Part shown: one piece after another, positions 1 to 64,000 of the stretch | How the letters are laid out: every line of letters starts with the position of its first letter | How positions within the stretch are numbered: the first letter of the stretch is position 1 | Source: an uncultured Planctomycetia bacterium | Lineage (GTDB): Bacteria > Omnitrophota > Gorgyraeia > 2-02-FULL-51-18 | DNA length: 64,000 nt | Assembly: GCA_964606485.1 (NCBI GenBank) | Contig: CAZSGP010000006.1 | Coordinates: 62,925-126,924, forward strand | Direction of reading: 5' to 3' | The notes under the pieces: generated by a model | The model's input: only the letters and a program-made list of their open reading frames with translations | Databases searched by the model: none | Told to the model about the DNA's origin: nothing | Position numbers and translations under genes: made by a program

Positions 1-945
1 GAGCATTTTTAAATGATGGGATTCAAGAGGCGGTAAAATCGTCTGCTTAGAAACCGTGATAAATTTCTTAAAAACATAAGGCCGCGGCTGTTTGCCGTCG
101 ACGTTCGCAAACTCAAGTTCAAACTCAAATCGGTCGCCAGATCTGCTATCTTTTCCAAGGGATCGGCTCAAATCCGTATAAATGCGTTTGAACCAGGGTC
201 GCATGGCCACGCCGCAGACAAGACTCGTCATCGCGAAAATTCCTAAAGCGAAAGGATTATTATTTTTACTGCCTAAAACCGTGCGTTCAAAATCACCGCC
301 GGCCACTCGACCCACACTGGTGGACACATCATAAATAATGAGCCCTAAAAGCAGTAGCGCTCCAGAAAAAATGAATCCATAATCAAAAAACCGCATGAAA
401 CGGTCGGGAACCAACGCTCGAAATACTTTTTGGCCGTCCAAGGGTCCCAGTGGGAGCATGTTGGCGAGACCAAAAACTAAATTAATGTGCGCCACTGTTT
501 GAAAAATCCAGTAACCGGTGGCTAAGTATAGGCCTGCGAAAACCCCGTAAAGAATTAAATTCATGATAGGCCCGGCCAGCGCGATTTTGGCCAAGGCTAT
601 TTTATTTTCACCGTTTCCGGGATTAAAAAGCTTATTTTGAAAAACTGCAAAAAATAAAGTCGCGGGAACCCCTAAAAGTCCTGTGATGACAAGCGTCAGG
701 GCCGAAGCGCCGCTCATGAAACGCCACGGCTTCCATGAAATCTGACCGGCCATCCATGCAGAAACATCTCCCGCCTTGAGCGCCGCATAAGCGTGAGCCA
801 CTTCGTGCAGTACGATTGATTCTATGACCAGCCAAAACATTAGGACACCTTCAAGAAACCGAAGCGTCTCCACTTCCGCGAGTCGCGCACCGGCCATCGA
901 AAATTTCAGCTTTGATGCGGCGGGTTCGTCCAACATGTAGATCAC
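1..945 (-). other. M50 (site-2 protease)-like polytopic membrane domain at C-terminal end of giant ORF, continuing beyond window
   Basis: HExxH in a hydrophobic helix (IVLHEVAHAYA, 793-825) and NMLPLGPLDGQKVF (436-477) match the M50 HExxH / NxxPxxxLDGG motif pair, with hydrophobic helices around them. Confidence 0.65.
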
Positions 946-3900
946 GCTGTCCATGCGCTGAAGCATCGACACCGGAACGGACTCCGTGACCGGGCCCTGT
1001 AAACCACGAGCCACAATCTCCGCTTTTTTTTCGCCGTTAGCCATGAAAAAAATATTTTTGAACTCTGCGATATCCGCCATACCCATTGTGATCGCACGAG
1101 GCGCTTTGCGGATTTCCGGATAATCTTTTTCATTCGCAGCGATCGTAGACTCATTTAAATCGACGATCTGCATGGACTGGTTAAACCCGGAAAACCGCGG
1201 CGGCTCATTGAAAGCCAAGTGACCGTCGAGACCGACTCCTAAAATTCCAATATCCGCGCCGCCATTGTCCTTTAAATTTTTCATGTAACGCTCCAAGTGG
1301 CCCGGCACATTCCATTGGGAGCCGTCGATATAATGAATATTCGCTTCCGGAATCTTTACTCTCGAAAATAAATGCTTTCTTAAAAATGCTGCGAAGGAAC
1401 TCGGGTGACTGGGTGAAAGGCCCGCGTACTCATCAAGATGATAGGCCTGAACACGCGACCAGTCGATGTCTTGGCTAAATCGAGCCATATAATCCAACAT
1501 TTGTACCATGGTATTTCCGGTGGCAAAAACGATGTTTACACTTTTTCCAGATTTCTGGAGAGATTCGATTTTAGTAATGATCGCAATCGCCGCGGAAGAG
1601 GCAAATTTATGATCTTCCTCAACACGGATTAATTGTTTTGTGCGGCTGAGCGCAAGCTGAGAATCACCCGCTGAATTTTGAATCAAAATCTTTATTCTTT
1701 CCGATAAGTAACGAAGATAGGCGAGAAACTCCTTTTCGTCCGAAGGCTCGGTTATTCCCGCATCCGAATGGATCTCATCGATAAAATTTTTAAGTTCCGG
1801 CTCGGCTCTAAAAAATCGGTCGTACTTTTCTTCTAACGTCTGCTTAAACTCGCGAAAATCTTCTCTCCTATTCGCAAGGTTGGAATGGATAATTGCTAAG
1901 AAGCCTTTTTGATGCTCCTCAAGAATTCTTAGGAACATCGCTTCGGAGTCACGCGAAAAACTACCGGTCACCTTAATTTGAATTTCGTCTCCAAAAGCCC
2001 CATTTCCAGGAACAAGCTGAAAGTCCACACGGTAAAAATGACCGGCCAGCGCCATCGTGCGCGACACACCTGACCGACTCAGGCCTCGTGCCAACGCGTC
2101 AGAAACTTCGCGCAAATGGCCCGCGCCCACCACTTGGTAGGAGTATTCTCTGATTTCCTCTTTACGGGTTTTAGCAAAAAAACGAACGCGGCCGTTTGAC
2201 GGCGTGTCCTGGTAAAACCCGATTGAAAACCAGCGATTCTTCTTCGCGAAGCCTGCTTCAAGACGATCTCGAAACTCGTTTTTTATTCTTAATTCATCTT
2301 CGGCTCTTTGCAGAGGAGACCGAACAGCCGGATGGCCGTCAGGTCCCAAGCCGAATTCCCATTCGGAGATAGGATTACTGATCAGATGAGAGGGTTTTTC
2401 AGTTAACCGCGCTCCATTTGATTTAAATTTTTTCTCCAAATGGATGTAAGCAAAAGTTGCAGCAACACCCGCGGTGATGAGTTGTCCTGCGTACATTGCG
2501 CTGTCAGCAGCACTCAGCACCACGGGATCTCCTAAATGAATCCAGGAGAAGGTTCCCCCATAATTCCACACGTCAACCGCCGCCAATACCGCCGCCCAAA
2601 CGTAGAACCAGATGGCAAGATCAAGCGCGCTTTTAAGTTTTAAATACCCTTTCTCTTCGAGAACTAAACGGAGATAACCTGTCCCAATCGCCCATGCCAT
2701 TAGAAAGGCCGCACCCAGAATCCAGAACGGATCACGCGCGGCGTACACAATAAACGGAGGCGGATTGTGCAGAAGCTCGTGAGGCGTGACAAAAACCAGT
2801 GTTTTTTGATTTTCTTTGGATAAATTTTCATAGTAGGCCAGTCCGCGATCCGAAAAAACCTTTGGCCATATATAAAAAAATGGGGTGCTTGAAAAATAGA
2901 GACGCTCCATATAAGTATTCATCGGTACGCTTACTAAAATTATCAAAATCCGGATCATTTGACCAAGCGTTAGGTCATCCTCCGAAGAACCCGGTCTCAC
3001 CTCGACCTCGGTTTCTTGGGATTTCTGAACAAGCCGCGCGCCACGAGTCTCTCCAAAATCAATGCGCTCCCGCATGCGGTAAATCGTGCGGATAAGCTCA
3101 ATTCCTTGAGGGGAACGAAGTGTGTTCCCGATTCTTCCGTTTTGGCAGAGCTTTTTAATCACATCTTCTTCGTCTTCGTGGTCATTGCCTCTCCATTCTG
3201 CGTTAAGCAATTCCATCTTCGCAAGAATGCCCCTTAATAAACGCAGATCTCTGTGATTATTCTCTTTGGAAGCCAAACGCAGTTCTTCGTTAACGGTTTC
3301 CTCGGCCAGCCTAAAAATAGCCGTCATAGGAATCTTATTCCTGAAGCTTTTTATCTTTGCTTTCAATTTTGCTTTAAAATTGCGTTCGAGCCGGTGAATA
3401 AAAGCCTCTCTGCGGATTTCGGCTTCCTGGCTCTTTTGCCACTTTTTATAAAGAATATTTGCAATGCTTGCGGCAACAGCAAGCACCGCCAGCGTGCCCA
3501 AGGTAATACCTGAAAGCCGCGCGGCGGCAGGCAAAACCTCAAGCGCTTTGTCTTTTCTAAAACAAGCCAGGTACCACTCTGCGTTGTAGTGGCGAACTTC
3601 AGTATATTTTTCACTTGAGAAAAACGAGCGCTCGATTAAAAATTCTTTATCGGGCCTAAGACCCGGCAGCTCTTCGAACATGCCCGTTAAAACAAGGAAG
3701 CAAATTAAAGATCCGTTTTTCATTTGTAATCTTTTTTCTAGAAATTTACTTCTAAAATGAACGGCCTCGTCCCCCTCGGGTTCGGTGTAATAATAAAAAA
3801 CGAGATCCGCATCGCTCCAGGAAATATTAAACGCGTCCGTTTCGGGATAAAACTTAAAGTCGGGCTGTGCAATTTTTTTGGCCCGAGCATTCTCGAGCAG

Positions 3901-6900
3901 AGCTTCCGATTTTTTGGAGAGCATCTTAGAAATTTCAATAGAAGAGACCTTCATTCCAAAAACGTATTCTGCAAATATTCCTACCCGGAGATCTCCGGCG
4001 CCAAAATCAAGCAAGCGTTTATCTTTTAAGCACCCGTACCTCTTTTCAATTGCAAGAAACGACCGGTAAATATGCTCAAAATTTGCCATATCAAATAACG
4101 CCCCGCCCGAACCAAAGGGGCGATACTGATTTTGATATTCCTTATAAAATTTAATGACATCCTGTGCGCGCTTTGCTCGTTCCGTATCCGTATCGCTGAC
4201 ATTTAAAGAAAGCCTCGCCCCACCGGTTTCGGATTGAACTTTTTGAACGTACACGAGAAGCCTGCGGGCAATTCCGCTGGCTTCGGGGAATCCCATACGG
4301 ATAAAATGTTCCAGAAGCTGGATTAAATTATTTTCGGGAGTGCTTTGAGCACCCTTCACCCAAGTTTGAATCGCTATCACGGCTCGCCGAACTATGCCGG
4401 GATCAATCACTTCCTTAGCCAAGGAAACCCATACCTCCTTCACTTGATCGTCAAATAAATTGGGCTTTATAAGCAGTGCTTTTTGAAGTTCAGAGATAGC
4501 AGCGTCTCTTTCAGCGTCCGTTCCGAAAATGGCAGCCCTTAACAAGTTTGAGAAATTTATTTTATGGGCATCGGGCGCAGGCCCTTCCGCTTTAAGATTT
4601 TCAGCTATTTTCCAAATGCGCGCCCGCACAACCGTTTCGACCGGTTCATCAAAAATACGGTCACCCTCAACGCGGACTATTTTTCCTTCTCTGCAAAGTT
4701 TTTGACGGTTTACTTCCATGGCAACATTGAACTGATGCCACATATGGTCCCAAACCGCGCCGGCTTCTACGGAGGGATTCTGCCACCAGCGCTCATTTTC
4801 AGGAGTCTCAATGTTGTCCCACCACCAGGCCAGATCCTTGGCGGACTGCTCTAAACGAGCTTCGATATTTTGGCTAGGCCTGAAAACAGCCACGTCCATG
4901 GGAAGAAGCGATTGGTTCCGGTATTCATCGCGTTTAATTTCATTGTTTGCGACAGCTGCCAACGCAACCAGTTTTTCACCCACTTCAAGATTGACGCCGA
5001 AATGAAGGTTTTCAACTTTAGAAATCCGGTAACCCCCGGCAAAAAAATTGGAGGCGCGCGCCAAGATACGAAGCCCGATCATTTGCCGTGCCCAATTTTC
5101 ATCCATAACGCCGTTGAGTATTTTTTGAGCGTCTAACGACTCTTGACTAAAATTCCATCGCATCCGTTTTGTAATAGGTCCGCGGTCGATCGGTTCCAAA
5201 GCGGACGGCATCTGCCCCATCAAATGGGTGTCGCGCTTAAACAGCGAATCTAAATTCTTCTTTGAGGGCGACTCGTCGAATTTCTCATCCACTCGCGAGG
5301 GTTTCGCCGATAAAATCATTCGTGCGAGTGGCTCTTTCGCGTCGTTGATCAAGTCTATTCGCAAAAAGACGGTTCCGTCGGGCTGGGTTTTAACTAACTT
5401 CGTCCGGATTTTTAACGGCTGCAAATACAAGACCAGTCTGCTTCTATTTCCGTGAGGACGATTGGCTCGGAAATACAAAACTCGATCCGGATTAAAACCC
5501 GTCATCACGCGCTTCGCCTGGTTCACTAGCCGACTTAAGATCAGAAAATCATAAACGCGTTCTCCGGAAAGAAAATACCAGTAATAACCCTCATCAGATA
5601 GCCGTTGCGGCTCGCCTGACAACGAGAATAAATCCAGCATCCATTTCTCAAAACGGATCAGCTGTTCATCTAGCATCACACCACCGGAAAGCCGCGCGCC
5701 CCTCACAAAATCCACCACCACCTGATTCCATTCATCAAGATACTGAGGCAAATGCGAACGCAGCAGCGAGTGCTCCTGGCTTCCTTCGTCAATAATTTCA
5801 AGGGGGGTAGACATTGCCCGTGCATCTTCCCGCAGATTGTGAATGTCCACGAGCCGGTCGTGAGTGCTTGTCACGATGAGTTTTTTTGTGCCGTTTTTTC
5901 GCCGGACCGCGTTTGCCTTTTCGTGCATGTCAGACGGATAAGTCAAAATCGCGTGCAACTCTTCGAGCACATCGCGCGTCGACATGTTTTCGTAGTCCTG
6001 GCTAATCGCGTAGTGCAGCTCTTCCGGCACGCCGAGTTCCTTGAGCATTTTGAAAAAATATTTGCCTTGAGTAAAAGAACCCCAAAAGGGCGCTACAAAG
6101 AACGTCGCTGCAGCCGGCGCGTAAGACGCAAGCTGGGAAAACAGTCCCGAATACCTCTCAAGCGCTTTTTCTCTTAGCGCCACAACAGGCCAGGGTAAAC
6201 GTTCGGACACCGGCCACTTTAAAACAGTTAGCATCGGCTCAAGAATTTTTCGGACAGGCCCAAAATACGCTGACGCAGATTTCAGAAAATCTAAAATATT
6301 CCGGATCGCGTGATCCCTGTGTTTAAACGAAAAGGGATTGGAGCCGATCTCGACGGAAATTTTATCAATGACGTCCTGGTAGATTTCAGGCTGGCTAAAC
6401 AACGTGTCAATCAGCACATTTGCGTCCGAATGCCCCACCAGCACAATTGGCCGGTTGGGGTATTCTTTGGAAACCCATCGAATCGTGTGCGCAACGTTTC
6501 CAACGTAGTAATTCAAAATCTGTTCGGAACCCATTTTGCGAATGGCTAACGGCACGCGTCCCCGGTGGGGGGCCGCCACCGTCCAATCATCGGGAAAATT
6601 GGCTAATTGATTTTCCCAGGTGCCTCTGCCCACAAATCCGTGCACGAGCACGGCAAGTGGTGCTTGATTGGATGGCCCCTGACGTAAATCCACTTTAAAA
6701 CGGGTTTCAATGACTTGTCCCGCATGATCCTGAAACGGCCTTCCGTCCGATCCTGCCAGCGTCCGGGTTAATTCTACCTGCGGCCAGCGAAGTGCTTCTT
6801 TATCGACAAAAAAATCAACACGGGTTGGCTCGGGGTGTTTCCATAAAAGCCGCGCAGGCGCTTGAGTGAGCCAGTACTGCTTACGCTCAGGCTCCGAGCG

Positions 6901-9900
6901 TAAATCTTTGAGCACCCGATAAAGAGGCTTTCGCTTATGCCGGCCCGACATCATCACCATCGCGTGTTTCGAGTCAAAAAAAGCTTCCGGCGTCAGCGAC
7001 ATGAGATTTCCAGTCACCGCATACCCGGGGTCATACCGCTTTTTCAACAGCTCGCTTCCGGGGAAAATCGCGCCCATATTGGCTTGGCTACCGATACCCC
7101 AAATCGTGAGATCAAACCGGTTGCCGTTTTCGGCTAGCACTTCACGGCGTTTTATTTCGTAAGAAGCGACAAGCTCCTTAAATTTTTGAGCGTCCACGTC
7201 CACCCAATTCCCATCGTAAAAGCTAAAAAATTTCGGCTGGTCGATCGCGCGGTCTTTGCCCTTAATGCTTAAAAAATTAAAACAGGACCGGACCATCGCC
7301 TCATTGGCACCCGGCTCATCCGCCCCGGGTCCGCGCTCTTCCCCTAGGAAAAATACGATTCTCTGCATTTCTCCGGGCTTAAATCGAGTGTAGTATTCTT
7401 TTTTGGTGAGGAGCTTGTAAAATTTCACCGGGGTATCGCCTCCGGCAAGCGCTACAAAAAACTTGGCGTCTTTTTTGCTTCTTAGCTTTTGAATGGCAAG
7501 CTCTATAAACCGGTCCGCCGCTTTTTTACTCAATTCCTCATCGTTGAGAGCGGACGTGTCCACCCGGAACCGAGGTGTCGCGGCAATTCCTTCGCGCTGT
7601 CTTAGAAACTGATTAAATTCCTCTTCCCGCAGGGCGCGCGTCCGCGCAGGCGTCCACTCGCCGGCATCAAATCGCTCAAAAATTAAATCCGGACTGGCCT
7701 TCGTTCCGTATTCCACAATGCGGTCAAACTCGCTCCATTGATTTTTTGGGTGCAGGCGTTTTGGGTAGCCAAGCGCAAATCCCACAAACCGCTCGAGCTC
7801 CGCGTCGTCAAAGAAACCGTTTAAGTCCGGCGGATAAACCGGCTCTGCGATCAAACTCCATTTTTCATTTTTAATTTGCTCTTCAAATACTTTGAGCGCT
7901 GTCAAAAATGCCCGCCGGTTATGGGGCGGCGTGGTGACAAGTGAAACGGCCGTGTGATCAAGCTTGTAATCCGATACCGCCTGGGCAATGAGATGACGGC
8001 TCATCTTCAAATTTTCAACCGTGTTGGGCGTTGGCGTGGTGTCGCGGTAAATAACGGGCTTTCCTTGAAATTCGGTGGGCATATTAAAAGTATGCGTCAG
8101 AATAAATTCGATCAACTCCGACTCGGTCGACTGTTCATTTTTTAAGAGCCGCTTAAAAATAACGCGGTCGCGGCTTTTAAAAGAATAGGCATAATTTCTT
8201 AGCATTAAATCTTTCAAGTCCTGTGTCGCCCGGCCAATGCCGCCTGTGATCACTATCGGAATCACGTCCCCCGCTTCGAATCGCTTATTCCACATTTGGG
8301 CGAATGCTTCAAACGCTTTGAGATCTTGGTGTCCGAGCAGCGCGTAAACCGTGGGCTTGCCGCTAAAACCCGCTGTCTGCTCTGTTTTAGACAGTTCGTC
8401 AATTAGCGGCTGGATGGCTCCAATCATCCGGTTCCGGGAATCAGAGAGCACATTGGCCGCGAGGCGCGCGCCGCTTTGAATCGGATTGGGAGAGCCACGA
8501 TTAAACCTTAACTGTTGGAAATGAATATAATCCCGTGTCGTTTCTACATCCTGAGTCTTGAGCAGAACTTTTAATACCCGCGTAAACATTCCATGTCCAT
8601 AAACAAAAACGGTTTTGCCCGGATAGCGCTGGTTTATTTCGTCGATAAATTTCCGCACTCTCACCATAAACTCAGGAAAACTTTCGCCGTTTCGCGGCGC
8701 AATGAGGGCGCTGTTATTTTTATACGCCTGCGCCATTTTTTGCTGTGCGGGATCAAGCTCATCTATTTTTTTGCCGCCCCAGTCGCCGAAATTAATTTCT
8801 TTAGCGCGCATCTCCAATTCCACATCGATCGCCCGCTTCAAGCCGAGGTGATAAAGACGCGGGATTTGAAATGAAGCCGTTTCTCTTGCCCGGAAAAGCG
8901 GGCTCGTCAAAAACACATATCCTTTTCCCGGATCCCCATCACTCAGGAGACGCTGGTATTCTTGCCACAACTCCTGAGCTCCACGCCAGGCCTGGGATTT
9001 ACCTTTGTCGTCTAAACGAGCAAGCGGACCCTCGTTCTGACCCTGGAACACCTCCATAGAATTTCCGTAAGTATTGCCGTGCGGAATCATCACAAGATCA
9101 CATTTCAAAACCGGAGGCTCGTAGCCGGCTTTGTATCGGATATGACCCTCTTGATCAATGACTTCAAAACCAAGATCTGAAAGCATTTTTTTGCCTCTCA
9201 ATCGGCTTCTTAAGTCGTCATAAAATAAATATTTAAAAATTAAATTTGCCCAGGCGGCAAGACGCGCACCTGCTTGTTGGGACAATTTCTCGACATCTTT
9301 TTTTAGTTCCTTAATTTCCCTTTCAAAGTCCAGCATAAGGATGTTAAAAAGATCCAAATTTTTTCGGCTAATCGCCTGAGCGACGTGATTCACTAGCGCT
9401 GCCGACTTGGACTTTAATGTATTGATCAGATCAGCGCGTGTTTTACGATTAAGCGATGGATCTGAGAGTTTAATTCTGGCATGCGTCGCAAAGTCGGTTT
9501 GCGCATCAATTAAGCGATTATAAAGAGGCTGAAAATAAACCTGAGCCTCTATGGTTTCATTGAGTGCTCGCTCGCGGGCCAATTCGAAGAGCATTGGAAT
9601 AACTTTGTCTTTCGAATCAAACTCGCTCCCCTCAATCGTCGACAGGTATTGCTGAAGCTCTCCAGGAACACGCTCAGTCAGAAAGACGTTTCCCTTTATA
9701 TGATCCGCGAAATGAAAAACGCCGGGTTTACCGCGGCGCCCGGCACGCCCTTCGAGATGCAGCGCTGTGAGCAGTGACTTGCTGTAATGGGTGCTCAAAA
9801 CCACTAAGCCCGCAACCGATATTTTTTTCCCGCGGAATTCCGCTTCCACGGGCTTGTAAAGTTTAGGGTCCAATTTAATTTCGGCGCCGCGGCTAGCCAC

Positions 9901-12900
9901 CTGAGCTGTAATCGTGATGCTGAAAGAATCTCCGATTCTATTCCAATTAAGCGCATCGCTCACTTCATCACGTCCATTAATAACCCGAATCGGTTGGAGC
10001 GGCTGCGTGCCGCCCTTCAAAAAGGGTTGCCGCTCATTCTCGGCCTCGAGCGCATCGCGGTACATTTCGGCTTCTTCCGGCGAACGGGTATTGAGCAAAA
10101 TAGGACGACCGGTCTCATAAAACACGCGGATTGCATCCACAAAATGTGCGATCTTTTCTTTTTCGTTTAAAAAATATTCCTCCGGAATGACCGTTCGATT
10201 GTTGGGGTACTTGGGCTTAACTTGCCGAACCGTCGCGCCATAAAGCGCTTCTAAAGCCGCCGCGCGCTTGGAATCTAAAACTCCTATGACTGCGCTGAAC
10301 TCAAGTGTGTTCCTGTAAAAATAATGCGGCGTTAAGAGCTCGCGCGCGACCGCTTCCCCCATAACCTTCTTTCCTTCTTTAATTTCTAAAAAGGGTTGAA
10401 AAAAGCGGATAACACGGTGCTCCTGCCGATCGCCAGTAGATTCGTTTCTGAGCGTAATTTTTTGATCCCATTTACTCGAATGCTTGGCCCGGCTTGTCGA
10501 AAAATATTGTTCACCTTCCTTGTAAAATAATCGCGCTTGTATAGCAATGTCTAAAAGCTCGCGCGGAAACTCGGGGTCTGAATAAAACTTCTGCAAAACG
10601 TCTCTTTTGGACAACTCAGCCAGCTGAGCGCGCCTAGTTTCATCGAGCTCAATGTCAAGTTTTCTCCGAAATTGGCCCTCCTCTTCCACCCAAATGACTT
10701 TTACCTTTCCCTCATCTAAAAGCCGAGTCGCCAATTCATTTACAGCGATATAGATGCCTTTTAAGTCCTCATCCATCTCTTCCGTGGGGTCCGCAAAAAC
10801 GCGAGGCTCATACGCTTCGTCCCAGAGAGGTTCTTCTGCCTCATCTAAAAACACCCACTTTTTTTTGTCAGAACTTTGACTCTTTCCAAAATATTTTAGA
10901 GAGAATCTGTCGATCATATGCCTAAACATAAATTGATCGTAGGTCCCGTGAATAAAATCGGCCTTTCGAGCTAGTTCGGCGCCATTCGTCTCCGTTAAGG
11001 AGGCCGTTTTAAAACCTAGACGATTTAAGATGGCCTCGGCAACCGCTGAATTTCTGGATGCCAGCGGGATATTAAAATCATGTATTTCAACTCGGTAACC
11101 AAAAAGCATTTTTAAATACGCCGCTAGAACCAGCGAAAGTGACTTTCCTTCGGACATTCGCATGGTCACGAGCGCTCGATTCTCTAAGAGAAGTAAAGCC
11201 GCTTCAATTTGTTTCTCGTTAGGAAGACTATTCGGATCGGTGTTTTGATCTCCGATAAACGTCCGTATGGAATCATAATCCAAGCTCTTATCACTCGCCG
11301 TCTTCGCTGCGGCAATTGAAAAAATGGCAATAGCCCAACCTATAAACTCCGGATTTGTTTTTAATGTGGGGTCTGCTTTAAATTTTTCCTGAACCAATGG
11401 ATAAAGTGCTTCGATGGATTCTGGGCCCATATGAGTAAGAGTTTGAATAAATTTTGTTTTATACCTACAAACATCTTCTATGAATTTTTTTTCTTTGCGC
11501 GACCGCAGAGCCGCCTGAGTCTTCCTTAAGAAGCCTTCCGCATCCGATAAGGAATCAATCTCATAAAGCTTTAATTTTTTGTATAAAGTCCTTTGGTCTA
11601 TTCCAAGCCGAATGGCAGCAGCTCCTCTGAAGTCGCCTGTTGAGTATAAAGCCCCGATAATCACCATTTTTTCAAGCTCACGCCACTGCAACACTTCTTG
11701 CTTCGCCATCCACAAATAAGCCGATGAATAATTGACTTCAATTCGCTCACGGGCCGACGCCTGGGAATCCACGCCTTCGACTCGAATCTCGTTGGACACT
11801 CTCTGGGAATCCAACCCCGTACTCAGGGCGGTTCCGCGTATAGATCCGCAATTAGCGTACGCGTTCAAAATAAGCATTTGTTTAACGCGCCTTAAGTTGA
11901 AATCAATATTTTCTGGAAAATTTTCAAGCGGAGCTTCTGGCTTCTCATCAGGAATGATGGACCTTAGATTTTTTAAATCCAGCTTTCCTTTTTCAAAATC
12001 AATTTTATTTTGGAGTGTCTTTAAAAAATCGGAATGCTGTGCGTTCTTCGTTGCCAAAGCTGTCAGGGAATCCATAGTAGGAGCTTGGGCGTCGGTAACC
12101 GCAACTATTTCAATCGTTCCCATTTTTTCTTCAGCTGCGGCAAGTCGCGCGCCGTCAGATCTTATAATCGCAATATTGTGCAAAATTTCCCGAGCGCGTT
12201 TTCTAATTTTTTGAGTATAAATCGTGTCATCTGTTAACCCGCTGATGTCTTGACGAACGGCTTCGGTCAGCTCGTCCATCTGATCTTTTGAAAACAACAA
12301 AGGGTTTGTTAAAAGCATCTGATAGGCCGCTTCCGTCAAATTCCACCGACGGCTCGTATCTCCCATGCTCATCCCTTCGGCCAGATAACGCGATGCCAAG
12401 ACCGCATTGAATATTGAAGTTAATTCTTTTTCCGCCCACTTTTTTTGTGACAAGGGAATAATAATATCGTTGATAAATTTATCCATTTGAAATCCGGATT
12501 GGGATAAATCCCCTTCAGCGTAAGAGCGCTGAATGTTTCTCTTCGTTTTAATATGCCCAAAAGCCACAAAGAGTTTCCCCACTAGATAAAAATTAGTCGG
12601 ATCCGAAAAATCGGTTTCTTTGATGAGAAGTGACGCCACATTCAGCATGGCATACGATGCGCTGAGTGCCAGCGACTCTCTTTTCAGAGGTTCCTCATGA
12701 AGACCCGACCAGTGAATAAAAAACTGATTCCAAATCTCCCTCTTCTGGCTTGTGCTGGCATTTTCCAGCAAGTCATGAAGCGCATCAAAAAAATCAATTC
12801 GAACCTTCTGAATATCGCTGTCGGAGTTATCGTATTTTTTTAAATAGTCGTTCAAAATAATATCGATTTTGGTCGACGCATCGGTTTTCAATCCAACGGT

Positions 12901-14892
12901 TTTTTTATATTTTTCAAACGGGGACTCTCCGAAGCCCCAAGACTTCTTAAGCATTCTTGCCGCATCCTGGGGAGCGACGCCCCCGCAAGCGGCTAACAAC
13001 AGGGATAGTGCTAAAGCGGAGACACGGTTTATATAGACAGGGAGTCGCGCGCCTTCGCTCGGCGACCGGCTCCGGTCCTTGCGCTTCATATGCTCGATAT
13101 CCTTGAGAATGTTTTGAATCGTGGTTTTTACCGGTGAAGCGTAAAGGCCAAAAAACACCACCATCCCCAGAAGCTGACAAAGAGATTGCTCGGCGCGCTC
13201 CAAAACTTTCTCATCCGCCGCCAGTCCGAGTTTCGAGTTTTCACAGACTTTCACGATATCGGGATCAGACTGTACGATCTTGAGAATATATTCGGTCCGC
13301 TCTTTTTGAATAGCTCTCCATTCCTCTCTGTAGGCTCTCATTTTGCTTCGAACCCAATCCATCCAACCGAGCCTCGCGCCGCGCGACGCCTTCGTATTGT
13401 CGGTAACGACAGAGAAGATAACTTTCAACTCACTTTCCAAAGATTCTTTAACACTCAACCGGCCGCCCTGCGCCGGATACAACACCAAATTTGCTGCCGG
13501 CTGCACATTCCACAAAGCGCTCGGCGCCTGGATTTTTAAAGCATCGAAACGGGCAATGATTGGAGCAGCATTTTTAGGCGGAAGTTGAGATAGGAGTAAA
13601 TTTTCATACTTACGGACATTGGTTTCCGCAAGCACGCGCGGTTGGATAATCTCGCAATCGACCTCTTTGTCCGCAAAAAGCCGTTTCAAATGCTCCGAGT
13701 GAAAACCACCGGCGACGAGAATCGCTTTCGTTTCATTTTCAGATTTCATTTTTGAAAGCGTATTTTTTACAAACACGTGGTCGCGTTTTAAGGTGAGCGC
13801 ATAAAATGTTTTGGCCTTTTTAACGAATTTTTCGTAGCGAGGCTCAAGGTACACAGCGTTCTCAAAACCCTTGTGAAGACCAGAAATCATGCCGTTCAAA
13901 TCGCCGGATATTTTTTTCATCGAAAATTGCTTGGGGTTTTCTCGGATAGCCTTATAGTCGCCTGGCTCTAAATTGAGACGGGTTAGTTTTTGGAGTGTGT
14001 GGAGAGTTTCTCCGATCTCAGACAACCGTCTTTCGTCTGACGTCTGGACAATATTTTCAAAAATCCGATCTTCAAGCAGTGATTTTTCGCGAAGCAGCTC
14101 ATCCAAATCGAGTTTCCGCACGCGTTTAAGGTAATTTTTAGACGCCGTATTATTTTTCTTTAAAACTTTTTCAAGATGCGTCAGCCTGGAAAGCACTTGG
14201 ATTTGTGACAAATCTCCAAATGAAATACCTAGAGACTTCGCCTCCCGAACAAGATACGAAAAATAGTCAGCTGAAAGCATTTGTCCGGAATCAAATTGCG
14301 TTTTATTCGTATCGAATCGAAGCAGTCTTTCATTAAAAATCTTGGCCTTAAGGAAGCTGGCCGTTCGCTCCACCCGCTCTAGATACGCTTCGACGAAATC
14401 GCGCTCTAGTTTTAAATCACGATAAAGTCCGAGCCCTTCGAAATAAAGCGCTTTATCCTCCACTCCCCAAAGCTTGAAAGGCTTGTCCGAAATAAGGTCC
14501 AAGTAGTCCGGCCCTTGAATGGTCCCTTTCTGTAAAAAACTGTCCGCAATCTGCTTCGCTTTTCGACGATCGCCGATCGCTTTTGGTCTCAGATAAGACA
14601 GTGAGTCATCACCGGTTCCCGCTTCTAAAAATACAATCTTAATTTTTTCTTGAGTGATAAGCTCATCAATGGTTTTGGCGATATTTTTCTGCGCGGAAAG
14701 ATTCAAGTGCGCGTCTTGAATGATGTAGATTTTTTTAGTGAAGGGTTGCTTCGCTTGGTGAAAAAAAGAAAGCGGCTCACTACCGGCGGCAAATGCAAGA
14801 TCTTGCGCCAAAAAAGAAATAACGAGTGCAAATGATAGGCACTTTAAAAAGCTTGGGGTTCTGCTTTTTAAAAGATTAAATTTATAAAACAA
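1..14892 (-). CDS. Giant multidomain protein, at least 4,960 aa, 3' end beyond window start. Probable TTG start near 14892 followed by a signal peptide (FYKFNLLKSRTPSFLKCLSFALVISFLAQDLAFA). Domain modules are listed as separate features.
   Basis: Reverse-strand frame (codon first bases at coordinates divisible by 3) is open from the stop at 14947-14949 down to coordinate 1. This was checked codon by codon at 1-960, 5690-5710, 9250-9285, 9710-9755, 13030-13060 and 14830-14950. The ORF track shows only short antisense ORFs in this 14.9 kb, consistent with one ORF lacking an in-window stop. Multiple specific family motifs are present in frame. Confidence 0.8.
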   Translation of the reverse strand, partial: MFYKFNLLKSRTPSFLKCLSFALVISFLAQDLAFAAGSEPLSFFHQAKQPFTKKIYIIQDAHLNLSAQKNIAKTIDELITQEKIKIVFLEAGTGDDSLSYLRPKAIGDRRKAKQIADSFLQKGTIQGPDYLDLISDKPFKLWGVEDKALYFEGLGLYRDLKLERDFVEAYLERVERTASFLKAKIFNERLLRFDTNKTQFDSGQMLSADYFSYLVREAKSLGISFGDLSQIQVLSRLTHLEKVLKKNNTASKNYLKRVRKLDLDELLREKSLLEDRIFENIVQTSDERRLSEIGETLHTLQKLTRLNLEPGDYKAIRENPKQFSMKKISGDLNGMISGLHKGFENAVYLEPRYEKFVKKAKTFYALTLKRDHVFVKNTLSKMKSENETKAILVAGGFHSEHLKRLFADKEVDCEIIQPRVLAETNVRKYENLLLSQLPPKNAAPIIARFDALKIQAPSALWNVQPAANLVLYPAQGGRLSVKESLESELKVIFSVVTDNTKASRGARLGWMDWVRSKMRAYREEWRAIQKERTEYILKIVQSDPDIVKVCENSKLGLAADEKVLERAEQSLCQLLGMVVFFGLYASPVKTTIQNILKDIEHMKRKDRSRSPSEGARLPVYINRVSALALSLLLAACGGVAPQDAARMLKKSWGFGESPFEKYKKTVGLKTDASTKIDIILNDYLKKYDNSDSDIQKVRIDFFDALHDLLENASTSQKREIWNQFFIHWSGLHEEPLKRESLALSASYAMLNVASLLIKETDFSDPTNFYLVGKLFVAFGHIKTKRNIQRSYAEGDLSQSGFQMDKFINDIIIPLSQKKWAEKELTSIFNAVLASRYLAEGMSMGDTSRRWNLTEAAYQMLLTNPLLFSKDQMDELTEAVRQDISGLTDDTIYTQKIRKRAREILHNIAIIRSDGARLAAAEEKMGTIEIVAVTDAQAPTMDSLTALATKNAQHSDFLKTLQNKIDFEKGKLDLKNLRSIIPDEKPEAPLENFPENIDFNLRRVKQMLILNAYANCGSIRGTALSTGLDSQRVSNEIRVEGVDSQASARERIEVNYSSAYLWMAKQEVLQWRELEKMVIIGALYSTGDFRGAAAIRLGIDQRTLYKKLKLYEIDSLSDAEGFLRKTQAALRSRKEKKFIEDVCRYKTKFIQTLTHMGPESIEALYPLVQEKFKADPTLKTNPEFIGWAIAIFSIAAAKTASDKSLDYDSIRTFIGDQNTDPNSLPNEKQIEAALLLLENRALVTMRMSEGKSLSLVLAAYLKMLFGYRVEIHDFNIPLASRNSAVAEAILNRLGFKTASLTETNGAELARKADFIHGTYDQFMFRHMIDRFSLKYFGKSQSSDKKKWVFLDEAEEPLWDEAYEPRVFADPTEEMDEDLKGIYIAVNELATRLLDEGKVKVIWVEEEGQFRRKLDIELDETRRAQLAELSKRDVLQKFYSDPEFPRELLDIAIQARLFYKEGEQYFSTSRAKHSSKWDQKITLRNESTGDRQEHRVIRFFQPFLEIKEGKKVMGEAVARELLTPHYFYRNTLEFSAVIGVLDSKRAAALEALYGATVRQVKPKYPNNRTVIPEEYFLNEKEKIAHFVDAIRVFYETGRPILLNTRSPEEAEMYRDALEAENERQPFLKGGTQPLQPIRVINGRDEVSDALNWNRIGDSFSITITAQVASRGAEIKLDPKLYKPVEAEFRGKKISVAGLVVLSTHYSKSLLTALHLEGRAGRRGKPGVFHFADHIKGNVFLTERVPGELQQYLSTIEGSEFDSKDKVIPMLFELARERALNETIEAQVYFQPLYNRLIDAQTDFATHARIKLSDPSLNRKTRADLINTLKSKSAALVNHVAQAISRKNLDLFNILMLDFEREIKELKKDVEKLSQQAGARLAAWANLIFKYLFYDDLRSRLRGKKMLSDLGFEVIDQEGHIRYKAGYEPPVLKCDLVMIPHGNTYGNSMEVFQGQNEGPLARLDDKGKSQAWRGAQELWQEYQRLLSDGDPGKGYVFLTSPLFRARETASFQIPRLYHLGLKRAIDVELEMRAKEINFGDWGGKKIDELDPAQQKMAQAYKNNSALIAPRNGESFPEFMVRVRKFIDEINQRYPGKTVFVYGHGMFTRVLKVLLKTQDVETTRDYIHFQQLRFNRGSPNPIQSGARLAANVLSDSRNRMIGAIQPLIDELSKTEQTAGFSGKPTVYALLGHQDLKAFEAFAQMWNKRFEAGDVIPIVITGGIGRATQDLKDLMLRNYAYSFKSRDRVIFKRLLKNEQSTESELIEFILTHTFNMPTEFQGKPVIYRDTTPTPNTVENLKMSRHLIAQAVSDYKLDHTAVSLVTTPPHNRRAFLTALKVFEEQIKNEKWSLIAEPVYPPDLNGFFDDAELERFVGFALGYPKRLHPKNQWSEFDRIVEYGTKASPDLIFERFDAGEWTPARTRALREEEFNQFLRQREGIAATPRFRVDTSALNDEELSKKAADRFIELAIQKLRSKKDAKFFVALAGGDTPVKFYKLLTKKEYYTRFKPGEMQRIVFFLGEERGPGADEPGANEAMVRSCFNFLSIKGKDRAIDQPKFFSFYDGNWVDVDAQKFKELVASYEIKRREVLAENGNRFDLTIWGIGSQANMGAIFPGSELLKKRYDPGYAVTGNLMSLTPEAFFDSKHAMVMMSGRHKRKPLYRVLKDLRSEPERKQYWLTQAPARLLWKHPEPTRVDFFVDKEALRWPQVELTRTLAGSDGRPFQDHAGQVIETRFKVDLRQGPSNQAPLAVLVHGFVGRGTWENQLANFPDDWTVAAPHRGRVPLAIRKMGSEQILNYYVGNVAHTIRWVSKEYPNRPIVLVGHSDANVLIDTLFSQPEIYQDVIDKISVEIGSNPFSFKHRDHAIRNILDFLKSASAYFGPVRKILEPMLTVLKWPVSERLPWPVVALREKALERYSGLFSQLASYAPAAATFFVAPFWGSFTQGKYFFKMLKELGVPEELHYAISQDYENMSTRDVLEELHAILTYPSDMHEKANAVRRKNGTKKLIVTSTHDRLVDIHNLREDARAMSTPLEIIDEGSQEHSLLRSHLPQYLDEWNQVVVDFVRGARLSGGVMLDEQLIRFEKWMLDLFSLSGEPQRLSDEGYYWYFLSGERVYDFLILSRLVNQAKRVMTGFNPDRVLYFRANRPHGNRSRLVLYLQPLKIRTKLVKTQPDGTVFLRIDLINDAKEPLARMILSAKPSRVDEKFDESPSKKNLDSLFKRDTHLMGQMPSALEPIDRGPITKRMRWNFSQESLDAQKILNGVMDENWARQMIGLRILARASNFFAGGYRISKVENLHFGVNLEVGEKLVALAAVANNEIKRDEYRNQSLLPMDVAVFRPSQNIEARLEQSAKDLAWWWDNIETPENERWWQNPSVEAGAVWDHMWHQFNVAMEVNRQKLCREGKIVRVEGDRIFDEPVETVVRARIWKIAENLKAEGPAPDAHKINFSNLLRAAIFGTDAERDAAISELQKALLIKPNLFDDQVKEVWVSLAKEVIDPGIVRRAVIAIQTWVKGAQSTPENNLIQLLEHFIRMGFPEASGIARRLLVYVQKVQSETGGARLSLNVSDTDTERAKRAQDVIKFYKEYQNQYRPFGSGGALFDMANFEHIYRSFLAIEKRYGCLKDKRLLDFGAGDLRVGIFAEYVFGMKVSSIEISKMLSKKSEALLENARAKKIAQPDFKFYPETDAFNISWSDADLVFYYYTEPEGDEAVHFRSKFLEKRLQMKNGSLICFLVLTGMFEELPGLRPDKEFLIERSFFSSEKYTEVRHYNAEWYLACFRKDKALEVLPAAARLSGITLGTLAVLAVAASIANILYKKWQKSQEAEIRREAFIHRLERNFKAKLKAKIKSFRNKIPMTAIFRLAEETVNEELRLASKENNHRDLRLLRGILAKMELLNAEWRGNDHEDEEDVIKKLCQNGRIGNTLRSPQGIELIRTIYRMRERIDFGETRGARLVQKSQETEVEVRPGSSEDDLTLGQMIRILIILVSVPMNTYMERLYFSSTPFFYIWPKVFSDRGLAYYENLSKENQKTLVFVTPHELLHNPPPFIVYAARDPFWILGAAFLMAWAIGTGYLRLVLEEKGYLKLKSALDLAIWFYVWAAVLAAVDVWNYGGTFSWIHLGDPVVLSAADSAMYAGQLITAGVAATFAYIHLEKKFKSNGARLTEKPSHLISNPISEWEFGLGPDGHPAVRSPLQRAEDELRIKNEFRDRLEAGFAKKNRWFSIGFYQDTPSNGRVRFFAKTRKEEIREYSYQVVGAGHLREVSDALARGLSRSGVSRTMALAGHFYRVDFQLVPGNGAFGDEIQIKVTGSFSRDSEAMFLRILEEHQKGFLAIIHSNLANRREDFREFKQTLEEKYDRFFRAEPELKNFIDEIHSDAGITEPSDEKEFLAYLRYLSERIKILIQNSAGDSQLALSRTKQLIRVEEDHKFASSAAIAIITKIESLQKSGKSVNIVFATGNTMVQMLDYMARFSQDIDWSRVQAYHLDEYAGLSPSHPSSFAAFLRKHLFSRVKIPEANIHYIDGSQWNVPGHLERYMKNLKDNGGADIGILGVGLDGHLAFNEPPRFSGFNQSMQIVDLNESTIAANEKDYPEIRKAPRAITMGMADIAEFKNIFFMANGEKKAEIVARGLQGPVTESVPVSMLQRMDSVIYMLDEPAASKLKFSMAGARLAEVETLRFLEGVLMFWLVIESIVLHEVAHAYAALKAGDVSAWMAGQISWKPWRFMSGASALTLVITGLLGVPATLFFAVFQNKLFNPGNGENKIALAKIALAGPIMNLILYGVFAGLYLATGYWIFQTVAHINLVFGLANMLPLGPLDGQKVFRALVPDRFMRFFDYGFIFSGALLLLGLIIYDVSTSVGRVAGGDFERTVLGSKNNNPFALGIFAMTSLVCGVAMRPWFKRIYTDLSRSLGKDSRSGDRFEFELEFANVDGKQPRPYVFKKFITVSKQTILPPLESHHLKML
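950..1720 (-). other. Glucosamine-6-phosphate deaminase/isomerase (NagB)-like domain
   Basis: IVFATGNTMVQML ... HLDEYAGL ... GADIGILGVGLDGHLAFNEPP (verified at 1201-1260) ... APRAITMGM ... DEPAASKL. This is a close match to NagB family motifs (GsTp, DEY, GiGenGHiaFNEP, AiTmG, D.aAa.L). Confidence 0.7.
1750..2350 (-). other. Second TraB/GumN-type GxxH region (YQVVGAGHLREVSDALARGL)
   Basis: VVGAGHL matches the TraB/GumN C-terminal signature. Confidence 0.35.
3700..4100 (-). other. Class I SAM-dependent methyltransferase-like domain
   Basis: Motif I KRLLDFGAGDLRVGIFAEY, followed by acidic and hydrophobic motifs typical of the Rossmann MTase fold. Confidence 0.4.
6150..6660 (-). other. alpha/beta-hydrolase-like domain
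   Basis: VLVHGFVGRGTWENQ (HG oxyanion motif) and IVLVGHSDANV (nucleophile-elbow-like GHSxA) within about 80 residues. Confidence 0.4.
6950..7500 (-). other. 6-phosphogluconolactonase/NagB-fold domain (first copy)
   Basis: FFVALAGGDTPVKFYKLL and FFLGEERGPGADEPGANEAMVR resemble Pgl/DevB motifs (alSGGsTP ... gDER..p.d..SN). Confidence 0.5.
8570..9100 (-). other. Histidine-phosphatase (phosphoglycerate-mutase) fold-like domain with variant first motif (IPHGNTYGN instead of RHG)
   Basis: LVMIPHGNTYGNS ... GESFPEFMVRV ... TVFVYGHGMFTRVL pattern matches the RHGx..N / GES / HGG layout of the family, but the catalytic Arg position is Pro. Confidence 0.35.
9650..11250 (-). other. SecA-like DEAD-box motor domain embedded in giant ORF
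   Basis: In-frame motifs: VTMRMSEGKSLSLVLAAYLKMLFGYRVEIHDFNIPLASRNSA (compare SecA [37 protein letters not shown]); KADFIHGTYDQFMFRHMIDRF (SecA DITYGTNNEFGFDYLRDNM); ASRGAEIKL (SecA AGRGTDIxL); LHLEGRAGRRGKPGVFHF (SecA motif VI LRGRSGRQGDPGSSRFY), verified at 9711-9753. Confidence 0.6.
13500..14800 (-). other. TraB/GumN/TIKI-like N-terminal domain shared with the two other giant ORFs (motifs IYIIQDAH and ILVAGGFHSEHLKRLF)
   Basis: Alignable by eye with the N-termini of the 44746..50247 ORF (VWLIEDIH; VLVVGGFHTAGLVNDL) and the 58437..64000 ORF (FIVGGYHAPSLQKLF). The [IV]VG[GA]xH..L pattern resembles the C-terminal GxxH motif of the TraB/GumN family. Confidence 0.45.
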
Positions 14893-15073
14893 AATAAATT
14901 TCACCCAATATTTTAAATTAATCTGAACATAAAATTTAACAACGGGTTAAAGTAAAAAGTGCTCGGAAAAGTATGCCTAATCTGCTCAGTAAAATCAAAT
15001 TCGGTTAAAAAAAATTTTTAATCAGAAGTAAGTGAATTTAAGCACAAGTGACTCATTCAAAAAAAATATTGGC

Positions 15074-16015
15074 TTAAATCGATAAAAGCTTGTTTTGAAT
15101 GGCTTTTGTGAGAGCTTCGTTCGCGGGCACCGGAACTCCGAATGCTTGGCCATAAGCACAAATCGCGCCGTTAAGCGAGTTGATTTCCGTTTTCCGGCGC
15201 TGGGTGAGATCTCTTAGCATGGATGGAAAATGCTTGGCCGTCGGCGGAATTAATTTTTCGGTGAGAAGTTTAAAATATTCTTGAGGAGACTCCGGTGACA
15301 GCGAGATGCTCTTTCGCTTAGCCACGTCATAGCACTCTTCCACAATTTTTCGCATCTGGTTGAGCCTCTCGGGACTTTCAAGCATCGCGCCGTAAGGCTT
15401 TTCCAAAAGTGTGCACGGCGCGTTTAGCGCGCAGTTGTAAATGGCCTTTGCCCAGATGACTTCCATTATTTTTTGTGTAGGCACGCAGGGAATCTTCGCC
15501 TGCGATAAAAGATGCGCCACCTCCACTGCCGCACGGGAAGTCTGCGCGGCGTGAGGCGCTCCAATCTCGATTGGCGCCGCTGTTCCGGTAATTTCAACGT
15601 CCCCCGGTTTTAGCTCTATCCCCGTAATAATTCTTCCAGCCAGAAACTGCTCGGGTCGAATGCTTTTTAAAATGGTCTCGATGTTGCCAAGCCCATTCTG
15701 CAGGGAAATCAACACGGTCTTCTCGTTCATGAATGGCTTTAATTCTAAAACGGCGCGCTCGGTGTCGTAGGATTTAACAGTAAGAAAAATATAATCGAAC
15801 TCGGGATTTAATTTTTGAAGTTCGCTGGCAGAAACATAAGTTTCGAGAGCCTTGATGCGGTACTCGCCCCAAATCCCCCGGATGACGAGGCCGTTTTTTT
15901 GAATGGCGTTCATGTGGTCCGGGCGACCCACTAAGGAAACGTCATGACCGAGACGTGTGAGAAATCCGCCGATTACACTTCCGACGGCGCCCGCGCCAAA
16001 GATCAGGACTTTCAT
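15074..16015 (-). CDS. panE: 2-dehydropantoate 2-reductase (ketopantoate reductase, PanE/ApbA family)
   Basis: N-terminal MKVLIFGAGAVGSVIGG Rossmann motif, LQNGLGN motif, length 313 aa typical of family. Confidence 0.75.
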   Translation of the reverse strand: MKVLIFGAGAVGSVIGGFLTRLGHDVSLVGRPDHMNAIQKNGLVIRGIWGEYRIKALETYVSASELQKLNPEFDYIFLTVKSYDTERAVLELKPFMNEKTVLISLQNGLGNIETILKSIRPEQFLAGRIITGIELKPGDVEITGTAAPIEIGAPHAAQTSRAAVEVAHLLSQAKIPCVPTQKIMEVIWAKAIYNCALNAPCTLLEKPYGAMLESPERLNQMRKIVEECYDVAKRKSISLSPESPQEYFKLLTEKLIPPTAKHFPSMLRDLTQRRKTEINSLNGAICAYGQAFGVPVPANEALTKAIQNKLLSI

Positions 16016-16026
16016 AAAATGCTATC

Positions 16027-16107
16027 GTCATCCTGAGCGCAGCGAAGGATCTTGTCTAAGTGAGTCGCGCAGAAAAGATCCTTCGGCGAAGAACGCCTCA
16101 GGATGAC
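16027..16107. repeat. Long imperfect inverted repeat (arms GTCATCCTGAG..GAAGGATCTT and AAGATCCTT..CTCAGGATGAC) forming an extended hairpin between queC-like and panE-like genes
   Basis: Arms 16027-16053 and 16075-16107 are reverse complements over 11+9 bp with a mismatched internal bubble and a 21-nt terminal loop. Confidence 0.6.
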
Positions 16108-16111
16108 CGAG

Positions 16112-16786
16112 TTATATTCCACTCTTCTTGTATTTGGTCTTATCAAACACGCCGGCGGCAAAGAACGCTTTTTTGCGCTCAATGCACTTATTGCACTCGC
16201 CGCAGTGTTCGTAGCCTTTAGGATTCATGCAGGAAAACGTCGTTTCAAGTGCCAATTTTTTTCCCAAAATAATGACACTTTCTTTTTTGAGAGTTTGAAA
16301 AGGGGCCTTCACCACAATGTCCTTTTTGAGGCCAAGCGAAAGCAGTTCAGACATTTTTTTAAAGAAGGCTTTGCTAGAGTCAGAGAAGGGATTGCCTTTC
16401 AACACGCCGATTTCAATCACTGAAATATCATGCAGTGCGCAATAGACCCCGGCCTTAGACAGTAAAACGATGTTTCGTCCCGGCAAGTACACCGCTTCAT
16501 CGCGAGTCGTAGCCCCCGGAACCTTGATCCCGGTGATGCTCCAGTGATTTTCGTACATATCTTTCATGGTGAGGTCCAAAACTTTAAGCGGCTTCAAATG
16601 AGGCGAACGCAAATGCCGCACGAAATTTTTTAAATGAAAAATTTCGACCGCTTCCCAGCGCAGATGATTTTGCACATAAATCGGCGTGACACTTTCGTAG
16701 CGGCTAAGCGCTTCGTTTAAGAGAACGGAGCTTTCGACTCCGCCGCTAACCAGCACGCATGCGTGTAATTTCTTTTCGTCGCTCAT
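16112..16786 (-). CDS. queC: 7-cyano-7-deazaguanine synthase (QueC family, PP-loop ATPase)
   Basis: CVLVSGGVES PP-loop variant, C-terminal zinc motif CMNPKGYEHCGECNKCIERK. Confidence 0.7.
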   Translation of the reverse strand: MSDEKKLHACVLVSGGVESSVLLNEALSRYESVTPIYVQNHLRWEAVEIFHLKNFVRHLRSPHLKPLKVLDLTMKDMYENHWSITGIKVPGATTRDEAVYLPGRNIVLLSKAGVYCALHDISVIEIGVLKGNPFSDSSKAFFKKMSELLSLGLKKDIVVKAPFQTLKKESVIILGKKLALETTFSCMNPKGYEHCGECNKCIERKKAFFAAGVFDKTKYKKSGI

Positions 16787-17445
16787 GGCTCCTGGAGATG
16801 GTGCTTAATGTTTTTACCTTCTTCAATGAAAATGACGTCTTCGCCGATATTCGTCGCGTGATCCGCAATGCGCTCGATGTTGCGGCTGACTAAAATGAGA
16901 TCCACGGCGCGCGTAATGCTTTTTGGGTCTTCCATCATATACGTCAAAAGCTCACGGAACACCTGATCGTTCAAGCGATCCACCTCGTCGTCGTCTTCAC
17001 AGACGTGTTTAGCGAGTGCCGGATCATGCTGAACAAACGCTTCGATGCTCCCCTTAATCATCCGCTGAGCGAGCATCGCCATTTTGGGAATATCAATCAA
17101 GGGCTTAAGCGGCGGATATTTCAAAAGATCTAGCGCGCGCTCAGCGATATTCACCGACTGGTCAGCCACACGCTCAAGATCGTTGTTAATTTTTAAAATA
17201 GCAGTAAGAAGCCTTAAATCTCTCGCGGCCGGCTGACGAAGCGCCAAAAGCCGCAGGACTTCTTCTTCGATTTCAATTTCCATGTGGTTCACAGAGTCTT
17301 CGAGCTTAAACACTTCCTGCGCGAGCGACTCTTTGCGCTCGACCAGGGATTGCACGCAAATTCCGATCATGCTCTGAGCGGTGTCCGCCATCTGCAGAAG
17401 CTTCTGCTTGAGTAGTCTTAACTCTTCATCAAAATGCCGTTCCAT
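16783..17445 (-). CDS. phoU: Phosphate transport system regulator PhoU
   Basis: 220 aa, two PhoU repeats (..AQEVF..DSVNH.., ..ERIADHATNIGEDV..), position downstream of pstB. Confidence 0.85.
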   Translation of the reverse strand: MERHFDEELRLLKQKLLQMADTAQSMIGICVQSLVERKESLAQEVFKLEDSVNHMEIEIEEEVLRLLALRQPAARDLRLLTAILKINNDLERVADQSVNIAERALDLLKYPPLKPLIDIPKMAMLAQRMIKGSIEAFVQHDPALAKHVCEDDDEVDRLNDQVFRELLTYMMEDPKSITRAVDLILVSRNIERIADHATNIGEDVIFIEEGKNIKHHLQEP

Positions 17446-17475
17446 TGAACCTTCCTTTGTACAAGTTTGGTTATT

Positions 17476-18243
17476 TTACCCCATTCGACCCGTAATGTAA
17501 TCTTCCGTTCTTCTGTCCTTGGGAGCCGTAAAAATGGTTTGAGTCGGACCAAATTCCACTAGCTCTCCTAAAAGCATGTAACCGGTTTCGTCTGAAACCC
17601 GTGCGGCTTGCTGCATATTGTGTGTGACGATGACGATCGTGTAATTTTTTTTGAGTTCCTGCATCAATTCTTCAATGCGAGCCGTCGCCATGGGGTCGAG
17701 TGCGGAACAAGGTTCATCCATCAGCAAAACTTCCGGCTTCACCATCAGTACGCGCGCAATACAAAGCCGTTGCTGCTGCTCCAAAGAAAGGCCGGTCGCC
17801 ATCACATCGAGACGATCTTTTAAATCGTCCCACAAAAGCACCGAGCGCAGGCTCTGCTCCACCACTTGTTCGAGCCACTGCTTGTCTCTTTTATACAAAT
17901 GCTGAATCTTTAACCCAAACACCACGTTTTCAAATACCGACAGCGGAAATGGATTGGGCCGCTGAAACACCATCCCAACTCTCTTTCTAAGGTCCAAGAG
18001 ATCGGTTTGCGCCGCCAGAATATCTTGCCCCTGCAATAAAACACTTCCGTTCGTTCGAACGCCGTCCACCAAATCATTCATGCGGTTAAACACGCGCAGC
18101 AGCGTCGACTTCCCGCAACCCGACGGACCTATGATAGACGTGATCTTATTTTTAGAAATAGCGGAACTAACGTCCTTTAGAGCGTGAAAATTTCCGTAAT
18201 AAAGATTCAGTTTTTTTGTTTCAAGAATTACATTTTCATTCAT
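17476..18243 (-). CDS. pstB: Phosphate ABC transporter ATP-binding protein PstB (copy 1)
   Basis: Walker [13 protein letters not shown] signature [15 protein letters not shown], Walker [12 protein letters not shown], typical PstB N-terminus [15 protein letters not shown]. Confidence 0.9.
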
Positions 18244-18245
18244 CT

Positions 18246-19001
18246 TTAACCGAACCTTCCGGAAATATAATCTTCCGTGCGTTTGTCGGAGGGTGCGGTG
18301 AACATTTTATTGGTCACGTCCATTTCGACGAGTTGCCCCATTAGAAAAAAAGCAGTTTTGTCGCTCACGCGCGCAGCCTGCTTCGTGTTGTTGGTGACGA
18401 GCACGATGGTGTAGCGTTTTTTAAGCTTTCCCATCGCTTCTTCAATTTTCGCGGTGGAAATCGGGTCAAGCGCCGAGCAGGGCTCATCGAACAAAATCAC
18501 GTCCGGCTCTAGCGCCAAAGTGCGTGCAATGCAAAGGCGCTGCTGTTGACCGCCGGAAAGTTTGGTGGCGAGTTCCCCCATGCGGTCTTTGACCTCATCC
18601 CACAGATAAGCGTCTTTTAAGGATTGTTCGGCAATTTCCATTAGCTTCTTTTTGTCATTCATCCCCTGGCGCCGCGGTCCGTACGCCACATTTTCAAATA
18701 CCGTCATGGGAAGCGGCATGGGTAGCGCAAAAATAATTCCCACTTTTCTTCTAAGCAGCACCGCGTCAAGATCCTTATAAATATTTTTCCCATCAAGCAA
18801 CACCTCTCCTTTCATGTGAAAGGTGGAGGTGTTTTCATTCATGCGGTTGAGTGATCGTAAAAAAGTGGTTTTGCCGGAGTTGGCGGGCCCAATCACGCCC
18901 AAAATCTCGTTGGACGGAATGGAAAGCGAAACTCCTCTCAGAGACTGAACCGATCCGAAGCCGACTTCTAAATTACGAACTTCCATTTTGGCCGTTACCA
19001 T
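18246..19001 (-). CDS. pstB: Phosphate ABC transporter ATP-binding protein PstB (copy 2, tandem paralog)
   Basis: GPANSGKTT Walker [16 protein letters not shown] signature, [11 protein letters not shown]. Confidence 0.85.
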
Positions 19002-19849
19002 TTTTTCTTGCTCCTAAAATACGAGCGGATGGTGATGGCAATTAAATTTAAAAATAAAACAATCGATAATAAAACAAGGGCGGTTCCGTAGCGGATTTTT
19101 GGTTCCACATTCGGCACCTGTGTCGACAAAACGTATAAGTGATACGGCAGAGCCATCACCTGATCGAACACGCTGTGCGGCAAACGCGGCAAATAAAATG
19201 CGGCGACGGTAAAAAGAATGGGCGCTGTTTCTCCTGCCGCGCGGCCGATCCCCAAAATCGTTCCGGTGAGAATTCCTGGCAAGGCGTGTGGCAACACCGC
19301 ATAGCGAATAGTTTGGAGCTTGGTGGCCCCCAGTGACTGACTCACCTCCCGAAACGTGCGCGGCACCGAGTCAAGCGCCTCGCGAGACGACGTAATGATC
19401 ACCGGTAAAATCATGACACCCAATGTCAGTGAGCCCGCTAAAATTGACGAACCAAATTTAAAAAAACCAACAAAAAGTGCAAGCCCGAATAATCCATACA
19501 CCACCGACGGCACACCGGCGAGATTGATAATGGCAAGACGAATCACACGGTTTAAAAAATTTTCTTTGGCGTATTCGCTTAGGTAAATTGCCGCGAGGAG
19601 TCCTAGCGGCAACCCCACGCAAAGCGCACCGGTCACAAGACAAAATGTTCCAACAATGGCGGGTAAAATCCCGCCCGCTTTCATGCCGGACTTCGGCATC
19701 TGCGTTAAAAATTCAAGATTAATCGCCGGAAGCCCGTTTTTTAAAATCACAAACAAAACCACGAGCACCGGCAAAATCACCATCACCGAGCAAATCAGTA
19801 AAATCGAGAACGCGATTTTTTGGCTGAGTTTAGGTGAGAGAACTAACAT
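18995..19849 (-). CDS. pstA: Phosphate ABC transporter permease PstA
   Basis: Polytopic permease with EAA-like loop (GATKLQTIRYAVLP) and PstA-type C-terminal block; operon position. Confidence 0.85.
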   Translation of the reverse strand: MLVLSPKLSQKIAFSILLICSVMVILPVLVVLFVILKNGLPAINLEFLTQMPKSGMKAGGILPAIVGTFCLVTGALCVGLPLGLLAAIYLSEYAKENFLNRVIRLAIINLAGVPSVVYGLFGLALFVGFFKFGSSILAGSLTLGVMILPVIITSSREALDSVPRTFREVSQSLGATKLQTIRYAVLPHALPGILTGTILGIGRAAGETAPILFTVAAFYLPRLPHSVFDQVMALPYHLYVLSTQVPNVEPKIRYGTALVLLSIVLFLNLIAITIRSYFRSKKKW

Positions 19850-20716
19850 TTAAATTTTTTTCCGGTGTAGAAAAATGTCTGCGGTGATGTTCACGGCAAA
19901 CGTCATTAAGAATAAAACGATTCCGATCGAAAAAAGTGCGAAGTAGTGATCGCTTCCCTGCACGGTCTCACCCATTTCCGCGGCAATCGTCGCGGTCAGT
20001 GTGCGGACTGGAAACAAAAACCCACGCGGCATCGACGGCGAGTTTCCGGTAATCATCATCACCGCCATGGTTTCTCCGACCACACGGCCGATCCCGAGCA
20101 TCACCGCCGCTACAATTCCGGACGACGCCGCCGGCAAAATAACACGGCAAATGGTTTGCCACTGCGTAGCACCTAGTGCGTAAGCGCCTTCTTTGTAGGA
20201 CTTCGGTACCGAGTGAAGCGCATCTTCCGCAATCGACACAATGGTCGGCATGGCCATGAACGCTAAAATGATGGAGCCTGAAAGCGCCGTAAGCCCCGTC
20301 GGGGTTTTAAAAATAAGTCTCACCCACGGCACAATTGTCACCATGCCGATAAATCCGAGCACCACGCTCGGAATAGCCGCTAAAAGCTCCACGCCTGATT
20401 TTAAAATTTCTTTTAGGTTTTTAGGAGCGACTTCCGAGATGTACACCGCACAGGCAATTCCGAGAGGAATCGCGATGATCGACGCGCCAAGGGTCACAAG
20501 GAGCGATCCTAAAATTAGAGGAAGAATTCCAAATTCGGCGGGCTCTGAAATGGGGTACCAGCTTTTTCCGCCTAGAAAATGACCCAAGCTTTCGGTTTTG
20601 AAAAGCTGGATTCCTTCTTTTAAAAGAAAAAGAAAGATCAGCGTCACAAAGAGAATGGACGCGAAGCCGCTGGCCTTGATTAGAGATTCAAAAAAGAATT
20701 CTTTAAAACGCTTCAC
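19850..20716 (-). CDS. pstC: Phosphate ABC transporter permease PstC
   Basis: Polytopic permease, YALGATQWQTICRVILP EAA loop, adjacent to pstS/pstA. Confidence 0.85.
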   Translation of the reverse strand: MKRFKEFFFESLIKASGFASILFVTLIFLFLLKEGIQLFKTESLGHFLGGKSWYPISEPAEFGILPLILGSLLVTLGASIIAIPLGIACAVYISEVAPKNLKEILKSGVELLAAIPSVVLGFIGMVTIVPWVRLIFKTPTGLTALSGSIILAFMAMPTIVSIAEDALHSVPKSYKEGAYALGATQWQTICRVILPAASSGIVAAVMLGIGRVVGETMAVMMITGNSPSMPRGFLFPVRTLTATIAAEMGETVQGSDHYFALFSIGIVLFLMTFAVNITADIFLHRKKI

Positions 20717-21580
20717 TTATTTTTTAACGGGAACAAAATCCGTTTTTTCGACAATCACTTGGCCTTCAGGAGACAACGCAAAATCCAAAAACTTTTGAAC
20801 CTCAACCTTCGGCTCGCCATTGGTGTAAAAATAAAGCGGCCGCGAGATCGGATATTTCCCGCTGATCACGTCAGCAATCGAGGGCGATACAAATTCAGAA
20901 CTGGCATCCTTAGCAACTGCAATCGCTTTATGGTCTTTTCCAATGTAGCCCATGCCGTAATAACCAATCGCATCGGCGTTTTGCAAAATTTCATCGGCGA
21001 TCGCTTGGCTGGAGGGCAAAAGCAAGGCTTCGGGTGAAAATTCTTCCTTAGAAGAAGCGTCGTTCTTTCTCAAAACATGCTCTTTGAAATAAACATGTGT
21101 TCCAGAGTTGACTTCGCGGGAAAGGAGCACGATTTTAGCGTCGTTTCCCCCGACCTCTTTCCAATTTTTAATCTTCCCCGTAAAAATTCCAGCCAACTCT
21201 TCCATCGTTAACTTTGAAATAGGGTTTTTTGGACTCACCACCACCGCTAGGCCGTCGAGCGCAACTTTGTATTCTTTGGGAGAAACTTTTTTTTGATTGG
21301 CCAGATCAATCTCTTTCGGCTTCATTTCACGGGAGCTAGCCGCAATATCGCAACTGGAGCCAATCAGCGCCGCAATTCCGGTTCCAGAACCACCACCAGT
21401 GACGGCAATAAAAATTTCAGGCTGTTTTTCCATGAACACTTCCGACCAGGCCTGAACCAAATTGACCATGGTGTCCGAACCTTTAATTTGAATAGAATTG
21501 GGTTTGGCCGCAAAAGCGCCTGGGGTATTTAAAACGAGTGTAGCGAAACCTAGAACTAAACCAGCGATCAATTTCTTCAT
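20717..21580 (-). CDS. pstS: Phosphate-binding periplasmic protein PstS
   Basis: Signal peptide, IKGSDTM ... AVTGGGSGTG motif of PstS/PBP superfamily. Confidence 0.85.
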   Translation of the reverse strand: MKKLIAGLVLGFATLVLNTPGAFAAKPNSIQIKGSDTMVNLVQAWSEVFMEKQPEIFIAVTGGGSGTGIAALIGSSCDIAASSREMKPKEIDLANQKKVSPKEYKVALDGLAVVVSPKNPISKLTMEELAGIFTGKIKNWKEVGGNDAKIVLLSREVNSGTHVYFKEHVLRKNDASSKEEFSPEALLLPSSQAIADEILQNADAIGYYGMGYIGKDHKAIAVAKDASSEFVSPSIADVISGKYPISRPLYFYTNGEPKVEVQKFLDFALSPEGQVIVEKTDFVPVKK

Positions 21581-21611
21581 GGATTCCTCCTCTATGCGAA
21601 GACTCTATTCT

Positions 21612-21640
21612 ATGAAGAAATTATGAAGATTTGATGAAGA
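21612..21640 (-). promoter_or_regulatory. Pho box: three direct TCTTCAT repeats (gene strand) at exact 11-bp periodicity, 32-60 bp upstream of pstS start
   Basis: Forward-strand ATGAAGA at 21612, 21623 and 21634 (7-bp repeat + 4-bp spacer), the PhoB-type direct-repeat architecture; phoB and phoR are encoded just upstream. Confidence 0.7.
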
Positions 21641-21642
21641 CG

Positions 21643-22761
21643 CTACCGGAGAGGGAGTTCAATTTTAAACGTCGATCCTTGGCCCTCTTGGCTTTCGACG
21701 CTCAAGCGGCCGCCCTGCTTTTCAACCATGTGCTTGGCAATGGAAAGACCAAGCCCCGTGCCACCGGTCTCACGTGAGCGGCTCTTGTCGGCACGGTAAA
21801 AACGCTCAAAAATGTGGGGCAGATCCGCGCTCGAAATACCGATACCCGTATCTTTCACGAGAATTTGGAAAACATCCGTCTTTGCGTTTAGCTCGATCGC
21901 AATAGACCCGCCCTCTTTGTTATAGTTCACCGCATTCGCAAGAATGTTGGTCAATACTTGCTCAAGCAGCGTTCTGTCAGTGTTCACCCAGAAAGGGTGG
22001 TTATCCGTTCGGATATGAAATCGAATTTTTCTGATCTTCATTTGTGGTGCGAGGCTTTCCGAAAGATTATGAACCAGTGCTTCGAGATCTATTTTTTCCA
22101 GTCGAACGGGAATTTCGGCAGACTCAAGTTTCGAAAGCAAGAGCAAATCTTCAATGAGACGATGGAGTTTGTGCGAATGTTCTTCAATCACGTTTAAAAA
22201 TTTCATCCGGTTTTCGACGTCATCGACTGCACCTTCTTTAAGCGTCTCGACAAATCCCAGAATGGACGTGAGCGGGGTTTTGAGTTCGTGTGAAACGTTC
22301 GCTACAAATTCCGAACGCATTCGCTCTAAATTTTTAAGGCGTGTCACATCATGAAAAACAGCGATCGCCCCCAGAAATTCGCTGTCACTGGCCACCGGCG
22401 ACAGGTGTACCTGAAAAACCAGATCGGAAAGTTGAATTTTATGCTCTTTTTCAAAATGTACTTTTTCTTCAAGCACGCGGCGGATCATGGCATTGAGCTC
22501 CGAGTCACGAAACACTTCCCAGTAATCGCGGCCAATCACATTTTCCTTCTTAAATTCGAGTGACTCACATAAAACGGAGTTGATAAGAAGAATTTTTTGG
22601 TTCGCGTCGATGACCACGACGCCCTCGGCCATGCTCTCCAAAATAGCTAAAAGCCGCTCGTTCTCCCGGGATGTTTTTTGAAAAAGATCGCGTAGATCAG
22701 TGAGCTCTTGAGGCAACGAACTCTTTGAATGAGAAGAAAGTGGATTTTTTTTAAACCACAT
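21643..22761 (-). CDS. phoR: PhoR-like sensor histidine kinase (PAS + HisKA + HATPase); no N-terminal transmembrane segments apparent
   Basis: H-box SHELKTPLTSILGF, N/G1/G2 boxes (NAVNYN, VKDTGIGI, GGTGLGLSI), adjacent to phoB. Confidence 0.8.
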   Translation of the reverse strand: MWFKKNPLSSHSKSSLPQELTDLRDLFQKTSRENERLLAILESMAEGVVVIDANQKILLINSVLCESLEFKKENVIGRDYWEVFRDSELNAMIRRVLEEKVHFEKEHKIQLSDLVFQVHLSPVASDSEFLGAIAVFHDVTRLKNLERMRSEFVANVSHELKTPLTSILGFVETLKEGAVDDVENRMKFLNVIEEHSHKLHRLIEDLLLLSKLESAEIPVRLEKIDLEALVHNLSESLAPQMKIRKIRFHIRTDNHPFWVNTDRTLLEQVLTNILANAVNYNKEGGSIAIELNAKTDVFQILVKDTGIGISSADLPHIFERFYRADKSRSRETGGTGLGLSIAKHMVEKQGGRLSVESQEGQGSTFKIELPLR

Positions 22762-23449
22762 TGGCTTCAGAAAACCGGTAACCGGTGCCGCGCACGGTTT
22801 CGATCAAATCACGGTATTTGCCGAGTTTTTTTCGTAAGCTTTTGATGTGCACGTCTACCGTGCGGTCCACCACAAATGCCTCACCCTGCCAGGCGCCACT
22901 CAAGAGTTGGTCACGCGAAAATGCCTTACCGCGATTTTCCATAAGATACGCTGCAATATTAAACTCCAACTTTGTGAGGGGAACGGGTTTTCCCTTAATC
23001 GAAAAAATCATTTTTTCGCGATCAACTTCAAGCGGTCCTGCCGAAATAATTTTTTTAGGTTCTCCTGATGGAGCGCTTTGATTTCGAAAGATATTTTTTA
23101 TACGCGCCAAGAGAACTTTTACACTAAATGGCTTCGAAACATAGTCCGTCGCACCAATTTCAAGACCGACCACCTGGTCAATCTCACTCCCCTTGGCGGT
23201 AAGCATTACGACCGGGATACGCTTAGTCGCCGATTGCGCCCGCAAAAGCCTGCACACTTCAAGGCCGTCCATTTTGGGGAGCATAAGATCCAAAATAATG
23301 AGATCGGGTTTCTTGGCTTGAGCAATCTCCAGGCCGGCTTCTCCGGTTTCAGCGGTGAAAACGCTGTAGCCTTCTTTTTCGAGATTGTACTGCAGGAGTT
23401 TTAGAATATCCTTTTCGTCATCAATGACTAAAAGGTTTTTTTTAGCCAT
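22751..23449 (-). CDS. phoB: OmpR-family response regulator, PhoB-like
   Basis: Receiver domain (LLVIDDEKD, DLIILDLMLP, K in LTAKG) plus winged-helix C-terminal DNA-binding domain (RTVDVHIKSLRKKL). Confidence 0.85.
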   Translation of the reverse strand: MAKKNLLVIDDEKDILKLLQYNLEKEGYSVFTAETGEAGLEIAQAKKPDLIILDLMLPKMDGLEVCRLLRAQSATKRIPVVMLTAKGSEIDQVVGLEIGATDYVSKPFSVKVLLARIKNIFRNQSAPSGEPKKIISAGPLEVDREKMIFSIKGKPVPLTKLEFNIAAYLMENRGKAFSRDQLLSGAWQGEAFVVDRTVDVHIKSLRKKLGKYRDLIETVRGTGYRFSEANVV

Positions 23450-23451
23450 GG

Positions 23452-24150
23452 TTATTTCTTGGGCTTGTCGAGAATGTCTTTGACCTTCTGGCGGATATTT
23501 TCATGAATCACGTCTACCGTTTGGCGCGCATCCACTACTTCAAATCCAAATTCCTTGGCGAGTTTGTCGTAATGCGTGATCAGCGTCGATTGGTAATTCA
23601 CAAAACTGTCGAAAAGATCCTGGCCCATGTGAAGATCCATGCCGGCTTCCCAGTAATTCATGCCACCGGACTCAATCACGCGTGGAATCAGCGCTTCGAT
23701 ATCAAGCTTAAGATAAACCGTGAGATCCGGAACAAGGCCAAATCCAAAAAGATTCCGCACCCACTGTTGGTTCGGGTCCCGCACAGCGTCGCGCACGATA
23801 GCCGTATAAATGTAGCGGTCCGCCAAAACAATGTGGCCCGATTTAAGAGCTGGGATAATCTGATTTTCCAATCGATCCGCAAAATCCGTGGCATACAGTA
23901 ACGTAAACGTCATGCGGTCCATCATGTTGCCGGCTTTGGCCATTTCGATGGATTTGCTCATCAAATTTGAGCGCGTCCAGCCGGTTTCTGCGACAGCATA
24001 CCCTTGGACCTCAAGCCATGATTTTAAAAGATCCACCTGAGTCGAGCGGCCCGATCCATCGGTGCCTTCGATGCAGATGAGCTTTCCTTTTAACTTGTAC
24101 GGCTTAAGATACGGTAAACCTTCGCCAAAATACTTTGGGTCGTTTGGCAT
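23452..24150 (-). CDS. Thymidylate kinase family protein (Tmk-like, first of tandem pair; P-loop GTDGSGRST)
   Basis: IEGTDGSGRSTQ P-loop, DRY-type motif LADRYIYT, LID region; the 47-nt overlap with the upstream paralog suggests the true start is downstream of the track start. Confidence 0.65.
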   Translation of the reverse strand: MPNDPKYFGEGLPYLKPYKLKGKLICIEGTDGSGRSTQVDLLKSWLEVQGYAVAETGWTRSNLMSKSIEMAKAGNMMDRMTFTLLYATDFADRLENQIIPALKSGHIVLADRYIYTAIVRDAVRDPNQQWVRNLFGFGLVPDLTVYLKLDIEALIPRVIESGGMNYWEAGMDLHMGQDLFDSFVNYQSTLITHYDKLAKEFGFEVVDARQTVDVIHENIRQKVKDILDKPKK

Positions 24151-24832
24151 AAATCGTCCTTTTCTTCGAGTAACCTTTGAGAATGTCTTTGACGTATCCG
24201 CGCATCAGGTCCTGTTGTTCATGAATTTCCTGAGTGGCGTCCATCGAGGTCAAATCAAACTCCCCCACCATCTTGGAATATTCGTCGAGAATCTTGGATT
24301 GGAAAATTTTGAAGCTCTCGCGGATATCGGTGTGAAGATTCAAGTCCATTCCCGCTTCGTAAAATTTAATTTGAGCGCGATTCGTCAAGATCCGCTCGCA
24401 AGCAACTTGAATCGGCACGTTGAAATAAAAACTGATGTCCGGCTTTACTGCAAAATTGTATAAATTCCGTACCCAGCGAGCGTCTACTCCGCGGACCACG
24501 TCGCGCGCAAACGCGGTGTAAGCATAGCGATCGGCAAGCACTATCATGCCGGCTTTGAGCGGCGGGATAATTTGATAATTTAAACGGTCTGCAAAATCAG
24601 CGGCGTGCAAAAGAGAAAAGGTGCTAGGGGTAAGAATATTTTTCTTTTTTCCCTCACGGGTCGTTTCCTTCACAAGTTCCGAACTATTCCACTCGGTGAA
24701 GAAAACCGAAAAACCCTGGGATTCGAGCCATTTCTTGAGAAGCCCGACCTGCGTGCTCTTTCCTGAACCGTCGATCCCCTCGACGATAATCAACTTTCCT
24801 GGAAATTCGTGTTTTTTATCAAAGACGCCCAT
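24104..24832 (-). CDS. Thymidylate kinase family protein (Tmk-like, second of tandem pair)
   Basis: VEGIDGSGKSTQ P-loop, LADRYAYT, same fold as neighbour. Confidence 0.7.
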   Translation of the reverse strand: MGVFDKKHEFPGKLIIVEGIDGSGKSTQVGLLKKWLESQGFSVFFTEWNSSELVKETTREGKKKNILTPSTFSLLHAADFADRLNYQIIPPLKAGMIVLADRYAYTAFARDVVRGVDARWVRNLYNFAVKPDISFYFNVPIQVACERILTNRAQIKFYEAGMDLNLHTDIRESFKIFQSKILDEYSKMVGEFDLTSMDATQEIHEQQDLMRGYVKDILKGYSKKRTIYAKRPKVFWRRFTVS

Positions 24833-24841
24833 GGCCGAATT

Positions 24842-25810
24842 TTACCACACTTTCTGATGAGTCTTAATTTTGTGAATAAAGTCTAAAATCATGCCTTCCC
24901 GAATGCCTTGGGTCGACACTGTGAGCGAACGAATTTTAAGCGCCTTCATCAACGTCTTCACCATCACGCATCCGGCAATCATGATATCGGCGCGTTTTTT
25001 GTCAAGCTCCGGAAATTGAAGACGTTTCTTTAAGCTTAAAACTGAAATTTTCTTGTAAACACTTTCAACATCCTCTAAATACATTTCGTAATGATTAGCG
25101 CAGTCGAGCGGGCGCTTTTCGGAGTCGAAATAAACCGCGTAAGCCAGGTTCACCATCGTCCCGGCAGTCCCAATCACTCTTAAAAATCCGTGCTTACGGA
25201 TTTTCCGGATGGCCGGTTTAATTTCTTCCAGAATATGCCGCTCCAAGCGGCGGATCTCGCCGGGCGTCGGCGGATCTTTCTTAAAATAAAGATCAGTTAA
25301 GCGCGCAACTCCAAGCGGAAAGCAGTTGTTGACGAGAATTTGTTTTTTATTCCCGAGCACGAGTTCCATGCTCCCGCCGCCGATGTCGATGGTGAGCACA
25401 TTTCCCTTTTGAATATCGCGCCGCGAGTGGGACGCCAAAAAAACAAGCCGGCCCTCTTCTTCGCCTGAAATAATCCGGACCTTCACCTTCGTTTTCTTAA
25501 AAATATCAAAAATGAACTCCGGGCCGTTCTGCGCTTCACGGACAGCGCTCGTCGCCACGCCAATCATTTGAACCGCCTGATATTTCTTGGCAATCTTATG
25601 AAATTTTTTAATTGCCTTAAACGCGCGCGCTTTACGCGCTTTGTCCAAAAAATGGTCTTTAAAGCTTCCGTCGCCTAATCGCGTCGTGTCTTTTTCGTGA
25701 TCGATGATCAAGTGTGAACCATCCACATGAATTTCAGCAATCAGCATGTGAATGGTGTTGGTGCCAATGTCAAAAACAGCAATTCTCATGTTTTTAAGTG
25801 TATCGGACAT
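24842..25810 (-). CDS. ppx: Exopolyphosphatase / guanosine pentaphosphate phosphohydrolase (Ppx/GppA family)
   Basis: RIAVFDIGTNTIHMLIAE ... VIGTAGTM actin-like ATPase-fold motifs of Ppx/GppA; the true start is probably the internal Met (MRIAVFD) because the track start abuts the Pho box. Confidence 0.75.
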   Translation of the reverse strand: MSDTLKNMRIAVFDIGTNTIHMLIAEIHVDGSHLIIDHEKDTTRLGDGSFKDHFLDKARKARAFKAIKKFHKIAKKYQAVQMIGVATSAVREAQNGPEFIFDIFKKTKVKVRIISGEEEGRLVFLASHSRRDIQKGNVLTIDIGGGSMELVLGNKKQILVNNCFPLGVARLTDLYFKKDPPTPGEIRRLERHILEEIKPAIRKIRKHGFLRVIGTAGTMVNLAYAVYFDSEKRPLDCANHYEMYLEDVESVYKKISVLSLKKRLQFPELDKKRADIMIAGCVMVKTLMKALKIRSLTVSTQGIREGMILDFIHKIKTHQKVW

Positions 25811-25813
25811 CTA

Positions 25814-25831
25814 TGAAGATTTGATAAAGAA
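25814..25831 (-). promoter_or_regulatory. Pho box-like pair of direct repeats (TCTTCAT / TCTTTAT on gene strand, 11-bp spacing) upstream of ppx
   Basis: Forward ATGAAGA at 25814 and ATAAAGA at 25825; the same word as in the pstS Pho box. Confidence 0.5.
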
Positions 25832-25833
25832 GC

Positions 25834-26331
25834 TCACGCCATTTCGCGCAGCTGCGAATTGGTCAAAAGCCATTTGAGCTCGCCGCGAACCCCCGCCTCA
25901 GGGCCGGGCAAGTCCACTCGGCAAAGACCGCCCTTTTTAAAATCAATGGTGAGCGCCGGCTCTCCAAAAACAAAAGCACTCACAAACTCTCCAAGACTTG
26001 GCTGATGCCCAACGATTAAAAGCTTACTTTTGTTTGGAAAATTTTTGAGGAGCTTTAGAAGTTCTTTGGGGCTTCCGCTTGGAACCAAGCAGTCTTCGTA
26101 TTGAATCGGGTGGGTAAAATCTAGGGCGCGAGCGGCAATTTCAGCCGTCTGTGATGCTCGCTTGTAGGGGCTCGAAAGAATCGCTTCTGGGGCAATCTCC
26201 ATTTGCTTCATGCCCTTAGCTGCTTTTTTCATTTTCTCGACACCCTCGTCGGTTAGAGGGCGTTCAGAATCTCTTCCCTCAAACTCGCCATTTTCCTTGG
26301 CAATAGCGTGTCTTAAAAAATAAAGTTCCAT
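25834..26331 (-). CDS. Histidine phosphatase superfamily protein, SixA-like phosphohistidine phosphatase
   Basis: MELYFLRHAIA (RHG-type motif), 165 aa, VGHQPSL second motif. Confidence 0.6.
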   Translation of the reverse strand: MELYFLRHAIAKENGEFEGRDSERPLTDEGVEKMKKAAKGMKQMEIAPEAILSSPYKRASQTAEIAARALDFTHPIQYEDCLVPSGSPKELLKLLKNFPNKSKLLIVGHQPSLGEFVSAFVFGEPALTIDFKKGGLCRVDLPGPEAGVRGELKWLLTNSQLREMA

Positions 26332-26362
26332 ACCTCTCCATAACTTAGGCTAAGATAATAGC

Positions 26363-27094
26363 ATGCAACTTAATGGAAAAACAGCGCTTGTCACGGGTGC
26401 CGCTAAGCGGGTCGGACGCGAAATTGCACTCATTCTCGCCCAAAACGGGGCAAACATTTTGCTGCACTACAACCAGTCCCAATCGGACGCAGAGAAAACC
26501 GCGGCGGAAATCCAATCGCTCGGCGCGCTCTGCAAAATTTATCAAGCCGATTTGGAAGACGTGGGTGCACTTTCAAAAATGATGCTCCTGATCGAAAAAG
26601 AAAATCCGCATGTCGATATTCTGGTCAACAGCGCATCCATCTTTTATAAAACTCCACTCGAACAGGCCTCTGAAACTGATCTCGATACCTTCACCGACAT
26701 TCATCTCAAAGCGCCTTTTCTTTTGTCTAAAAAATTTGGACTTAAAATGATTGAAAATGGCTCAGGAAAAATCATCAACATCGTCGACTGGAGCGCTTAC
26801 CGCCCCTACAAAGATTACGCGCCCTACTGCGCGTCAAAGGGCGCGCTTTTAACGCTAACGAAAGCACTCGCACGCGATTTAGCACCTCAGGTGCTCGTCA
26901 ACGCCGTCGCCCCCGGCCCCGTTCTTTTACCAGAAGATTTCACCGAGGAAGAAAAACAGGTTGTCGTCAAAAAAACACTGCTCGGCCGCGTTGGCTCACC
27001 CGCTGACATTGCAAACGCCGTCCTCTTCTTACTTGAAAATGATTTCATTAACGGAACCGTGCTGACAGTAGACGGTGGGAGATCGATCGTTTAG
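26363..27094 (+). CDS. Short-chain dehydrogenase, pteridine reductase-like (PTR1/FolM family)
   Basis: TALVTGAAKRVGREIAL..LLHY closely resembles the PTR1/FolM TGAAKRLG..HY signature; catalytic YCASKGAL (YxxxK). Confidence 0.65.
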   Translation: MQLNGKTALVTGAAKRVGREIALILAQNGANILLHYNQSQSDAEKTAAEIQSLGALCKIYQADLEDVGALSKMMLLIEKENPHVDILVNSASIFYKTPLEQASETDLDTFTDIHLKAPFLLSKKFGLKMIENGSGKIINIVDWSAYRPYKDYAPYCASKGALLTLTKALARDLAPQVLVNAVAPGPVLLPEDFTEEEKQVVVKKTLLGRVGSPADIANAVLFLLENDFINGTVLTVDGGRSIV

Positions 27095-27127
27095 AATCTA
27101 AACCACCTCCCCGGCACTTCGTGTCCA

Positions 27128-27209
27128 CCCCTCCTTGGTAAGGAGGGGAAAGTAGCGCGGGTTTCCTCCCCTTACCAAGGGGAGGTGTCCCCCACGTTCT
27201 TTGGGGGAC
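27128..27209 (+). promoter_or_regulatory. Three consecutive GC-rich stem-loops in the leader of the queD/PTPS-like gene (possible attenuator/riboswitch-like element or terminator array)
   Basis: Hairpin 1 CCCCTCCTT-GGT-AAGGAGGGG (27128-27148); hairpin 2 CCTCCCCTT-ACC-AAGGGGAGG (27165-27185); hairpin 3 GTCCCCCA-CGTTCTT-TGGGGGAC (27187-27209). Arms of 1 and 2 are near-complementary to each other, allowing alternative pairings; GGAGG tracts are sequestered; there is no U-tract. Confidence 0.55.
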
Positions 27210-27231
27210 GGAGGGGTGAAACGGAGAACCG

Positions 27232-27633
27232 ATGTACACAGTCATTAAAGAAATCCATTTTTGTTACGGCCACCGCCTCATGAATTATGACGGCAAGTGC
27301 GCCCACCCTCACGGCCACAATGGCCGTGTCGATGTCGAACTCACCTCCAACAAGCTAGACAATCGCGGCATGGTCTTTGATTTTGGCGACATGAAAAAAA
27401 TTGTGCAGGCGTGGATCAATGAAAAGCTGGACCATCAGATGATTTTAAAAAAGGGCGACCCGCTTGTGGCGGTGCTCAAAAAAATGAATGAGCCTTATTT
27501 TGAAATGGACGAAAATCCTACCGCGGAAAGCCTGGCGAAACTGATTTTTAAATACGCCAAGTCAAAAAAATTACCTGTCTCGAAAATTACTTTCTGGGAA
27601 ACGCCGAGTTCGTCAGCGAGTTACGCGGAGTAA
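27232..27633 (+). CDS. queD: 6-carboxytetrahydropterin / 6-pyruvoyl-tetrahydropterin synthase family (QueD/PTPS)
   Basis: CxxxHGH motif (CAHPHGHNGRVDV), catalytic Glu/His region, 133 aa. Confidence 0.75.
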   Translation: MYTVIKEIHFCYGHRLMNYDGKCAHPHGHNGRVDVELTSNKLDNRGMVFDFGDMKKIVQAWINEKLDHQMILKKGDPLVAVLKKMNEPYFEMDENPTAESLAKLIFKYAKSKKLPVSKITFWETPSSSASYAE

Positions 27634-28179
27634 AATCCCTGCGGTTTTCTTGAAAGCCGCAAAAATTCCGAAGAACACGGCACTATAGAATAAATCGCCG
27701 GCGAGTGAATTTCTAAAAAACGGCAGAGCCATCACAAAACACTGCACGAGCCCAGCCGCTGTTTTGGGGTACATATTTTGAAAAATAAATACGCCAAGAT
27801 TCGAACCGATAAAAAATAAAACTGACGCGCCGATCGTACCAAAAAAAAGTGTTCCGAGTTTCACTCGGTTTCTGAGAAGAACGCCCAGTAAACTCACAAC
27901 CACAAAAAGTCCCCAGGTCAGCCAATAAAGCTCGTGCGGGCCAATCCAAAGATCGCTTGCGATCATCACAATCAGCGGAACGGTCAAAGAAATAAGCGGG
28001 TTGAGCGTAACCCCGCCAAACAGAGCAATGGCCGTCACGGGCGTAAAATTTGAAGGATGCGGCGCCACTCTTAAGGCAATACCGGCACAAATGAGACAAA
28101 GCGCTAAAAGGGTTTGACGATTATTTTCGGATTGTAAATTCATGGGCTTGATTGTAACAGGCAATTTGAAGTGAATCAA
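27613..28179 (-). CDS. Small polytopic membrane protein, ECF-transporter S-component-like (BioY/QueT-like)
   Basis: About 6 predicted TM helices, NFTPVTAIALFGG resembles the BioY PVPiTlQ motif; family assignment uncertain. Confidence 0.35.
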   Translation of the reverse strand: MIHFKLPVTIKPMNLQSENNRQTLLALCLICAGIALRVAPHPSNFTPVTAIALFGGVTLNPLISLTVPLIVMIASDLWIGPHELYWLTWGLFVVVSLLGVLLRNRVKLGTLFFGTIGASVLFFIGSNLGVFIFQNMYPKTAAGLVQCFVMALPFFRNSLAGDLFYSAVFFGIFAAFKKTAGILLRVTR

Positions 28180-28208
28180 TGGCCGGCCGAGGGGTATAAT
28201 GACACCCC

Positions 28209-28922
28209 ATGGCGGTTTTTATCTTCTTTTTTAGTCACATGTATCTAGCAACATTTTGCCAAAGTTTCTTTTTGCACCGTTACGCGTCCCACCGAATGTA
28301 TGTGTTTCCGATTTTTTGGGAACGTTTTTTTTATCTTCTGACTTATCTATCCATGGGCTTCCTGGACATGAGCCCCAAAGCATACGCGCTAATGCACCGC
28401 ATGCACCATGCGTATGCAGATACCGTCAAAGACCCTCATTCACCGATCATTTATAAAAATCCGTTCCGGTTATTCGGAAATACGGTTAAAGTTTTTTTAT
28501 CCCTCAAAAAATCCGGGTTCGCGGAAAGTCGGTTTTTAGGAGATCTTCCGGAATGGCCGTTTTTTGAACGGTGGTTTGGCAACAGTGTCGCGCGGGTCGT
28601 TTTATGTCTGGGTTATACGCTCTTTTACGTGCGCTTTGCCACAGCGCCCTGGATGTTTGCTCTTTTGCCCATTCATTTTTTGATGGGCCCACTCGGCGGA
28701 ACGATCACCAACTGGGTAACTCACCGCTCGGGCACTGCGGGCAACGTACTAAAAATTGATCTCATAGGCCTTGGGGAATTCATTCACAGCAACCACCATG
28801 CCTTTCCCCGGCGGCCGAATTTTGCCATCAAAAAATCCGAGTGGGATCCCGCTTATTCTGTAAGCGCTCTTTTTTCGTGCTTAAGAATCTTACGTTTCAA
28901 TGACGTCGAGAAAATGCGCTAG
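28209..28922 (+). CDS. Membrane fatty-acid desaturase family protein (acyl-CoA/acyl-lipid delta-9 desaturase-like)
   Basis: Three His boxes HRYASH, HRMHHAY, HSNHHAFP in the spacing characteristic of stearoyl-CoA-type desaturases. Confidence 0.65.
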   Translation: MAVFIFFFSHMYLATFCQSFFLHRYASHRMYVFPIFWERFFYLLTYLSMGFLDMSPKAYALMHRMHHAYADTVKDPHSPIIYKNPFRLFGNTVKVFLSLKKSGFAESRFLGDLPEWPFFERWFGNSVARVVLCLGYTLFYVRFATAPWMFALLPIHFLMGPLGGTITNWVTHRSGTAGNVLKIDLIGLGEFIHSNHHAFPRRPNFAIKKSEWDPAYSVSALFSCLRILRFNDVEKMR

Positions 28923-28924
28923 CC

Positions 28925-29515
28925 GTGAGCGAATTTCTGGGTAGAGTGCTTGGGTTTTTGTACCTAACATTCGCGCGATCCGTGAAAGAGAGAGCGGATG
29001 CACCAAATCTTTGGGATCCGCGTCAGAAAAAGAATTCGGAAAATGCAATTTACGTTTTTTGGCATTCAAAATCTTTCATCCTTCTTCCAGCAGCGCGAAA
29101 ACTCAATATCGGAATTTTGACGCTAGGCGATTGGAAGAATAAAATTTACGACGCGCTTTGCCGCAGTTTTGGCTACCAGACTATGTCAGCTAACGATGCC
29201 CCGACGGCGGCACTTTCTCTTAGAAATCTGCTTGAGAACGGGCATTCGGTTGGAATTGCACTAGACGGCCCGAAAGGCCCAGTGGGAAAAATGAAGCCCG
29301 GGGCTTTAAGCCTTGCAGTTTCAACTGGCCGGCCGCTCATCGCAGTCGATGTTTGCATTGAAAATAGTTTTCGCTTAAGATGGCGCTGGGATCAATTTGA
29401 AGTGCCGCTACCCTTCACAAAAGCCCAGGCTCATTTTAGCCAACCCATTCGAGTTAACGATTCGAATATAAAGGAAGTTGAAAAGATGATTTACCAGCAC
29501 TTAAAGAATATCTAG
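28925..29515 (+). CDS. Putative lysophospholipid-acyltransferase-superfamily protein (DUF374-like)
   Basis: About 196 aa, conserved FWHSKSF / GIALDGPKGP blocks, located in the lipid-synthesis cluster; weak assignment. Confidence 0.3.
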   Translation: MSEFLGRVLGFLYLTFARSVKERADAPNLWDPRQKKNSENAIYVFWHSKSFILLPAARKLNIGILTLGDWKNKIYDALCRSFGYQTMSANDAPTAALSLRNLLENGHSVGIALDGPKGPVGKMKPGALSLAVSTGRPLIAVDVCIENSFRLRWRWDQFEVPLPFTKAQAHFSQPIRVNDSNIKEVEKMIYQHLKNI

Positions 29516-29517
29516 TC

Positions 29518-30654
29518 ATGCACGCTTACGACCTACTCACCGCCGCAGGCCTGATCGCCGGCGCATTTTATCTATGGAATTCTCCTAGCTTGAAAGACGT
29601 GTCCGCTAGTCAGAAGCTGCTCGCCTTTTTTATTGCCTTTTGGGTGCAATCCATCGGTTCCATGATCATTCCGTTTATGTATCACTCACTCTACCTTCAT
29701 GAAGCGCTTTGGGTGGACATCTGGAAAAGATCGCCGGGCCGGTATTTCCACAGCGCGGCCCTTGCGAGCATTGCGTTTTGGGTCATCTGGTCAGCCGCCA
29801 AAAAACGCCCCTCTCGTCCTATTTTGGATGACCTTGCCATCACTATTTTGATTGTCAGTTCCATCGCCCGCATTGGCTGTTTTCTTCAAGGCTGTTGCGG
29901 CGGGAAAGCTGGCGCGTTTCCACCTCAAATCTACATGTTTGCAATGGAAACGGCTCTTTGGGTCGCTCTACTCATTTTTGACCGCAAGAAAAAACAGTAC
30001 GACAGCCAAGTTTTCTGGCTTGGCGTGTTTGGGTATTCGATTTATCGGTTTGGAATTGAGTTTGTCCGCACAAACCCAATTTTTTGGAACGGCCTCACCC
30101 ACGCGCAAGTGTTTTCAATTTTCACACTGGGTTTAAGCGGATTTTTTATTTATTTTCACCGCAACCCCGCGCGGAAAATTACCATCAATCCCAATCACAT
30201 TCTCTCGCCGGCAGACGGAACCATCATTGGCGTGGGCCAAGAAATTCCGGATCCCTTCGACAACCGCGCATGGCCCTGCGTTTCAATCTTTTTATCCATT
30301 TGGGATGTGCACATCAACCGCTCGCCGCTGGAAGCGACGGTCGAAGCGGTGAGCTATAAGCCGGGAGATTTTAAACTCGCTACCGATTTAAAAAATTTCG
30401 CACGCAATGAAAGCAACTGGCTTCTTCTGTCGGCGCAAGGCAAAAAATTCGTGGTCCGCCAAATTGCGGGACTTTTAGGCCGGAAAATTGTGTGCTCAAG
30501 TGAAAAAGGCGACGCGCTTAAACAGGGTGACGTGTTCGGGAGAATCCTTCTCGGCTCTGGCACTCAAGTTTATTTGCCGCAAGGGTATAAAATTTGCGTT
30601 AAAATGGGTGACAAAGTTAAAGCCGGAATAACCGTGATGGCTACTAAGGAATAA
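29518..30654 (+). CDS. Fusion protein: N-terminal Lgt-like (prolipoprotein diacylglyceryl transferase family) membrane domain + C-terminal phosphatidylserine decarboxylase (PSD) domain
   Basis: N-domain blocks FHSAALASIAFWVIWSAAKKRPSRP..DDLAITIL..ARIGCFLQGCCGG..YRFGIEFVR parallel E. coli Lgt FHGGLIGV..ARRTKRSF..DFIAPLIP..GRLGNFINGELWG..FRIIVEFFR. C-domain has PSD motifs ILSPADGTIIG and LGSGTQVYLP. Confidence 0.55.
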   Translation: MHAYDLLTAAGLIAGAFYLWNSPSLKDVSASQKLLAFFIAFWVQSIGSMIIPFMYHSLYLHEALWVDIWKRSPGRYFHSAALASIAFWVIWSAAKKRPSRPILDDLAITILIVSSIARIGCFLQGCCGGKAGAFPPQIYMFAMETALWVALLIFDRKKKQYDSQVFWLGVFGYSIYRFGIEFVRTNPIFWNGLTHAQVFSIFTLGLSGFFIYFHRNPARKITINPNHILSPADGTIIGVGQEIPDPFDNRAWPCVSIFLSIWDVHINRSPLEATVEAVSYKPGDFKLATDLKNFARNESNWLLLSAQGKKFVVRQIAGLLGRKIVCSSEKGDALKQGDVFGRILLGSGTQVYLPQGYKICVKMGDKVKAGITVMATKE

Positions 30655-30656
30655 GC

Positions 30657-31190
30657 ATGTTTCTTCTGCCTTCTTTTTTAACGTTTCTTAATTTATCAGC
30701 GGGAATTGTCTCGATTCTCTTTAGTATGAACGGGCAAATCCACCAGGCCTGTCTGTTCGTATTTTGGGGAGTGCTTTTAGACTCTCTGGACGGATGGAGC
30801 GCAAGATTACTCGACTGTGAGACAGATTTTGGAAAAACGTTTGATAGCATTTCCGATTTCGTATCGTTTGGACTCGCCCCGGCGTTTATTGCGCTCAATG
30901 TTCCAGGCGTGGGAACAAACCCTATTCTGCTTATTTGTGCTGCGCTTTACATTGCTTGCTCCGCGTTTCGGTTATTGCGCTTTCACCAAAATGGAATGAT
31001 TCAGAGCGAATCCGGTGCCCAACATTTTGAGGGCGTTCCCATCACGTTCAGCGGCGGATTTTTAAGTCTGCAAGTTCTTCTATTGCCCTATCACATTTAC
31101 CAGTGGGCTATTCTTTCGGGCTCCATGCTCACCTTGGCGCTCCTTATGGCAAGCCGCATTCCGATCCGCAAACCATCCCTTAAGCGGTGA
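30657..31190 (+). CDS. pssA: CDP-alcohol phosphatidyltransferase, probable phosphatidylserine synthase
   Basis: DSLDGWSARLLDCETDFGKTFDSISDFVSFG fits D-x2-DG-x2-AR...G-x3-D-x3-D; 177 aa; adjacent to PSD. Confidence 0.7.
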   Translation: MFLLPSFLTFLNLSAGIVSILFSMNGQIHQACLFVFWGVLLDSLDGWSARLLDCETDFGKTFDSISDFVSFGLAPAFIALNVPGVGTNPILLICAALYIACSAFRLLRFHQNGMIQSESGAQHFEGVPITFSGGFLSLQVLLLPYHIYQWAILSGSMLTLALLMASRIPIRKPSLKR

Positions 31191-32221
31191 GCTTTCAGGA
31201 AAAATTATTAAACTGGTTTCAAAAAAACCAGCGACCTCTCCCCTGGCGCAAAACCTACGAGCCCTACCAAGTTTGGGTGTCTGAAATCATGCTTCAACAA
31301 ACTCAAGTGGCGACTGCTCTTCCCTATTTTGAACGTTGGGTCAAAACATTTCCGACTCTTCGGAGCCTCGCCGAGAGTGACGAAAAAAAAGTTTTAAAGC
31401 ATTGGGAGGGGCTAGGCTACTATTCCCGCGCGAGAAATATCCATGAAACGTCGAAGCAAATCGTTAAAGATCACGGCGGAAAATTTCCAGAGGATTTCGA
31501 ATCGATTCTCAAATTAAAGGGCGTGGGGCGCTACACGGCCGGCGCCATTGCGAGCATTGCCTTTAATCAAGATAAGCCGATCGTGGATGGAAATGTTTTA
31601 AGAGTACTCGCGCGCCTATTTGCGATTTCAAAACCAATTGATGATTTAAAGTATCGCGAAGAATTTTGGGCACTTCAAGAATCACTGATTCCAAAAGGCA
31701 AAGCCCGCTTCTTTAATCAAGCTTTGATGGAACTCGGGGCACTTATTTGCACACCTAAAAATCCATCCTGTTTGATCTGCCCTCTGCAAAGTAAGTGCAA
31801 AGCCTTCAAGCAAAAATCTCAAGAGTCTTACCCGGTCAAATCAAAAAAGAAAATCATCGTAAAAGTTGAGGCTTGCGCCGCCATTCTTGAAAAGGACGGA
31901 AAATATTTTATCCATAGGCGACCGGTCGGAAAAATTATGGGCGGCTTATGGGAATTTCCAGAGTGGAAAATTTCAAAAGAAGAGCTATCGAGCTGTCTCA
32001 AAAACGACTTTGGGATTGAACCAAAGAAAATAGATTCTCTCGGAAAGATTAAACGCAATTACACTCACCATAATGAAACGTTAAACGTTTTTCGGATAAC
32101 TGTTTCGAAAAATCAAAAACTCTCACTCAAAAATAACTGGGAATCTGTTTGGATTTCAAAAGAGGACTTTAAAAAATACCCTTTTTCAGCGGCACATGCG
32201 AAGATTTCAAGATTAATCTAG
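31187..32221 (+). CDS. mutY: A/G-specific adenine DNA glycosylase MutY
   Basis: HhH-GPD motif LKGVGRYTAGAIASIAF, 4Fe-4S cluster CTPKNPSCLICPLQSKC, C-terminal NUDIX-like domain. Confidence 0.85.
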   Translation: MSFQEKLLNWFQKNQRPLPWRKTYEPYQVWVSEIMLQQTQVATALPYFERWVKTFPTLRSLAESDEKKVLKHWEGLGYYSRARNIHETSKQIVKDHGGKFPEDFESILKLKGVGRYTAGAIASIAFNQDKPIVDGNVLRVLARLFAISKPIDDLKYREEFWALQESLIPKGKARFFNQALMELGALICTPKNPSCLICPLQSKCKAFKQKSQESYPVKSKKKIIVKVEACAAILEKDGKYFIHRRPVGKIMGGLWEFPEWKISKEELSSCLKNDFGIEPKKIDSLGKIKRNYTHHNETLNVFRITVSKNQKLSLKNNWESVWISKEDFKKYPFSAAHAKISRLI

Positions 32222-33150
32222 TTAAGACCTAAGTTCCCCGCTCTTATGCCCACTGATCAAGACATCGCTCGGAGCGGTTCCGGTGGGAATGGTTTGAAGC
32301 ACGCTGTCCTTGTTTAAATCAATCAGGCTGACATTGGATGACAGTTGATTCGTCACATAAGCCTTGTTTCCTTCGGGAGTGATGGTGATTCCCATGGGCC
32401 GGGTCCCCACCTGAATGCGGGCTCTCTCCTCAAAATTTTTAAGATTGATCACGGAGATGGTGTTGTCGTTGCGGTTTGAGACAAGCAGAGTTGATTCCTT
32501 AGGATCAATTTCAATGGCATAGGGGCCATCTCCTACTTTGATTTCTTTTAGGAGATCTCCAGATTGGGTGTCGAGCGCTTTGAGAACTCCTTTGGAATAA
32601 TCGGTGACGTAAAGTGTTTTTTCATCTCTTGAAAGGTGAAGCCCCAAAGGTTGGTCGCCCGCTTTGAAGGTATTCATAATATTCCCAGATTTGGTGTCCA
32701 TTTTTGAAACCGTACCATCTAGCGTATTGGAAATAAAAAGCGTGTCTCCAGATTGAGTCATGGCCGCTTTCAAGGGCATTGAGCCATGTGTTGGAAAATT
32801 TTGGGTTTTTGAGGTCGCAAGATCCAGCACTTCAACGCTGTCGGTGAGTGAATTCGTCACATAAGCTTTCTGTTCGTCAGGGCTCAAAACCGCGTTGGAA
32901 GAACCTTCTGAAAATACGGTCTTTGATTTGGTATTAAAAGTATTGGTGTCAATTGAAGAAACTTTTCCATTTTGAGAGAAGAGATACACTTTATCGCTTT
33001 TTTTTGCGGCAACCAGATCCGCAGGAGCTTCTTTTATTGAAATATCTTGAATAGAGTCATTCACCTTTGCGCGCTTCACGTTCAGTCCGTCTTTAGTCAG
33101 GACGTAGACACCTCTCATATTGAGAGAAGTCTGAGAGGATAAAGGTTTCT
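32222..33150 (-). other. YVTN-family beta-propeller at C-terminus of the TpsA-like exoprotein
   Basis: Four or more YVTN-type repeats. Confidence 0.55.
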
Positions 33151-36100
33151 TATTCTCATCCAGCAACGCTCGGCTTTGAGCTTTTTCTCCGTCATAGACC
33201 ATACGACCATTAAAGTCGACGGCGCCTTCTTCAACTTCGAGCGTGCTTTTAGCGACGATGGGCGCGGTATTGTTAAGAGCGCCATTTGGCGAGACTGATT
33301 CCTGTAAATTTGGCAAAGATAAGTTTACTGTCGCTACAGAGCCCTGCACAGAACCTTCGGCTGCTTTTTCTGTGGAGCTCTCTTCGGATGTCTTTGACTC
33401 CGGATTTAAATCTTTCTTCTCTTCATCTTTCTTCTTATCTTCCGAAGAATCGATGAGGGATTCATTTTCTGAAAGTTCAGTCGATTGAATAGAGCTTGTT
33501 TGAGCGGGCTCGGAATTTGTCGAAAGCACCGGACTTGTGGAAAGAGAGCTTTCAATCGATCGCTGAGCCGGCTGTGGTTCAACTAAAGCGGGTTGATTCT
33601 GGCTATCTTGAATCCCCAAGTCTAGCGATGGGCCGGTGGGCGCCGCTGATGGAGCGGTGAGTTTTGTGTAGGAAGTGAAGGTGTACAGCGCTCCGTTAGC
33701 ATCTAGGGTATCGTCTATCCCCACCACAAGATTGTCAAACGGCACTGCCGCCTGATCCGTTGAGAGCTGAACCGTTTTGGAATCTCCATCAATGGTGACG
33801 TCTCCAAACGTCGCAAAATCGGCAGTGTTGTATGTGAGAGTCGAGGTTCCTGTTCCGTCCATAGTCCAGGAACCCGAGCCGCGAGTCAGCGAACCGCTAT
33901 TTCCGAAAGTCACGTTCCCAGCAGTCGTCATATTGGGATTATTCGTTGTTAAAACGAGAACCGCGTTGGTCACTGAGAGATCGCCGTTTACATCCAAATC
34001 TCCAAAACTTCCATCTACGACAAAATTACTAGCACCAAATGCCGCGGCAAGAGAAAGATTATTAAAAGCTTGGCTATTGGTTTTCATCTCTCGGTCCGCA
34101 AAGGAGTTTCCACCCCCTAATTGCACTGTGCCTTGTCTGGCTAAAAAGGTGTCTGACACAAACCAGCTGTTACCAATCACGAGTGAATTATTTTCAGCGG
34201 CATTTACATCCAAAATACCGGACGTTAGCGTCATGTCATAGCTTGTCGTTAAAGTGTCTTCCAAAAGAAAAGTAGTTTTTCCACCGGTCGCGCCATTAGT
34301 GTCATTAAAAACCACATTTCTAAAAGTTGCGCCACCCGAGGTGATGGTCTGTGTGCCGGAAGTTTTGTTGAAAGTAAACGTGCCGCCGCCATTATAAGTA
34401 CCACCCGTTTTGGTGAAGTCGCCGGTCAAGCTAATGTCATGAGAACCATCACTAAACGTTCCGTCCGTTTGCACATAATCATGGGTAATGCTAAAGTCAT
34501 TATAGGTTTCGGTTTGGCCCCCGCTCCCGCTAACGGTGAAGTTGTAAAAACTATTTCCCGTGCCACGGATTTCACTCACGCCGGTCCCATTAAAATTAAC
34601 AGTGCTAGTACCCGCGTTAAAAGTTCCTTGGTTGGTAAAATTTCCAGAGACGTTTATGGTGTTCGACCCTGCATTCGCCGTAGCACCGGATTGAATGCCG
34701 AGCATCCGAGTGGTGACGTTGCCGCCCGGCGTAAAGGTATTTCCGGTCCACACAATCAAATCGTATCCTGCGGTGAGTGTCAAATCTGACCCTGAGACCG
34801 AATAAAGAATGTCCGCATCATTCGCGGAACCCTTAGCGGCACTCAAGGTGGCATTTGTAATCACGCTTCCTGTTTCTGAGCGAACGATGACACTATTTTG
34901 ATACATGTCGAGACCAGTCACCGAGGACCCTGCTGCCACCGCAACAGTACTTCCTTCAAAACTCATCATGTCGCTGTTCATAAAAACCAGAACCTTGTCG
35001 CCACTTTGCAAGAATTTATTTAAACGGAAAAAATAAGCGCTGTTCGCGTCAGTGGTTACATCCGAGGCTGCCGACGCACCATTCACAAGCACCGACACGC
35101 TCACTCCCGCCCCTAAACCAAAAATTCCAAAACCCAAATCCGTATTAGCGTGCCCATAGACCACCGACTGCCAATCTAGATAAGGTCCAGCGATGTCTTC
35201 AGCCATAGTCCAGGTGCCCGAAAAATTGAACCCCGTGAAATTTGCCGCCTGTTTCATTTGAGCGGAGGTTAAGCTTGTAATATTCGCAATGTCTCCGTCA
35301 TCATCGGTATCGGTGTGCCCTGGGTTTACATCGGAGTCCCAGTAATTATTGGAGTAGGACCCGGCGTTATTCGTACCGACTAAGCCTCCTGACCCATTCG
35401 ACACGACGCTGGTTGTAAATGAAGTGTTGATCGTTCCGCTATTAATTCCGACCAGGCCGCCTGCGCCCCCAAGATTCGTCACGTTTCCGGTTGAGTAGGA
35501 ATTTGTAATGGTTCCTGAATTATTGCCCACCAATCCTCCGCCACCGCCGTTAAAACCACCGCCCACGCTGGCCGTCGAATAAGAATTTTGAATGGTTCCG
35601 ACGTTGTTGCCGACTAGCCCACCCTGTGCTCCCGTAACTCCGCCGGTTCCGCTAAAAATTCCAGTCGTAAAAGTATTTGAAATCGTAAAACCTTGGTTGT
35701 CACCGACAAGTATTGCGGAGTTACTCTGCGCTGAGACGTTGGCATTGACAAGCCCCACATTAGAAATTGTTTGGGAACTAGCTCCGGATGCATAACCAAT
35801 CAAGCCAACATAGTTTGTGAATGGTCGGTTAATATACAGATCAGAAATGACGTGATTACTCCCGTTGAAAGTCCCGGTAAACGGCGTGGTGTTGTCTCCA
35901 ACCGGTAGAAAGCCCGCCGTAAATCCGCTTCCCCACAAGGAGGTGCCCGCAGCATTGATATCATTGGCCAGCGCATAAGACGCAGATAAATTTCGGCTCA
36001 TCGCTTGCAAGCCGTACACATCGTAAATCGTGTAGGGATTACCACTCGTTCCAGCACCCGTAAAGCGGTTAAACGTTCCGCTGGAAACCGAAAAACTCCC

Positions 36101-44745: not shown

Positions 44746-46800
44746 TCAAGCGCTAGCCGCTAACTGCTGATAAGCAAGAATGGACTGCCAGTACCCAAAA
44801 GCGCTCCTCAGATATTTTTTTAGATCATAATATCCATTCAACATTTCTTTCGGAGGGTTGCTTCCAAATACAAGCTTCAACACTTCCAGGCGATCCTCGG
44901 GCGTGCGAACTTGGCTCATCCAAAACTGAAAACCAGCCTCAAGACGCAGGGCTACTTTTTCTGCAGGCAGTGTTTTCACGCGGCTGTCCATCCCGGCGGC
45001 AATACAAAATGTGTTGTCGCCGAGTTTCTCAAGAATATCTATCGTGTCCCGATAGGGGCTCGCGGACTCGATGAGCTGGCCTTGAAACTTTGGCAGGGCC
45101 TCCAGAGAACTCTTGAGCGCTTCTTTTTGGGAATTCGGTCCCGGATCCAATAAAATAAGCCAATAAGCGCTTGGCATCCCAGAAACAAGCCGGGTAAGTT
45201 CGCGCGTTTCAAGAAGAGAGGCGTCTACGATGTTGACGCGACGCTGACCCGCTGCTTCAATCGGCAGCGGCACAAAAACCGGCCAATTGGAGAGGTTTTT
45301 CTCCAAATCCAAAATTTTCAACAATCTTGTGAGCCGCGCGCCCTTACTATCTTTATCGGTTTTCATTGCCCCGCGCGGTTTTGTTTCCCACGGGTAAGGA
45401 TTGGCGCCGAGTCGGTTTAACGTTTGTGCGGTCTTAAAAATTTTAAGTTTGGCATCTTCAATCCGCATCAATAATTCGCCGATTTTTTGCTCATTTTCCA
45501 TCTGTGATTCTAAGCTTTCATTGGGACTGCGCCAAACTCCCCCTGGAAATATCTTTTGAAATTGCTCCAAGCTCTGATCCAGACGCTCCAACTCCTTTAC
45601 CAAAAGATGCATCGATATAAAAGCTTGGTTGTAAGCCGCGGCAAACTCACTGCGCGCTATTTGAACGCGAAGCTCGGCCTCCTTGACATTGGCTTGGGCC
45701 AAAGCCAAATCCGCCTCAAGTGGCGCGCCAAACGGAACCTTCAGCTGAAACGTTTGTTCACGACTCACAGCGCCATAAGATTCGAGCGGCCGGCCGGCGA
45801 GCTCGTGAAAAAATGGCCCCGGCATGTCACTGGGTCTAGGATTGGTTCCCCAAAAAGCGCCTATATTGAGAGACGCTCTTTGAGTGCGCTCGGCAAACGA
45901 GTAAGCGTGTTGCGCGGCCTCATAATCCCTTTCGGCTGCTAAGATCGCGGGGTTTGCCGCGGCGGCTTCTTGAAACGCAATATTACCGCGCCTCAAGATC
46001 GCCACCGCATTGTTAAAGCTGGTTTCAAAATCCAAAGAAACACTTATCTCCTTTCCTTGATCCAGCGGTGAACCGGAAAGCAGCATGAGTATTTTAGACT
46101 CTAGTTCATTGGCTTCTATATGAAGTTGTAAGATGTCGGCCTGCAACGCGGGGATTTCTCTTTGCGCTTTTTGCCTCGCTTTCTGGTTTGCCGGAACAGC
46201 AAGTTGAGTCAGCCGTTTTAAGGAAACCTGCCGCCCTTCCAAAATCTTTATTTTTTGACGTGTCAAATTAAGTTCAATCAAAAGATCGGCCGCTTGGTTT
46301 TTTTGAGCTAAAACGGTTTCCTGTAAACGGTGAAAACTCGCCAAAACCAATTGGCTCTGAATAAGGCGCGCTTCTTCGTCGGCACCCAGCAGTTTTCGTA
46401 AAAGCGCTCCCGCAAAATCGGCAGCTAAGGACAAACCGTTACTCCCGTAGATCGCCGACAAATTAATAGCCCCACTTGGGGTCATATAGGATACCGCCGA
46501 ACTAACAACCGGTTTATTGCCCTCGAACCCCCCGGTTATTTCGATAGCCCATCCGGGCTCCAGTCTTCCCTGCGCGGCTTCCTGTCGCCAAACATCAAGT
46601 CCCGAAAGTTTGACGTTTAAATTTTTTTCAATGAACGGCCAAAGATCATCGACACTCAAAAGAATCTTTCCGGGTTTGAACTGCTCTGGTATTTGCCGCG
46701 CTGGCTTAGGCGAAATAGGCTCCCAAGGCGCGCTTGCGCAGGACGGAATTATTACAACCGTGGCAAGACTCAGCAGCGACGCCAGTGCAAATGGTTTGCG
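44746..46800 (-). other. NodT/TolC-like outer membrane factor module preceded by its own lipoprotein-type signal peptide (AHRKPFALASLLSLATVVIIPSC) inside the 1,833-aa ORF
   Basis: The positively charged n-region + hydrophobic core + Cys follow immediately after GDGARL (verified DNA at 46795-46830). Downstream coiled-coil repeats (LAQKNQAADLLIELNLTRQKI..., EAELRVQIARSEFAAAYNQAF...) are typical of OMF proteins, and NodT-family OMFs are N-terminally lipidated. Confidence 0.5.
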
Positions 46801-49800
46801 ATGAGCGAGTCTTGCGCCATCACCTTGAACCAGTCTTAGCAGTTCCGACGCTAGTTTCTTTTCTTCATCACTCCAATTTAGCGAAACAAGTGTTGCGTTT
46901 GGTAAAAAATTAACATAATTGGAAGAAAGTGTCATTTTTCCGTCTAGCCCAAGAGTTAAAAACTGCGTAAGATTTCCTGCAAATTCACCGTCTAACGCAG
47001 CAAAACCTGATTGCATTTCCCACTTCCAAATCCTCCTTAAATTTTTAAGTGCCGCTACCCGAATCGCTTTATTCGGGTCTTTTGCGGCAGCGATGAGGTA
47101 GTCCGAAGCGGAAATGACTTTTTTGCGACCAATAAAATTTATGGCTAACACACGGTAATTGGTTTCAATGCCCGAACTGAGGGCAAGCTCTCCTGCATAA
47201 GCAATATCCAGATACCATTTTTGCAATCTCGCATTCTTTCCTTTAGTGGCTTCATCCAATCGGAAGATATTCTGAATCACCCTCTCAAATTGTTTCGCGT
47301 CGCTCGCTTTGAGCGCTAAGGACGCCCGATCATCTTCTTTATCCCAATCTGAGATCACCGAAAGCGCGGGATCTTCTGGGTTAAATTTTTTTATCGGGAG
47401 ATTCCGTCCTTCTTCGATCCAGCTCCGCAAATTTATGGCAGTTTTTTCGGGACCGTCAGACTCGATCAAAACCATCGCGTATTGATGAAGAGCTCCTTTC
47501 ATGCCAACCGTAACGGTATACATGTCGTTCTGGGCGATCTTTCTTAAAATGGCGTTATTGACGCCGTCATGAAATTCCTTAGTCGAAAGTAATTGGATTA
47601 GGACTTGGCGGGCTTGCTGTTTCTGCTCTTCATAAGAACGGACAAGCGCCGGTGTTTTTTCGGGAGGTTGCCGTTTGAGAAGTTCGAGCAAGCCTTCCGT
47701 GTAACTTTCTGTGGGATTCGCTAAAGCCGACTGCAATACCGCCTTAAGGACGTAGTAATCTTTTTCATTTTCCAAGCCGTAACGAACAAATGATGTTGCG
47801 CGGTCAGCGCCGGCAATTTTTGGCAAAGCGAGATAAGCGGCGTATCGCGCAAAAAGACTCGGATCTTCCTGAGTCATTTGAGCAATTCGTATGGCGGCAT
47901 CCTTTCGAAGCGCTTCTGAAAAAATATTTGCTTGGTCCGCTAAAGCTGCCTTTCTTAAAGCTTCCGCGCTCATAAAGCGAACCAGATCATCCGGGTCGCT
48001 CAACCCGTATTGAATCAAAATCTGGATGTCAGCCTGGTTTGGTCCGATCATCACGAGCCACTGCGCAGCCAGGGCCCGCAAAATCCTCACGCCTTCCCTA
48101 TTCCAAAAACCATACGGGTCATTTCCGGAGTCAGGCCTCAGCATTTCATGCGCCGTAAGAATCCCTTCAGCTTTCCGGTTAAAAATAAGGTGCATCATTG
48201 CAACATAACGCTCCGCCCAAGGCCTTGATCTGTCTTTCAAGACCGCAAGCGCTGAGGGTTTAAAATCAGTGTCCTCGTAGGCCTCAATCTTACCGATAGC
48301 GCCAGAATTTTGGAGCTTCTCAAGTTCTTTGTAAGTCATTTCGTTGCATAGCGGACAAGAATCCATTTTGGATACGGGGCTCATGATTTGGATACGCGGA
48401 AGCTTTCCATAATCCTCGACCGGAATAATGTCCGCTGTTCTTGAAACGGCGGATCTGCCGTTTATGATGGATATCTCAGAGGTCATTCTTCTAGCAACCT
48501 GATACAAATCGTCTTCGGTCGGAACAGCAGAATCAAAATTTTTGGAAAGACTCGGCAGGCTAAGCTCGGATTTGGGAGGCGTTTGAGTTTCTTTTGCGCT
48601 TTGAATCGAACACGCGGGCAATGCCAAAATCAAGGCGCCGGCTGCCGCCATCAAGATACCGCCATCTGGCTGCCGCGTGACAAGTCTTGCGCCCAGAGGT
48701 GTATCCAATCGAACCCCATCGGGACTCATTGATACGAGCTGAATAGAAGAAACGGCTTCGGCGCCAGGAAGAAAACGACGCGTCAGCACTGTCGGCGCGC
48801 TGACAGTCGATGGGCCATGATTTTGAGAATAAATTTTTGAATTTCCGATAGGATTTATCTCAATAATTTTTTTTGAACTTTCATTTTGATCCAACAAACC
48901 CAAATACTGCTTCTTTAGCAGGTTTAAATCGTAACCGTTGAACACCGCGGCGCCAAACATCGCATAAAGCATTTCGGTCATACGGGCCTGAATCGCGCGG
49001 CGGCTCTGACTGTTGAGAGCCCGGAATTCATAGAGACGCTTGGAATCGAGTTTCTCAAGCTTTGGCCTTAAAACCGTGACATTCAATCCGCGAAGCCTCA
49101 AATCGTTCACAAGGCCCGCCGTATGAAACCCACCCACCACTAAAACGGCTTCCGGAGATTTGCGGCGGCGCATTTGGGCCAAAAGATTTTCCGCCATCGG
49201 CTTTTCTCGCGCCACAACACCTTCATAGAAACACAAACAGGCTTTGAGACGAGCTTGAAGCGACTTAAATTCGCTTTCCGAAAGAAAATGGTTTGGATTT
49301 TCAAGACTTGCTATTCTAAAAACATCTTCACGAGACGCTTCTAGCGCCATAACTCTTTCAATACGTCTAAGCCTGCGCACTGACTCGAGCGCACGAAGCT
49401 CATCTGTGGACGACGCTTCTAAAAGAAGCATCCGCTCCGACAGCCTTTGAATTTCATCGGCAACATCTTCCGCTAATACGCCCTCAGGGAGAATATTTTT
49501 TTCAAATAGAACACTAAACCTCGGCGCGCTAAAACCGGTTCCCTCAAGCTTATGCAGAGCTTGCTTCAAATCCTCAAAAAATTCTTTGCCGGTCGTTGTC
49601 TCAGGCCGGTCTAGGGCATTCATCCAGCGGATCACTCCCGAGGATAGCGTTTCATTTTCCATCGCACTAACCATTTTTGAGAATTTTTGAATTTGCGGGT
49701 TGAGCTGGACACCTTCTCGTTTTAAGCGCGCGTAGACTTTCCAGTTATGGCTATAAAGTCTAGGGTCTTCGACGCCCCGGATTTCAACTTCAGCCTCAGT

Positions 49801-50247
49801 CGTAATCGCCGCATATTCTGCGGCCGAAATTTTAGATTCGCGCAGCAGTTCAAAGGCCGCATTTTTTCGGATTTCCGTATCCGGAAATGATTTGAGAAAT
49901 GAAATTTCAGGTTCACCCGAAGCGCCTTCGATGCCAATCAGGCTTTTAGGTTCATTTTCAAGAATGGTTTGAACAATTTGAGCAATCTGAATCTGCCCCC
50001 CAAGGCTTGAATGGATATCTTCAATTAACCATACGCTCGGCTGATTCGGAGATTGGCTCGATAGATTCTTGCCGCCTACTTCCAATGAATATGCAAAATT
50101 TTCAATACAAAACACCGCTACTATAAGACTCGTAATAAATTTAAAATAAAATGGCTTACTAAACATAAATATCTCCAAAAAATAGCAGTATCCCTCGCTA
50201 ATGCGGGGATTAAAATGAACGGATTCCCGCGGTGGCGGGAATGACAA
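44746..50247 (-). CDS. Giant multidomain protein (1,833 aa by track; likely true ATG start about 50166, MFSKPFYFKF...). Domain order: signal peptide, TraB/GumN-like N-domain, internal lipoprotein-type signal peptide, HEAT-like repeats, second internal lipobox signal peptide, C-terminal NodT/TolC-like outer-membrane-factor module
   Basis: Shares N-terminal domain with the 1..14892 ORF (VWLIEDIH, VLVVGGFHTAGL). Contains G-A-R-L three times. The first 27 track codons (TTG start) read through GC-rich hairpins, an unlikely coding region. Confidence 0.8.
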   Translation of the reverse strand: MSFPPPRESVHFNPRISEGYCYFLEIFMFSKPFYFKFITSLIVAVFCIENFAYSLEVGGKNLSSQSPNQPSVWLIEDIHSSLGGQIQIAQIVQTILENEPKSLIGIEGASGEPEISFLKSFPDTEIRKNAAFELLRESKISAAEYAAITTEAEVEIRGVEDPRLYSHNWKVYARLKREGVQLNPQIQKFSKMVSAMENETLSSGVIRWMNALDRPETTTGKEFFEDLKQALHKLEGTGFSAPRFSVLFEKNILPEGVLAEDVADEIQRLSERMLLLEASSTDELRALESVRRLRRIERVMALEASREDVFRIASLENPNHFLSESEFKSLQARLKACLCFYEGVVAREKPMAENLLAQMRRRKSPEAVLVVGGFHTAGLVNDLRLRGLNVTVLRPKLEKLDSKRLYEFRALNSQSRRAIQARMTEMLYAMFGAAVFNGYDLNLLKKQYLGLLDQNESSKKIIEINPIGNSKIYSQNHGPSTVSAPTVLTRRFLPGAEAVSSIQLVSMSPDGVRLDTPLGARLVTRQPDGGILMAAAGALILALPACSIQSAKETQTPPKSELSLPSLSKNFDSAVPTEDDLYQVARRMTSEISIINGRSAVSRTADIIPVEDYGKLPRIQIMSPVSKMDSCPLCNEMTYKELEKLQNSGAIGKIEAYEDTDFKPSALAVLKDRSRPWAERYVAMMHLIFNRKAEGILTAHEMLRPDSGNDPYGFWNREGVRILRALAAQWLVMIGPNQADIQILIQYGLSDPDDLVRFMSAEALRKAALADQANIFSEALRKDAAIRIAQMTQEDPSLFARYAAYLALPKIAGADRATSFVRYGLENEKDYYVLKAVLQSALANPTESYTEGLLELLKRQPPEKTPALVRSYEEQKQQARQVLIQLLSTKEFHDGVNNAILRKIAQNDMYTVTVGMKGALHQYAMVLIESDGPEKTAINLRSWIEEGRNLPIKKFNPEDPALSVISDWDKEDDRASLALKASDAKQFERVIQNIFRLDEATKGKNARLQKWYLDIAYAGELALSSGIETNYRVLAINFIGRKKVISASDYLIAAAKDPNKAIRVAALKNLRRIWKWEMQSGFAALDGEFAGNLTQFLTLGLDGKMTLSSNYVNFLPNATLVSLNWSDEEKKLASELLRLVQGDGARLAHRKPFALASLLSLATVVIIPSCASAPWEPISPKPARQIPEQFKPGKILLSVDDLWPFIEKNLNVKLSGLDVWRQEAAQGRLEPGWAIEITGGFEGNKPVVSSAVSYMTPSGAINLSAIYGSNGLSLAADFAGALLRKLLGADEEARLIQSQLVLASFHRLQETVLAQKNQAADLLIELNLTRQKIKILEGRQVSLKRLTQLAVPANQKARQKAQREIPALQADILQLHIEANELESKILMLLSGSPLDQGKEISVSLDFETSFNNAVAILRRGNIAFQEAAAANPAILAAERDYEAAQHAYSFAERTQRASLNIGAFWGTNPRPSDMPGPFFHELAGRPLESYGAVSREQTFQLKVPFGAPLEADLALAQANVKEAELRVQIARSEFAAAYNQAFISMHLLVKELERLDQSLEQFQKIFPGGVWRSPNESLESQMENEQKIGELLMRIEDAKLKIFKTAQTLNRLGANPYPWETKPRGAMKTDKDSKGARLTRLLKILDLEKNLSNWPVFVPLPIEAAGQRRVNIVDASLLETRELTRLVSGMPSAYWLILLDPGPNSQKEALKSSLEALPKFQGQLIESASPYRDTIDILEKLGDNTFCIAAGMDSRVKTLPAEKVALRLEAGFQFWMSQVRTPEDRLEVLKLVFGSNPPKEMLNGYYDLKKYLRSAFGYWQSILAYQQLAASA
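50190..50242. repeat. Two adjacent GC-rich palindromic hairpins (ATCCCTCGC-TAAT-GCGGGGAT and ATTCCCGC-GGTG-GCGGGAAT) in the leader of giant ORF 2
   Basis: Perfect 8-bp stem at 50223-50242; imperfect 8/9-bp stem at 50190-50210; located between the stop of the small upstream ORF (50252) and the likely ATG of the giant ORF (about 50166). Confidence 0.55.
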
Positions 50248-50251
50248 TTTG

Positions 50252-50635
50252 TTATGAGTGGAGAATTATTTCAGGGGGGCGAAAAGTAGAGCGGGCTAAG
50301 TAAAAGGTATTACTCAGCGCATTGCTTTCCAGCAATTGCGTTTCCAAACTAGCTAAATTCTGAGGGGTGGCACGTAGCGTCCAATCACTTCCCCCGCCCG
50401 CAGAAGACTTGGTTTGACGTTCGGCTGCAGAAGCGTTATCCATGGAAACTTTTCCGGAATTTTCTTTCGAGACCTTCGTCTCGGGCGGGGCGTCCGGACT
50501 CATCATCGAGCACATGTGAAACGCGCGGTTTCCGTTACAAGCGGATTTTTCCTGCGAGGGCTTGATAAACGACCCTAGCGGTAAAACCCACAGAAGTACA
50601 GAGACCGCGCTAAAAAATCCAACAAATCGTTTCAC
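50252..50635 (-). CDS. Small secreted protein of unknown function (signal peptide, Ser/Ala-rich)
   Basis: 127-aa ORF with typical signal peptide MKRFVGFFSAVSVLLWVLPLGSF, co-directional and immediately upstream of giant ORF 2; no recognisable family. Confidence 0.4.
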   Translation of the reverse strand: MKRFVGFFSAVSVLLWVLPLGSFIKPSQEKSACNGNRAFHMCSMMSPDAPPETKVSKENSGKVSMDNASAAERQTKSSAGGGSDWTLRATPQNLASLETQLLESNALSNTFYLARSTFRPPEIILHS

Positions 50636-50644
50636 TAAAAATCC

Positions 50645-51118
50645 TTATTCTAAATACGCTCTCAGCATCCAGGCCATTTTTTCATGCTGTTCCATGATGC
50701 CGGTCAAAAAATCGCTGGTTCCCACATCTTCATGGGATTCAGCGCAGGCGACGAGATCTTTTCTTAAATTTTGCACAATCGCCTCGTGATCCGCTAAAAG
50801 CGCGCCGATCATTTTATTGGCCGCGGAGTAAGTTCCCGGAGTTTCCTTGAGCGTCGCGTGTTTTAAAAATTCTACCAGAGTCCCCAGCGATTTTTCACCA
50901 AGCGAGCGAACGCGCTCAGCGACTTCGTCAATAATTCCATCCAGCTCTTCGTACTGGGCTTCAAAAAATTTGTGGAGCTCAGAAAAATCCGTTCCCGTCA
51001 CATTCCAGTGAAAATTACGCGTTTTCGTGTACAGCACGTATTCGTCGGACAATGTGCGGTTTAAAATGGCGGCAACGGCCTTGCGGTCTTTGTCGGCTAT
51101 TCCAATGTTGGTTTTCAT
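50645..51118 (-). CDS. dps: Dps (DNA-binding ferritin-like protein)
   Basis: 157 aa; ferroxidase-site residues in YTKTRNFHWNV ... FFEAQYEELDGIIDEVAERV ... ESHED pattern typical of Dps. Confidence 0.8.
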   Translation of the reverse strand: MKTNIGIADKDRKAVAAILNRTLSDEYVLYTKTRNFHWNVTGTDFSELHKFFEAQYEELDGIIDEVAERVRSLGEKSLGTLVEFLKHATLKETPGTYSAANKMIGALLADHEAIVQNLRKDLVACAESHEDVGTSDFLTGIMEQHEKMAWMLRAYLE

Positions 51119-51180
51119 CTAATGCCCCTCCAGATATCTTCAGATACTATTGTATGCCCCCGAGCGTCTCGCTTCAAGCG

Positions 51181-52686
51181 TTAGAACCTTTGCTCCCACT
51201 CTAAAATCCACTTGAGCTGGCCATCCGGCGCATCATCACTCACGCCAAAAAGGTAACCTAAATTGTATTTTAAACTCTGAAATACTTTTCCGCTAATCAC
51301 GGGTCCGATAAAATCCTTACCCTTCTCGTCAAACTCTAGAAACACCTCGACTCCGGGCTCCAGGTATTCTTTCCACCGATAGCGAGAAGCCCACGAAAGC
51401 CCCGGCACCACTTCATCTTCGTCGCCAAACTCTGCTTCTAGATTCAAGTTAGCGGTATGGACAAAATTATCGATTTGTTTTTCGAGCAGAATCTTCATCT
51501 CAATCTCATCATTGGCTTCATCTTCTGCCGCAAATTCGTATTCCGCATATAAACCAGTATCCAGAGCCCATGCGCCGGGCTCCGAAAGTTGAAACCGGTT
51601 CTCCCATTTGACGTGCTCAAATTCGGTGTCTCCTTGAGGAACCTTCTCCAATTCACCGTAAATTTCAGAAAACCACCAATCGGTGAATCCGTAACCGATG
51701 CCAAAATTATGTTTTTGTTTGTCGTCTTTTTTAGAATTGTTATCAAAATCAACGCTAGCTTTATATTCCAGTTCCAGCTCCCCTTTTTCGACCAGTGGAG
51801 AATAAACTTGAGAAAATGACCATGCATTTGTTGAGCCGCTGATCAAACTCAGTGAAATTAAAGCAGTAGCTAGAACTTTCTTGCTCGAAACAGATTTTCC
51901 TAAATTTAAAAACAACATCATTCCTCCTATCGTTAATCCGTAAAATAAAACCTGCACCCCCATTGGTCGTTCCGTGTAGCCTAAAAGCGAATGAAGCACC
52001 TGGCCAAGCCATCCATTTTCAGCGACCAGTTTCGAGCTGTCCCACAAAGGCTCGCTCCAAAAGGAAACAAGACCGGCTGCGTTTAAAAAACCGATCGCCT
52101 GCGAAATCATTCCGGCCGCTAGAAAACTTAAAAGAATGCTCGTCGATGAAAAAATATGTTTGGGAGAAATTTTAATGAGCCCATAATAAATCAACACCCC
52201 TACAAGCGCACCCGCCCCAAAACCAATAGCTCCCCCAAGCAATAGCTCGGCCGCCTGGCCTCCGGAGGCGATCACGCCGTATGTAAAAAGAACGATTTCA
52301 GAGCCTTCTCTTAGGACTGCGAGTGCCACCACCACAGCGAGTGCCGACAATGTCTTCTCACCGGACTGAACGGCGAGGCCGACTGATTTAAAACGTTCGG
52401 TCATCTGACGGCCATGATGCTTCATCCAAATGACGGTCCAAATAATCAAAAGGGCCGCTAAAATGAGAATGCCTGCATTAAAAATTTCTTGTCCCATGCC
52501 CTCGGCGCATTCGGATATTTTTTGCGCGAACAGCGCAACTAAGCCTGAGAGTGCTGCTCCCGCCGCCAATCCTCCAAGCGCCCAGCGCTTCCGGCCTGAG
52601 ATTCCGCGGGTTGTCGCAAGCACCACGCCGACAATGAGTGCAATTTCCAACACTTCTCGAAAAAGGATAATCGCTATCTGAATCAC
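51181..52686 (-). CDS. FTR1/EfeU-family high-affinity iron permease fused to an about 220-aa C-terminal acidic, beta-rich domain of unknown family
   Basis: Two REGxE motifs (REVLEIALIVG, REGSEIVLF) in a 7-TM N-terminal half; C-terminal half (ELELEYKASVDFDNN ... KYNLGYLFGVSDDAPDGQLKWILEWEQRF) has alternating aromatic/polar beta-strand-like pattern. Confidence 0.65.
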   Translation of the reverse strand: MIQIAIILFREVLEIALIVGVVLATTRGISGRKRWALGGLAAGAALSGLVALFAQKISECAEGMGQEIFNAGILILAALLIIWTVIWMKHHGRQMTERFKSVGLAVQSGEKTLSALAVVVALAVLREGSEIVLFTYGVIASGGQAAELLLGGAIGFGAGALVGVLIYYGLIKISPKHIFSSTSILLSFLAAGMISQAIGFLNAAGLVSFWSEPLWDSSKLVAENGWLGQVLHSLLGYTERPMGVQVLFYGLTIGGMMLFLNLGKSVSSKKVLATALISLSLISGSTNAWSFSQVYSPLVEKGELELEYKASVDFDNNSKKDDKQKHNFGIGYGFTDWWFSEIYGELEKVPQGDTEFEHVKWENRFQLSEPGAWALDTGLYAEYEFAAEDEANDEIEMKILLEKQIDNFVHTANLNLEAEFGDEDEVVPGLSWASRYRWKEYLEPGVEVFLEFDEKGKDFIGPVISGKVFQSLKYNLGYLFGVSDDAPDGQLKWILEWEQRF

Positions 52687-53048
52687 GCGGCGCTCTCCTT
52701 AGCCACAATGGTGCCTACAGCTGTATCTTTGTGAAACTCCCCAAAATAAGTGTACCGGCCCGGTTGCAGTGGCCCCAAAAAAAGCGTTATCTTTGAATGC
52801 CCTGAAACCACCTTCTCGCGCCGCAGTTCGTAACTTTCGAACTCTTCGGGCGTGGCGTCCTGGTTATCAACCGTCAATTTAATTTTTTGATGAGCGGGCA
52901 CAGTGATCTCGGCGGGAGAAAACTGATGGTCCTTAATCGTGAGTGTATAGACCTCCTCCGCTTGAGCCAAACTAGAAAAACAAGTCATGAAAACCACGGC
53001 GTAAAATAACGCCGCTTCTTTTTTAGGGGTTACGTTTTGAACAATCAT
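52683..53048 (-). CDS. Periplasmic cupredoxin-like protein (FtrB/EfeO-N-like) partnered with FTR1 permease
   Basis: Signal peptide, about 95-aa beta-sandwich-like sequence with His in HQF...HQK and GEFH; overlaps the FTR1 start by 4 nt. Confidence 0.45.
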   Translation of the reverse strand: MIVQNVTPKKEAALFYAVVFMTCFSSLAQAEEVYTLTIKDHQFSPAEITVPAHQKIKLTVDNQDATPEEFESYELRREKVVSGHSKITLFLGPLQPGRYTYFGEFHKDTAVGTIVAKESAA

Positions 53049-53064
53049 TTCAGCTCCTTATTAA

Positions 53065-53114
53065 TGAGACTAATTCTCAATTGAGATCCTATCTTATTGA
53101 GACTTAGTCTCAAT
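53065..53114. promoter_or_regulatory. Array of related palindromes (TGAGACTAATTCTCA, TCTCAATTGAGA, ATTGAGAC-TTA-GTCTCAAT) upstream of the cupredoxin-FTR1 operon; candidate operator
   Basis: Perfect 8-bp-arm palindrome at 53096-53114 and two overlapping TGAGA/TCTCA palindromes at 53065-53086, 17-66 bp upstream of the start at 53048. Confidence 0.5.
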
Positions 53115-53130
53115 GTCAAATCAAATTTTT

Positions 53131-53721
53131 TTAGCGGTTCACCAACGTCCCGATCACTTCCTGGAGTCCCCGCCGAATCAGCATCACGCCGATAGTCGCT
53201 AAAAGAAGATTGGAAATTTTGGAAAGCGTTTGCGAGCCTGTGTCCCCTAAAAGTTTAGAGATCTCACCTGAAAAACTGATGATCACGCCGCAGAGAAGAA
53301 TATTCGAAACAATCGAAAAAACCGTCGGGTAAACTCCGAAAGAATTTAAAAGAACGAGAGAGGAGGTTAAAACCGCGGGGCCCACGATGAGGGGCACTGC
53401 AATGGGGATCACGCCAACCGTCTCCGGCGCTGTTTTGAGTGTTTTGGCAGACACCAGCAAATCGCGGATCGACACAATAAATAAGATAGCGCCGCCGGCA
53501 ATTAAAAAATCGCTAATGGTAATCCCGAGCCACTGCATCACAAACTTTCCAACCCATATAAATGAAAGGGAAACAATGAGTGCTGTCATCACCGAATGCC
53601 GAACCAGTGTTTGGCGCTGAGTCTTCCCCATTTTGCTCGTAAGCCCAATGAAAACCGGAAGCATGCCAAGCGCATCGACTGCGACGAAAATAGGAACAAA
53701 GGCGAGAAAAAAATCATTCAT
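53131..53721 (-). CDS. MarC-family integral membrane protein (UPF0056)
   Basis: 196 aa, 6 TM, conserved MarC N-terminal block FLAFVPIFVAVDALGMLPVFIGLT. Confidence 0.65.
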   Translation of the reverse strand: MNDFFLAFVPIFVAVDALGMLPVFIGLTSKMGKTQRQTLVRHSVMTALIVSLSFIWVGKFVMQWLGITISDFLIAGGAILFIVSIRDLLVSAKTLKTAPETVGVIPIAVPLIVGPAVLTSSLVLLNSFGVYPTVFSIVSNILLCGVIISFSGEISKLLGDTGSQTLSKISNLLLATIGVMLIRRGLQEVIGTLVNR

Positions 53722-54967
53722 AGACGGGTCGAATCTCCTGAACGCGTGGAGCCAAAAACAACATCACCGAAATCCTGCAAACACAGGATAACAAAAAGAG
53801 CGTTAAGAAGGAATAGCTGAATGCCGCCGGCAGGCGGTGAAACAACAAGCCTCCCAGTGCCGCTCCGCCTAAAACCGCGACACTGTTGACCACGTTGAAA
53901 TACGAAAAACAGCGAATGCGCTTTTCCGGACTCACCGCTTCCATGATGAAATTAGCCGTCAGCAAATTAAACCCACCCCAAAAGCCTCCCGCCACAATTT
54001 GTACAAAAAATAAATAGGCAATATGATGGGAAAATATCCATAGAAATGGGATGAGCGCAATCCCCCACCCCACGACTTTAAACGTCGTGATGTTTCCCCG
54101 CCGGTCTGCCATACGCCCCCAGAAACCCTGCGCCGCAAATCCAGACAAGGCCGCCGTCGAAACAACAATCATGTAATAGGCGTAGCTAAAGCCCAGGTCT
54201 TTGAGTAAGAAAACTGCGAGGAGCGGCCCTGAAATATTCACCGCAAAACTCATCATGGAGACCATGATGACGAACTTTGCAAAATTGCTCGTGCGAAATT
54301 GTTTGATAAACGCCCAAAAACTAAAATAGACGTCGTGCGAACTTTTCCGAAACGGCTCTTTCATTTTTAAGAGACAGGCCCATGCCGCGAAACGGCAAAC
54401 CATGGCGAATAAAAAGATCCAGGCGAAACCTTTGAGACTCAATTTTCCGTAGTGATTGAGCAGAAGACCGGCAATCACCGAAACCGTCACTGTGAAAAAT
54501 CCCTGAAGCCTGTTTCGGAACCCAAAATACCGCCCTCTTTTTTTAACGGGGATGTAGTCGGACATCAAGCTTTGCCAGGCCGGCACCGAAAAAGCACCAA
54601 TCGTAGTAAAAATCGTAGCCGCTGCAAGAAGCGCCCAAGGAGCCCAAGAAGAAAATCGAGTCTTTAAGACGAGTAAGGGTGCGGCCAAAATTAAAAGCCA
54701 GGAAGCCGCATGAAAGAAAACAGAAATATTAATGAGTTTTGTCCGATGCCCCATGACTTGGGTAACGCGAGCCGATTGGGTTTGGATAATCGTGGCCACG
54801 AGCATGGGAATGGCCGCTAAAAAAGCAACTTGAGAGGGTGAGGCGCCGAGCGCAATGCCGTAAGGGATGAGATATGACTCACTCACCCCCACCATCATGG
54901 CGGTGAAAAGCCCGTCCGCTAAAGAATAGCGAAGACTGCGGCGAATAGATCCCTTTTCAAACTTCAT
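53714..54967 (-). CDS. MFS transporter
   Basis: 417 aa, 12 predicted TM helices, MFS motif-A-like GRMADRRG loop. Confidence 0.65.
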   Translation of the reverse strand: MKFEKGSIRRSLRYSLADGLFTAMMVGVSESYLIPYGIALGASPSQVAFLAAIPMLVATIIQTQSARVTQVMGHRTKLINISVFFHAASWLLILAAPLLVLKTRFSSWAPWALLAAATIFTTIGAFSVPAWQSLMSDYIPVKKRGRYFGFRNRLQGFFTVTVSVIAGLLLNHYGKLSLKGFAWIFLFAMVCRFAAWACLLKMKEPFRKSSHDVYFSFWAFIKQFRTSNFAKFVIMVSMMSFAVNISGPLLAVFLLKDLGFSYAYYMIVVSTAALSGFAAQGFWGRMADRRGNITTFKVVGWGIALIPFLWIFSHHIAYLFFVQIVAGGFWGGFNLLTANFIMEAVSPEKRIRCFSYFNVVNSVAVLGGAALGGLLFHRLPAAFSYSFLTLFLLSCVCRISVMLFLAPRVQEIRPVYE

Positions 54968-54982
54968 AAACAGAGCAAGAAC

Positions 54983-55501
54983 CTAGGACGCGAGAATTTT
55001 AGCGACGTCGTCCTGCATTTTCTTCGACACGGAGTGATATTCTCCGACAATCGTGCCATCAGACTTCACAAGCAAACTCGTGGGAATACCAACGATTCCG
55101 TAGGCAGAAGCTGCAGATTCATCGCTGTCCAAAAGCACTGGGTACGTCATATTCATTTTCTTCGCAAAATTGGAAACTTTTTTATGGGATTCCCCGATAT
55201 CAACGCCGAGAATCGTAAAACCGTTGGCGCCATATTGTTCTTGAAGCTTGATCAGATCGGGAATTTCTTCGCGGCAAGGCGGGCACCACGTGGCCCAAAA
55301 GTTCACCACCACAGCTTTATGCTTGGCGAGCTCCGCCTTCAGGTTAACTTCATTCCCGTTTAAATCCCTAAGACTGAAATATTTATCTTCCGTGAGCTTA
55401 TTGCCGGCTGTTTCGGTGTAAGTGGCATTGGCTCCCCCACAACCAAAACTGCAAATCATGAGCGAAAATAAAAATAAACCCGTCAAAATTCGGTGTCTCA
55501 T
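54983..55501 (-). CDS. Thiol:disulfide oxidoreductase lipoprotein, TlpA/ResA-like thioredoxin fold
   Basis: Lipobox MICSFGC, WATWCPPCREE active site. Confidence 0.8.
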   Translation of the reverse strand: MRHRILTGLFLFSLMICSFGCGGANATYTETAGNKLTEDKYFSLRDLNGNEVNLKAELAKHKAVVVNFWATWCPPCREEIPDLIKLQEQYGANGFTILGVDIGESHKKVSNFAKKMNMTYPVLLDSDESAASAYGIVGIPTSLLVKSDGTIVGEYHSVSKKMQDDVAKILAS

Positions 55502-56202
55502 ACCAACAATCCCCCCATCTTGATCAAGAAATATTCAGCTGCAAAAATTAAAATCCATCCAAAAAATTTTTTTATGCGTTCAAGCCAAAGACCTGACTTC
55601 GGCATTGATGCCAAAAGCCCGGTGAACGTGCCAAGAACGAGCATCAAAAATCCGACGCCATATCCAAACACAAATAAAAGTGAAAAGCCGTACAACAAAT
55701 TTTGCTTCGTTCCGACGTAGACGAGAATCGACGCAAGCACGGGCGCCGTGCAAGGACCGACGATGAGGCCTGACACCGCTCCCACTAAAAAAACACTCAA
55801 ATAACCCTTGCCGCGACCCGGAGCGCTGTTGCCCACGAGTGAAATTTGAGGCAAATTAAAAACACCAAGCATCGAAAGACCTAAAAGAAGACAAATATTC
55901 GCGACAAATAAATACGACCAGGGGCTCGAACCCACTTGTCCAAAAAATTTTCCCGTTAGTGAGGCGACTGCTCCCAGAACGGCGTAGGTAATGGCCATGC
56001 CAAGCACATAGACTAAAGAGAGCGTGAAACCTTTCCAGCGTGACCCTGCACTGCGAGCGCCGATGAATCCAAGTGTGAGCGGAATCACCGGATACACACA
56101 GGGCGTAAAACTCACCAAGATCCCTGCTAAAAATACCGCCGGGAACGCGAGTACTGGGTTACTCGCGATGATGTGTTCAATGTTTGAGAAAAGAGTTTCC
56201 AT
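55498..56202 (-). CDS. ccdA: Cytochrome c biogenesis protein CcdA (DsbD transmembrane-domain family)
   Basis: FTPCVYPVIPL and second TM Cys (VGPCTAPV) motifs, 234 aa; overlaps tlpA-like start. Confidence 0.8.
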   Translation of the reverse strand: METLFSNIEHIIASNPVLAFPAVFLAGILVSFTPCVYPVIPLTLGFIGARSAGSRWKGFTLSLVYVLGMAITYAVLGAVASLTGKFFGQVGSSPWSYLFVANICLLLGLSMLGVFNLPQISLVGNSAPGRGKGYLSVFLVGAVSGLIVGPCTAPVLASILVYVGTKQNLLYGFSLLFVFGYGVGFLMLVLGTFTGLLASMPKSGLWLERIKKFFGWILIFAAEYFLIKMGGLLV

Positions 56203-57251
56203 TATTTTTTAAGCTTCACCGATCTTAGTTGTCCGCACGCCGCCTGAATGTCCTGCCCCTTTGAAAAGCGCACCGTCGTTTTAATTCCAGAGTCTTGCAA
56301 AATTTGCTGAAACTGCACCACATCCGGGTAGGACGGTGCCACGTGCGAAAATTCTGGGATGGGGTTATAAGGAATCAAATTCACCTTGCACAACATCCCC
56401 TTCAGAAGCTTGCACAAATCCCGCGCTTCTTTAGGGCCGGCGTTGATTCCTTTGATTAAAATGTACTCAAATGTGATGGCGCGCTTCGTTTTTTTAGCGT
56501 AGCGACGGCAGACATCCATCAGATCCTCAACCGGATAAGCAGCGTTCACCGGCATCACCGCATCGCGTACACTGTTCGTGGCCCCATGAAGTGACACCGA
56601 AAGCTCGACTTGAAGCTCTTCCTTCATTAGCGCTTCAATCTTTGGAACCACTCCGCAAGTCGAAATCGTAATTTTCCGCGCGCCAAAATTAAGCCCGCTT
56701 TTGGAATTTAAAATCCGGATCGTCTTTAAAACCTCGACGTAATTATCGAACGGCTCACCAATTCCCATAAACACGATGTTGTTGATTTTTTTAGAGGGCG
56801 ATGCGTCGCGCGCGAGTAGCACCTGCGCCAAAATTTCACCTGATTTTAAATTGCGGAAAAATCCGTCCTGGCCGCTCGCGCAAAATGCGCAGTGAAACTT
56901 GCAACCTACTTGGGAGGATATGCACGCGGTTGTGCGCCATGCCGTCGTGTACCGGTCTTTGTTGACCATGCAAACAGTTTCCACGTAATCCTTGTCATTT
57001 AATTTTAAAAGTAGTTTTTGGCTTTTGTCCTCTGCTGATTTTTGCCGCTCAACCACTTCCGGAAAGGCAATTGTAAAATTTTCCTTAAGTTTACTGCGCA
57101 ATTCCACCGAAAGATTCGTCATTTTATCAAAATCATAAACGCCTTTTTCGAACACCCAGTTTAAGATCTGATCGGCGCGGTAGCCTTCAATGCCCGCTTC
57201 GGTGAATTTTTTCTTGAGTTCAGTGGGAACAAAATTAAGAATCGAGATCAT
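56202..57251 (-). CDS. rlmN: Radical SAM 23S rRNA/tRNA adenine C2-methyltransferase RlmN
   Basis: CISSQVGCKFHCAFCASG radical-SAM cluster motif, GIGEPFDNY, C-terminal conserved Cys (AACGQL). Confidence 0.8.
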   Translation of the reverse strand: MISILNFVPTELKKKFTEAGIEGYRADQILNWVFEKGVYDFDKMTNLSVELRSKLKENFTIAFPEVVERQKSAEDKSQKLLLKLNDKDYVETVCMVNKDRYTTAWRTTACISSQVGCKFHCAFCASGQDGFFRNLKSGEILAQVLLARDASPSKKINNIVFMGIGEPFDNYVEVLKTIRILNSKSGLNFGARKITISTCGVVPKIEALMKEELQVELSVSLHGATNSVRDAVMPVNAAYPVEDLMDVCRRYAKKTKRAITFEYILIKGINAGPKEARDLCKLLKGMLCKVNLIPYNPIPEFSHVAPSYPDVVQFQQILQDSGIKTTVRFSKGQDIQAACGQLRSVKLKK

Positions 57252-57254
57252 TTT

Positions 57255-57881
57255 TTAAGCCGCTGGACAGCGGTCCGCCAAGTGAGACGCATCGTTTATA
57301 AACACAAGTCGAGTGCGTTTGTCTTTTTCTTCAATCATCGTGAGACTCGTGTTATCAATCTGTAAATTTAAAAGCAAATTATCAAAATCGGCCTTCAGCC
57401 AATTGGACAAGAGCGCCGTAATCACGCCGCCGTGCGTCACAATCAAAACATTTTTTCCGTGGTTTGATTTTAAAATCTGATTCACGCGCTTTGTCACACG
57501 GTTTCTAAAATTTTTTAAGAGCTCGCCCTTCGGAATTTTAATCGAAGAGGGTTTTTTGAGCCATTTCTGATACCCCAGGTCATACAACCGGTCGACTTCC
57601 TCGGGGGTTTTGCCTTCCCAAATACCCAAATGAATTTCCCGGATCAGCGGGTCTTTGATCACCGGAATTTTTTTGTGGTGACTAATCGCAAGTGTCGTGG
57701 AGTACGCGCGGCCAAGATCGCTCGAATAAATTTTATCGATTTTAATTTTTTTAAGACGTAAGCCTAACTGCTTCGCTTGAAACTCGCCCTTTTTCGTCAA
57801 ATGCGAATCATGATGCCCTTGAATGCGCCCGAGATCGTTGTAGGCGGATTCAGCGTGGCGAACAATTATTAAACGTGTCAT
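57255..57881 (-). CDS. Histidine phosphatase family protein (phosphoglycerate mutase-like)
   Basis: LIIVRHAESAYN and LIVTHGGVI motifs. Confidence 0.7.
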   Translation of the reverse strand: MTRLIIVRHAESAYNDLGRIQGHHDSHLTKKGEFQAKQLGLRLKKIKIDKIYSSDLGRAYSTTLAISHHKKIPVIKDPLIREIHLGIWEGKTPEEVDRLYDLGYQKWLKKPSSIKIPKGELLKNFRNRVTKRVNQILKSNHGKNVLIVTHGGVITALLSNWLKADFDNLLLNLQIDNTSLTMIEEKDKRTRLVFINDASHLADRCPAA

Positions 57882-57883
57882 AT

Positions 57884-58396
57884 TTATCCTAAAAACTCTT
57901 TATATTCTTTTGCCAATGCCGAATAGCGCTTTGCCCAAGGTTTATGGCCGGCCACGTCTTTTGGAGACAACGTGCGCACCACTTTTCCGGGAACTCCGAG
58001 CACTAATGAATAGGGCGGGATCTTGGCGTTTTCGAGCACCACTGCCCCCGCGCCTATCAAACTAAATTTTCCGATCACGGCACCACTTAAAATCCGCGCG
58101 CCAATCCCGATCAGCACTCCATCCCCCACTGTGCAAGCGTGAACCGTGGCTTGATGCCCGCAAATAATTCCTTTTCCGAGAGCGCAGGGCTTGTCGGTGT
58201 CGACATGAACGACAGCGTTGTCCTGGATATTCGTGCCCTCGCCCACGCTGATTTTGTTAATGTCTCCGCGAAGCACCGCGCCAAACCAGACACTCACGTC
58301 TTTGGCGAGTGTTACATTGCCAACGACGTGCGCCCCCGGCGCTACAAAAACAGATGGATGAATTTTTGGGCTTTTGCCCTTAAAAGGAAAAATCAT
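57884..58396 (-). CDS. Gamma-carbonic-anhydrase-like / hexapeptide-repeat (LbH) protein
   Basis: 170 aa with left-handed beta-helix hexapeptide repeats and His ligands typical of the CaiE/PaaY/gamma-CA family. Confidence 0.75.
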   Translation of the reverse strand: MIFPFKGKSPKIHPSVFVAPGAHVVGNVTLAKDVSVWFGAVLRGDINKISVGEGTNIQDNAVVHVDTDKPCALGKGIICGHQATVHACTVGDGVLIGIGARILSGAVIGKFSLIGAGAVVLENAKIPPYSLVLGVPGKVVRTLSPKDVAGHKPWAKRYSALAKEYKEFLG

Positions 58397-58436
58397 AAGA
58401 CGACATTATACCACCCTAAACTAAGGTATTGTCGGA

Positions 58437-61400
58437 TTAGGCGGAGGCGAGCACGTGGCGCTCGGCAAGCCGCGCAGCCGAAACGGCTTCGTCGACGCTC
58501 ACCTTAAAGGCTGCCTTGAGAACGATGGTTTCTATCTGTGAGAGTTCCAGACCTGCCTTAACGGCGATCCTATAAAGAAATTGATTATCAATAAACGTAT
58601 TCGCGCTAATAACTTTCCACGCACTAATCGTCGAGTCACTAATACGACCTTCTGAATTATGCACCGCAATGGCCAACTGATCCAAAGAGTAGTAAGCAAA
58701 TACCTGCCCTTCCGAAAGCTTCTCAACTGGCAGGTACAAAACCTTTGAATTTGGATCAGGGTGAGTTATTTTTTGAAAATTATTTGTAAAACAAATCTGG
58801 TCTTCGAAGGCTTTGTCGCCCGGGTTTAAAATTTCACCCACCGCTTTCTTGAAAATTGGGATCTTATCCCCTCGGACACCAAAGCTTTCGGCATCCTCTA
58901 GCATTTTGTTTTTGTATGTTGCCAAATAAGCGTAGGCCCTAGCCCTAAGAACTTCATCGGACGAATTCAATACCGCATTTAAAGGAAGTTTGGGGGAGCT
59001 GAGTTTAATCCGAAGCAAGGCCAGTGCTCTTAATTCAAGATTCGTTTCCAAAGTTCGATCATTGTCCGCTCTTAGCGCATCCAAATCAAAACCGATGGTT
59101 AATGGTTTTGTAAGTGTCTCAGGAACTCTTTGTCCCAACGCATTTGACACTGCATTTTCCATAGTTTGCAGAGCAAAATCCGCCTGACGCGCGGACAAAA
59201 CCACGAGTGAGCTAGGTCGTTTCTTTGCCGGATCTGCAAGTTCAATGGGCAAAGCTTTAGGATCGCTTTGAATGCGGATTTGAATCTGATTTCCCTTTTC
59301 TTCAAAAACCACAACAGATGTTTTTTCTTTTAAGGTGACCGCAACGGCTTTACCAGCCACCAAATCTCCAAAATGCTCAAATACCCGCTGACTAAAACCG
59401 GACACGAGTTCTGGATAAGCCAATTCCGCCGCCAACTTATTGACGTACCGCTGAAGATCGCCCGGGCTAAAAGGCTTTGCTAGCGCTACTGTGTTAATGC
59501 CAAGAGCTGATTTAAATTCAGGGTTGCTTGTATCCCCTGAAATAAAAATAACAGGTACTCGCGAAGAAGTTTGAATGCCCATCGCCCCTTGGCGCAAAAC
59601 ACCGATGACGTCCAAACCCATGTAAATCTTACCTTCGATTTTTTTAGAATCCCTCGTATTGTTATCGGTAATTATTAGATCGAATGGCTCTGAATTTTTA
59701 AGGGCCTCTAGCGCTTCGGATGAATGTGCAACCTCTACGATATCGCCATCTTTCACGCCCATTCTCACAAGAGTCATCCTCATAATCCTTCGAAGAGGCT
59801 CTTCATCATCAACAATTAGCACTTTTTTAAACGTAACAGCAGGTTTTGGCGCGCTTTCTATCGGCCGCTCAACAGAGGGCATTGCCGGCACCACCGGCGA
59901 AAATGGATTGCTCGAATTTTTTCTTTCAAGATTTCTAAGCGCCGAGGAAGCCTTGATAGCCGAGCTCACAATCGCTTGATAAGATTGTTGGCTCAGAACC
60001 TCAGCGGGCATCATTGAATACTCAAGAAAACCGAATCCCGTTAGGGCACTCGCCAGAAGGGCTAATTGAATCTCGGCGTCTCGAACACCGGAAAGCTTCT
60101 GTATTAATTGTTCATTCTGCACGAGAGCACGTCTGTACAAAAGAAGCAGCGGCCCTACAACATCTCTTTGATTTTCATAGGTCTCGCCCATCTCAAGTTT
60201 CCCAGAGAGAATGCTCATTTCTCCGATAATTTCACTTAACTGTGCCAGTGGATTGTCAAAATCAAGCACCAAAAACTTTCTTCCTTCCGCTTCACCAAAC
60301 GGATAATCAATACCAGAATTCAAATAAAACGTTAGGCTGTGAGAAATGGATTGAATGGCGCTAAACTCCCTAAGGAGAAGTTCCCGGTCATCAGCACTAA
60401 GAGGTTTCTCCGCAATCAAGGCGAGACAATTCATCGCTTTATTGGGAAGCTCGTATTTTCCAGATCCCCCCCTATTCCTTCTCAAAGTTTCGACAATCAC
60501 TCTTTCGCTCAGATTGACTTGAAGATCCGCCTCCCTTCCAATGTTTTTATGTATAAGATTCGATAACTCTCCCAGCTGGAACTGAGCCTCCTCCATTACT
60601 GAATCATAATTTCCTCCGCGATTTTGAGCAAAAGCAAGAATGTGAATGGGTGTGTCCAATTGGGAGACGATATGACTGAGCCTCTCCGAGAACTCTTTCA
60701 AAAACACCGATTTTCTAGCCTCCTCATGACTAAAACCCTCAGGCTTCTTGAACGAATAAGTCGTTTCCGAAAGCCGCGCGGCGGATTGAATGGACTGAAT
60801 TTTTTTTCGATTCGTTTCCTGGTACTGCCTCCAAATAAACCCGGCAAGCCTGTTTATTTTTGGATCAATTTCTTGTGCCGATATAAAAGTTTGTGGAACA
60901 GTTTTTTGGGGAGCATTCATGGCTGTCAAAATTAATGCGATGAGCGTTTGAGTGTCTAAGTCTTTAATGTCTTCGTAGCGCCGGTATGTCCAATCGATCC
61001 GGCTTATTTGATTGTCAAAATATAGAACAAAAGGAACACTCAGGCTCTCCATTTGGCTAACCCACATATCAGTGGCCTTCGAATCTGTTTGGCTTGAGTT
61101 TATGTTGCCGATGATTTTTTCATGAAGCCGTTTCATTTGACCATAGATATCAATATCGGTTTTTTCAAGAACCCTTAAAAAGTCAGCTGGGTTTTCATTC
61201 ATATCGGCCGACAGAATCGCAATCATAGCCCGCTTGACGCGGAGGTTAAACTGAGTTTTCAGAGCTCGTTCATCAGTAAGCGGTTTTGAAATCTCAGAAA
61301 GCCGCGCGGCGCTTACCACTTTTGACTCTGCAAGAATTCCCATCTCCACTAAGAGCTTGGGATTGCTCTCTTCTCCGACTCCTCTGGAATAGCGCTGTAC

Positions 61401-64000: not shown

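What the first reader, a model, noticed from the sequence alone, without database searches (positions are those of the whole stretch)
21581..21642. Textbook Pho box (3 x TCTTCAT at 11-bp period) upstream of pstS
On the gene strand the pstS leader reads CTTCATcaaaTCTTCATaattTCTTCATagaa, three 7-bp direct repeats separated by 4 bp at exact 11-bp phasing. This is the geometry bound by PhoB dimers/oligomers, and it ends about 32 bp upstream of the start codon, where a -35 element would sit. phoB/phoR lie 1 kb upstream.
Basis: partly seen in the sequence, partly recalled or inferred. Interest (0 to 1): 0.5.

Follow-up and report, generated by a model that had tools for sequence, protein, structure and literature searches.

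The report
Pho box promoter upstream of pstS
Three identical 7-base repeats spaced one DNA turn apart in front of a phosphate-uptake operon are almost certainly the docking site of the neighbouring PhoB-type regulator; this is an ordinary phosphate-starvation switch, found here in an uncultured bacterium with a slightly different recognition sequence.

Summary
TCTTCAT occurs three times at an exact 11-bp period on the gene strand (21640-21612). It lies in the 62-bp gap between a PhoR/PnpS-like kinase gene and pstS-pstCA-pstBB-phoU. A weight matrix built only from relatives finds three outlier hits in the 64-kb window. Two overlap at pstS; the third is a second site (TCTTTATcaaaTCTTCAT, 25830-25813) in front of ppx-tmk-tmk-phoB-phoR. 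Among pstS loci of related uncultured bacteria, 11-bp-periodic direct repeats are strongly enriched. In the closest relatives, CTTCAY arrays sit before ppx and before porin/pstS, and are missing where no uptake gene follows the kinase. Arrays end 10 nt before a TAnnnT -10 hexamer, as in E. coli. In the window this rule holds only if repeats 1-2 form the activating Pho box (TAGAAT, 21612-21607). Repeat 3 then fills the spacer and touches the -10, so its role is unclear. The regulator keeps PhoB's DNA-contact residues except Arg201 (here Ser), which fits the missing G in the half-site. This is a new member of a known kind, of low to moderate interest.

The parts
21634..21640 (-). Repeat 1, TCTTCAT (upstream half of the proposed activating Pho box)
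   Evidence: Sequence; weight-matrix dimer score 22.5 against a shuffled maximum of 16.1
21623..21629 (-). Repeat 2, TCTTCAT (downstream half of the proposed activating Pho box; ends 10 nt before TAGAAT)
21612..21618 (-). Repeat 3, TCTTCAT, in phase. It lies in the spacer between the Pho box and the -10 and shares its last T with TAGAAT; role uncertain
   Evidence: Ten nt after repeat 3 is CTTCGC, which is not a -10. Relatives have T/C-rich spacers there (TTTCTT).
21607..21612 (-). Putative -10 hexamer TAGAAT (inferred)
   Evidence: It is the only TAnnnT in the register that 37 of 85 arrays in relatives obey. No consensus -35/-10 pair was found in this gap.
21585..21590 (-). Shine-Dalgarno GGAGGA of pstS
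   Evidence: Sequence
20717..21580 (-). pstS (phosphate-binding protein with a signal peptide)
   Evidence: TIGR02136, 258.5 bits against a cutoff of 206.6
16783..20716 (-). pstC, pstA, pstB, pstB, phoU (the rest of the transport operon)
   Evidence: NCBIfam equivalogs, all above their cutoffs
21643..22761 (-). PhoR/PnpS-like histidine kinase (PAS-HisKA-HATPase, no membrane segment)
   Evidence: NF046044 PnpS, 401.9 bits against a cutoff of 400; TIGR02966 PhoR, 315.5 bits, below its cutoff of 334.2; Pfam domains; hydropathy
22751..23449 (-). PhoB-like response regulator, the presumed binder of the repeats
   Evidence: Best NCBIfam hit is TIGR02154 PhoB (235 bits, below the cutoff of 296.2). 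Recognition helix DRTVDVHIKSLRKKL and wing TVRGTGYRFS align to E. coli PhoB structures 1GXP and 3T72.
25813..25830 (-). Second Pho box, TCTTTATcaaaTCTTCAT, in the 23-bp gap between sixA and ppx
   Evidence: 1 mismatch; weight-matrix score 20.7
25797..25802 (-). Putative -10 hexamer TACACT of the ppx-tmk-tmk-phoB-phoR operon, 10 nt after the second Pho box (inferred)
   Evidence: It lies 7 nt before ATG 25789, so the ppx transcript may be leaderless.
24842..25810 (-). ppx (exopolyphosphatase); the true start is probably ATG 25789
   Evidence: TIGR03706, 256.9 bits; Pfam Ppx-GppA. Homologue alignments begin at residues 6-8.
23452..24832 (-). Two overlapping thymidylate-kinase-like genes lying between ppx and the regulator gene
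   Evidence: PF02223; synteny conserved in at least 14 loci

Best explanation
The repeats are a Pho box, the binding site of the phosphorylated PhoB-type regulator encoded 1.1 kb upstream. When phosphate is scarce, the PAS-domain kinase phosphorylates the regulator. Regulator dimers then bind head-to-tail to successive 11-bp units (TCTTCAT plus a 4-bp A/T-rich linker). Repeats 1-2 sit where a -35 element would be, 10 bp upstream of a TAGAAT -10, and recruit sigma-70 RNA polymerase to transcribe pstS-pstC-pstA-pstB-pstB-phoU from about position 21600. A second, two-unit box before ppx drives ppx-tmk-tmk-phoB-phoR, which gives positive autoregulation and read-through into pstS. Shown here: the repeats, their conservation, their phase relative to the -10, their restriction to phosphate-related operon heads, and the PhoB-like DNA-reading head. 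Inferred: binding, activation, the transcription start sites, and any role for repeat 3.
For: The repeats are exact at an 11-bp period. A weight matrix built only from relatives gives window scores of 22.5 and 22.4 at pstS and 20.7 at ppx. The next hit scores 14.9, and the shuffled maximum is 16.1. All three top hits are intergenic and on the gene strand. Of 77 pstS upstream regions, 25 have an exact 7-mer pair at period 11 (shuffled mean 0.7), against 0-1 at periods 9, 10, 12 and 13. In relatives that share the ppx-tmk-tmk-RR-HK synteny, CTTCAY arrays occur before ppx and after the kinase gene, before a Porin_5 gene or pstS. Core-pair hits number 36 on the gene strand and 9 on the opposite strand. 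The array after the kinase gene is present in 6-7 of 7 loci where a porin or pstS gene (or an unannotated stretch) follows. It is absent in all 9 loci where phoU or queC follows directly. In 37 of 85 arrays a TAnnnT hexamer lies exactly 10 nt after the last unit; other spacings score 0-15. This is the E. coli rule, Pho box 10 bp upstream of a TAN3T -10 (PMC1906773). No consensus sigma-70 -35/-10 pair is found in the gap, as expected for an activator-dependent promoter. The regulator's effector domain aligns to E. coli PhoB, with Thr194, Val197 and Arg219 conserved and Arg201 replaced by Ser. In PhoB, Arg201 hydrogen-bonds the guanine of the half-site (PMC3973317, citing Blanco 2002), and that guanine is absent from TCTTCAT.
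Against: There are no experimental data: no transcription start site, no binding assay, no expression data. The regulator scores below NCBIfam's PhoB equivalog cutoff (235 against 296). Repeat 3 does not fit the 10-nt rule; the hexamer 10 nt after it is CTTCGC. A protomer bound at repeat 3 would overlap the extended -10 and -10 region, which is not the arrangement in relatives. There is no terminator between phoR and pstS, so pstS could be expressed by read-through alone. Only 64 kb of this genome is available, so the regulon-wide test is partial.
Confidence: 0.85

Rival explanations
1. The array binds the regulator, but repeat 3 makes it a dual-function site. At moderate regulator levels, repeats 1-2 activate. 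At high levels a further protomer or dimer occupies repeat 3, over about -18 to -12, and competes with sigma, capping pstS expression.
For: Repeat 3 is a perfect copy, in phase, and overlaps the only plausible -10. Relatives never have a strong unit at this position; their last unit ends 10 nt before the -10.
Against: Relatives have a T/C-rich spacer at the same place (cggcTTTCTT-TAGAAT in L094, gggaTTTCTT-TAGACT in L096). Much of repeat 3 could therefore be spacer composition plus the T of the -10. PhoB-family proteins bind as dimers to pairs of units, and no partner unit follows repeat 3 (TAGAGTC).
Confidence: 0.15
2. The array is a relic. A rearrangement that removed the porin gene, and with it the original fourth unit and -10, left three units without a working promoter. 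pstS is then transcribed only by read-through from the ppx promoter.
For: In L083, L089 and L094 the array after the kinase gene has four units and precedes a Porin_5 gene (confirmed by Pfam in L083 and L089). The first 22 nt of the L083 array are identical to the window's. In the window, the position equivalent to the L083 -10 is occupied by the ribosome-binding site. No terminator separates phoR from pstS.
Against: Three perfect units argue against decay. TAGAAT lies exactly 10 nt after repeat 2, as in the two-unit pstS promoters of L001 (TAAAAT) and L027 (TATCTT). The remaining 20-nt leader has a strong Shine-Dalgarno sequence.
Confidence: 0.1
3. The repeats are bound by a different OmpR-family regulator encoded elsewhere in the genome, not by the adjacent one.
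For: The adjacent regulator is below the PhoB equivalog cutoff, and the rest of the genome is unseen.
Against: Arrays and the regulator-kinase pair travel together in relatives. The half-site type tracks the recognition helix of the adjacent regulator: Ser at position 201 with CTTCAY, Thr with TTTTACA, Arg with G-containing units. The adjacent operons are the canonical Pho regulon core.
Confidence: 0.04
4. The repeat is a chance or slippage product with no function.
For: Short tandem arrays do occur elsewhere in the window.
Against: Only 1 of 300 simulated windows has any exact triple. A second site lies before ppx. Register and position are conserved across dozens of relatives.
Confidence: 0.01

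Closest known systems
Escherichia coli Pho box (PhoB sites at pstS, phoA, phoB; consensus CTGTCAT-A(AT)A(TA)-CTGT(CA)A(CT))
   Same: Both have direct repeats of 7 bp plus a 4-bp A/T-rich linker at an 11-bp period. Both lie 10 bp upstream of a TAnnnT -10 and replace the -35. Both occur before pstS and before the regulator's own operon. Thr194, Val197, Arg219 and the wing of the regulator are conserved (PMC3465305, PMC1906773, PMC3973317).
   Different: The half-site is TCTTCAT rather than CTGTCAT, with no guanine, and the guanine-reading Arg201 is Ser. A third perfect unit intrudes into the spacer and -10. The kinase has no membrane segment. phoBR sits directly upstream of pstS in one gene string.
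Bacillus subtilis PhoP boxes (TT(A/T/C)ACA repeats at an 11-bp period) and Streptococcus pneumoniae PnpRS-pst
   Same: Both use G-less, T-rich direct repeats at an 11-bp period (from my own knowledge of the B. subtilis literature). The pst operon has two pstB genes. The kinase passes NCBIfam's PnpS model.
   Different: The unit here is CTTCAY, not TTTACA; TTTTACA is used by more distant Omnitrophota-labelled relatives. The organism is not a Firmicute. No teichoic-acid link is seen.
Cyanobacterial SphR Pho boxes (CTTAACCT, at least three tandem units)
   Same: Three or more tandem units at an 11-bp period lie before pst operons. The consensus varies by lineage while the DNA-binding domain is conserved (PMC1906773).
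   Different: The unit sequence differs. Some relatives (L014, L079, L080) do use CTTAAC-like units, but the window does not.
Streptomyces coelicolor PhoP 11-nt direct repeat units
   Same: Sites are arrays of a variable number of 11-nt units, and unit number and position modulate the output (PMC2275107, abstract).
   Different: The Streptomyces consensus is different, and no sequence similarity to it was tested here.

Membership tests
Pho box (PhoB/PhoP-type activator site) | At least two direct repeats at an 11-bp period, each 7 conserved bp plus a 4-bp A/T-rich linker | tested here: met
   Three exact TCTTCAT units with linkers caaa, aatt and agaa. The triple is unique in the window.
Pho box (PhoB/PhoP-type activator site) | Site lies 10 bp upstream of a TAN3T -10 and replaces the -35 | tested here: inconclusive
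   The feature is met in silico for repeats 1-2 (TAGAAT, 21612-21607) and for the ppx site (TACACT). It is not met if repeat 3 is taken as the last unit (CTTCGC). No consensus -35 is present. No transcription start data exist.
Pho box (PhoB/PhoP-type activator site) | Recurs upstream of several phosphate-starvation operons and not elsewhere | tested here: met
   Within the window, the only above-noise hits are before pstS and before ppx...phoBR. No other phosphate-starvation genes were recognised in the window. Relatives carry arrays before ppx, porin and pstS. A whole-genome test is not possible.
Pho box (PhoB/PhoP-type activator site) | Match to the E. coli consensus CTGTCAT | tested here: not met
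   Only TCAT is shared (4 of 7 positions per unit, 11 of 18 per dimer). This consensus defines the enterobacterial box, not the class.
Pho box (PhoB/PhoP-type activator site) | Bound by the phosphorylated regulator; transcription induced by phosphate limitation | not testable with these tools
   Needs gel-shift or footprinting assays and expression data.
PhoB (NCBIfam TIGR02154 equivalog) | Whole-protein score at or above the curated cutoff | tested here: not met
   235.1 bits against a cutoff of 296.2. PhoB is nevertheless the best-scoring family.
PhoB (functional class) | DNA-contact residues of the E. coli PhoB effector domain (Thr194, Val197, Arg201, Arg219, wing) | tested here: inconclusive
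   DRTVDVHI and TVRGTGYRFS are identical. Arg200 is Lys and Arg201 is Ser. The change at 201 parallels the loss of G in the half-site (PMC3973317).
PhoR / PnpS histidine kinase | NCBIfam cutoffs; PAS-HisKA-HATPase architecture; N-terminal membrane anchor | tested here: inconclusive
   PnpS scores 401.9 bits, just above its cutoff of 400. PhoR TIGR02966 scores 315.5 bits, below 334.2. The domains are present. No membrane segment is present.
PstSCAB-PhoU transporter operon | All subunits present above equivalog or subfamily cutoffs | tested here: met
   PstS family 258.5, PstC 301.6, PstA 293.8, PstB 348.4 and 379.1, PhoU 227.4 bits.

The most novel reading that the evidence does not exclude
This lineage carries a natural specificity-switched PhoB (Arg201 to Ser) that reads a guanine-free half-site, CTTCAY. 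Across related uncultured lineages, the residue at position 201 co-varies with the half-site: Arg with G-containing units, Ser with CTTCAY, Thr with TTTTACA. In this genome a third perfect unit placed over the -10 would turn the pstS Pho box into a self-limiting activator/repressor site.
Probability: 0.15. Interest if true: 0.45.

Novelty: new member of a known kind. Interest (0 to 1): 0.25.

Why it matters
The result gives a ready-made, testable Pho-regulon motif (unit NCTTCAY plus an A/T-rich linker, with the last unit 10 nt before the -10). It applies to an uncultured lineage whose closest public relatives are metagenome bins labelled Candidatus Omnitrophota or Planctomycetia. With this motif, phosphate-starvation genes could be predicted from metagenomes. 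The set of related loci also forms a small natural series. The PhoB recognition helix and its half-site appear to change together, while the promoter geometry (11-bp period, 10 nt to the -10) stays fixed. Beyond that, this is the expected regulatory element in the expected place.

Tried and rejected
- **RNA elements.** An Rfam gathering-threshold scan of the whole window found nothing, so there is no riboswitch or leader RNA in the gap.
- **Consensus promoter.** The consensus sigma-70 scan found no promoter in the pstS gap. I read this as activator dependence, not as absence of a promoter.
- **Alternative -10 hexamers.** TAGAGT (21607-21602) and the hexamer 10 nt after repeat 3 (CTTCGC) were considered. 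The first is out of register with the rule obeyed in relatives, and the second is not -10-like.
- **Inverted copy at the pstS start.** An inverted TCTTCAT at 21574-21580 is ATGAAGA, the Met-Lys start of pstS, read on the other strand. Next to it, TCCTCCT is the complement of the ribosome-binding site. This pair did not rank among the top weight-matrix hits and is treated as coincidence.
- **Weak pattern matches.** The matches with 3 mismatches elsewhere in the window nearly all lie inside coding regions or score within the shuffled range.
- **Organism identity.** The exact PstS sequence is on record in a single Logan contig only. The best relatives in reference genomes are at most 72% identical. 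Taxonomy is therefore only approximate.
- **Covariation of residue 201 with the half-site G.** Support is limited to two Arg-bearing loci (L043, L028). The register in L028 is ambiguous by 1 nt, so this is a lead, not a result.
- **Literature.** Searches found no paper on Pho regulation in Omnitrophota.
- **Circularity in one check.** The stringent weight-matrix scan of the metagenome loci is partly circular, because some of its units came from those loci. Only its strand and position pattern is used.

Full report
**Observation**

On the - strand, the 62-bp gap between the stop codon of a histidine-kinase gene (TAG, 21645-21643) and the pstS start (ATG, 21580) reads cg-TCTTCAT-caaa-TCTTCAT-aatt-TCTTCAT-agaatagagtcttcgcataGAGGAGGAatcc. 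The three 7-mers lie at 21640-21634, 21629-21623 and 21618-21612. They are identical, directly repeated and exactly 11 bp apart, and their linkers are A/T-rich. Tandem Repeats Finder reports the array. It is the only exact 7-mer triple at this period in the window. Only 1 of 300 first-order Markov simulations of the window contained any such triple.

**Gene context**

Reading along the - strand, the gene string is as follows:
- sixA-like phosphatase (26331-25834)
- ppx (25810-24842)
- two overlapping thymidylate-kinase-like genes (24832-23452)
- an OmpR/PhoB-family response regulator (23449-22751)
- a PAS-HisKA-HATPase kinase (22761-21643)
- pstS, pstC, pstA, pstB, pstB and phoU (21580-16783)
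- a QueC-like gene

The transporter proteins and PhoU all pass their NCBIfam cutoffs. PhoB is the regulator's best family, but it scores below the equivalog cutoff (235 against 296 bits). The kinase just passes the PnpS model (401.9 against 400) and falls below the PhoR model. Gaps between genes are tiny or negative from ppx to the kinase. No terminator-like site separates the kinase gene from pstS.

**A second site in the window**

The dimer pattern with at most one mismatch occurs at only two places in 64 kb: the pstS array, and TCTTTATcaaaTCTTCAT at 25830-25813. The second site sits in the 23-bp gap between sixA and ppx.

I built a weight matrix from 54 units taken only from relatives and scanned both strands of the window. 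The top three hits score 22.5 and 22.4 (pstS) and 20.7 (ppx). The next hit scores 14.9, and the best score in 20 shuffled windows was 16.1. The rest of the window holds no other recognisable phosphate-starvation genes. The motif is therefore present at both phosphate-related operon heads and nowhere else.

**Relatives**

The exact PstS sequence is on record in one Logan contig only. The nearest reference-genome loci are at most 72% identical and come from metagenome bins labelled Candidatus Omnitrophota or uncultured Planctomycetia.
- **Period-11 enrichment.** Of 77 pstS upstream regions (the window plus 76 relatives), 25 have an exact 7-mer pair at period 11. The shuffled mean is 0.7, and periods 9, 10, 12 and 13 give 0-1. 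The half-site differs by lineage: TCTTCAT or CTTCAC in the window's closest relatives, TTTTACA in most Omnitrophota-labelled bins, and TTGTCAC or CTTAACA in others.
- **Synteny and array positions.** A metagenome scan with one of the kinase-like genes returned 33 loci. At least 14 of them share the ppx-tmk-tmk-regulator-kinase order. In these, arrays of three or four CTTCAY units sit before ppx. They also sit just after the kinase gene, before a Porin_5 gene that precedes pstS, or before pstS itself.
- **Strand bias.** Core-pair hits number 36 on the gene strand against 9 on the other strand.
- **Presence/absence.** The array after the kinase gene is present in 6-7 of 7 loci where a porin or pstS gene (or an unannotated stretch) follows. 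It is absent in all 9 loci where phoU or queC follows directly. The array therefore belongs to the downstream uptake genes, not to the 3' end of the kinase gene.

**Promoter geometry**

Across all arrays found, 37 of 85 have a TAnnnT hexamer exactly 10 nt after the last unit; every other spacing from 4 to 16 nt gives 0-15. This is the arrangement described for E. coli, with Pho boxes 10 bp upstream of a TAN3T -10 (PMC1906773).

The window's ppx site obeys the rule. TACACT (25802-25797) lies 10 nt after the second unit and 7 nt before ATG 25789. Homologue alignments indicate that this ATG is the real ppx start, so the ppx transcript may be leaderless.

The pstS site obeys the rule only if repeat 2 is the last activating unit. 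TAGAAT (21612-21607) lies 10 nt after repeat 2, whereas the hexamer 10 nt after repeat 3 is CTTCGC. Two-unit pstS promoters of the same form exist in L001 and L027. On this reading repeats 1-2 sit at about -40 to -23 and replace the -35. The hexamer at the canonical -35 distance is ATCAAA (3 of 6 matches), and no consensus promoter is detected. Repeat 3 spans about -18 to -12 and donates the first T of the -10. The predicted start near 21600 leaves a 20-nt leader with a strong ribosome-binding site.

Relatives often have a T/C-rich spacer at the position of repeat 3 (TTTCTT before TAGAAT or TAGACT). Repeat 3 may therefore be partly a matter of spacer composition, and its function is open.

**The regulator**

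The effector domain aligns to the E. coli PhoB structures 1GXP, 1QQI and 3T72. The recognition helix reads DRTVDVHIKSLRKKL, against DRTVDVHIRRLRKAL in PhoB, and the wing TVRGTGYRFS is identical.

In the PhoB-DNA crystal structure, Arg201 hydrogen-bonds a guanine. Thr194 and Val197 contact thymines, and Arg219 reads bases between the half-sites (PMC3973317, citing Blanco et al. 2002). Here Thr194, Val197 and Arg219 are kept and Arg201 is Ser, while the half-site has T where E. coli has G (TCTTCAT against CTGTCAT).

Among relatives, regulators with Ser at this position go with CTTCAY units and those with Thr go with TTTTACA. The two with Arg (L043, L028) go with G-containing units. This is suggestive only: the sample is small and the register in L028 is ambiguous by 1 nt.

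**Mechanism**

The best-supported account is the standard one. Under phosphate limitation, the kinase phosphorylates the regulator. Regulator dimers bind head-to-tail to units 1-2 and recruit RNA polymerase to a promoter that lacks a -35, switching on pstSCABB-phoU. The ppx box does the same for ppx-tmk-tmk-phoB-phoR. That gives positive autoregulation and, with no terminator in between, read-through into pstS. The sequence features, their conservation and their phase are shown. Binding, induction and start sites are inferred. I put confidence in this account at 0.85.

The rivals are:
- a brake function for repeat 3 (0.15; compatible with the main model);
- a relic array with pstS expressed only by read-through (0.10);
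- a different regulator (0.04);
- chance (0.01).

**Comparison and novelty**

In geometry and context this is a Pho box; in sequence it is a lineage variant. I found no paper on Pho regulation in these uncultured groups. Lineage-specific Pho-box consensus sequences, however, are well known from Bacillus, cyanobacteria and Streptomyces (PMC1906773, PMC2275107). It is a new member of a known kind, and interest is low to moderate (0.25). The most novel reading not excluded is a co-evolved Arg201Ser/G-to-T specificity switch combined with a self-limiting third unit (probability about 0.15).

Noticed in passing
window 1-14946 (- strand): A single stop-free reading frame of at least 4982 codons runs off the start of the window, so a giant gene is present. 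Its families were not examined.
   Followed up: partly
window 32222-37615, 44746-50247, 58437-63821 (all - strand): Three ORFs of about 1800 aa each. One has a TPS secretion domain plus a beta-propeller, one has HEAT repeats plus an OEP segment, and one has HTH_3 plus a receiver domain. The first two show no similarity to each other.
   Followed up: partly
window 23452-24832 (- strand); L083-L102: Two overlapping thymidylate-kinase-like genes lie between ppx and the Pho regulator gene. The order ppx-tmk-tmk-RR-HK is conserved in at least 14 metagenome loci. One copy has a normal Walker A motif (GIDGSGKST). The other has Arg in place of the Walker lysine (GTDGSGRST). They may form a Pho-controlled kinase/pseudokinase pair of unknown substrate.
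   Followed up: partly
window 21643-22761 (- strand): The PhoR/PnpS-like kinase has no hydrophobic segment (maximum 19-residue hydropathy 1.42). There is no room for a longer N-terminus, because the gene overlaps the regulator gene by 11 nt. The L083 orthologue has a clear N-terminal membrane helix (3.16).
   Followed up: partly
window 25789-25810; 25797-25802: The ppx ORF can start at ATG 25810, but homologues and the NCBIfam profile align from Met8 (ATG 25789). The putative -10 TACACT ends 7 nt before that ATG and no Shine-Dalgarno sequence is present, which suggests a leaderless ppx mRNA.
   Followed up: partly
L083, L089, L094, L003, L004 versus the window, L009, L095: The uptake cassette between the kinase gene and phoU varies among relatives. 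Some have porin plus pstSCAB, some have pstSCAB only (the window), and some have nothing, with phoU or queC following the kinase gene directly. The repeat array is gained or lost together with the cassette.
   Followed up: yes
L001-L080 pstS upstream regions: The half-site of the 11-bp-periodic arrays differs between lineages (CTTCAY, TTTTACA, TTGTCAC, CTTAACA). The 11-bp period and the 10-nt distance to TAnnnT are kept throughout. The residue equivalent to PhoB Arg201 varies in parallel.
   Followed up: partly
window 25835-25850 (- strand): A weak terminator-like hairpin with a T-rich tail lies at the very end of sixA, immediately upstream of the ppx Pho box. It could insulate the ppx operon from sixA transcription.
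   Followed up: no
window 16112-16786 (- strand): A QueC-like gene overlaps the end of phoU by 4 nt and follows phoU in several relatives. It scores below the QueC equivalog cutoff (84 against 150 bits). QueD-like and pteridine-reductase-like genes lie nearby at 26363-27633.
   Followed up: no

Follow-up and report, generated by a model that had tools for sequence, protein, structure and literature searches.

Giant open reading frames in the window

The window, by which we mean the whole stretch of 64,000 nucleotides that was analyzed, carries three very long stop-free ORFs (O1, O2 and O3) on the minus strand, the same number of giant ORFs that the earlier note had described; the features of O1-O3 located below are also on the minus strand. 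O1 (1..14904) is a polyprotein-like ORF that starts with a GTG at 14904 and corresponds to the 5725-aa database protein P0003, of which the first 4968 aa lie in the window and 757 aa outside it; the bounds previously given (1..14892) need correction on both counts. O2 (44746..50166), polyprotein-like and complete at 1806 aa, corresponds to database protein P0004. Its start is most likely the ATG at 50166 rather than the TTG at 50247, and of the extent proposed before (44746..50247) the end stands while the start gives way in view of the length of P0004. O3 (58437..64000), also polyprotein-like, has its N-terminus past the right window edge, and retains in the window the final ~95 aa of the head domain, six [GA]ARL sites and one GARF, HTH_3 and Response_reg domains, and a conserved tail. 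A fourth giant ORF in the window (32222..37615) encodes an unrelated TPS-domain exoprotein that lacks the head.

O1 and O2 open with an N-terminal head of ~450 aa, and the pairwise alignment that the earlier note had called for is significant (BLASTP E 2e-18, 20% identity over 424 aa), with the blocks IxDxH, E-G, G-x-ED, FY..R and GGFH invariant between the two. The O1 head occupies ~13495-14727 (IxDAH at 14707-14721, GGFH at 13699-13710), and the core of the O2 head, a hydrolase of the TIKI/ChaN/EreA/TraB fold, spans residues 44-385 (49012..50037). For O3 the C-terminal head fragment (63729..63998, FIVGGYHAPSLQKLF...YEELLLG) is 31% identical to O1 (E 2e-18) over the last ~95 aa, which contain VGGYH. 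A common opening block of about 400 aa, previously ascribed to all three ORFs, can thus be seen for O1 and O2, and in O3 for the part that falls in the window. Both complete N-termini carry Sec-type signal peptides, ahead of the head in O1 and at 50086..50166 in O2 (MFSKPFYFKFITSLIVAVFCIENFAYS, read from sequence), yet the two are not near-identical, as had been claimed. Across the family, 124 of 141 heads have such an N-terminal segment, with charges of +4.0 in the N-flank and -0.7 in the C-flank.

Downstream of the head, Pfam/NCBIfam scans return different cargo in each ORF, in line with the divergence noted earlier: SecA_DEAD, P-loop_SecA, His_Phos_1, Glucosamine_iso, M50 and HTH_8 in O1, HEAT and OEP in O2, and HTH_3 (63210-63374) and Response_reg (59442-59822) in O3. 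In O1, a 961-aa module with HTH_8 and a SecA-like DEAD motor (9271..12141) lies between two junctions and a 262-aa histidine phosphatase module (8473..9258, His_Phos_1) between two motifs; a module whose C-terminal half is NagB/Pgl-like (892..2403) is likewise bounded by two junctions, and a small M50 (site-2-protease-like) membrane protein (1..879) directly follows a junction, with HEVAH ~25 aa past GARL. O2 is laid out as head, junction, HEAT-repeat lipoprotein-like module 2 (46819..48681, HEAT_2 at residues 696-758), junction, 488-aa outer-membrane-factor-like lipoprotein module 3 (45343..46806, OEP at residues 1398-1539), junction, and a 194-aa C-terminal module (44749..45330) that ends ...LAASA.

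A conserved, non-enzymatic tail of ~300 aa closes O1, where it lies outside the window, and O3, where it makes up the last 313 aa (58440..59378), is Rossmann-like, lacks conserved polar residues and ends ...AARLAERHVLASA. No canonical tail was found in O2, and its C-terminal module is not recognizable as one.

A recurrent peptide motif between modules

The motif [GA]ARL occurs 20 times in the 8623 aa of O1-O3, compared with 0.8 expected from shuffled sequences (maximum 5), with a single occurrence in the 11596 aa of the other 37 window ORFs and none in the TPS giant ORF. Its consensus in the source genome is [S/A]-[G/A]-A-R-L followed by a small residue. O1 holds eleven [GA]ARL sites in all, with the first GARL after the head at 13369..13380 and further junctions at 13042-13053, 12142-12153, 9259-9270, 8461-8472, 5689-5700, 4210-4221, 3514-3525 (AARL), 3031-3042, 2404-2415 and 880-891, in addition to a GGRL variant at 13456-13467. 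O2 has GARL junctions at 48682..48693 (residues 492-495), 46807..46818 (residues 1117-1120) and 45331..45342 (residues 1609-1612), the first two followed by the lipoprotein-type signal peptides VTRQPDGGILMAAAGALILALPAC and AHRKPFALASLLSLATVVIIPSC, respectively. In O3, a GARL junction lies at 63666..63677 (in-window residues 108-111), and other sites are found at 63714-63725 (GARF), 63564-63575 and 62373-62384 and, as AARL, at 61299-61310, 60771-60782 and 58467-58478, the last of these 13 aa from the C-terminus. It should be noted that the fold of the conserved tail itself contains some GARL-like strings, so a given occurrence may not mark a junction.

The codons at these sites differ (GGC/GGT/GGA/GGG, GCG/GCA, CGN/AGR, CTN/TTR), which shows that the motif is conserved at the peptide rather than the DNA level and rules out a DNA-level repeat as its origin. 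No Pfam domain spans a junction in O1-O3, and the fit can be close; for instance, the NagB/Pgl-like match stops at O1 residue 4664 and the next GARL begins at 4668 (numbering from 14892). Lipoprotein-type signal peptides stand directly behind three window junctions.

Fold, active site and family assignment of the head

The head has the alpha/beta TIKI fold, built around a core of parallel beta-sheet, that characterizes the TIKI/TraB/ChaN/EreA superfamily. In RRSP, the catalytic set comprises E3900, H3902, E3930 and H4030 at the ends of core strands (PMC6254334), and these 2His/2-acid positions are kept in the head, where D50-x-H52 follows strand 1, E80 follows strand 2 and H348, in GGFH, follows a core strand; the His-to-Glu spacing is 28 residues, equal to that from H3902 to E3930. 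The candidate catalytic residues in O2 are D50 (50017-50019), H52 (50011-50013), E80 (49927-49929), R320 and H348 (49123-49125). H52, E80, R320 and H348 are invariant among heads, D50 is conserved in at least 90%, and the catalytic set is intact in the heads of all motif-bearing ORFs. Judged by this residue set, the head is a catalytically intact hydrolase for which peptidase or esterase activity is predicted.

Profile searches of the head, as proposed in the earlier note, draw the boundary of this assignment. Among whole ORFs, the curated-profile search gave no match to PF01963, PF04187 or PF05139 at E<=0.01. In the heads, PF01963 (TraB_PrgY_gumN) was not seen and no Pfam/NCBIfam family reached threshold; PF04187 (ChaN, Tiki superfamily) gave sub-threshold matches to 9 of the 35 heads, with a best E of 9e-5 and an E of 0.12 for the O2 head, and a head-profile search of PDB sequences returned nothing significant, with faint EF-hand-like noise in the helical insert only. 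Because no curated family profile reaches threshold, membership holds at the superfamily (fold) level only, and the head is a new family inside the superfamily, not a TraB/GumN member. The description of a TraB/TIKI-like, possibly proteolytic head with varied cargo therefore survives in its superfamily fold, its RRSP positions and the sub-threshold PF04187 matches, but not as TraB/GumN in the sense of PF01963.

The head resembles the TIKI superfamily endopeptidases (Tiki1/2, RRSP, TraB/PrgY), ChaN and EreA/B/C in its 2His/2-acid positions and 28-residue His-Glu spacing, and its signal peptide agrees with the exported localization typical of the superfamily. It differs from TIKI members in a ~200-aa helical insertion between strands and from RRSP in having Asp in place of the first Glu. 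We know of no TIKI superfamily member that heads or processes a polyprotein.

Distribution among relatives

The earlier note had read the head as three local paralogues produced by shuffling and had suggested looking for it elsewhere. A profile search with the head returned 9392 cluster representatives, 5890 of them at E<=1e-30, so that the picture of one head with varied cargo holds, but in a family of thousands rather than a local set. At least 477 genomic loci fall in Omnitrophota, Elusimicrobia, Firestonebacteria, FCPU426, Goldiibacteriota and Auribacterota; one relative, P0045, comes from Candidatus Omnitrophota. The head is N-terminal in all of the 150 best matches listed (lengths 470-6899 aa), and most of the genomic loci form the start of an ORF that is 1300 to more than 3900 aa long. 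Free-standing heads, which have nothing to process in cis, make up ~30% of the family.

In roughly half of the 70 giants searched by unbiased motif discovery, G-A-R-[LM]-[AGS] ranked first among the recurrent motifs, for example with 27 sites in P0023 (log10 p -48). Other lineages use SGAAP, RTSP, RSE[LM]R or A[AS]SLG, the last being common to three JACROU01 ORFs. In the loci of Elusimicrobia, Firestonebacteria and Goldiibacteriota, a recurrent motif was absent or too weak, and so such a motif cannot be claimed for every relative. Of 36 GARL-type giants, 33 have their first junction 62-145 aa past GGFH, which marks the head end, and the median module is 235 aa. The position after G[AS]R[LM] is A, S, G, T, V, P or C at 97% of 378 sites versus 38% in the background, and the positions upstream of the motif carry at most 0.1 bit.

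Modules shared by different polyprotein-like ORFs are junction-bounded, and a single chain can be tiled by many distinct Pfam families (six in O1; Adk, PEPCK, FBPase and CsrA in P0067). In two giant relatives, P0067 and P0077, each Pfam domain has a junction on either side, and the stretch between them matches the free-standing protein in length (Adk 254, PEPCK 596, CsrA 94, REC 138 and aldose epimerase 339 aa). Of the hydrophobic segments, 26% begin within 25 aa after a junction, versus 9% when junctions are placed at random (2.8-fold). A signal peptide behind junctions as a general rule was rejected, with 13 of 381 in the strict test versus 11 in controls.

A proposed processing scenario and its alternatives

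Complete unrelated proteins in one ORF, with a recurrent specific site between them, are what a self-processing polyprotein would present, and we consider it about 60% probable that O1-O3 are processed polyproteins of a very large unannotated head-cargo-tail family in which the head is the prime candidate protease. In the scheme that we propose from sequence, each ORF would encode an N-terminal signal peptide and a ~450-aa TIKI/ChaN/EreA/TraB-fold head with a D-x-H / E / H active-site set, then an array of complete unrelated proteins (enzymes, regulators, lipoproteins and membrane proteins) parted by a short lineage-specific peptide motif, and usually a final conserved non-enzymatic tail of ~300 aa ending in Ala. 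The chain would be cut at the junctions, most likely after Leu, leaving products that begin with an Ala/Ser/Gly-type residue. The freed modules would go separate ways, with envelope proteins using the signal peptide or lipobox directly behind their junction. These two elements of the scheme differ in strength. There is a good chance that processing takes place at the junctions; the proposal that the head does the cutting is more tentative, somewhat short of even odds. The head is singled out since no other enzyme invariably accompanies the motif and since its superfamily includes site-specific endopeptidases such as Tiki and RRSP (PMC6254334).

Several observations weigh on this scheme and on its cutting enzyme. 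The head has a Sec-type signal peptide while the cargo is mostly cytoplasmic (84 of 101 giants lack a transmembrane segment after the head), which counts against the scheme. Also counting against it are the free-standing heads, the lack of a strong recurrent motif in the Elusimicrobia, Firestonebacteria and Goldiibacteriota relatives, and the GARL-like strings inside the tail. Modules with their own signal peptides imply cutting in the cytoplasm, where an exported head would not be folded, and this conflict between the export signal and cytoplasmic cutting argues against the head as the protease. A stop-transfer segment behind the head was considered as a solution to the topology, and is present in only 17 of 101 giants. 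The polyproteins might instead be the substrate of a different protease, one that is cytoplasmic and encoded elsewhere in the genome, such as a double-glycine peptidase of the C39 type or another site-specific enzyme, in which case the head might be an exported TIKI-type enzyme in first position that serves as a leader or translation-entry module or has a periplasmic role. Besides the mismatch between the exported head and cargo that needs cytoplasmic release, this alternative draws on free-standing heads and on the use of one motif by very divergent heads of one genome. For example, the O2 head shares 20% identity with that of O1 and no more than 27% with any other, yet uses the same GARL motif, and the JACROU01 ORFs share A[AS]SLG. 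The motif thus tracks the genome and not the descent of the head, and a single trans-acting protease suits this at least as well. C39 peptidases are specific for double-glycine-type sites, which the motif-initial G-A and the natural [AS]-A C-termini resemble, and C39 domains are frequent among other giant proteins of Omnitrophota. We nevertheless regard a separate protease as rather unlikely, given that the small M50 is the only protease found in O1-O3 or the rest of the window, that the head is the sole enzyme universally tied to motif-bearing ORFs with its catalytic set intact in all, and that a C39 cutter needs an upstream leader helix, whereas here the conserved residues lie downstream of G-A and the upstream positions carry next to no information.

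Other explanations dispense with a protease altogether. O1-O3 could be true giant beads-on-a-string multi-enzyme fusions in which the motif is a conserved linker or a place of docking or modification that serves, for instance, a chaperone, a scaffold or the tail. Omnitrophota are reported to have a class of very long multi-enzyme proteins, and docking between motif and tail could follow from a tail that has motif-like strings and no catalytic residues. This is improbable in light of the lineage-exact five-residue motif with unconserved flanks and a small residue always next, which is typical of a protease site and not of a linker; moreover, internal lipoprotein signal peptides 500-1100 aa behind an exported head cannot reach the right topology uncut, and CsrA, CheY-like receivers, HTH proteins and oligomeric enzymes are hard to reconcile with permanent tethering. 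The exact recurrence of a short motif at module boundaries could also reflect translational separation, in which 2A-like peptide-bond skipping or re-initiation at the motif lets the ribosome release the modules in turn and removes the need for a cytoplasmic protease. To our knowledge, no 2A-like skipping mechanism operates in bacteria, and 2A requires ~18 conserved upstream residues where the upstream sequence here is unconserved; with motif codons that vary, and no start codons or ribosome-binding sites behind the junctions, we consider this very improbable. Finally, ORFs of 5-15 kb are rare, and only for this reason was an artefact (mis-assembly, wrong genetic code or spurious ORFs) considered. 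No supporting evidence for one was found, and its likelihood is negligible, as the neighbors are normal-sized with ordinary stops and full-length Pfam matches (pst operon, RlmN, MTHFR), P0003 and P0004 are independently present in public collections, and the architecture is common to thousands of relatives.

Comparison with known systems

MARTX toxins carry glycine-rich RTX repeats at both ends, are exported by type I secretion and contain an InsP6-activated cysteine protease domain (CPD, Peptidase C80) that cuts after Leu before small residues, a preference that GARL followed by A/S/G resembles. Their built-in protease releases strain-variable unrelated domains by cuts in inter-domain linkers (PMC6315884), and O1-O3 share with them the plan of one giant bacterial chain with a modular array of unrelated domains; release of these at the linker motif of O1-O3 is a proposal. 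Pfam/NCBIfam scans of O1-O3 revealed none of the MARTX hallmarks (RTX/hemolysin-type repeats, C80 cysteine protease, type I secretion signal). In contrast to MARTX, the candidate protease of the O1-O3 family sits at the N-terminus and has the TIKI fold, the cargo is of housekeeping type (Adk, PEPCK, CsrA, lipoproteins, regulators) rather than host-directed effectors, and several copies occur per genome in free-living candidate phyla.

Viral polyproteins, such as those cut by picornavirus 3C, alphavirus nsP2 and coronavirus 3CL, combine a short consensus, particular to each virus and with a small residue at P1', with an in-chain protease and stoichiometric products. O1-O3 are similar in that one ORF encodes many proteins parted by a short specific consensus. 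They differ from viral polyproteins in lying on a cellular chromosome with normal operons alongside, in the unrelated fold of the putative protease, in the signal peptide on the first product and in the conserved non-enzymatic tail.

Extending the processing scenario beyond the window, Omnitrophota and related phyla may make a sizeable share of their ordinary proteome (adenylate kinase, PEP carboxykinase, CsrA, envelope lipoproteins) as virus-like polyproteins, cut at lineage-specific sites by an N-terminal TIKI-fold protease, with the tail and its site-mimicking C-terminal helix as terminator or regulator; we offer this as a conjecture that could well prove wrong. No prior description of GARL-junction polyproteins in Omnitrophota was found in the literature. 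If true, the conjecture would describe a previously unrecognized mode of cellular gene expression and would give the giant genes in these phyla the cleavage-site grammar they have lacked. Cells would then use a polyprotein strategy for housekeeping proteins, and gene annotation would change, as 'hypothetical giant proteins' by the thousand would turn out to be made of ordinary ones, with a further bearing on estimates of metabolic capacity in candidate phyla, on protease biology (a new TIKI-family specificity) and on synthetic 'fuse-and-cleave' expression systems. The earlier note made no mention of the [GA]ARL junctions, the conserved tail or a family of thousands with the head-cargo-tail plan.

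Giant Omnitrophota genes currently pose a puzzle, with the literature asking whether their products are cleaved, and recurrent lineage-specific junctions that bracket whole proteins supply a cutting grammar that can be tested by computation and by experiment. Giant ORFs from the same phyla (West-Roberts et al. 2023 preprint; 2026 'complete-genome view' preprint, class 1 'multi-enzyme metabolic clusters') are likewise tiled by many unrelated Pfam families (SecA-DEAD, response regulators, methyltransferases, sugar-metabolism enzymes). Cleavage into smaller products has been suspected there, C39 or S8 domains are named as possible proteases and the cleavage points are called unknown. Text searches found neither a TraB-like head nor the term polyprotein in the two preprints, and found no cleavage in that of 2026. 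The proteins described in those studies have at least 10,000 aa, and the ORFs considered here, at 1.8-5.7 kaa (O1 5725 aa, O2 1806 aa), fall below that length.

Giant ORFs and their genomic context

The window has a GC content of 45-51% and the character of an ordinary bacterial chromosome. Its normal-sized genes with full-length family matches include the pst phosphate-transport operon with PhoU and a PhoR-like kinase, QueC, PanE, RlmN, MTHFR, a DsbD-type protein, a peroxiredoxin, a ferritin, FTR1, ZnuA with an ABC-3 permease, and MutY. Four very long ORFs, all on the minus strand, lie among them: O1 (14904 to past the left edge; full length 5725 aa from its database copy, P0003), O2 (44746..50166; complete, 1806 aa, database protein P0004), O3 (past the right edge to 58437) and a TPS-domain exoprotein (32222..37615; 1797 aa) unrelated to the other three. 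The last has an N-terminal TPS secretion domain of the two-partner-secretion type; its long middle is rich in Gly/Thr/Asn and beta-helix-like, and an acidic low-complexity linker leads from there to a beta-propeller of the YNCE/lactonase type at the C-terminus. Since it contains neither the N-terminal domain of O1-O3 (the head) nor their GARL motif, it can be used as a negative control within the window.

The earlier note described O1-O3 as sharing a head followed by different cargo. The O1 and O2 heads do align (BLASTP E 2e-18, 20% identity across 424 aa), and Pfam and NCBIfam scans bear out the difference in cargo. For O3, only the final ~95 aa of the head fall inside the window; they align to O1 (E 2e-18, 31% identity). 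Both complete N-termini are signal peptides, as proposed, but are not nearly identical.

The head family

The suggestion that the head is of TraB/TIKI type is only partly upheld: PF04187 (ChaN, Tiki superfamily) gives sub-threshold matches in 9 of 35 heads, but the head gives no above-threshold match to any Pfam or NCBIfam family. AlphaFold modelling of O2 residues 1-430 from 35 sequences gave a pLDDT of 80 and a pTM of 0.77. The head has D50-x-H52, E80 and H348; H52, E80 and H348 are invariant together with R320, and D50 is conserved in at least 90%. The choice of sequences for this count partly required D50, H52 and H348, but not E80 or R320. E80 lies 28 residues past the His, the same spacing as in RRSP, a site-specific TIKI-family endopeptidase whose catalytic residues are E3900, H3902, E3930 and H4030 (PMC6254334). 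A hydrophobic N-terminal segment, a predicted Sec signal peptide, is present in 124/141 heads, with flank charges of +4.0 (N-side) and -0.7 (C-side) and an AxA-like c-region. In GARL-type heads (P0016, P0023, P0048, P0063; O1 14785..14904) this region is conserved as F-[LI]-x-[EQ]-[EQ]-x-[AS]-[FYW]-A, then [AN]-P-[DE]-L-K-P; such conservation exceeds the needs of export and may point to an element at the chain start that is specifically recognised.

A word-index search found only two relatives. Full HMMER with a four-sequence profile matched 9392 cluster representatives at E<=1e-3 (5890 at E<=1e-30). In all of the best 150 of the 9392 matches, the head lies within the first ~600 residues of proteins of 470 to 6899 aa. 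These 150 and the two word-index relatives make up a set of 152, in which 44 are free-standing heads no longer than 700 aa and 87 are longer than 1500 aa. Scanning one genome per species confirmed >477 head loci, several per genome, in MAGs of Omnitrophota, Elusimicrobia, Firestonebacteria, FCPU426, Goldiibacteriota and Auribacterota; among the 80 loci retained, the ORFs that begin with the head measure 520 to >3900 aa, many running past the contig end. One relative of the O1 head carries the label Candidatus Omnitrophota, and a cluster member of a relative is annotated 'carbon storage regulator', after one of its modules.

A junction motif between modules

In the O1-O3 translations, a G-A-R-L string stands between the functional blocks. 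[GA]ARL occurs 20 times in their 8623 aa, against 0.8 expected by shuffling (maximum 5 in 2000 shuffles), and once among the other 37 window ORFs (11596 aa). That single site (EGAARLIDP, residue 203 of a TPR protein at 41532..42341, minus strand) is probably a chance match, with Ile next instead of a small residue. In O1-O3 the motif is followed by A, S, G, T, V or P at 20/20 sites, and its codons vary between sites, which points to selection on the peptide.

No Pfam match in O1-O3 spans a site. A NagB-like match stops at O1 residue 4664, ahead of a GARL that begins at 4668, the small M50 protease of O1 begins immediately past a junction, and the O1 histidine phosphatase forms a module of about 265 aa. 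Lipoprotein-type signal peptides come straight after three junctions: O1 residue 622 (...LLLAAC), O2 residue 496 (...LALPAC) and O2 residue 1121 (...VIIPSC). Membrane segments follow two further junctions. The post-head stretches of O1 (13381..13494, minus) and O3 (63564..63728, minus) are crowded with the variants IARF/GARF, GGRL and GARL; cleavage at all of them would yield very short peptides of 16-34 aa.

Unbiased motif discovery in each giant relative (over-represented 4- and 5-mers, up to two residue-class positions) returned G-A-R-[LM]-[AGS] as the top motif in about half of 70 proteins, with 27 sites in the 6899 aa of P0023 (log10 p -48), 16 in P0048 and GARLA x15 in P0063. Other lineages have recurrent motifs of their own: SGAAP (13 in P0032), RTSP (9 in P0050), R[AGS]SAA, D[AGS]QGR, ASLGMT, RSE[LMIVF]R (6 in locus L059, 4 in L029, 3 in L024), and A[AS]SLG, common to all three polyproteins of one genome. 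No strong recurrent motif was found in Elusimicrobia-type relatives. Across 381 GARL-type sites, sequence information is limited to [SA]-G-A-R-L-A, with unconserved flanks; A/S/G/T/V/P/C follows G[AS]R[LM] at 97% of 378 sites (38% background), and small residues likewise follow RSE[LM]R-class motifs.

The first junction lies 62-145 aa past the GGFH block of the head in 33/36 proteins, and free-standing heads end at this same place. Median module length is 235 aa. In P0067 and P0077, junctions bracket each Pfam domain at free-standing-protein size (adenylate kinase 254 aa, PEPCK 596, CsrA 94, receiver 138, aldose epimerase 339), and homologues of O1/O3 modules sit elsewhere in other polyproteins, again junction-bounded. 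The cargo of P0067 (GARL-type, 4731 aa) includes adenylate kinase, ATP-dependent PEP carboxykinase, class V fructose-1,6-bisphosphatase and CsrA, which are core housekeeping rather than accessory functions.

Junctions as candidate processing sites

The simplest account of these sequence patterns is that the giants are polyproteins, in which complete proteins are fused in frame and set apart by a putative protease site that co-evolves within lineages. We consider it likely (roughly 70%) that the junctions are processing sites. Cleavage after Leu would expose N-termini of the Ala/Ser/Gly type, and the bacterial N-end rule counts such termini as stabilising.

The head is the only enzyme always found with the motif and thus the prime suspect; its role as the junction protease is a tentative proposal, to which we give somewhat less than even odds. 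Topology is the main difficulty: largely cytoplasmic cargo, together with envelope modules carrying their own signal peptides, implies cutting in the cytoplasm, whereas the head looks exported. The O2 head is divergent, yet O2 has the same motif as O1 and O3, a pattern that a shared trans-acting protease would fit equally well.

The MARTX toxin (PMC6315884) is the nearest functional analogue, although the Pfam scan of O1-O3 found neither the repeats that define it nor its C80 protease. Giant Omnitrophota ORFs are described in two preprints. The first (West-Roberts et al. 2023) speculates that C39 or S8 domains might cleave and states that the cleavage points are unknown; the second (2026, 'complete-genome view') defines 'multi-enzyme' giants, and in a term search of its text neither cleavage nor polyproteins nor TraB came up. 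Full-text literature searches for GARL, for polyprotein with Omnitrophota or Elusimicrobia, and for 'bacterial polyprotein' returned nothing relevant.

The C-terminal module and further observations

Nearly all complete giants end in [AS]-A. A jackhmmer search seeded with one tail found a ~300-aa C-terminal module in 44/88 giants, matching O1 (E 2e-34) and O3 (E 3e-31) and giving no match in O2. Its structure model is moderate (pLDDT 67) with only generic Rossmann-like matches, and no polar residue is conserved across it, which argues that the tail is not an enzyme. O1, O3 and five relatives share a junction-like [GA]ARLA placed exactly 13 residues from the C-terminus; other relatives have x-R/Q-L/M at those positions. 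The last 13 residues repeat the junction motif, as AARLAERHVLASA in O3 (58440..58478, minus) and ASRLASQMADRAA in O1 (P0003 C-terminus, beyond the window). A cut after Leu would free a C-terminal peptide of 9 residues; relatives have similar terminal 9-mers, e.g., AAKMAEQAA and AVRMLEQAA.

Just downstream of O3 is a free-standing histidine phosphatase gene (57255..57881, minus; 208 aa; His_Phos_1 E 3.5e-57), and a second, more divergent His_Phos_1 copy is the junction-bounded O1 module at 8473..9258 (minus), with a ~56-aa N-terminal extension. Elsewhere in the window, a 378-aa ORF (29518..30654, plus) unites two membrane-lipid enzymes, prolipoprotein diacylglyceryl transferase (LGT, residues 2-209) and phosphatidylserine decarboxylase (207-374), in an unusual fusion.

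Follow-up and report, generated by a model that had tools for sequence, protein, structure and literature searches.

The window, that is, the whole stretch of 64,000 nucleotides that was analysed, carries on its minus strand three giant reading frames of the same class, here called o2, g1 and o3 (Table 1). The sequence-only reading of this DNA had held that the modules of o2 are translationally fused, and the continuous frame confirms it; the database record of the protein is 1,806 aa long and has an MFSKPF start, at the ATG at window position 50166. An N-terminal domain is followed, each time across a junction, by a HEAT-repeat module, a module resembling an outer-membrane factor (OMF) and a C-terminal module without a match in Pfam or NCBIfam. 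A weaker GVRL sits 8 residues upstream of junction 1. The genes adjoining o2 are znuAB, an ABC-2 transporter, metF, dps and FTR1.

The N-terminal domain of o2 also heads g1 and o3. The full product of g1, P0015, has 5,725 aa, 15 [GA]AR[LM] sites and the C-terminal end ...ASRLASQMADRAA, and its modules include HTH_8, a SecA-like ATPase, a histidine phosphatase, a 6-phosphogluconolactonase-like module and a peptidase M50. In o3 there are three GARL and three AARL sites, HTH_3 and response-regulator modules, and the end AARLAERHVLASA. AARL, AARM and GGRL are further forms of the junction in g1 and o3. The Pfam domains of the three giants all fall within modules, and several stop no more than about 20 aa from a site.

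Table 1. Coordinates of the giant reading frames, their parts and two other genes of the window
Feature	Position	Strand	Details
Giant ORF o2	44746..50247	minus	1,833 codons, uninterrupted single frame
o2 N-terminal signal-like segment	50074..50166	minus	MFSKPFYFKFITSLIVAVFCIENFAYSLEVG
o2 N-terminal domain, Tiki/RRSP/EreA/ChaN fold	49006..50073	minus	IEDIH, IEGA, FY..VVAR, GGFH
o2 junction 1	48682..48693	minus	GARL (GGC GCA AGA CTT)
o2 signal-peptide-like segment	48610..48681	minus	VTRQPDGGILMAAAGALILALPAC; non-canonical lipobox LPAC
o2 module 2, HEAT-repeat protein	46819..48609	minus	PF13646, PF02985
o2 junction 2	46807..46818	minus	GARL (GGC GCA AGA CTC)
o2 signal-peptide-like segment	46738..46806	minus	AHRKPFALASLLSLATVVIIPSC; non-canonical lipobox IPSC
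o2 module 3, OMF-like	45343..46737	minus	Pfam OEP repeat at 45550..45975
o2 junction 3	45331..45342	minus	GARL (GGC GCG CGG CTC)
o2 module 4, C-terminal	44749..45330	minus	194 aa, end ...AYQQLAASA
Giant ORF g1, same class as o2	1..14904	minus	continues past window edge
g1 junction and canonical lipoprotein-type signal	12985..13053	minus	GARL 13053..13042; signal PVYINRVSALALSLLLAAC 12985..13041
g1 junction and hydrophobic segment	3445..3525	minus	AARL 3525..3514; SGITLGTLAVLAVAASIANILYK
Giant ORF o3, same class as o2	58437..64000	minus	N-terminal domain leaves window (GGYHAP near 63900)
Lgt homologue	29518..30654		
Standalone ORF	39929..41194		starts MQKILWMGCFFQAIIFLSPAC

The junction and the domain at the head of the chain

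The three giant frames, 8,668 aa in all, contain 16 GARL where 0.32 would be expected, and none of 2,000 shuffles gave more than 4; in the remaining frames and regions of the window there are only 5. The tetrapeptide belongs to a junction that the whole family shares, [GA]-A-R-[LM]-[A/S]. At 48 Omnitrophota loci, ORFs of 1,000 aa or more carry [GA]AR[LM] at a density of 1.97 per 1,000 aa, compared with 0.16 for shorter ones; among 149 representative giants, 731 such sites were observed where 59 were expected, GARLA being found 322 times against 1.64 (196-fold) and GARMA 74 times against 0.3, and beyond the N-terminal domain junction strings of these types are the most enriched k-mers. The first site lies at a median of residue 579, immediately past the N-terminal domain, the spacing between junctions has a median of 262 aa (interquartile range 144-486), and a terminal copy stands 5-10 aa ahead of the stop codon. 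A conserved -[AS]A tail closes the chains, and about half of the complete relatives have a conserved C-terminal region in common. The repeated units of P0004 each start with a retained junction (AARM, GARI, GARL). The motif is lacking in 29 of 149 proteins with the N-terminal domain, some of which have PRMA or GSRL variants.

All six Arg codons and four Leu codons are used at the junctions of the window, and this synonymous variation indicates that selection acts on the peptide. Position 4 is mostly a CTY Leu in the window and Met (ATG) in about 20% of the family sites. The +1 residue is Ala in 67% of sites, followed by Ser, Thr, Gly and Val, and a small residue at this position fits a protease site. 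In a logo of 233 sites the upstream hydrophobic positions are not conserved, only Ser or Ala at -1 being so. Two other routes of processing were considered: acyl-shift self-cleavage is argued against by the +1 residues, and double-glycine (C39) leader processing by the absence of a C39 domain from the window giants and of the LSxxELxxIxG[GA] consensus from the logo upstream of the sites.

Giants of this kind all start with a signal-like segment and a domain of roughly 450 aa. In the relatives, which were retrieved with the pattern F[LG][AVL][QN][DE][LMF]A[FWL]AA from the N-terminal segment, the signal combines a basic n-region with a short h-region and ends in a conserved [QN][DE]xAxAA. The domain has the fold of the Tiki/RRSP/EreA/ChaN hydrolases, with the parallel beta-sheet core of the superfamily, and RRSP is its closest structural match. 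Pfam gave nothing above threshold (best PF04187, E 0.17, 12.3 bits vs 27.7), there was no NCBIfam match, and a profile search of the PDB was likewise empty. The Tiki superfamily also holds non-proteases, among them esterases and a haem-binding protein, so that a Tiki-like fold is in itself no proof of peptidase activity. With the Tiki/TraB/PrgY/EreA/ChaN superfamily the domain shares conserved D/E-x-H, E, R and G-x-x-H; it differs in a helical insertion of about 200 aa and in standing always at the N-terminus of a giant protein. Of 150 representatives, 146 keep its D-x-H, E, R and GG-x-H without change, and the first acid of the set is Asp, whereas RRSP, with the catalytic residues E3900, H3902, E3930 and H4030 (PMC6254334), has Glu. 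About 9,900 protein clusters start with this domain, and all 48 genome loci that were retrieved belong to Omnitrophota MAGs or to entries auto-labelled 'uncultured Planctomycetia'. It was found together with motif-rich cargo, which in relatives includes PGK and hexokinase, in every complete example examined; the motif-less proteins retain the catalytic-type residue set. That GARL is a family-wide junction in giants all headed by a protease-fold domain is a larger context that the earlier reading had missed.

Signals behind the junctions and the OMF-like module

As that reading had described, three GARL sites, one in g1 and two in o2, are followed on the minus strand by a segment with an n-region, an h-region and a Cys, and none of their Leu codons (CTC in g1, CTT and CTC at junctions 1 and 2 of o2) is a start. 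At these two of the three GARL sites of o2 the Cys-ended hydrophobic core starts within 6-8 residues, and, counting the hydrophobic segment behind AARL in g1, the window has four such segments directly after junctions, three of them lipoprotein-type signals. The lipobox pattern of the PROSITE PS00013 type combines a K/R in the first 7 residues, an uncharged h-region, [LIVMFWSTAG](2)-[LIVMFYSTAGCQ]-[AGS]-C and a Cys at position 15-35, here counted from the residue after GARL. By inspection, PVYINRVSALALSLLLAAC of g1 fits this pattern, which may not be the lineage's own, in full, and ...LALPAC and ...VIIPSC of o2 miss it only at -2, where both have Pro; the description of the signals as classic thus holds for g1 and has to be qualified for o2. 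Pro stands in the lipobox of the standalone ORF in Table 1 as at the two o2 sites.

Family-wide, hydrophobic segments are infrequent behind junctions and follow 20 of 919 sites (2.2%), compared with 1.6% of random positions; those starting 5-15 residues after the site number 13 against 5.5 expected, a modest excess at a signal-peptide-like distance. Tat-like signals also occur after junctions in relatives (SARL-AVNRRGFVMAVAGLGLAATGIAQA and GARL-AGDTDITRRAILVGAV). In 46 of 124 giants there is no hydrophobic segment past the N-terminus, yet cytoplasmic enzymes stand behind the signal-bearing N-terminal domain, and o3 has no membrane segment between that domain and its cytoplasmic-type modules.

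Module 3 of o2 matches PF02321 (OEP) at 29.3 bits (gathering score 22; E 9e-7) over module residues 278-419. This is one repeat above threshold, where two are expected in an outer-membrane factor; the first half gave no OEP match even at E <= 10, and the two halves align weakly (E 0.44), with the string LN[LI][SG]A.[YW]G.N in common. Long helical hairpins and short strands are predicted. No TolC/NodT model was found in NCBIfam (0 families at E <= 1), phmmer against the PDB returned 0 matches at E <= 10, and no homologue was found, whether embedded or as the stand-alone counterpart that the sequence-only reading had suggested looking for. Like NodT-family lipoproteins such as OprM and CusC, the module has a Cys-terminated signal, about 470 aa after the Cys, an OEP repeat and predicted long helices with short strands; unlike them, it is embedded in a larger ORF, its second repeat is undetected, it is without an NCBIfam or PDB sequence match, and it has Pro at lipobox position -2. 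Its putative identity as an outer-membrane factor rests on one repeat of one profile, and the earlier description as an apparently complete NodT-like precursor is not established. The length of about 620 aa given for it does not hold either: the module runs for 492 aa to the next GARL and the C-terminal module comes after it.

Proposed polyprotein processing and its alternatives

With moderate confidence, we favour the reading that giants of the o2 type are polyproteins in which each junction is cut, probably on the C-terminal side of Leu/Met, and that lipoprotein precursors are among the modules set free. The hallmarks of a polyprotein are present in the single ORF, the short conserved junction between protein-sized units and the embedded protease-fold domain. 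An endopeptidase would cut each junction, the N-terminal domain borne by every chain being the most economical candidate, and the cut would most likely fall between Leu/Met and the small residue, leaving Ala, Ser, Thr, Gly or Val N-termini that would be stabilising under the N-end rule. Such a cut would resemble those made by Tiki, which cuts Wnt3a at ..WWSL|AVGP.., and by the Leu-specific MARTX protease, which cuts after Leu with a small residue next. Once released, the modules would act as independent proteins. Modules 2 and 3 of o2, when freed, would begin with a basic n-region, an h-region of 13-14 residues and a Cys, and export and lipidation, for which the window encodes an Lgt homologue, would turn the former into a HEAT-repeat lipoprotein and the latter into an OMF-like one of the TolC/NodT type. 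Most modules of the family, being signal-less, would stay cytoplasmic (HTH regulators, response regulators, SecA-like ATPase, 6-phosphogluconolactonase, PGK, hexokinase), and where modules that belong in different compartments share a chain with no membrane segment between them, as in the 46 giants, cleavage at the junctions is favoured. The cleavage, the identity of the protease and its compartment are what we infer. If the N-terminal domain is exported by its Sec-type signal, the junctions on the cytoplasmic side would be beyond its reach.

It is also possible, though we put it forward tentatively and at somewhat less than even confidence, that a lineage of Omnitrophota routinely produces some of its everyday proteins as polyproteins, which a Tiki-fold protease at the head of each chain would mature at GAR[LM]|A. 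The proteins so made would comprise cytoplasmic enzymes, regulators, membrane proteins and envelope proteins exported by Sec, Tat or lipoprotein signals, such as an outer-membrane channel, and processing would be controlled by elements at both ends of the chain, the signal-like N-terminus and the conserved -[AS]A tail. These bacteria, with thousands of such genes in the Omnitrophota, may then make ordinary proteins as cut-apart polyproteins, as many viruses do; if true, cells would have an equivalent of the viral strategy.

Another reading, which we hold to be unlikely, is that of an uncut, membrane-anchored multidomain giant. The hydrophobic segments of o2, exactly three, would be an N-terminal signal or anchor and two transmembrane helices, so that the HEAT module would lie inside and both the N-terminal domain and the OMF-like part outside; the only processing would be, at most, the freeing of the OMF-like part by signal peptidase II, and GAR[LM]A would be a conserved linker with a role other than proteolysis, for example in docking or flexibility. 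This alternating topology is self-consistent without junction cleavage, so that the multipass arrangement that the sequence-only reading had set against its own proposal is formally permitted by o2; in g1 it would keep the SecA-like and HTH modules cytoplasmic, and hydrophobic segments show no general enrichment after sites. Nielsen & Lui 2026 (bioRxiv 10.64898/2026.06.07.730766) interprets the giants as intact membrane-anchored multi-enzyme proteins. However, the Cys of LPAC and LLAAC would then face the cytoplasm and the lipoboxes would be coincidental, o3 and the 46 relatives lack the membrane segment that would separate the N-terminal domain from cytoplasmic-type modules, and the Tat-like signals of relatives make little sense in an uncleaved chain. 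Nor do passive linkers typically show what this five-residue motif does: an enrichment of about 200-fold, a small +1 residue, protein-size spacing and a copy near the stop. That the modules are instead made separately, from a mis-called operon or internal translation starts, is extremely improbable: an in-frame ATG does lie 12 codons before the g1 GARL at 13053, with AAGGA 10 nt upstream of it, and Met at position 4 of family sites could serve likewise, but no stop codons separate the modules, position 4 in the window is mostly Leu, and the same pattern recurs in thousands of independent assemblies. Moreover, there is no in-frame ATG, GTG or TTG within 20 codons upstream of the signal of the OMF-like module, and internal initiation therefore cannot give this third module with its signal.

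A further alternative is a secreted effector polyprotein resembling the MARTX toxins, which are large single polypeptides with conserved ends and variable cargo whose embedded protease releases modules. The N-terminal signal would carry the complete chain out of the producer; cutting, by the Tiki-like domain or by some other protease, would follow either extracellularly or within prey or host cells, whose own machinery would then handle the internal Sec, Tat and lipoprotein signals. The conserved, Sec-type N-terminus with its AxA end, the bookend architecture given by the shared C-terminal region and the top structural match to RRSP, itself a MARTX effector, speak for it, as does the proposal of a predatory or episymbiotic lifestyle for Omnitrophota, in which giant proteins have been linked to attacks on prey. 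We nevertheless consider it quite unlikely, since the cargo (SecA-like ATPase, site-2 protease, response regulators, HTH regulators, PGK, hexokinase) looks like the cell's own housekeeping, Pfam finds neither RTX/glycine-rich repeats nor a C80 protease domain in the three giants of the window, in which a type I secretion signal was not detected either, and no delivery apparatus is evident among the neighbours of o2. The Tiki-like domain is here N-terminal and would be processing enzyme, not cargo. Cutting in trans by a separate protease, the N-terminal domain having another job (periplasmic hydrolase, targeting or quality control), would agree with a signal peptide that places this domain and most junctions in different compartments, with the non-proteases of the Tiki superfamily and with the catalytic-type set kept in motif-less proteins; West-Roberts et al. 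2023 (bioRxiv 10.1101/2023.11.21.568195) proposed C39 or S8 domains for processing in Omnitrophota giants. Pfam scans find neither domain in the three giants, the logo lacks the double-glycine leader consensus, and the N-terminal domain accompanies motif-rich cargo throughout the complete examples, all of which makes this reading very unlikely.

The polyprotein that we favour resembles viral ones (e.g. those of flaviviruses) in its one ORF, conserved short junction motif and embedded protease-fold domain, and internal signals directly after junctions would permit mixed cytoplasmic and exported products; it differs in the cellular genome with ordinary neighbouring genes, in the unrelated protease fold and in a cleavage proposed here from sequence. 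Both preprints state that the cleavage points of Omnitrophota giants are unknown, and post-translational cleavage has been speculated upon; term searches of the two, and of further literature, yielded no mention of GAR[LM]A as a junction, of a Tiki fold at the N-terminus, of the -[AS]A ending or of post-junction export signals, and no cleavage products of such giants are reported in the literature searched. The 'multi-enzyme' giants described agree with those studied here in phylum, as judged from the 48 loci, in cargo (SecA DEAD-like, response regulator, hexokinase, HEAT) and in having a signal peptide with scattered hydrophobic segments. At 1.8-5.7 kaa, the giants of the window lie below the 10 kaa cut-off of the 2026 catalogue.

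Junction motif of the giant frames

Four giant ORFs lie on the minus strand of the window, and the N-domain that opens o2, the 1,833-codon giant, is also found in g1 (1..14904, running off the window start) and o3 (running off the window end). In these three related frames (8,668 aa) the tetrapeptide GARL, which marks the junctions between modules, occurs 16 times against 0.32 expected (maximum of 4 in 2,000 shuffles), and no more than five further copies were counted in the rest of the window and its other frames. At the window sites Arg is encoded by each of its six codons and Leu by four different ones, which argues that the peptide rather than a DNA element is conserved, and which rules out a DNA-level repeat or recombination scar as its origin. 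The fourth giant is of a different kind, with a TPS/filamentous-haemagglutinin domain at the N-terminus and YVTN/lactonase-type beta-propeller repeats at the C-terminus; it contains neither GARL nor a Tiki-like head and thus constitutes an internal negative control.

Features of the window, in window coordinates
Feature	Coordinates	Strand	Details
o2 ORF	44746..50247	-	1,833 codons, stop-free; recorded protein 1,806 aa, start MFSKPF
o2 GARL sites (n=3)	48693..48682, 46818..46807, 45342..45331	-	
o2 module domains			Pfam: HEAT, OEP
g1 GARL-PVYINRVSALALSLLLAAC	13053..12985	-	
g1 AARL and hydrophobic segment	3525..3445	-	fourth site with a hydrophobic segment after the junction
g1 module domains			Pfam: HTH_8, SecA_DEAD + P-loop_SecA, His_Phos_1, Glucosamine_iso, Peptidase_M50
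o3 module domains			Pfam: HTH_3, Response_reg
ATG upstream of g1 GARL	13054..13105		in frame, 12 codons upstream; AAGGA 10 nt before ATG
N-terminal segment pattern	50074..50166, 14800..14904		F[LG][AVL][QN][DE][LMF]A[FWL]AA
Tail consensus	44749..44790, 58440..58478		...[GA]AR[LM]A-x-[KRQ]-[AM]-[VA]-x-x-[AS]A-stop
Fourth giant ORF	32222..37615	-	1,797 aa
LGT/decarboxylase ORF	29518..30654	+	
Lipoprotein-like ORF	39929..41194	-	421 aa, standalone
Phosphate regulon block	16783..23449	-	phoU, two pstB, pstA, pstC, pstS, phoR-like kinase, phoB-like regulator
Thymidylate-kinase-like ORFs	23452..24832		two, in tandem

A degenerate-pattern scan with one genome per species gave 48 loci. All stem from Candidatus Omnitrophota MAGs or from ones that carry the automatic label 'uncultured Planctomycetia', each genome having several copies, and it is this distribution of the family that assigns the window to Omnitrophota. 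At these loci, ORFs of 1,000 aa or more carry 1.97 [GA]AR[LM] sites per 1,000 aa and shorter ORFs 0.16, and 149 representative giants (426 kaa) hold 731 sites where 59 are expected. Past the N-domain the top-enriched pentamers are GARMA (74 versus 0.3 expected) and GARLA (322 versus 1.64). The logo of 233 sites reads S/A, then G (74%) or A, A, R, L (80%) or M, and finally A (67%), S, T, G or V, between linker-like flanks without conservation; self-cleavage by N-O/N-S acyl shift, of the intein, SEA or Ntn type, is ruled out by the predominance of Ala at +1. Sites follow one another at a median spacing of 262 aa (IQR 144-486), the first at a median of aa 579, directly past the N-domain, and every Pfam domain of the three window giants falls inside a module.

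In the relative P0004, a junction (AARM, GARI, GARL) stands at the start of each duplicated unit, which consists of a domain of about 150 aa followed by phosphoglycerate kinase; the same protein also carries GARS and ADARL, which suggests decaying or variant sites. Thirteen relatives longer than 1,500 aa lack [GA]AR[LM], and some of them are enriched in PRMA (7 versus 0.16 expected) or in GSRL, suggesting that the junction varies between lineages, with R-[LM]-A as its core.

The head domain and the chain ends

The only detectable relatives of the o2 ORF are other giants, the part in common being the first ~450 residues. An exhaustive profile search with the N-domain yielded 9,890 cluster representatives (E <= 1e-30 for 6,440), in which the domain always occupies residues 1 to ~520. 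Most of these proteins measure 1,000-7,000 aa, and one of them, P0015 (5,725 aa), represents g1 at full length. None of the curated models was reached by the N-domain (PF04187, E 0.17), and a profile search of the PDB gave no significant sequence match, so that the relation to known proteins is visible by fold comparison alone. An alignment of ten sequences gave a confident AlphaFold model (pLDDT 88, pTM 0.80), and every fold-comparison match of this model belongs to the Tiki superfamily as delimited in the RRSP structure paper, where the catalytic set is given as 2His/2Glu: E-x-H, E, H (PMC6254334). The residues D-x-H, E, R and GG-x-H are kept in 146 of 150 N-domain representatives, the remaining four being truncated. 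A link between loss of catalytic residues and missing junction sites was also considered; no correlation emerged, the residue set being intact everywhere.

The segment preceding the N-domain is basic, then hydrophobic, and ends in AxA, as a Sec signal would, and its sequence conservation is unusually high. Its pattern, found in two window giants and in relatives, is conserved to a degree unusual for Sec signals, and this signal-like N-terminus stands ahead of cargo of cytoplasmic type.

At the other end, complete proteins finish in -AA or -SA (99 of 149), the last AR[LM] often lying 5-10 residues before the stop; the window giants end in ...QQLAASA, AARLAERHVLASA and ASRLASQMADRAA. The tail consensus recurs at the P0015 C-terminus and among the 149 relatives, and its function may be that of a degron or of a licensing or recognition signal. 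A C-terminal domain common to all giants was found to hold in part only: the P0004 type is present in 48 of 100 complete proteins, is matched by the g1 tail with an hhalign probability of 82% and by o3 with 43%, and was not matched by module 4 of o2 in the same comparison.

Export signals and the candidate polyprotein architecture

The first two o2 GARLs are followed by VTRQPDGGILMAAAGALILALPAC and AHRKPFALASLLSLATVVIIPSC, respectively, and these, like the g1 GARL segment, are accurately described in the sequence-only reading. Of the three, interpreted there as lipoprotein-type signals, only that of g1 fits the PROSITE-type lipobox pattern; both o2 signals deviate from it by a Pro at -2. In the Pfam scan the g1 signal-bearing module gave only a weak LptM_cons match, on the lipobox region. 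Sec, lipoprotein and Tat-type signals lie 5-10 residues past some junctions; among relatives, twin-arginine, Tat-like signals directly follow SARL in P0023 (aa 1405, SARL-AVNRRGFVMAVAGLGLAATGIAQA-P) and GARL in P0026 (aa 1339, GARL-AGDTDITRRAILVGAVGLAMVGG), and the signal-bearing modules of P0023, P0026 and P0132 had no match in a Pfam scan. Across the family such signals are rare (2.2% of sites versus 1.6% of random positions), and hydrophobic segments at an n-region-typical distance from the junction show only a 2.4-fold excess.

These observations have to be set against the possibilities that the modules are translated separately or that the chain stays intact. As had been proposed, the Leu codons of the o2 GARLs (CTT, CTC, CTC) are not starts, and no in-frame ATG, GTG or TTG occurs in the 20 codons upstream of the o2 AHRKPF segment. 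Internal initiation is conceivable at one site alone, the g1 GARL at 13053, because of the ATG and AAGGA upstream of it; the product would be MKRKDRSRSPSEGARLPVYINRVSALALSLLLAAC. The GARL at 48693 likewise has an ATG 12 codons ahead of it, which lacks a Shine-Dalgarno-like sequence. An intact multipass membrane protein had been named as the outcome opposed to internal signals, and for o2 an alternating three-segment topology is indeed self-consistent; in general, the 46 of 124 giants without any further hydrophobic segment count against it.

The simplest account, drawn from sequence features, is that o2 and its relatives are candidate polyproteins cut at the junction. It rests on a motif with about 200-fold enrichment and selection on its peptide sequence, spaced at protein-sized intervals and followed by a small +1 residue, as well as on the protease-fold head of every chain, on modules with incompatible destinations and on the export signals after some junctions. 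The putative cut would fall between Leu/Met and the +1 residue: stabilising small N-termini would remain, signal-bearing modules would retain their basic n-region, and the bond would resemble the Tiki cut in Wnt3a. Tiki takes eight residues off Wnt3a; an N-terminus of SYPIWWSL followed by AVGP would place that cut at the L-A bond. The head domain's own signal would send it to the periplasm, apart from cytoplasmic junctions. Polyproteins and Omnitrophota giant genes are both known, the architecture proposed here being a variant of both.

Omnitrophota giant genes are a recognised puzzle. West-Roberts et al. 2023 (bioRxiv 10.1101/2023.11.21.568195), who describe them, speculate that C39 or S8 domains cut them and say that the cleavage points are unknown, explicitly an obstacle to the analysis. 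Nielsen & Lui 2026 (bioRxiv 10.64898/2026.06.07.730766) catalogue giants termed 'multi-enzyme metabolic', which have signal peptides together with numerous transmembrane helices, and take them as intact and membrane-associated. A literature search combining Omnitrophota and polyprotein found no paper joining both; among the matches listed, a search on GARL gave nothing relevant and one on Omnitrophota with Tiki-family terms gave none on Omnitrophota. In the literature searched, there thus appears to be no description of the junction motif, of the head domain with its Tiki fold, of the conserved tail or of export signals after junctions. A protein-spaced motif of such enrichment offers concrete, testable candidate cleavage points, so that cutting of the giants, and its position, become directly testable, and provides a rule for dividing them into segments whose structure and function can be predicted. 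If the candidate architecture is true, a free-living or episymbiotic bacterium makes housekeeping and envelope proteins as polyproteins, and annotation of such genomes would change in the number of genes, in how complete pathways are and in the signal peptides predicted; for ultra-small cells, new questions would arise on co-translational targeting and on stoichiometric expression.

The OMF-like module and neighbouring genes

Module 3 of o2 had been taken for an apparently complete NodT-like outer-membrane-factor precursor, with about 620 aa after IIPSC. The module measures 492 aa and ends at the third GARL, beyond which lies a separate module of 194 aa. It is OMF-like by sequence, with one Pfam OEP repeat only, above the gathering score (29.3 bits versus 22, E 9e-7), and membership of the NodT family is at most putative. 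The first half has no OEP match, the two halves align weakly with each other (E 0.44), and the module matched nothing in NCBIfam or among PDB sequences. No homologue, standalone or embedded, was found by word-index search, phmmer against the PDB, two metagenome scans, or jackhmmer against 159 giants and all locus ORFs. The sequence-only reading of fused modules with lipoprotein-type signals, one of them OMF-like, is supported in part, and the family-wide candidate polyprotein architecture is the stronger result.

Elsewhere in the window, a single ORF joins a domain of the LGT (prolipoprotein diacylglyceryl transferase) family to a phosphatidylserine decarboxylase domain; for these two membrane-lipid enzymes, such a fusion is unusual. 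A standalone ORF adjoining znuA and znuB has a lipoprotein-like start, MQKILWMGCFFQAIIFLSPAC (...FLSPAC), with Pro at -2 as in the o2 internal signals, and no Pfam match. A putative phosphate regulon block and, after it, the tandem thymidylate-kinase-like ORFs were recognised by eye from their translations.

Follow-up and report, generated by a model that had tools for sequence, protein, structure and literature searches.

Does a gene whose product carries both a DNA-binding module and a phospho-receiver domain behind a long N-terminal head encode one giant regulator, or a chain of proteins that come apart? The question is raised by the gene at the right edge of a 64,000-nucleotide stretch of DNA (contig CAZSGP010000006.1, positions 62,925 to 126,924) from an uncultured bacterium assigned by GTDB to the Omnitrophota, here called the window. 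The first-pass annotation had described this gene, called gene D below, as a shared head domain joined to a cargo of XRE-type HTH and CheY-like receiver domains, a core reading that now has the support of database and alignment tools. Gene D is a real gene and a complete member of its family, with a predicted DNA-binding module and a phospho-receiver domain. Its features, and the heads of its two paralogs in the window, are collected in Table 1.

Table 1. Coordinates of gene D, its modules and junctions, and the heads of paralogs A and C, in window numbering.
Feature	Coordinates	Strand	Details
Gene D	58437..64000	(-)	Last 1,853 codons and stop of a 2,264-codon ORF; first 411 codons past the window
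Head, C-terminal end	63747..64000	(-)	Full-length residues 412 to ~495; VGGYH at 63867-63878
Post-head linker	63564..63725	(-)	GARF 63725, GARL 63677, GARL 63575
Module 1, XRE HTH module	62385..63563	(-)	Four conserved helical units, ~80 residues each
Unit 1, XRE/Cro-C1 HTH	63210..63374	(-)	Pfam HTH_3 (PF01381), 32.6 bits vs cutoff 23
Unit 2, second HTH of the first-pass annotation	63027..63101	(-)	Conserved helical unit; HTH identity unsupported
Unit 3, probable second XRE-type HTH	62718..62882	(-)	Sub-threshold; HTH_31 18.2 bits vs 27, E 0.003
Junction GARL(A) closing module 1	62373..62384	(-)	Same place in P0047; AF2 pLDDT <50
Module 2	61311..62372	(-)	354 residues, no recognisable domain; no match in Pfam/NCBIfam
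Junction AARL(S)	61299..61310	(-)	From motif listing
Module 3	60783..61298	(-)	172 residues, no recognisable domain (Pfam scan, comparison with 150 family members)
Junction AARL(S)	60771..60782	(-)	From motif listing
Module 4	58479..60770	(-)	764 residues: unrecognised N-terminal part, then REC, then unrecognised C-terminal part
CheY-like receiver (REC)	59442..59822	(-)	Pfam Response_reg, 33.5 bits vs 30.2; 3h1g alignment E 2e-7
Family C-terminal tail	58440..58622	(-)	Ends AARLAERHVLASA-COOH; last motif 58467-58478
Paralog A, head and first GARL	13327..14871	(-)	Gene 1-14946, continues past the left edge; full-length protein P0004, 5,725 aa
Paralog C, head and first GARL	48643..50166	(-)	Gene 44749-50247; P0005, 1,806 aa

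The GTG at 63821, at which gene D began in the list of open reading frames, is a product of the window edge, as had been suspected: the frame is free of stops up to 63998 and encodes the family motif, FIVGGYHAPSLQKLF, at 63843-63887. The database protein P0001 shows 100% identity over all 1,853 residues encoded in the window and is 2,264 residues long in total. Because it extends 411 codons past the window, to MKKTRKILSIILL..., there is no stop codon just beyond the edge. The N-terminus of gene D is taken from the P0001 protein record; judged by eye, it forms a signal-peptide-like helix, and P0001 is otherwise free of hydrophobic segments.

A head of about 480 residues is common to gene D and the window giants A and C, in agreement with the first reading of the locus. 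BLASTP matches the head of gene D to that of A at E 5e-14 and the head of A to that of C at E 7e-16, and the three-way alignment contains conserved IQDAH, EAG, GVED..LY and VGG[FY]H. Giant B (32225-37615), considered as a further paralog, was rejected: it has a TPS domain, no similarity to the head, and no ARL. The statement that this head elsewhere carries secreted cargo applies to C, which bears modules with lipoprotein signals and an OEP (TolC-like outer-membrane efflux protein) module, but it does not extend to A, whose cargo consists of cytoplasm-type enzymes (SecA-like, His_Phos_1, NagB/Pgl), or to B, which lacks the head. Secreted cargo is not what the head mainly carries; in A and in relatives it bears many enzymes of cytoplasm type.

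Searches with a profile made from the heads of gene D, A and C bring up at least 8,632 cluster representatives (E<=1e-3), and 3,232 of them reach E<=1e-30. In the 150 best matches, the head occurs at or near the N-terminus of proteins 0.5 to 7 kaa in length (maximum 7,011). Relatives that were located in genomes come mostly from Omnitrophota MAGs, with several copies per genome, and the family is probably of Omnitrophota origin. Members share a frame that consists of a signal-peptide-like helix, the head, a variable chain of cargo, and a tail of about 60 residues that ends ...ARLAxxxxxx[AS]A-COOH. Neither Pfam nor NCBIfam has a model for the head.

The AF2 model of the head (pLDDT 82) has an alpha/beta core with a parallel beta-sheet, split by a helical insertion of about 290 residues, and matches the TIKI/TraB/erythromycin esterase/RRSP fold, with a best Foldseek E of 0.046. 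The resemblance to TIKI enzymes is confined to the level of fold. Comparison with the Pfam models of the TIKI clan (TraB_PrgY_gumN, Erythro_esteras, Cofac_haem_bdg) gives no match above threshold; below it there are a match to DUF5694 at E 0.05 and one to Cofac_haem_bdg at E 0.17 in 1 of 20 heads. A search of PDB sequences with the head profile returns coiled-coil noise only. Six residues of the head, D71, H73, E101, E154, R431 and H455, are kept in 147 to 150 of the 150 best members. This set, with its acid-x-His, Glu, Arg and second His, echoes the site of RRSP and Bcr135, members of the superfamily that includes TIKI, TraB, PrgY, ChaN, EreA-C, Bcr135/136 and RRSP. The site of these two proteins consists of two His and two Glu plus an Arg, with His85/Glu113 in Bcr135 and His3902/Glu3930 in RRSP, and TIKI proteases likewise have a conserved Arg near the site (PMC6254334). 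The spacing of 28 from His to Glu in both proteins equals that from H73 to E101 in the head, a comparison of published numbering rather than a residue-level superposition. The head differs from the superfamily in that its first catalytic-type acid is Asp, not Glu, in its constant position at or near the N-terminus of multi-kiloresidue chains, and in its lack of any above-threshold sequence match.

Behind the head, the cargo of gene D comprises an XRE-type HTH module, two modules in which no domain is recognisable, and a module that contains the receiver. For module 1, the first-pass annotation had proposed two Cro/C1-like HTH segments. One of them stands: unit 1 resembles XRE/Cro-C1 regulators in that it passes the Pfam HTH_3 cutoff and aligns with PDB sequences of SinR and PbsX-type regulators, and its AF2 pLDDT is about 80-88. 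The other, placed at about 63030-63100, corresponds to unit 2 and is not borne out: a Pfam search finds no HTH family at E<=10 for this unit in either gene D or its sole homologue, P0047, the AF2 pLDDT is below 40, and an hhalign comparison with unit 1 gives a probability of 4%. The probable second HTH is unit 3. Its counterpart in P0047 matches HTH_3 at E 0.008, and hhalign aligns units 1 and 3 over 60 columns with P about 1e-3 and a probability of 22%. BLAST comparisons among the four units return nothing significant, and the AF2 model of the whole module (mean pLDDT 50.5) is confident for unit 1 only. By these profile and alignment scores, module 1 holds one solid HTH, one probable HTH and two unverified units, and DNA binding is its predicted activity. 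It differs from known XRE/Cro-C1 regulators in that unit 1 opens a tandem series of four helical units within a 390-residue module of a giant protein, and in that units 2 and 4 are unrecognisable as HTH. Over 456 aa the module is 29% identical to residues 3079-3528 of P0047 (E 5e-44), and GARLA closes both copies. The P0047 locus was the only one found in a metagenome scan for the module.

The receiver in module 4 had been described as a full CheY-like domain at about 59450-59830 with the canonical Thr. The domain itself is sound, but the Thr is in fact a Ser. The Response_reg (PF00072) match spans residues 1393-1519 of the window protein and profile positions 1-110 of 111, above the gathering score of 30.2. 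Alignment with CheY1 of H. pylori (3h1g) pairs IVDD with VVDD, IITD with LITD, FISG with MITA, and AKPF with VKPF; acidic pair, phospho-acceptor Asp and Lys are all retained, and a Ser stands in for the Thr. Gene D thus agrees with the CheY-like receivers of two-component systems in Pfam score, acidic pair, Asp, Ser/Thr and Lys, and differs from them in an insertion of about eight residues after the acceptor Asp and in its location in the middle of a long module with flanks of an unrecognised kind. A cognate histidine kinase was sought, and none adjoins gene D within the window; the sole kinase-like ORF there, identified by its H-box and G2-box, lies at 21643-22761, 36 kb away. That ORF is itself adjoined by a 232-residue ORF (22751-23449).

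The HTH and the receiver of gene D occur in separate motif-delimited modules, with more than 850 residues and three junction motifs between them, and the arrangement does not resemble that of a classical response regulator, in which a receiver is joined to an output domain. Module 2, between them, has no relative among the 150 family members. Three GARL motifs had been reported within 120 residues after 63821; the first three sites are in fact GARF, GARL and GARL, all in the post-head linker, and the third GARL is the one at 62384 that closes module 1. The AF2 model that includes the head covers 535 residues and has pLDDT below 50 at full-length residues 494-535, which correspond to GARF and the first GARL; the second GARL, at residue 553, lies outside it. 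Gene D also has three AARL, at 61310, 60782 and 58478. An HMM of the C-terminal tail, built from 103 other members, matches the end of gene D at E 3e-5 (a whole-protein value) and the full-length C-terminus of A at E 1e-9, and finds no other match among the 89 ORFs of the window.

Across the family, GARL is the commonest 4-mer after the head, with 558 occurrences against 16.9 expected, and GARM occurs 88 times against 3.0. The logo reads [AS]-[GA]-A-R-[LM]-[AS], with unconserved flanks, and the median spacing is 255 aa. Cargo regions contain 1.98 motifs per 1,000 aa, compared with 0.073 in upstream-flank ORFs of the same loci, a difference of about 27-fold; within the window, 21 occur in 8,668 residues of family proteins and 1 in the 12,688 residues of others. 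Counts of GARL alone exceed expectation in all three window paralogs (3 vs 0.06 in gene D, 10 vs 0.18 in A, 3 vs 0.08 in C). In A, the SecA-like domain and the His_Phos_1 domain are flanked by motifs, and a motif comes directly after the NagB/Pgl domain. Blocks of internal homology between paralogs have an edge no more than 5 aa from a motif in 14% of cases, against 2.5-2.7% for randomised positions. Internal motifs are retained in the aligned partner in 43%, against 4.4% for random 4-mers, a tenfold excess over background. Motif-bearing stretches have pLDDT below 50 in both AF2 models.

The Gly, Arg and Leu codons of the motif vary freely between sites, which points to selection at the protein level; an origin of GARL in the DNA itself, whether through recombination or as a repeat, was rejected on this ground. 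In A and C, three modules open with complete lipoprotein-type signal peptides right after GARL, as would be expected of a free N-terminus. That most modules begin in this way was considered and rejected, because only 2.9% of motifs are followed by a hydrophobic stretch, compared with 1.5% of random positions. Some module boundaries are free of the motif, as on the N-side of the HTH module in P0047. We found no paper on a GARL motif or on polyproteins in Omnitrophota.

The reading we prefer, at a probability of roughly 0.4, is that these chains are polyproteins processed at [GA]AR[LM][AS] junctions, with the head as the likely protease. We infer the processing from sequence statistics, and the link between head and motif is one of co-occurrence, not of mechanism. 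The junction motifs would serve as proteolytic sites between modules, and the cut would probably fall after the Leu or Met, before the small residue. The head would be the most likely protease, perhaps acting on its own chain, since TIKI and RRSP, which share its fold, are site-specific endopeptidases; other members of the TIKI fold are esterases or haem binders, not proteases. The products of gene D would then be a multi-HTH DNA-binding protein, two proteins without recognisable domains, and a receiver-domain protein, in place of a single response regulator of 250 kDa. They may act in the cytoplasm or periplasm of the bacterium itself, or in a host cell. An N-terminus that looks Sec-like by eye fits badly with HTH and REC products in the cytoplasm of the producer.

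The closest analogy, which is not one of homology, is with the MARTX toxins, whose effector modules are freed by cuts at small-Leu-small sites in unstructured inter-effector linkers (PMC2900308). There, too, one giant chain holds unrelated modules of effector size together with a protease domain, and the linkers that join the modules are unstructured and bear a short Leu-small site; the counterpart of that protease in the head family is a candidate, proposed from its modelled fold. Neither Pfam nor NCBIfam detects an InsP6-activated cysteine protease domain, RTX repeats or features of type I secretion in gene D, A or C. The candidate protease of the family also differs in fold and in its N-terminal place, the P2 residue of the motif is Arg, and cleavage itself is inferred.

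The most serious rival, which we nevertheless consider somewhat unlikely, is a multi-domain scaffold that stays uncut and is tethered by its N-terminal helix. The motif would then serve the linkers as a structural or docking element, to which the head, the tail or a partner protein might for instance bind. It draws on the last motif, which lies 13 residues from the C-terminus within the conserved, helix-like tail: a binding element fits there better than a cutting site, as a cut would release merely a 9-residue peptide. In the Omnitrophota literature, uncut giant multi-enzyme proteins are the default reading, and C can be read as a multi-pass protein, its two hydrophobic stretches after GARL being transmembrane segments with HEAT inside and OEP outside. 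A motif of five residues with unconserved flanks, in low-confidence linkers and at the edges of shuffled blocks, is nonetheless typical of processing sites; the complete lipoprotein signal peptides directly behind it suggest new N-termini, and the head's near-universal retention of a full hydrolase-like residue set likewise tells against a scaffold. A further reading, along the lines of the first-pass annotation, makes the gene product a single giant response regulator or transcription factor, with phosphorylation of the REC controlling DNA binding by the XRE HTH and the head as an accessory. The intact DD/D/S/K set and a Pfam-passing HTH in one ORF are as this would predict, but the HTH module is N-terminal to the REC, with two unrecognised modules among the intervening residues and junctions, P0047 has the HTH module without a receiver match (Pfam, E<=1e-4), no kinase gene is adjacent in the window, and the protein starts like a signal peptide; we find the idea very doubtful. 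An artefact, whether through chimeric assembly, decay to a pseudogene or fusion of adjacent genes, is hardly credible: the cargo modules of gene D have almost no database relatives, as an artefact's might, but the reading frame is open for 6.8 kb, the intact head, motif set and tail agree with those of a family that numbers thousands, and the identical protein is recorded from a 164-kb contig.

A variant of the polyprotein reading fixes the site of action: the chain would be a secreted effector polyprotein whose modules, like those of MARTX toxins, work inside host or prey cells. We regard it as rather unlikely. Sec-signal-like N-termini occur across the family and, in P0001, stand without another hydrophobic segment, but these signals were judged by eye. 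The cargo (HTH, REC, Pkinase, methyltransferases, PPDK_N) would need ATP, SAM, DNA or a phosphodonor, which are absent from the periplasm. Omnitrophota are described as host-dependent episymbionts or predators, with some of their long proteins read as secreted effectors, and the effectors RRSP and HopBA1 are among the fold relatives of the head. Against this, no delivery machinery is linked to gene D, whose neighbours are housekeeping genes, and the lipoprotein and TolC-like modules of C make sense in the producer's own envelope. In its boldest form, which we hold to be decidedly unlikely, the TIKI-fold head would cut its own Sec-exported chain between GAR[LM] and [AS] and so free module-sized proteins, and the DNA-binding and phospho-receiver products would reprogramme the host, a MARTX-like scheme with thousands of cargo combinations; it is the cytoplasmic type of the cargo (HTH, receiver, kinases, methyltransferases) that would place their action inside the host or prey cell.

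The processed-polyprotein reading bears on the long multi-enzyme proteins already described from this phylum (West-Roberts et al. 2023 bioRxiv; Nielsen and Lui 2026 bioRxiv). Those proteins share with the present family an Omnitrophota origin, largely unique sequences, and a mosaic of cytoplasm-type Pfam domains, receivers included, behind a signal peptide or transmembrane start (judged by eye for the family). They are at least 10 kaa long, compared with 2.3 kaa for gene D and 0.5-7 kaa for the best 150 family matches. Term searches of the two preprints gave no mention of GARL, a 'head domain' or TraB; cleavage is a matter of speculation there, by way of C39 and S8 peptidase domains, and West-Roberts et al. 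state that missing information on cleavage points blocked structural analysis.

For the very long, unexplained multi-domain proteins of Omnitrophota, there has so far been no report of an organising principle, a cleavage point or a module held in common. The frame that gene D reveals, in which a hydrolase-like head and a C-terminal tail enclose cargo linked at a five-residue junction motif, is shared among at least 8,632 cluster representatives. Should the motif be left uncut, it is still a strong, unexplained signature of the family. If it is a processing site, such proteins would become computationally divisible into real functional units, the head would be a candidate for a new site-specific protease, and the presence of DNA-binding and receiver domains behind a signal peptide would become a testable question of whether they act in the producer or in a host.

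ORF prediction places the start of gene D (58437-64000, minus strand) at a GTG at 63821. The first-pass annotation had read the frame as open to the window edge, and it is: same-frame translation from 63998 gives 1,853 open codons before the stop at 58437-58439, with the family motif FIVGGYHAPSLQKLF encoded at 63843-63887 as annotated. Protein searching recovers a full-length match, P0001, with 100% identity across the entire D query, on a 164-kb contig. Because this match has 2,264 residues, D meets no in-frame stop just past the window and continues for 411 codons beyond it, to the N-terminus MKKTRKILSIILLNTFIIEYCISIKPVQASVV, where its sole hydrophobic segment lies.

Four giant ORFs, all on the minus strand, occur in the window. 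The shared head first proposed is found in three of these, A, C and D; it spans about 480 residues and has IQDAH, EAG, GVED..LY and VGG[FY]H in all three. ORF B, compared with these three, shows no head similarity, and it has zero ARL tripeptides; it is a separate kind of protein. Directly upstream of C lies a 127-residue ORF (50252-50635, minus strand) whose N-terminus is signal-like and which has no Pfam match.

Layout of D, the other giant ORFs, and signal peptides that follow a GARL motif (window positions; residues are those of full-length D)
Feature	Residues	Position	Strand	Remarks
D, signal-like helix	1-29			beyond window
D, head	about 50-495	to 63747	-	
D, linker	about 496-556	63564-63725	-	GARF, GARL, GARL
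D, module 1	557-949	62385-63563	-	HTH block
D, GARL	950	62384	-	
D, module 2	954-1307	61311-62372	-	no assignment
D, AARL	1308	61310	-	
D, module 3	1312-1483	60783-61298	-	no assignment
D, AARL	1484	60782	-	
D, module 4	1488-2251	58479-60770	-	receiver domain at 1804-1930
D, AARL and final 9 tail residues	2252 to end	58440-58478	-	
A		1-14946	-	runs off left edge; full length P0004, 5,725 aa
B		32225-37615	-	TPS (two-partner secretion) domain, C-terminal beta-propeller
C		44749-50247	-	P0005
C, GARL-VTRQPDGGILMAAAGALILALPAC		48693	-	lipoprotein-type signal peptide
C, GARL-AHRKPFALASLLSLATVVIIPSC		46818	-	lipoprotein-type signal peptide
A, GARL-PVYINRVSALALSLLLAAC		13053	-	lipoprotein-type signal peptide

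A profile of the three window heads, searched against 1.84 billion cluster representatives, gave 8,632 matches at E<=1e-3, of which 3,232 reach E<=1e-30. Among the best 150 of the 8,632, the head lies at or near the N-terminus of proteins of 0.5-7 kaa. No Pfam or NCBIfam model covers it. Relatives found by scanning species-representative genomes occur mostly in Omnitrophota MAGs, with several copies per genome; some carry the label Planctomycetia, and a few that of Elusimicrobia. An AF2 model of the head from 20 sequences has a pLDDT of 82, and Foldseek with this model ranked Bcr135 at the top, not significantly. Residues D71, H73, N75, E101, E154, Y159, R431 and H455 are each kept in 146-150 of the 150 best members. 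The published catalytic set of the superfamily of Bcr135 and RRSP is two His and two Glu plus a nearby basic residue, with 28 residues from first His to second Glu in both Bcr135 (His85/Glu113) and RRSP (His3902/Glu3930) (PMC6254334); H73 and E101 of the head have the same spacing, a match of pattern and not of superposed structures.

At the other end, 103 of the 150 best members terminate in [AS][AV], with the tail consensus ...LFALPPLLRVPIDALLRAARLALRMVAQAA-COOH and the last motif often exactly 13 residues before the end. A tail HMM built without the window proteins matches the C-terminus of D (E 3e-5) and that of full-length A (E 1e-9), and nothing else among the window's 89 ORFs. D therefore runs complete from head to tail, as one member of a large, unmodelled family with a head-motif-tail architecture. 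Complete members among the 150 end in -[QRG][AS]A-COOH, reminiscent of ssrA tails and of those recognised by tail-specific proteases.

The recurring motif has the logo [AS]-[GA]-A-R-[LM]-[AS], and its flanks carry no information. Across the 150 best members GARL is the commonest 4-mer after the head (558 observed versus 16.9 expected), and GARM is found 88 times versus 3.0 expected. The first copy lies at median position 575, just past the head, and the median spacing is 255 residues. Codons for the Gly, Arg and Leu differ freely from site to site, so the constraint acts on the protein. Motif density per 1,000 residues is 1.98 in family cargo, the variable modules between head and tail, versus 0.073 in the upstream-flank ORFs of 60 family loci; within the window, 21 copies occur in 8,668 family residues versus 1 in 12,688 others. 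Of the internal BLAST homology blocks between paralogs, 14% start or stop no more than 5 residues from a motif, versus 2.5-2.7% for randomised motif positions, and internal motifs inside blocks are retained as motifs in the partner in 43% of cases, versus 4.4% identity for random 4-mers. Motif-bearing stretches have pLDDT <50 in both AF2 models. The cargo of A includes SecA DEAD-like and P-loop domains, His_Phos_1 and NagB/6-phosphogluconolactonase, each in its own motif-delimited module; motifs flank the SecA-like and His_Phos_1 domains on both sides, and one directly follows the NagB/Pgl domain. A free-standing His_Phos_1 gene lies at 57255-57881. Complete lipoprotein-type signal peptides come right after GARL twice in C and once in A, an arrangement rare family-wide; in C, the second of them is followed by an OEP/TolC-like domain, the order seen in OprM-type lipoproteins.

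As an observation, the first-pass annotation of D was real and mostly correct. Its CheY-like receiver domain is borne out by Pfam Response_reg at 59442-59822 (33.5 bits; gathering score 30.2). When the domain is aligned with CheY1 of H. pylori, the acidic pair (IVDD), acceptor Asp (IITD) and Lys (AKPF) all match, Ser (FISG) stands in the Thr position, and about eight residues are inserted after the acceptor Asp. Two HTH domains had also been proposed. Module 1, the HTH block, consists of four helical units, each about 80 residues long, and unit 1 carries one solid HTH (HTH_3 at 63210-63374, 32.6 bits versus 23), with SinR and PbsX-type regulators as its PDB sequence matches and the only confident region in an AF2 model of the block. 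The second, placed at about 63030-63100, falls in unit 2 of the block, has no profile match in D and is unsupported; a probable one lies instead in unit 3, where HTH_31 matches below threshold at 62718-62882 (18.2 bits, E 0.003). Only one relative of the block was found, in P0047 of the same family (residues 3079-3528; 29% identical over 456 residues, E 5e-44), and there too the HTH matches are weak and confined to units 1 and 3. In hhalign, units 1 and 3 align across 60 columns (probability 22%, P about 1e-3); unit 2 shows no link. Of three GARL motifs reported shortly after 63821, two are GARL and the other is GARF; a third GARL and three AARL occur further along. D is not a conventional response regulator.

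The architecture is what the data show; we infer that the motifs are processing sites, which would make D a polyprotein and its head the candidate protease. Several features argue for this reading: the motif is short and has no conserved flanks; it occurs in linkers, where shuffled modules begin and end; its conservation far exceeds background; it is restricted to proteins with the head; and occasionally a complete signal peptide follows it. TIKI and RRSP, both site-specific endopeptidases, share the head's fold, and this together with the head's hydrolase-like residue set suggests a protease; the same fold also takes in esterases and haem binders, which weighs against that assignment. Other points against processing are that the last motif sits within the conserved tail and that the motif is missing from some module boundaries. 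MARTX toxins offer the closest working analogy: their effector modules are freed by cleavage at small-Leu-small sites within the unstructured segments between effectors (PMC2900308; PMC6315884). It is an analogy and not membership, since neither the cysteine protease domain nor RTX features were found in D, A or C. ORF A has a membrane module (400-891, minus strand) with HEVAH and several hydrophobic segments, directly after a GARL at base 891. Its match to Peptidase_M50, the site-2 protease family, falls below threshold (26.4 bits versus 27.2) and, with HEVAH, makes it a possible second protease inside a family member.

Judged by eye, family N-termini look like cleavable Sec signal peptides, with K or R in the n-region, a hydrophobic stretch of 12-15 residues and A-x-A at the end of the c-region. 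Yet D and its relatives carry cargo of a cytoplasmic kind: HTH, receiver, SecA-like, His_Phos_1 and NagB/Pgl domains, and further Pkinase, DOT1, PPDK_N and methyltransferases. The same paradox was noted, and left open, for proteins of 10 kaa or more (Nielsen and Lui 2026, bioRxiv). Transfer of the products to a host or prey cell would be one resolution, although we consider this improbable. The neighbours of D are housekeeping genes (hexapeptide transferase, histidine phosphatase, MTHFR, ABC transporters, ZnuA), with RlmN-like, CcdA-like and thioredoxin-like neighbours read from translations only. A search for a cognate histidine kinase, as had been suggested, finds none adjacent to D in the window; the sole kinase-like ORF there (21643-22761, minus strand) is 36 kb off. 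That ORF was identified by motif alone (H-box SHELKTPL, G2 box GGTGLGLS), and a 232-residue ORF overlapping it (22751-23449, minus strand) may be its response regulator.

One paper and two preprints treat the giant proteins of Omnitrophota as scaffolds made up of several enzymes or of repeats, and count receiver domains among their common cargo; on cleavage, by C39 or S8 domains, they only speculate. Neither GARL, "head domain" nor TraB turned up in term searches of West-Roberts et al. 2023 and Nielsen and Lui 2026, and no paper on a "GARL motif" or on Omnitrophota and polyproteins was found in an incomplete coverage of the literature. The D family is a variant within the long multi-domain proteins of Omnitrophota. 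Because receiver domains are already known as cargo, the regulator cargo of D alone is modest news; the frame shared across the family and the junction motif offer a concrete, testable lead to the organisation of these long proteins.
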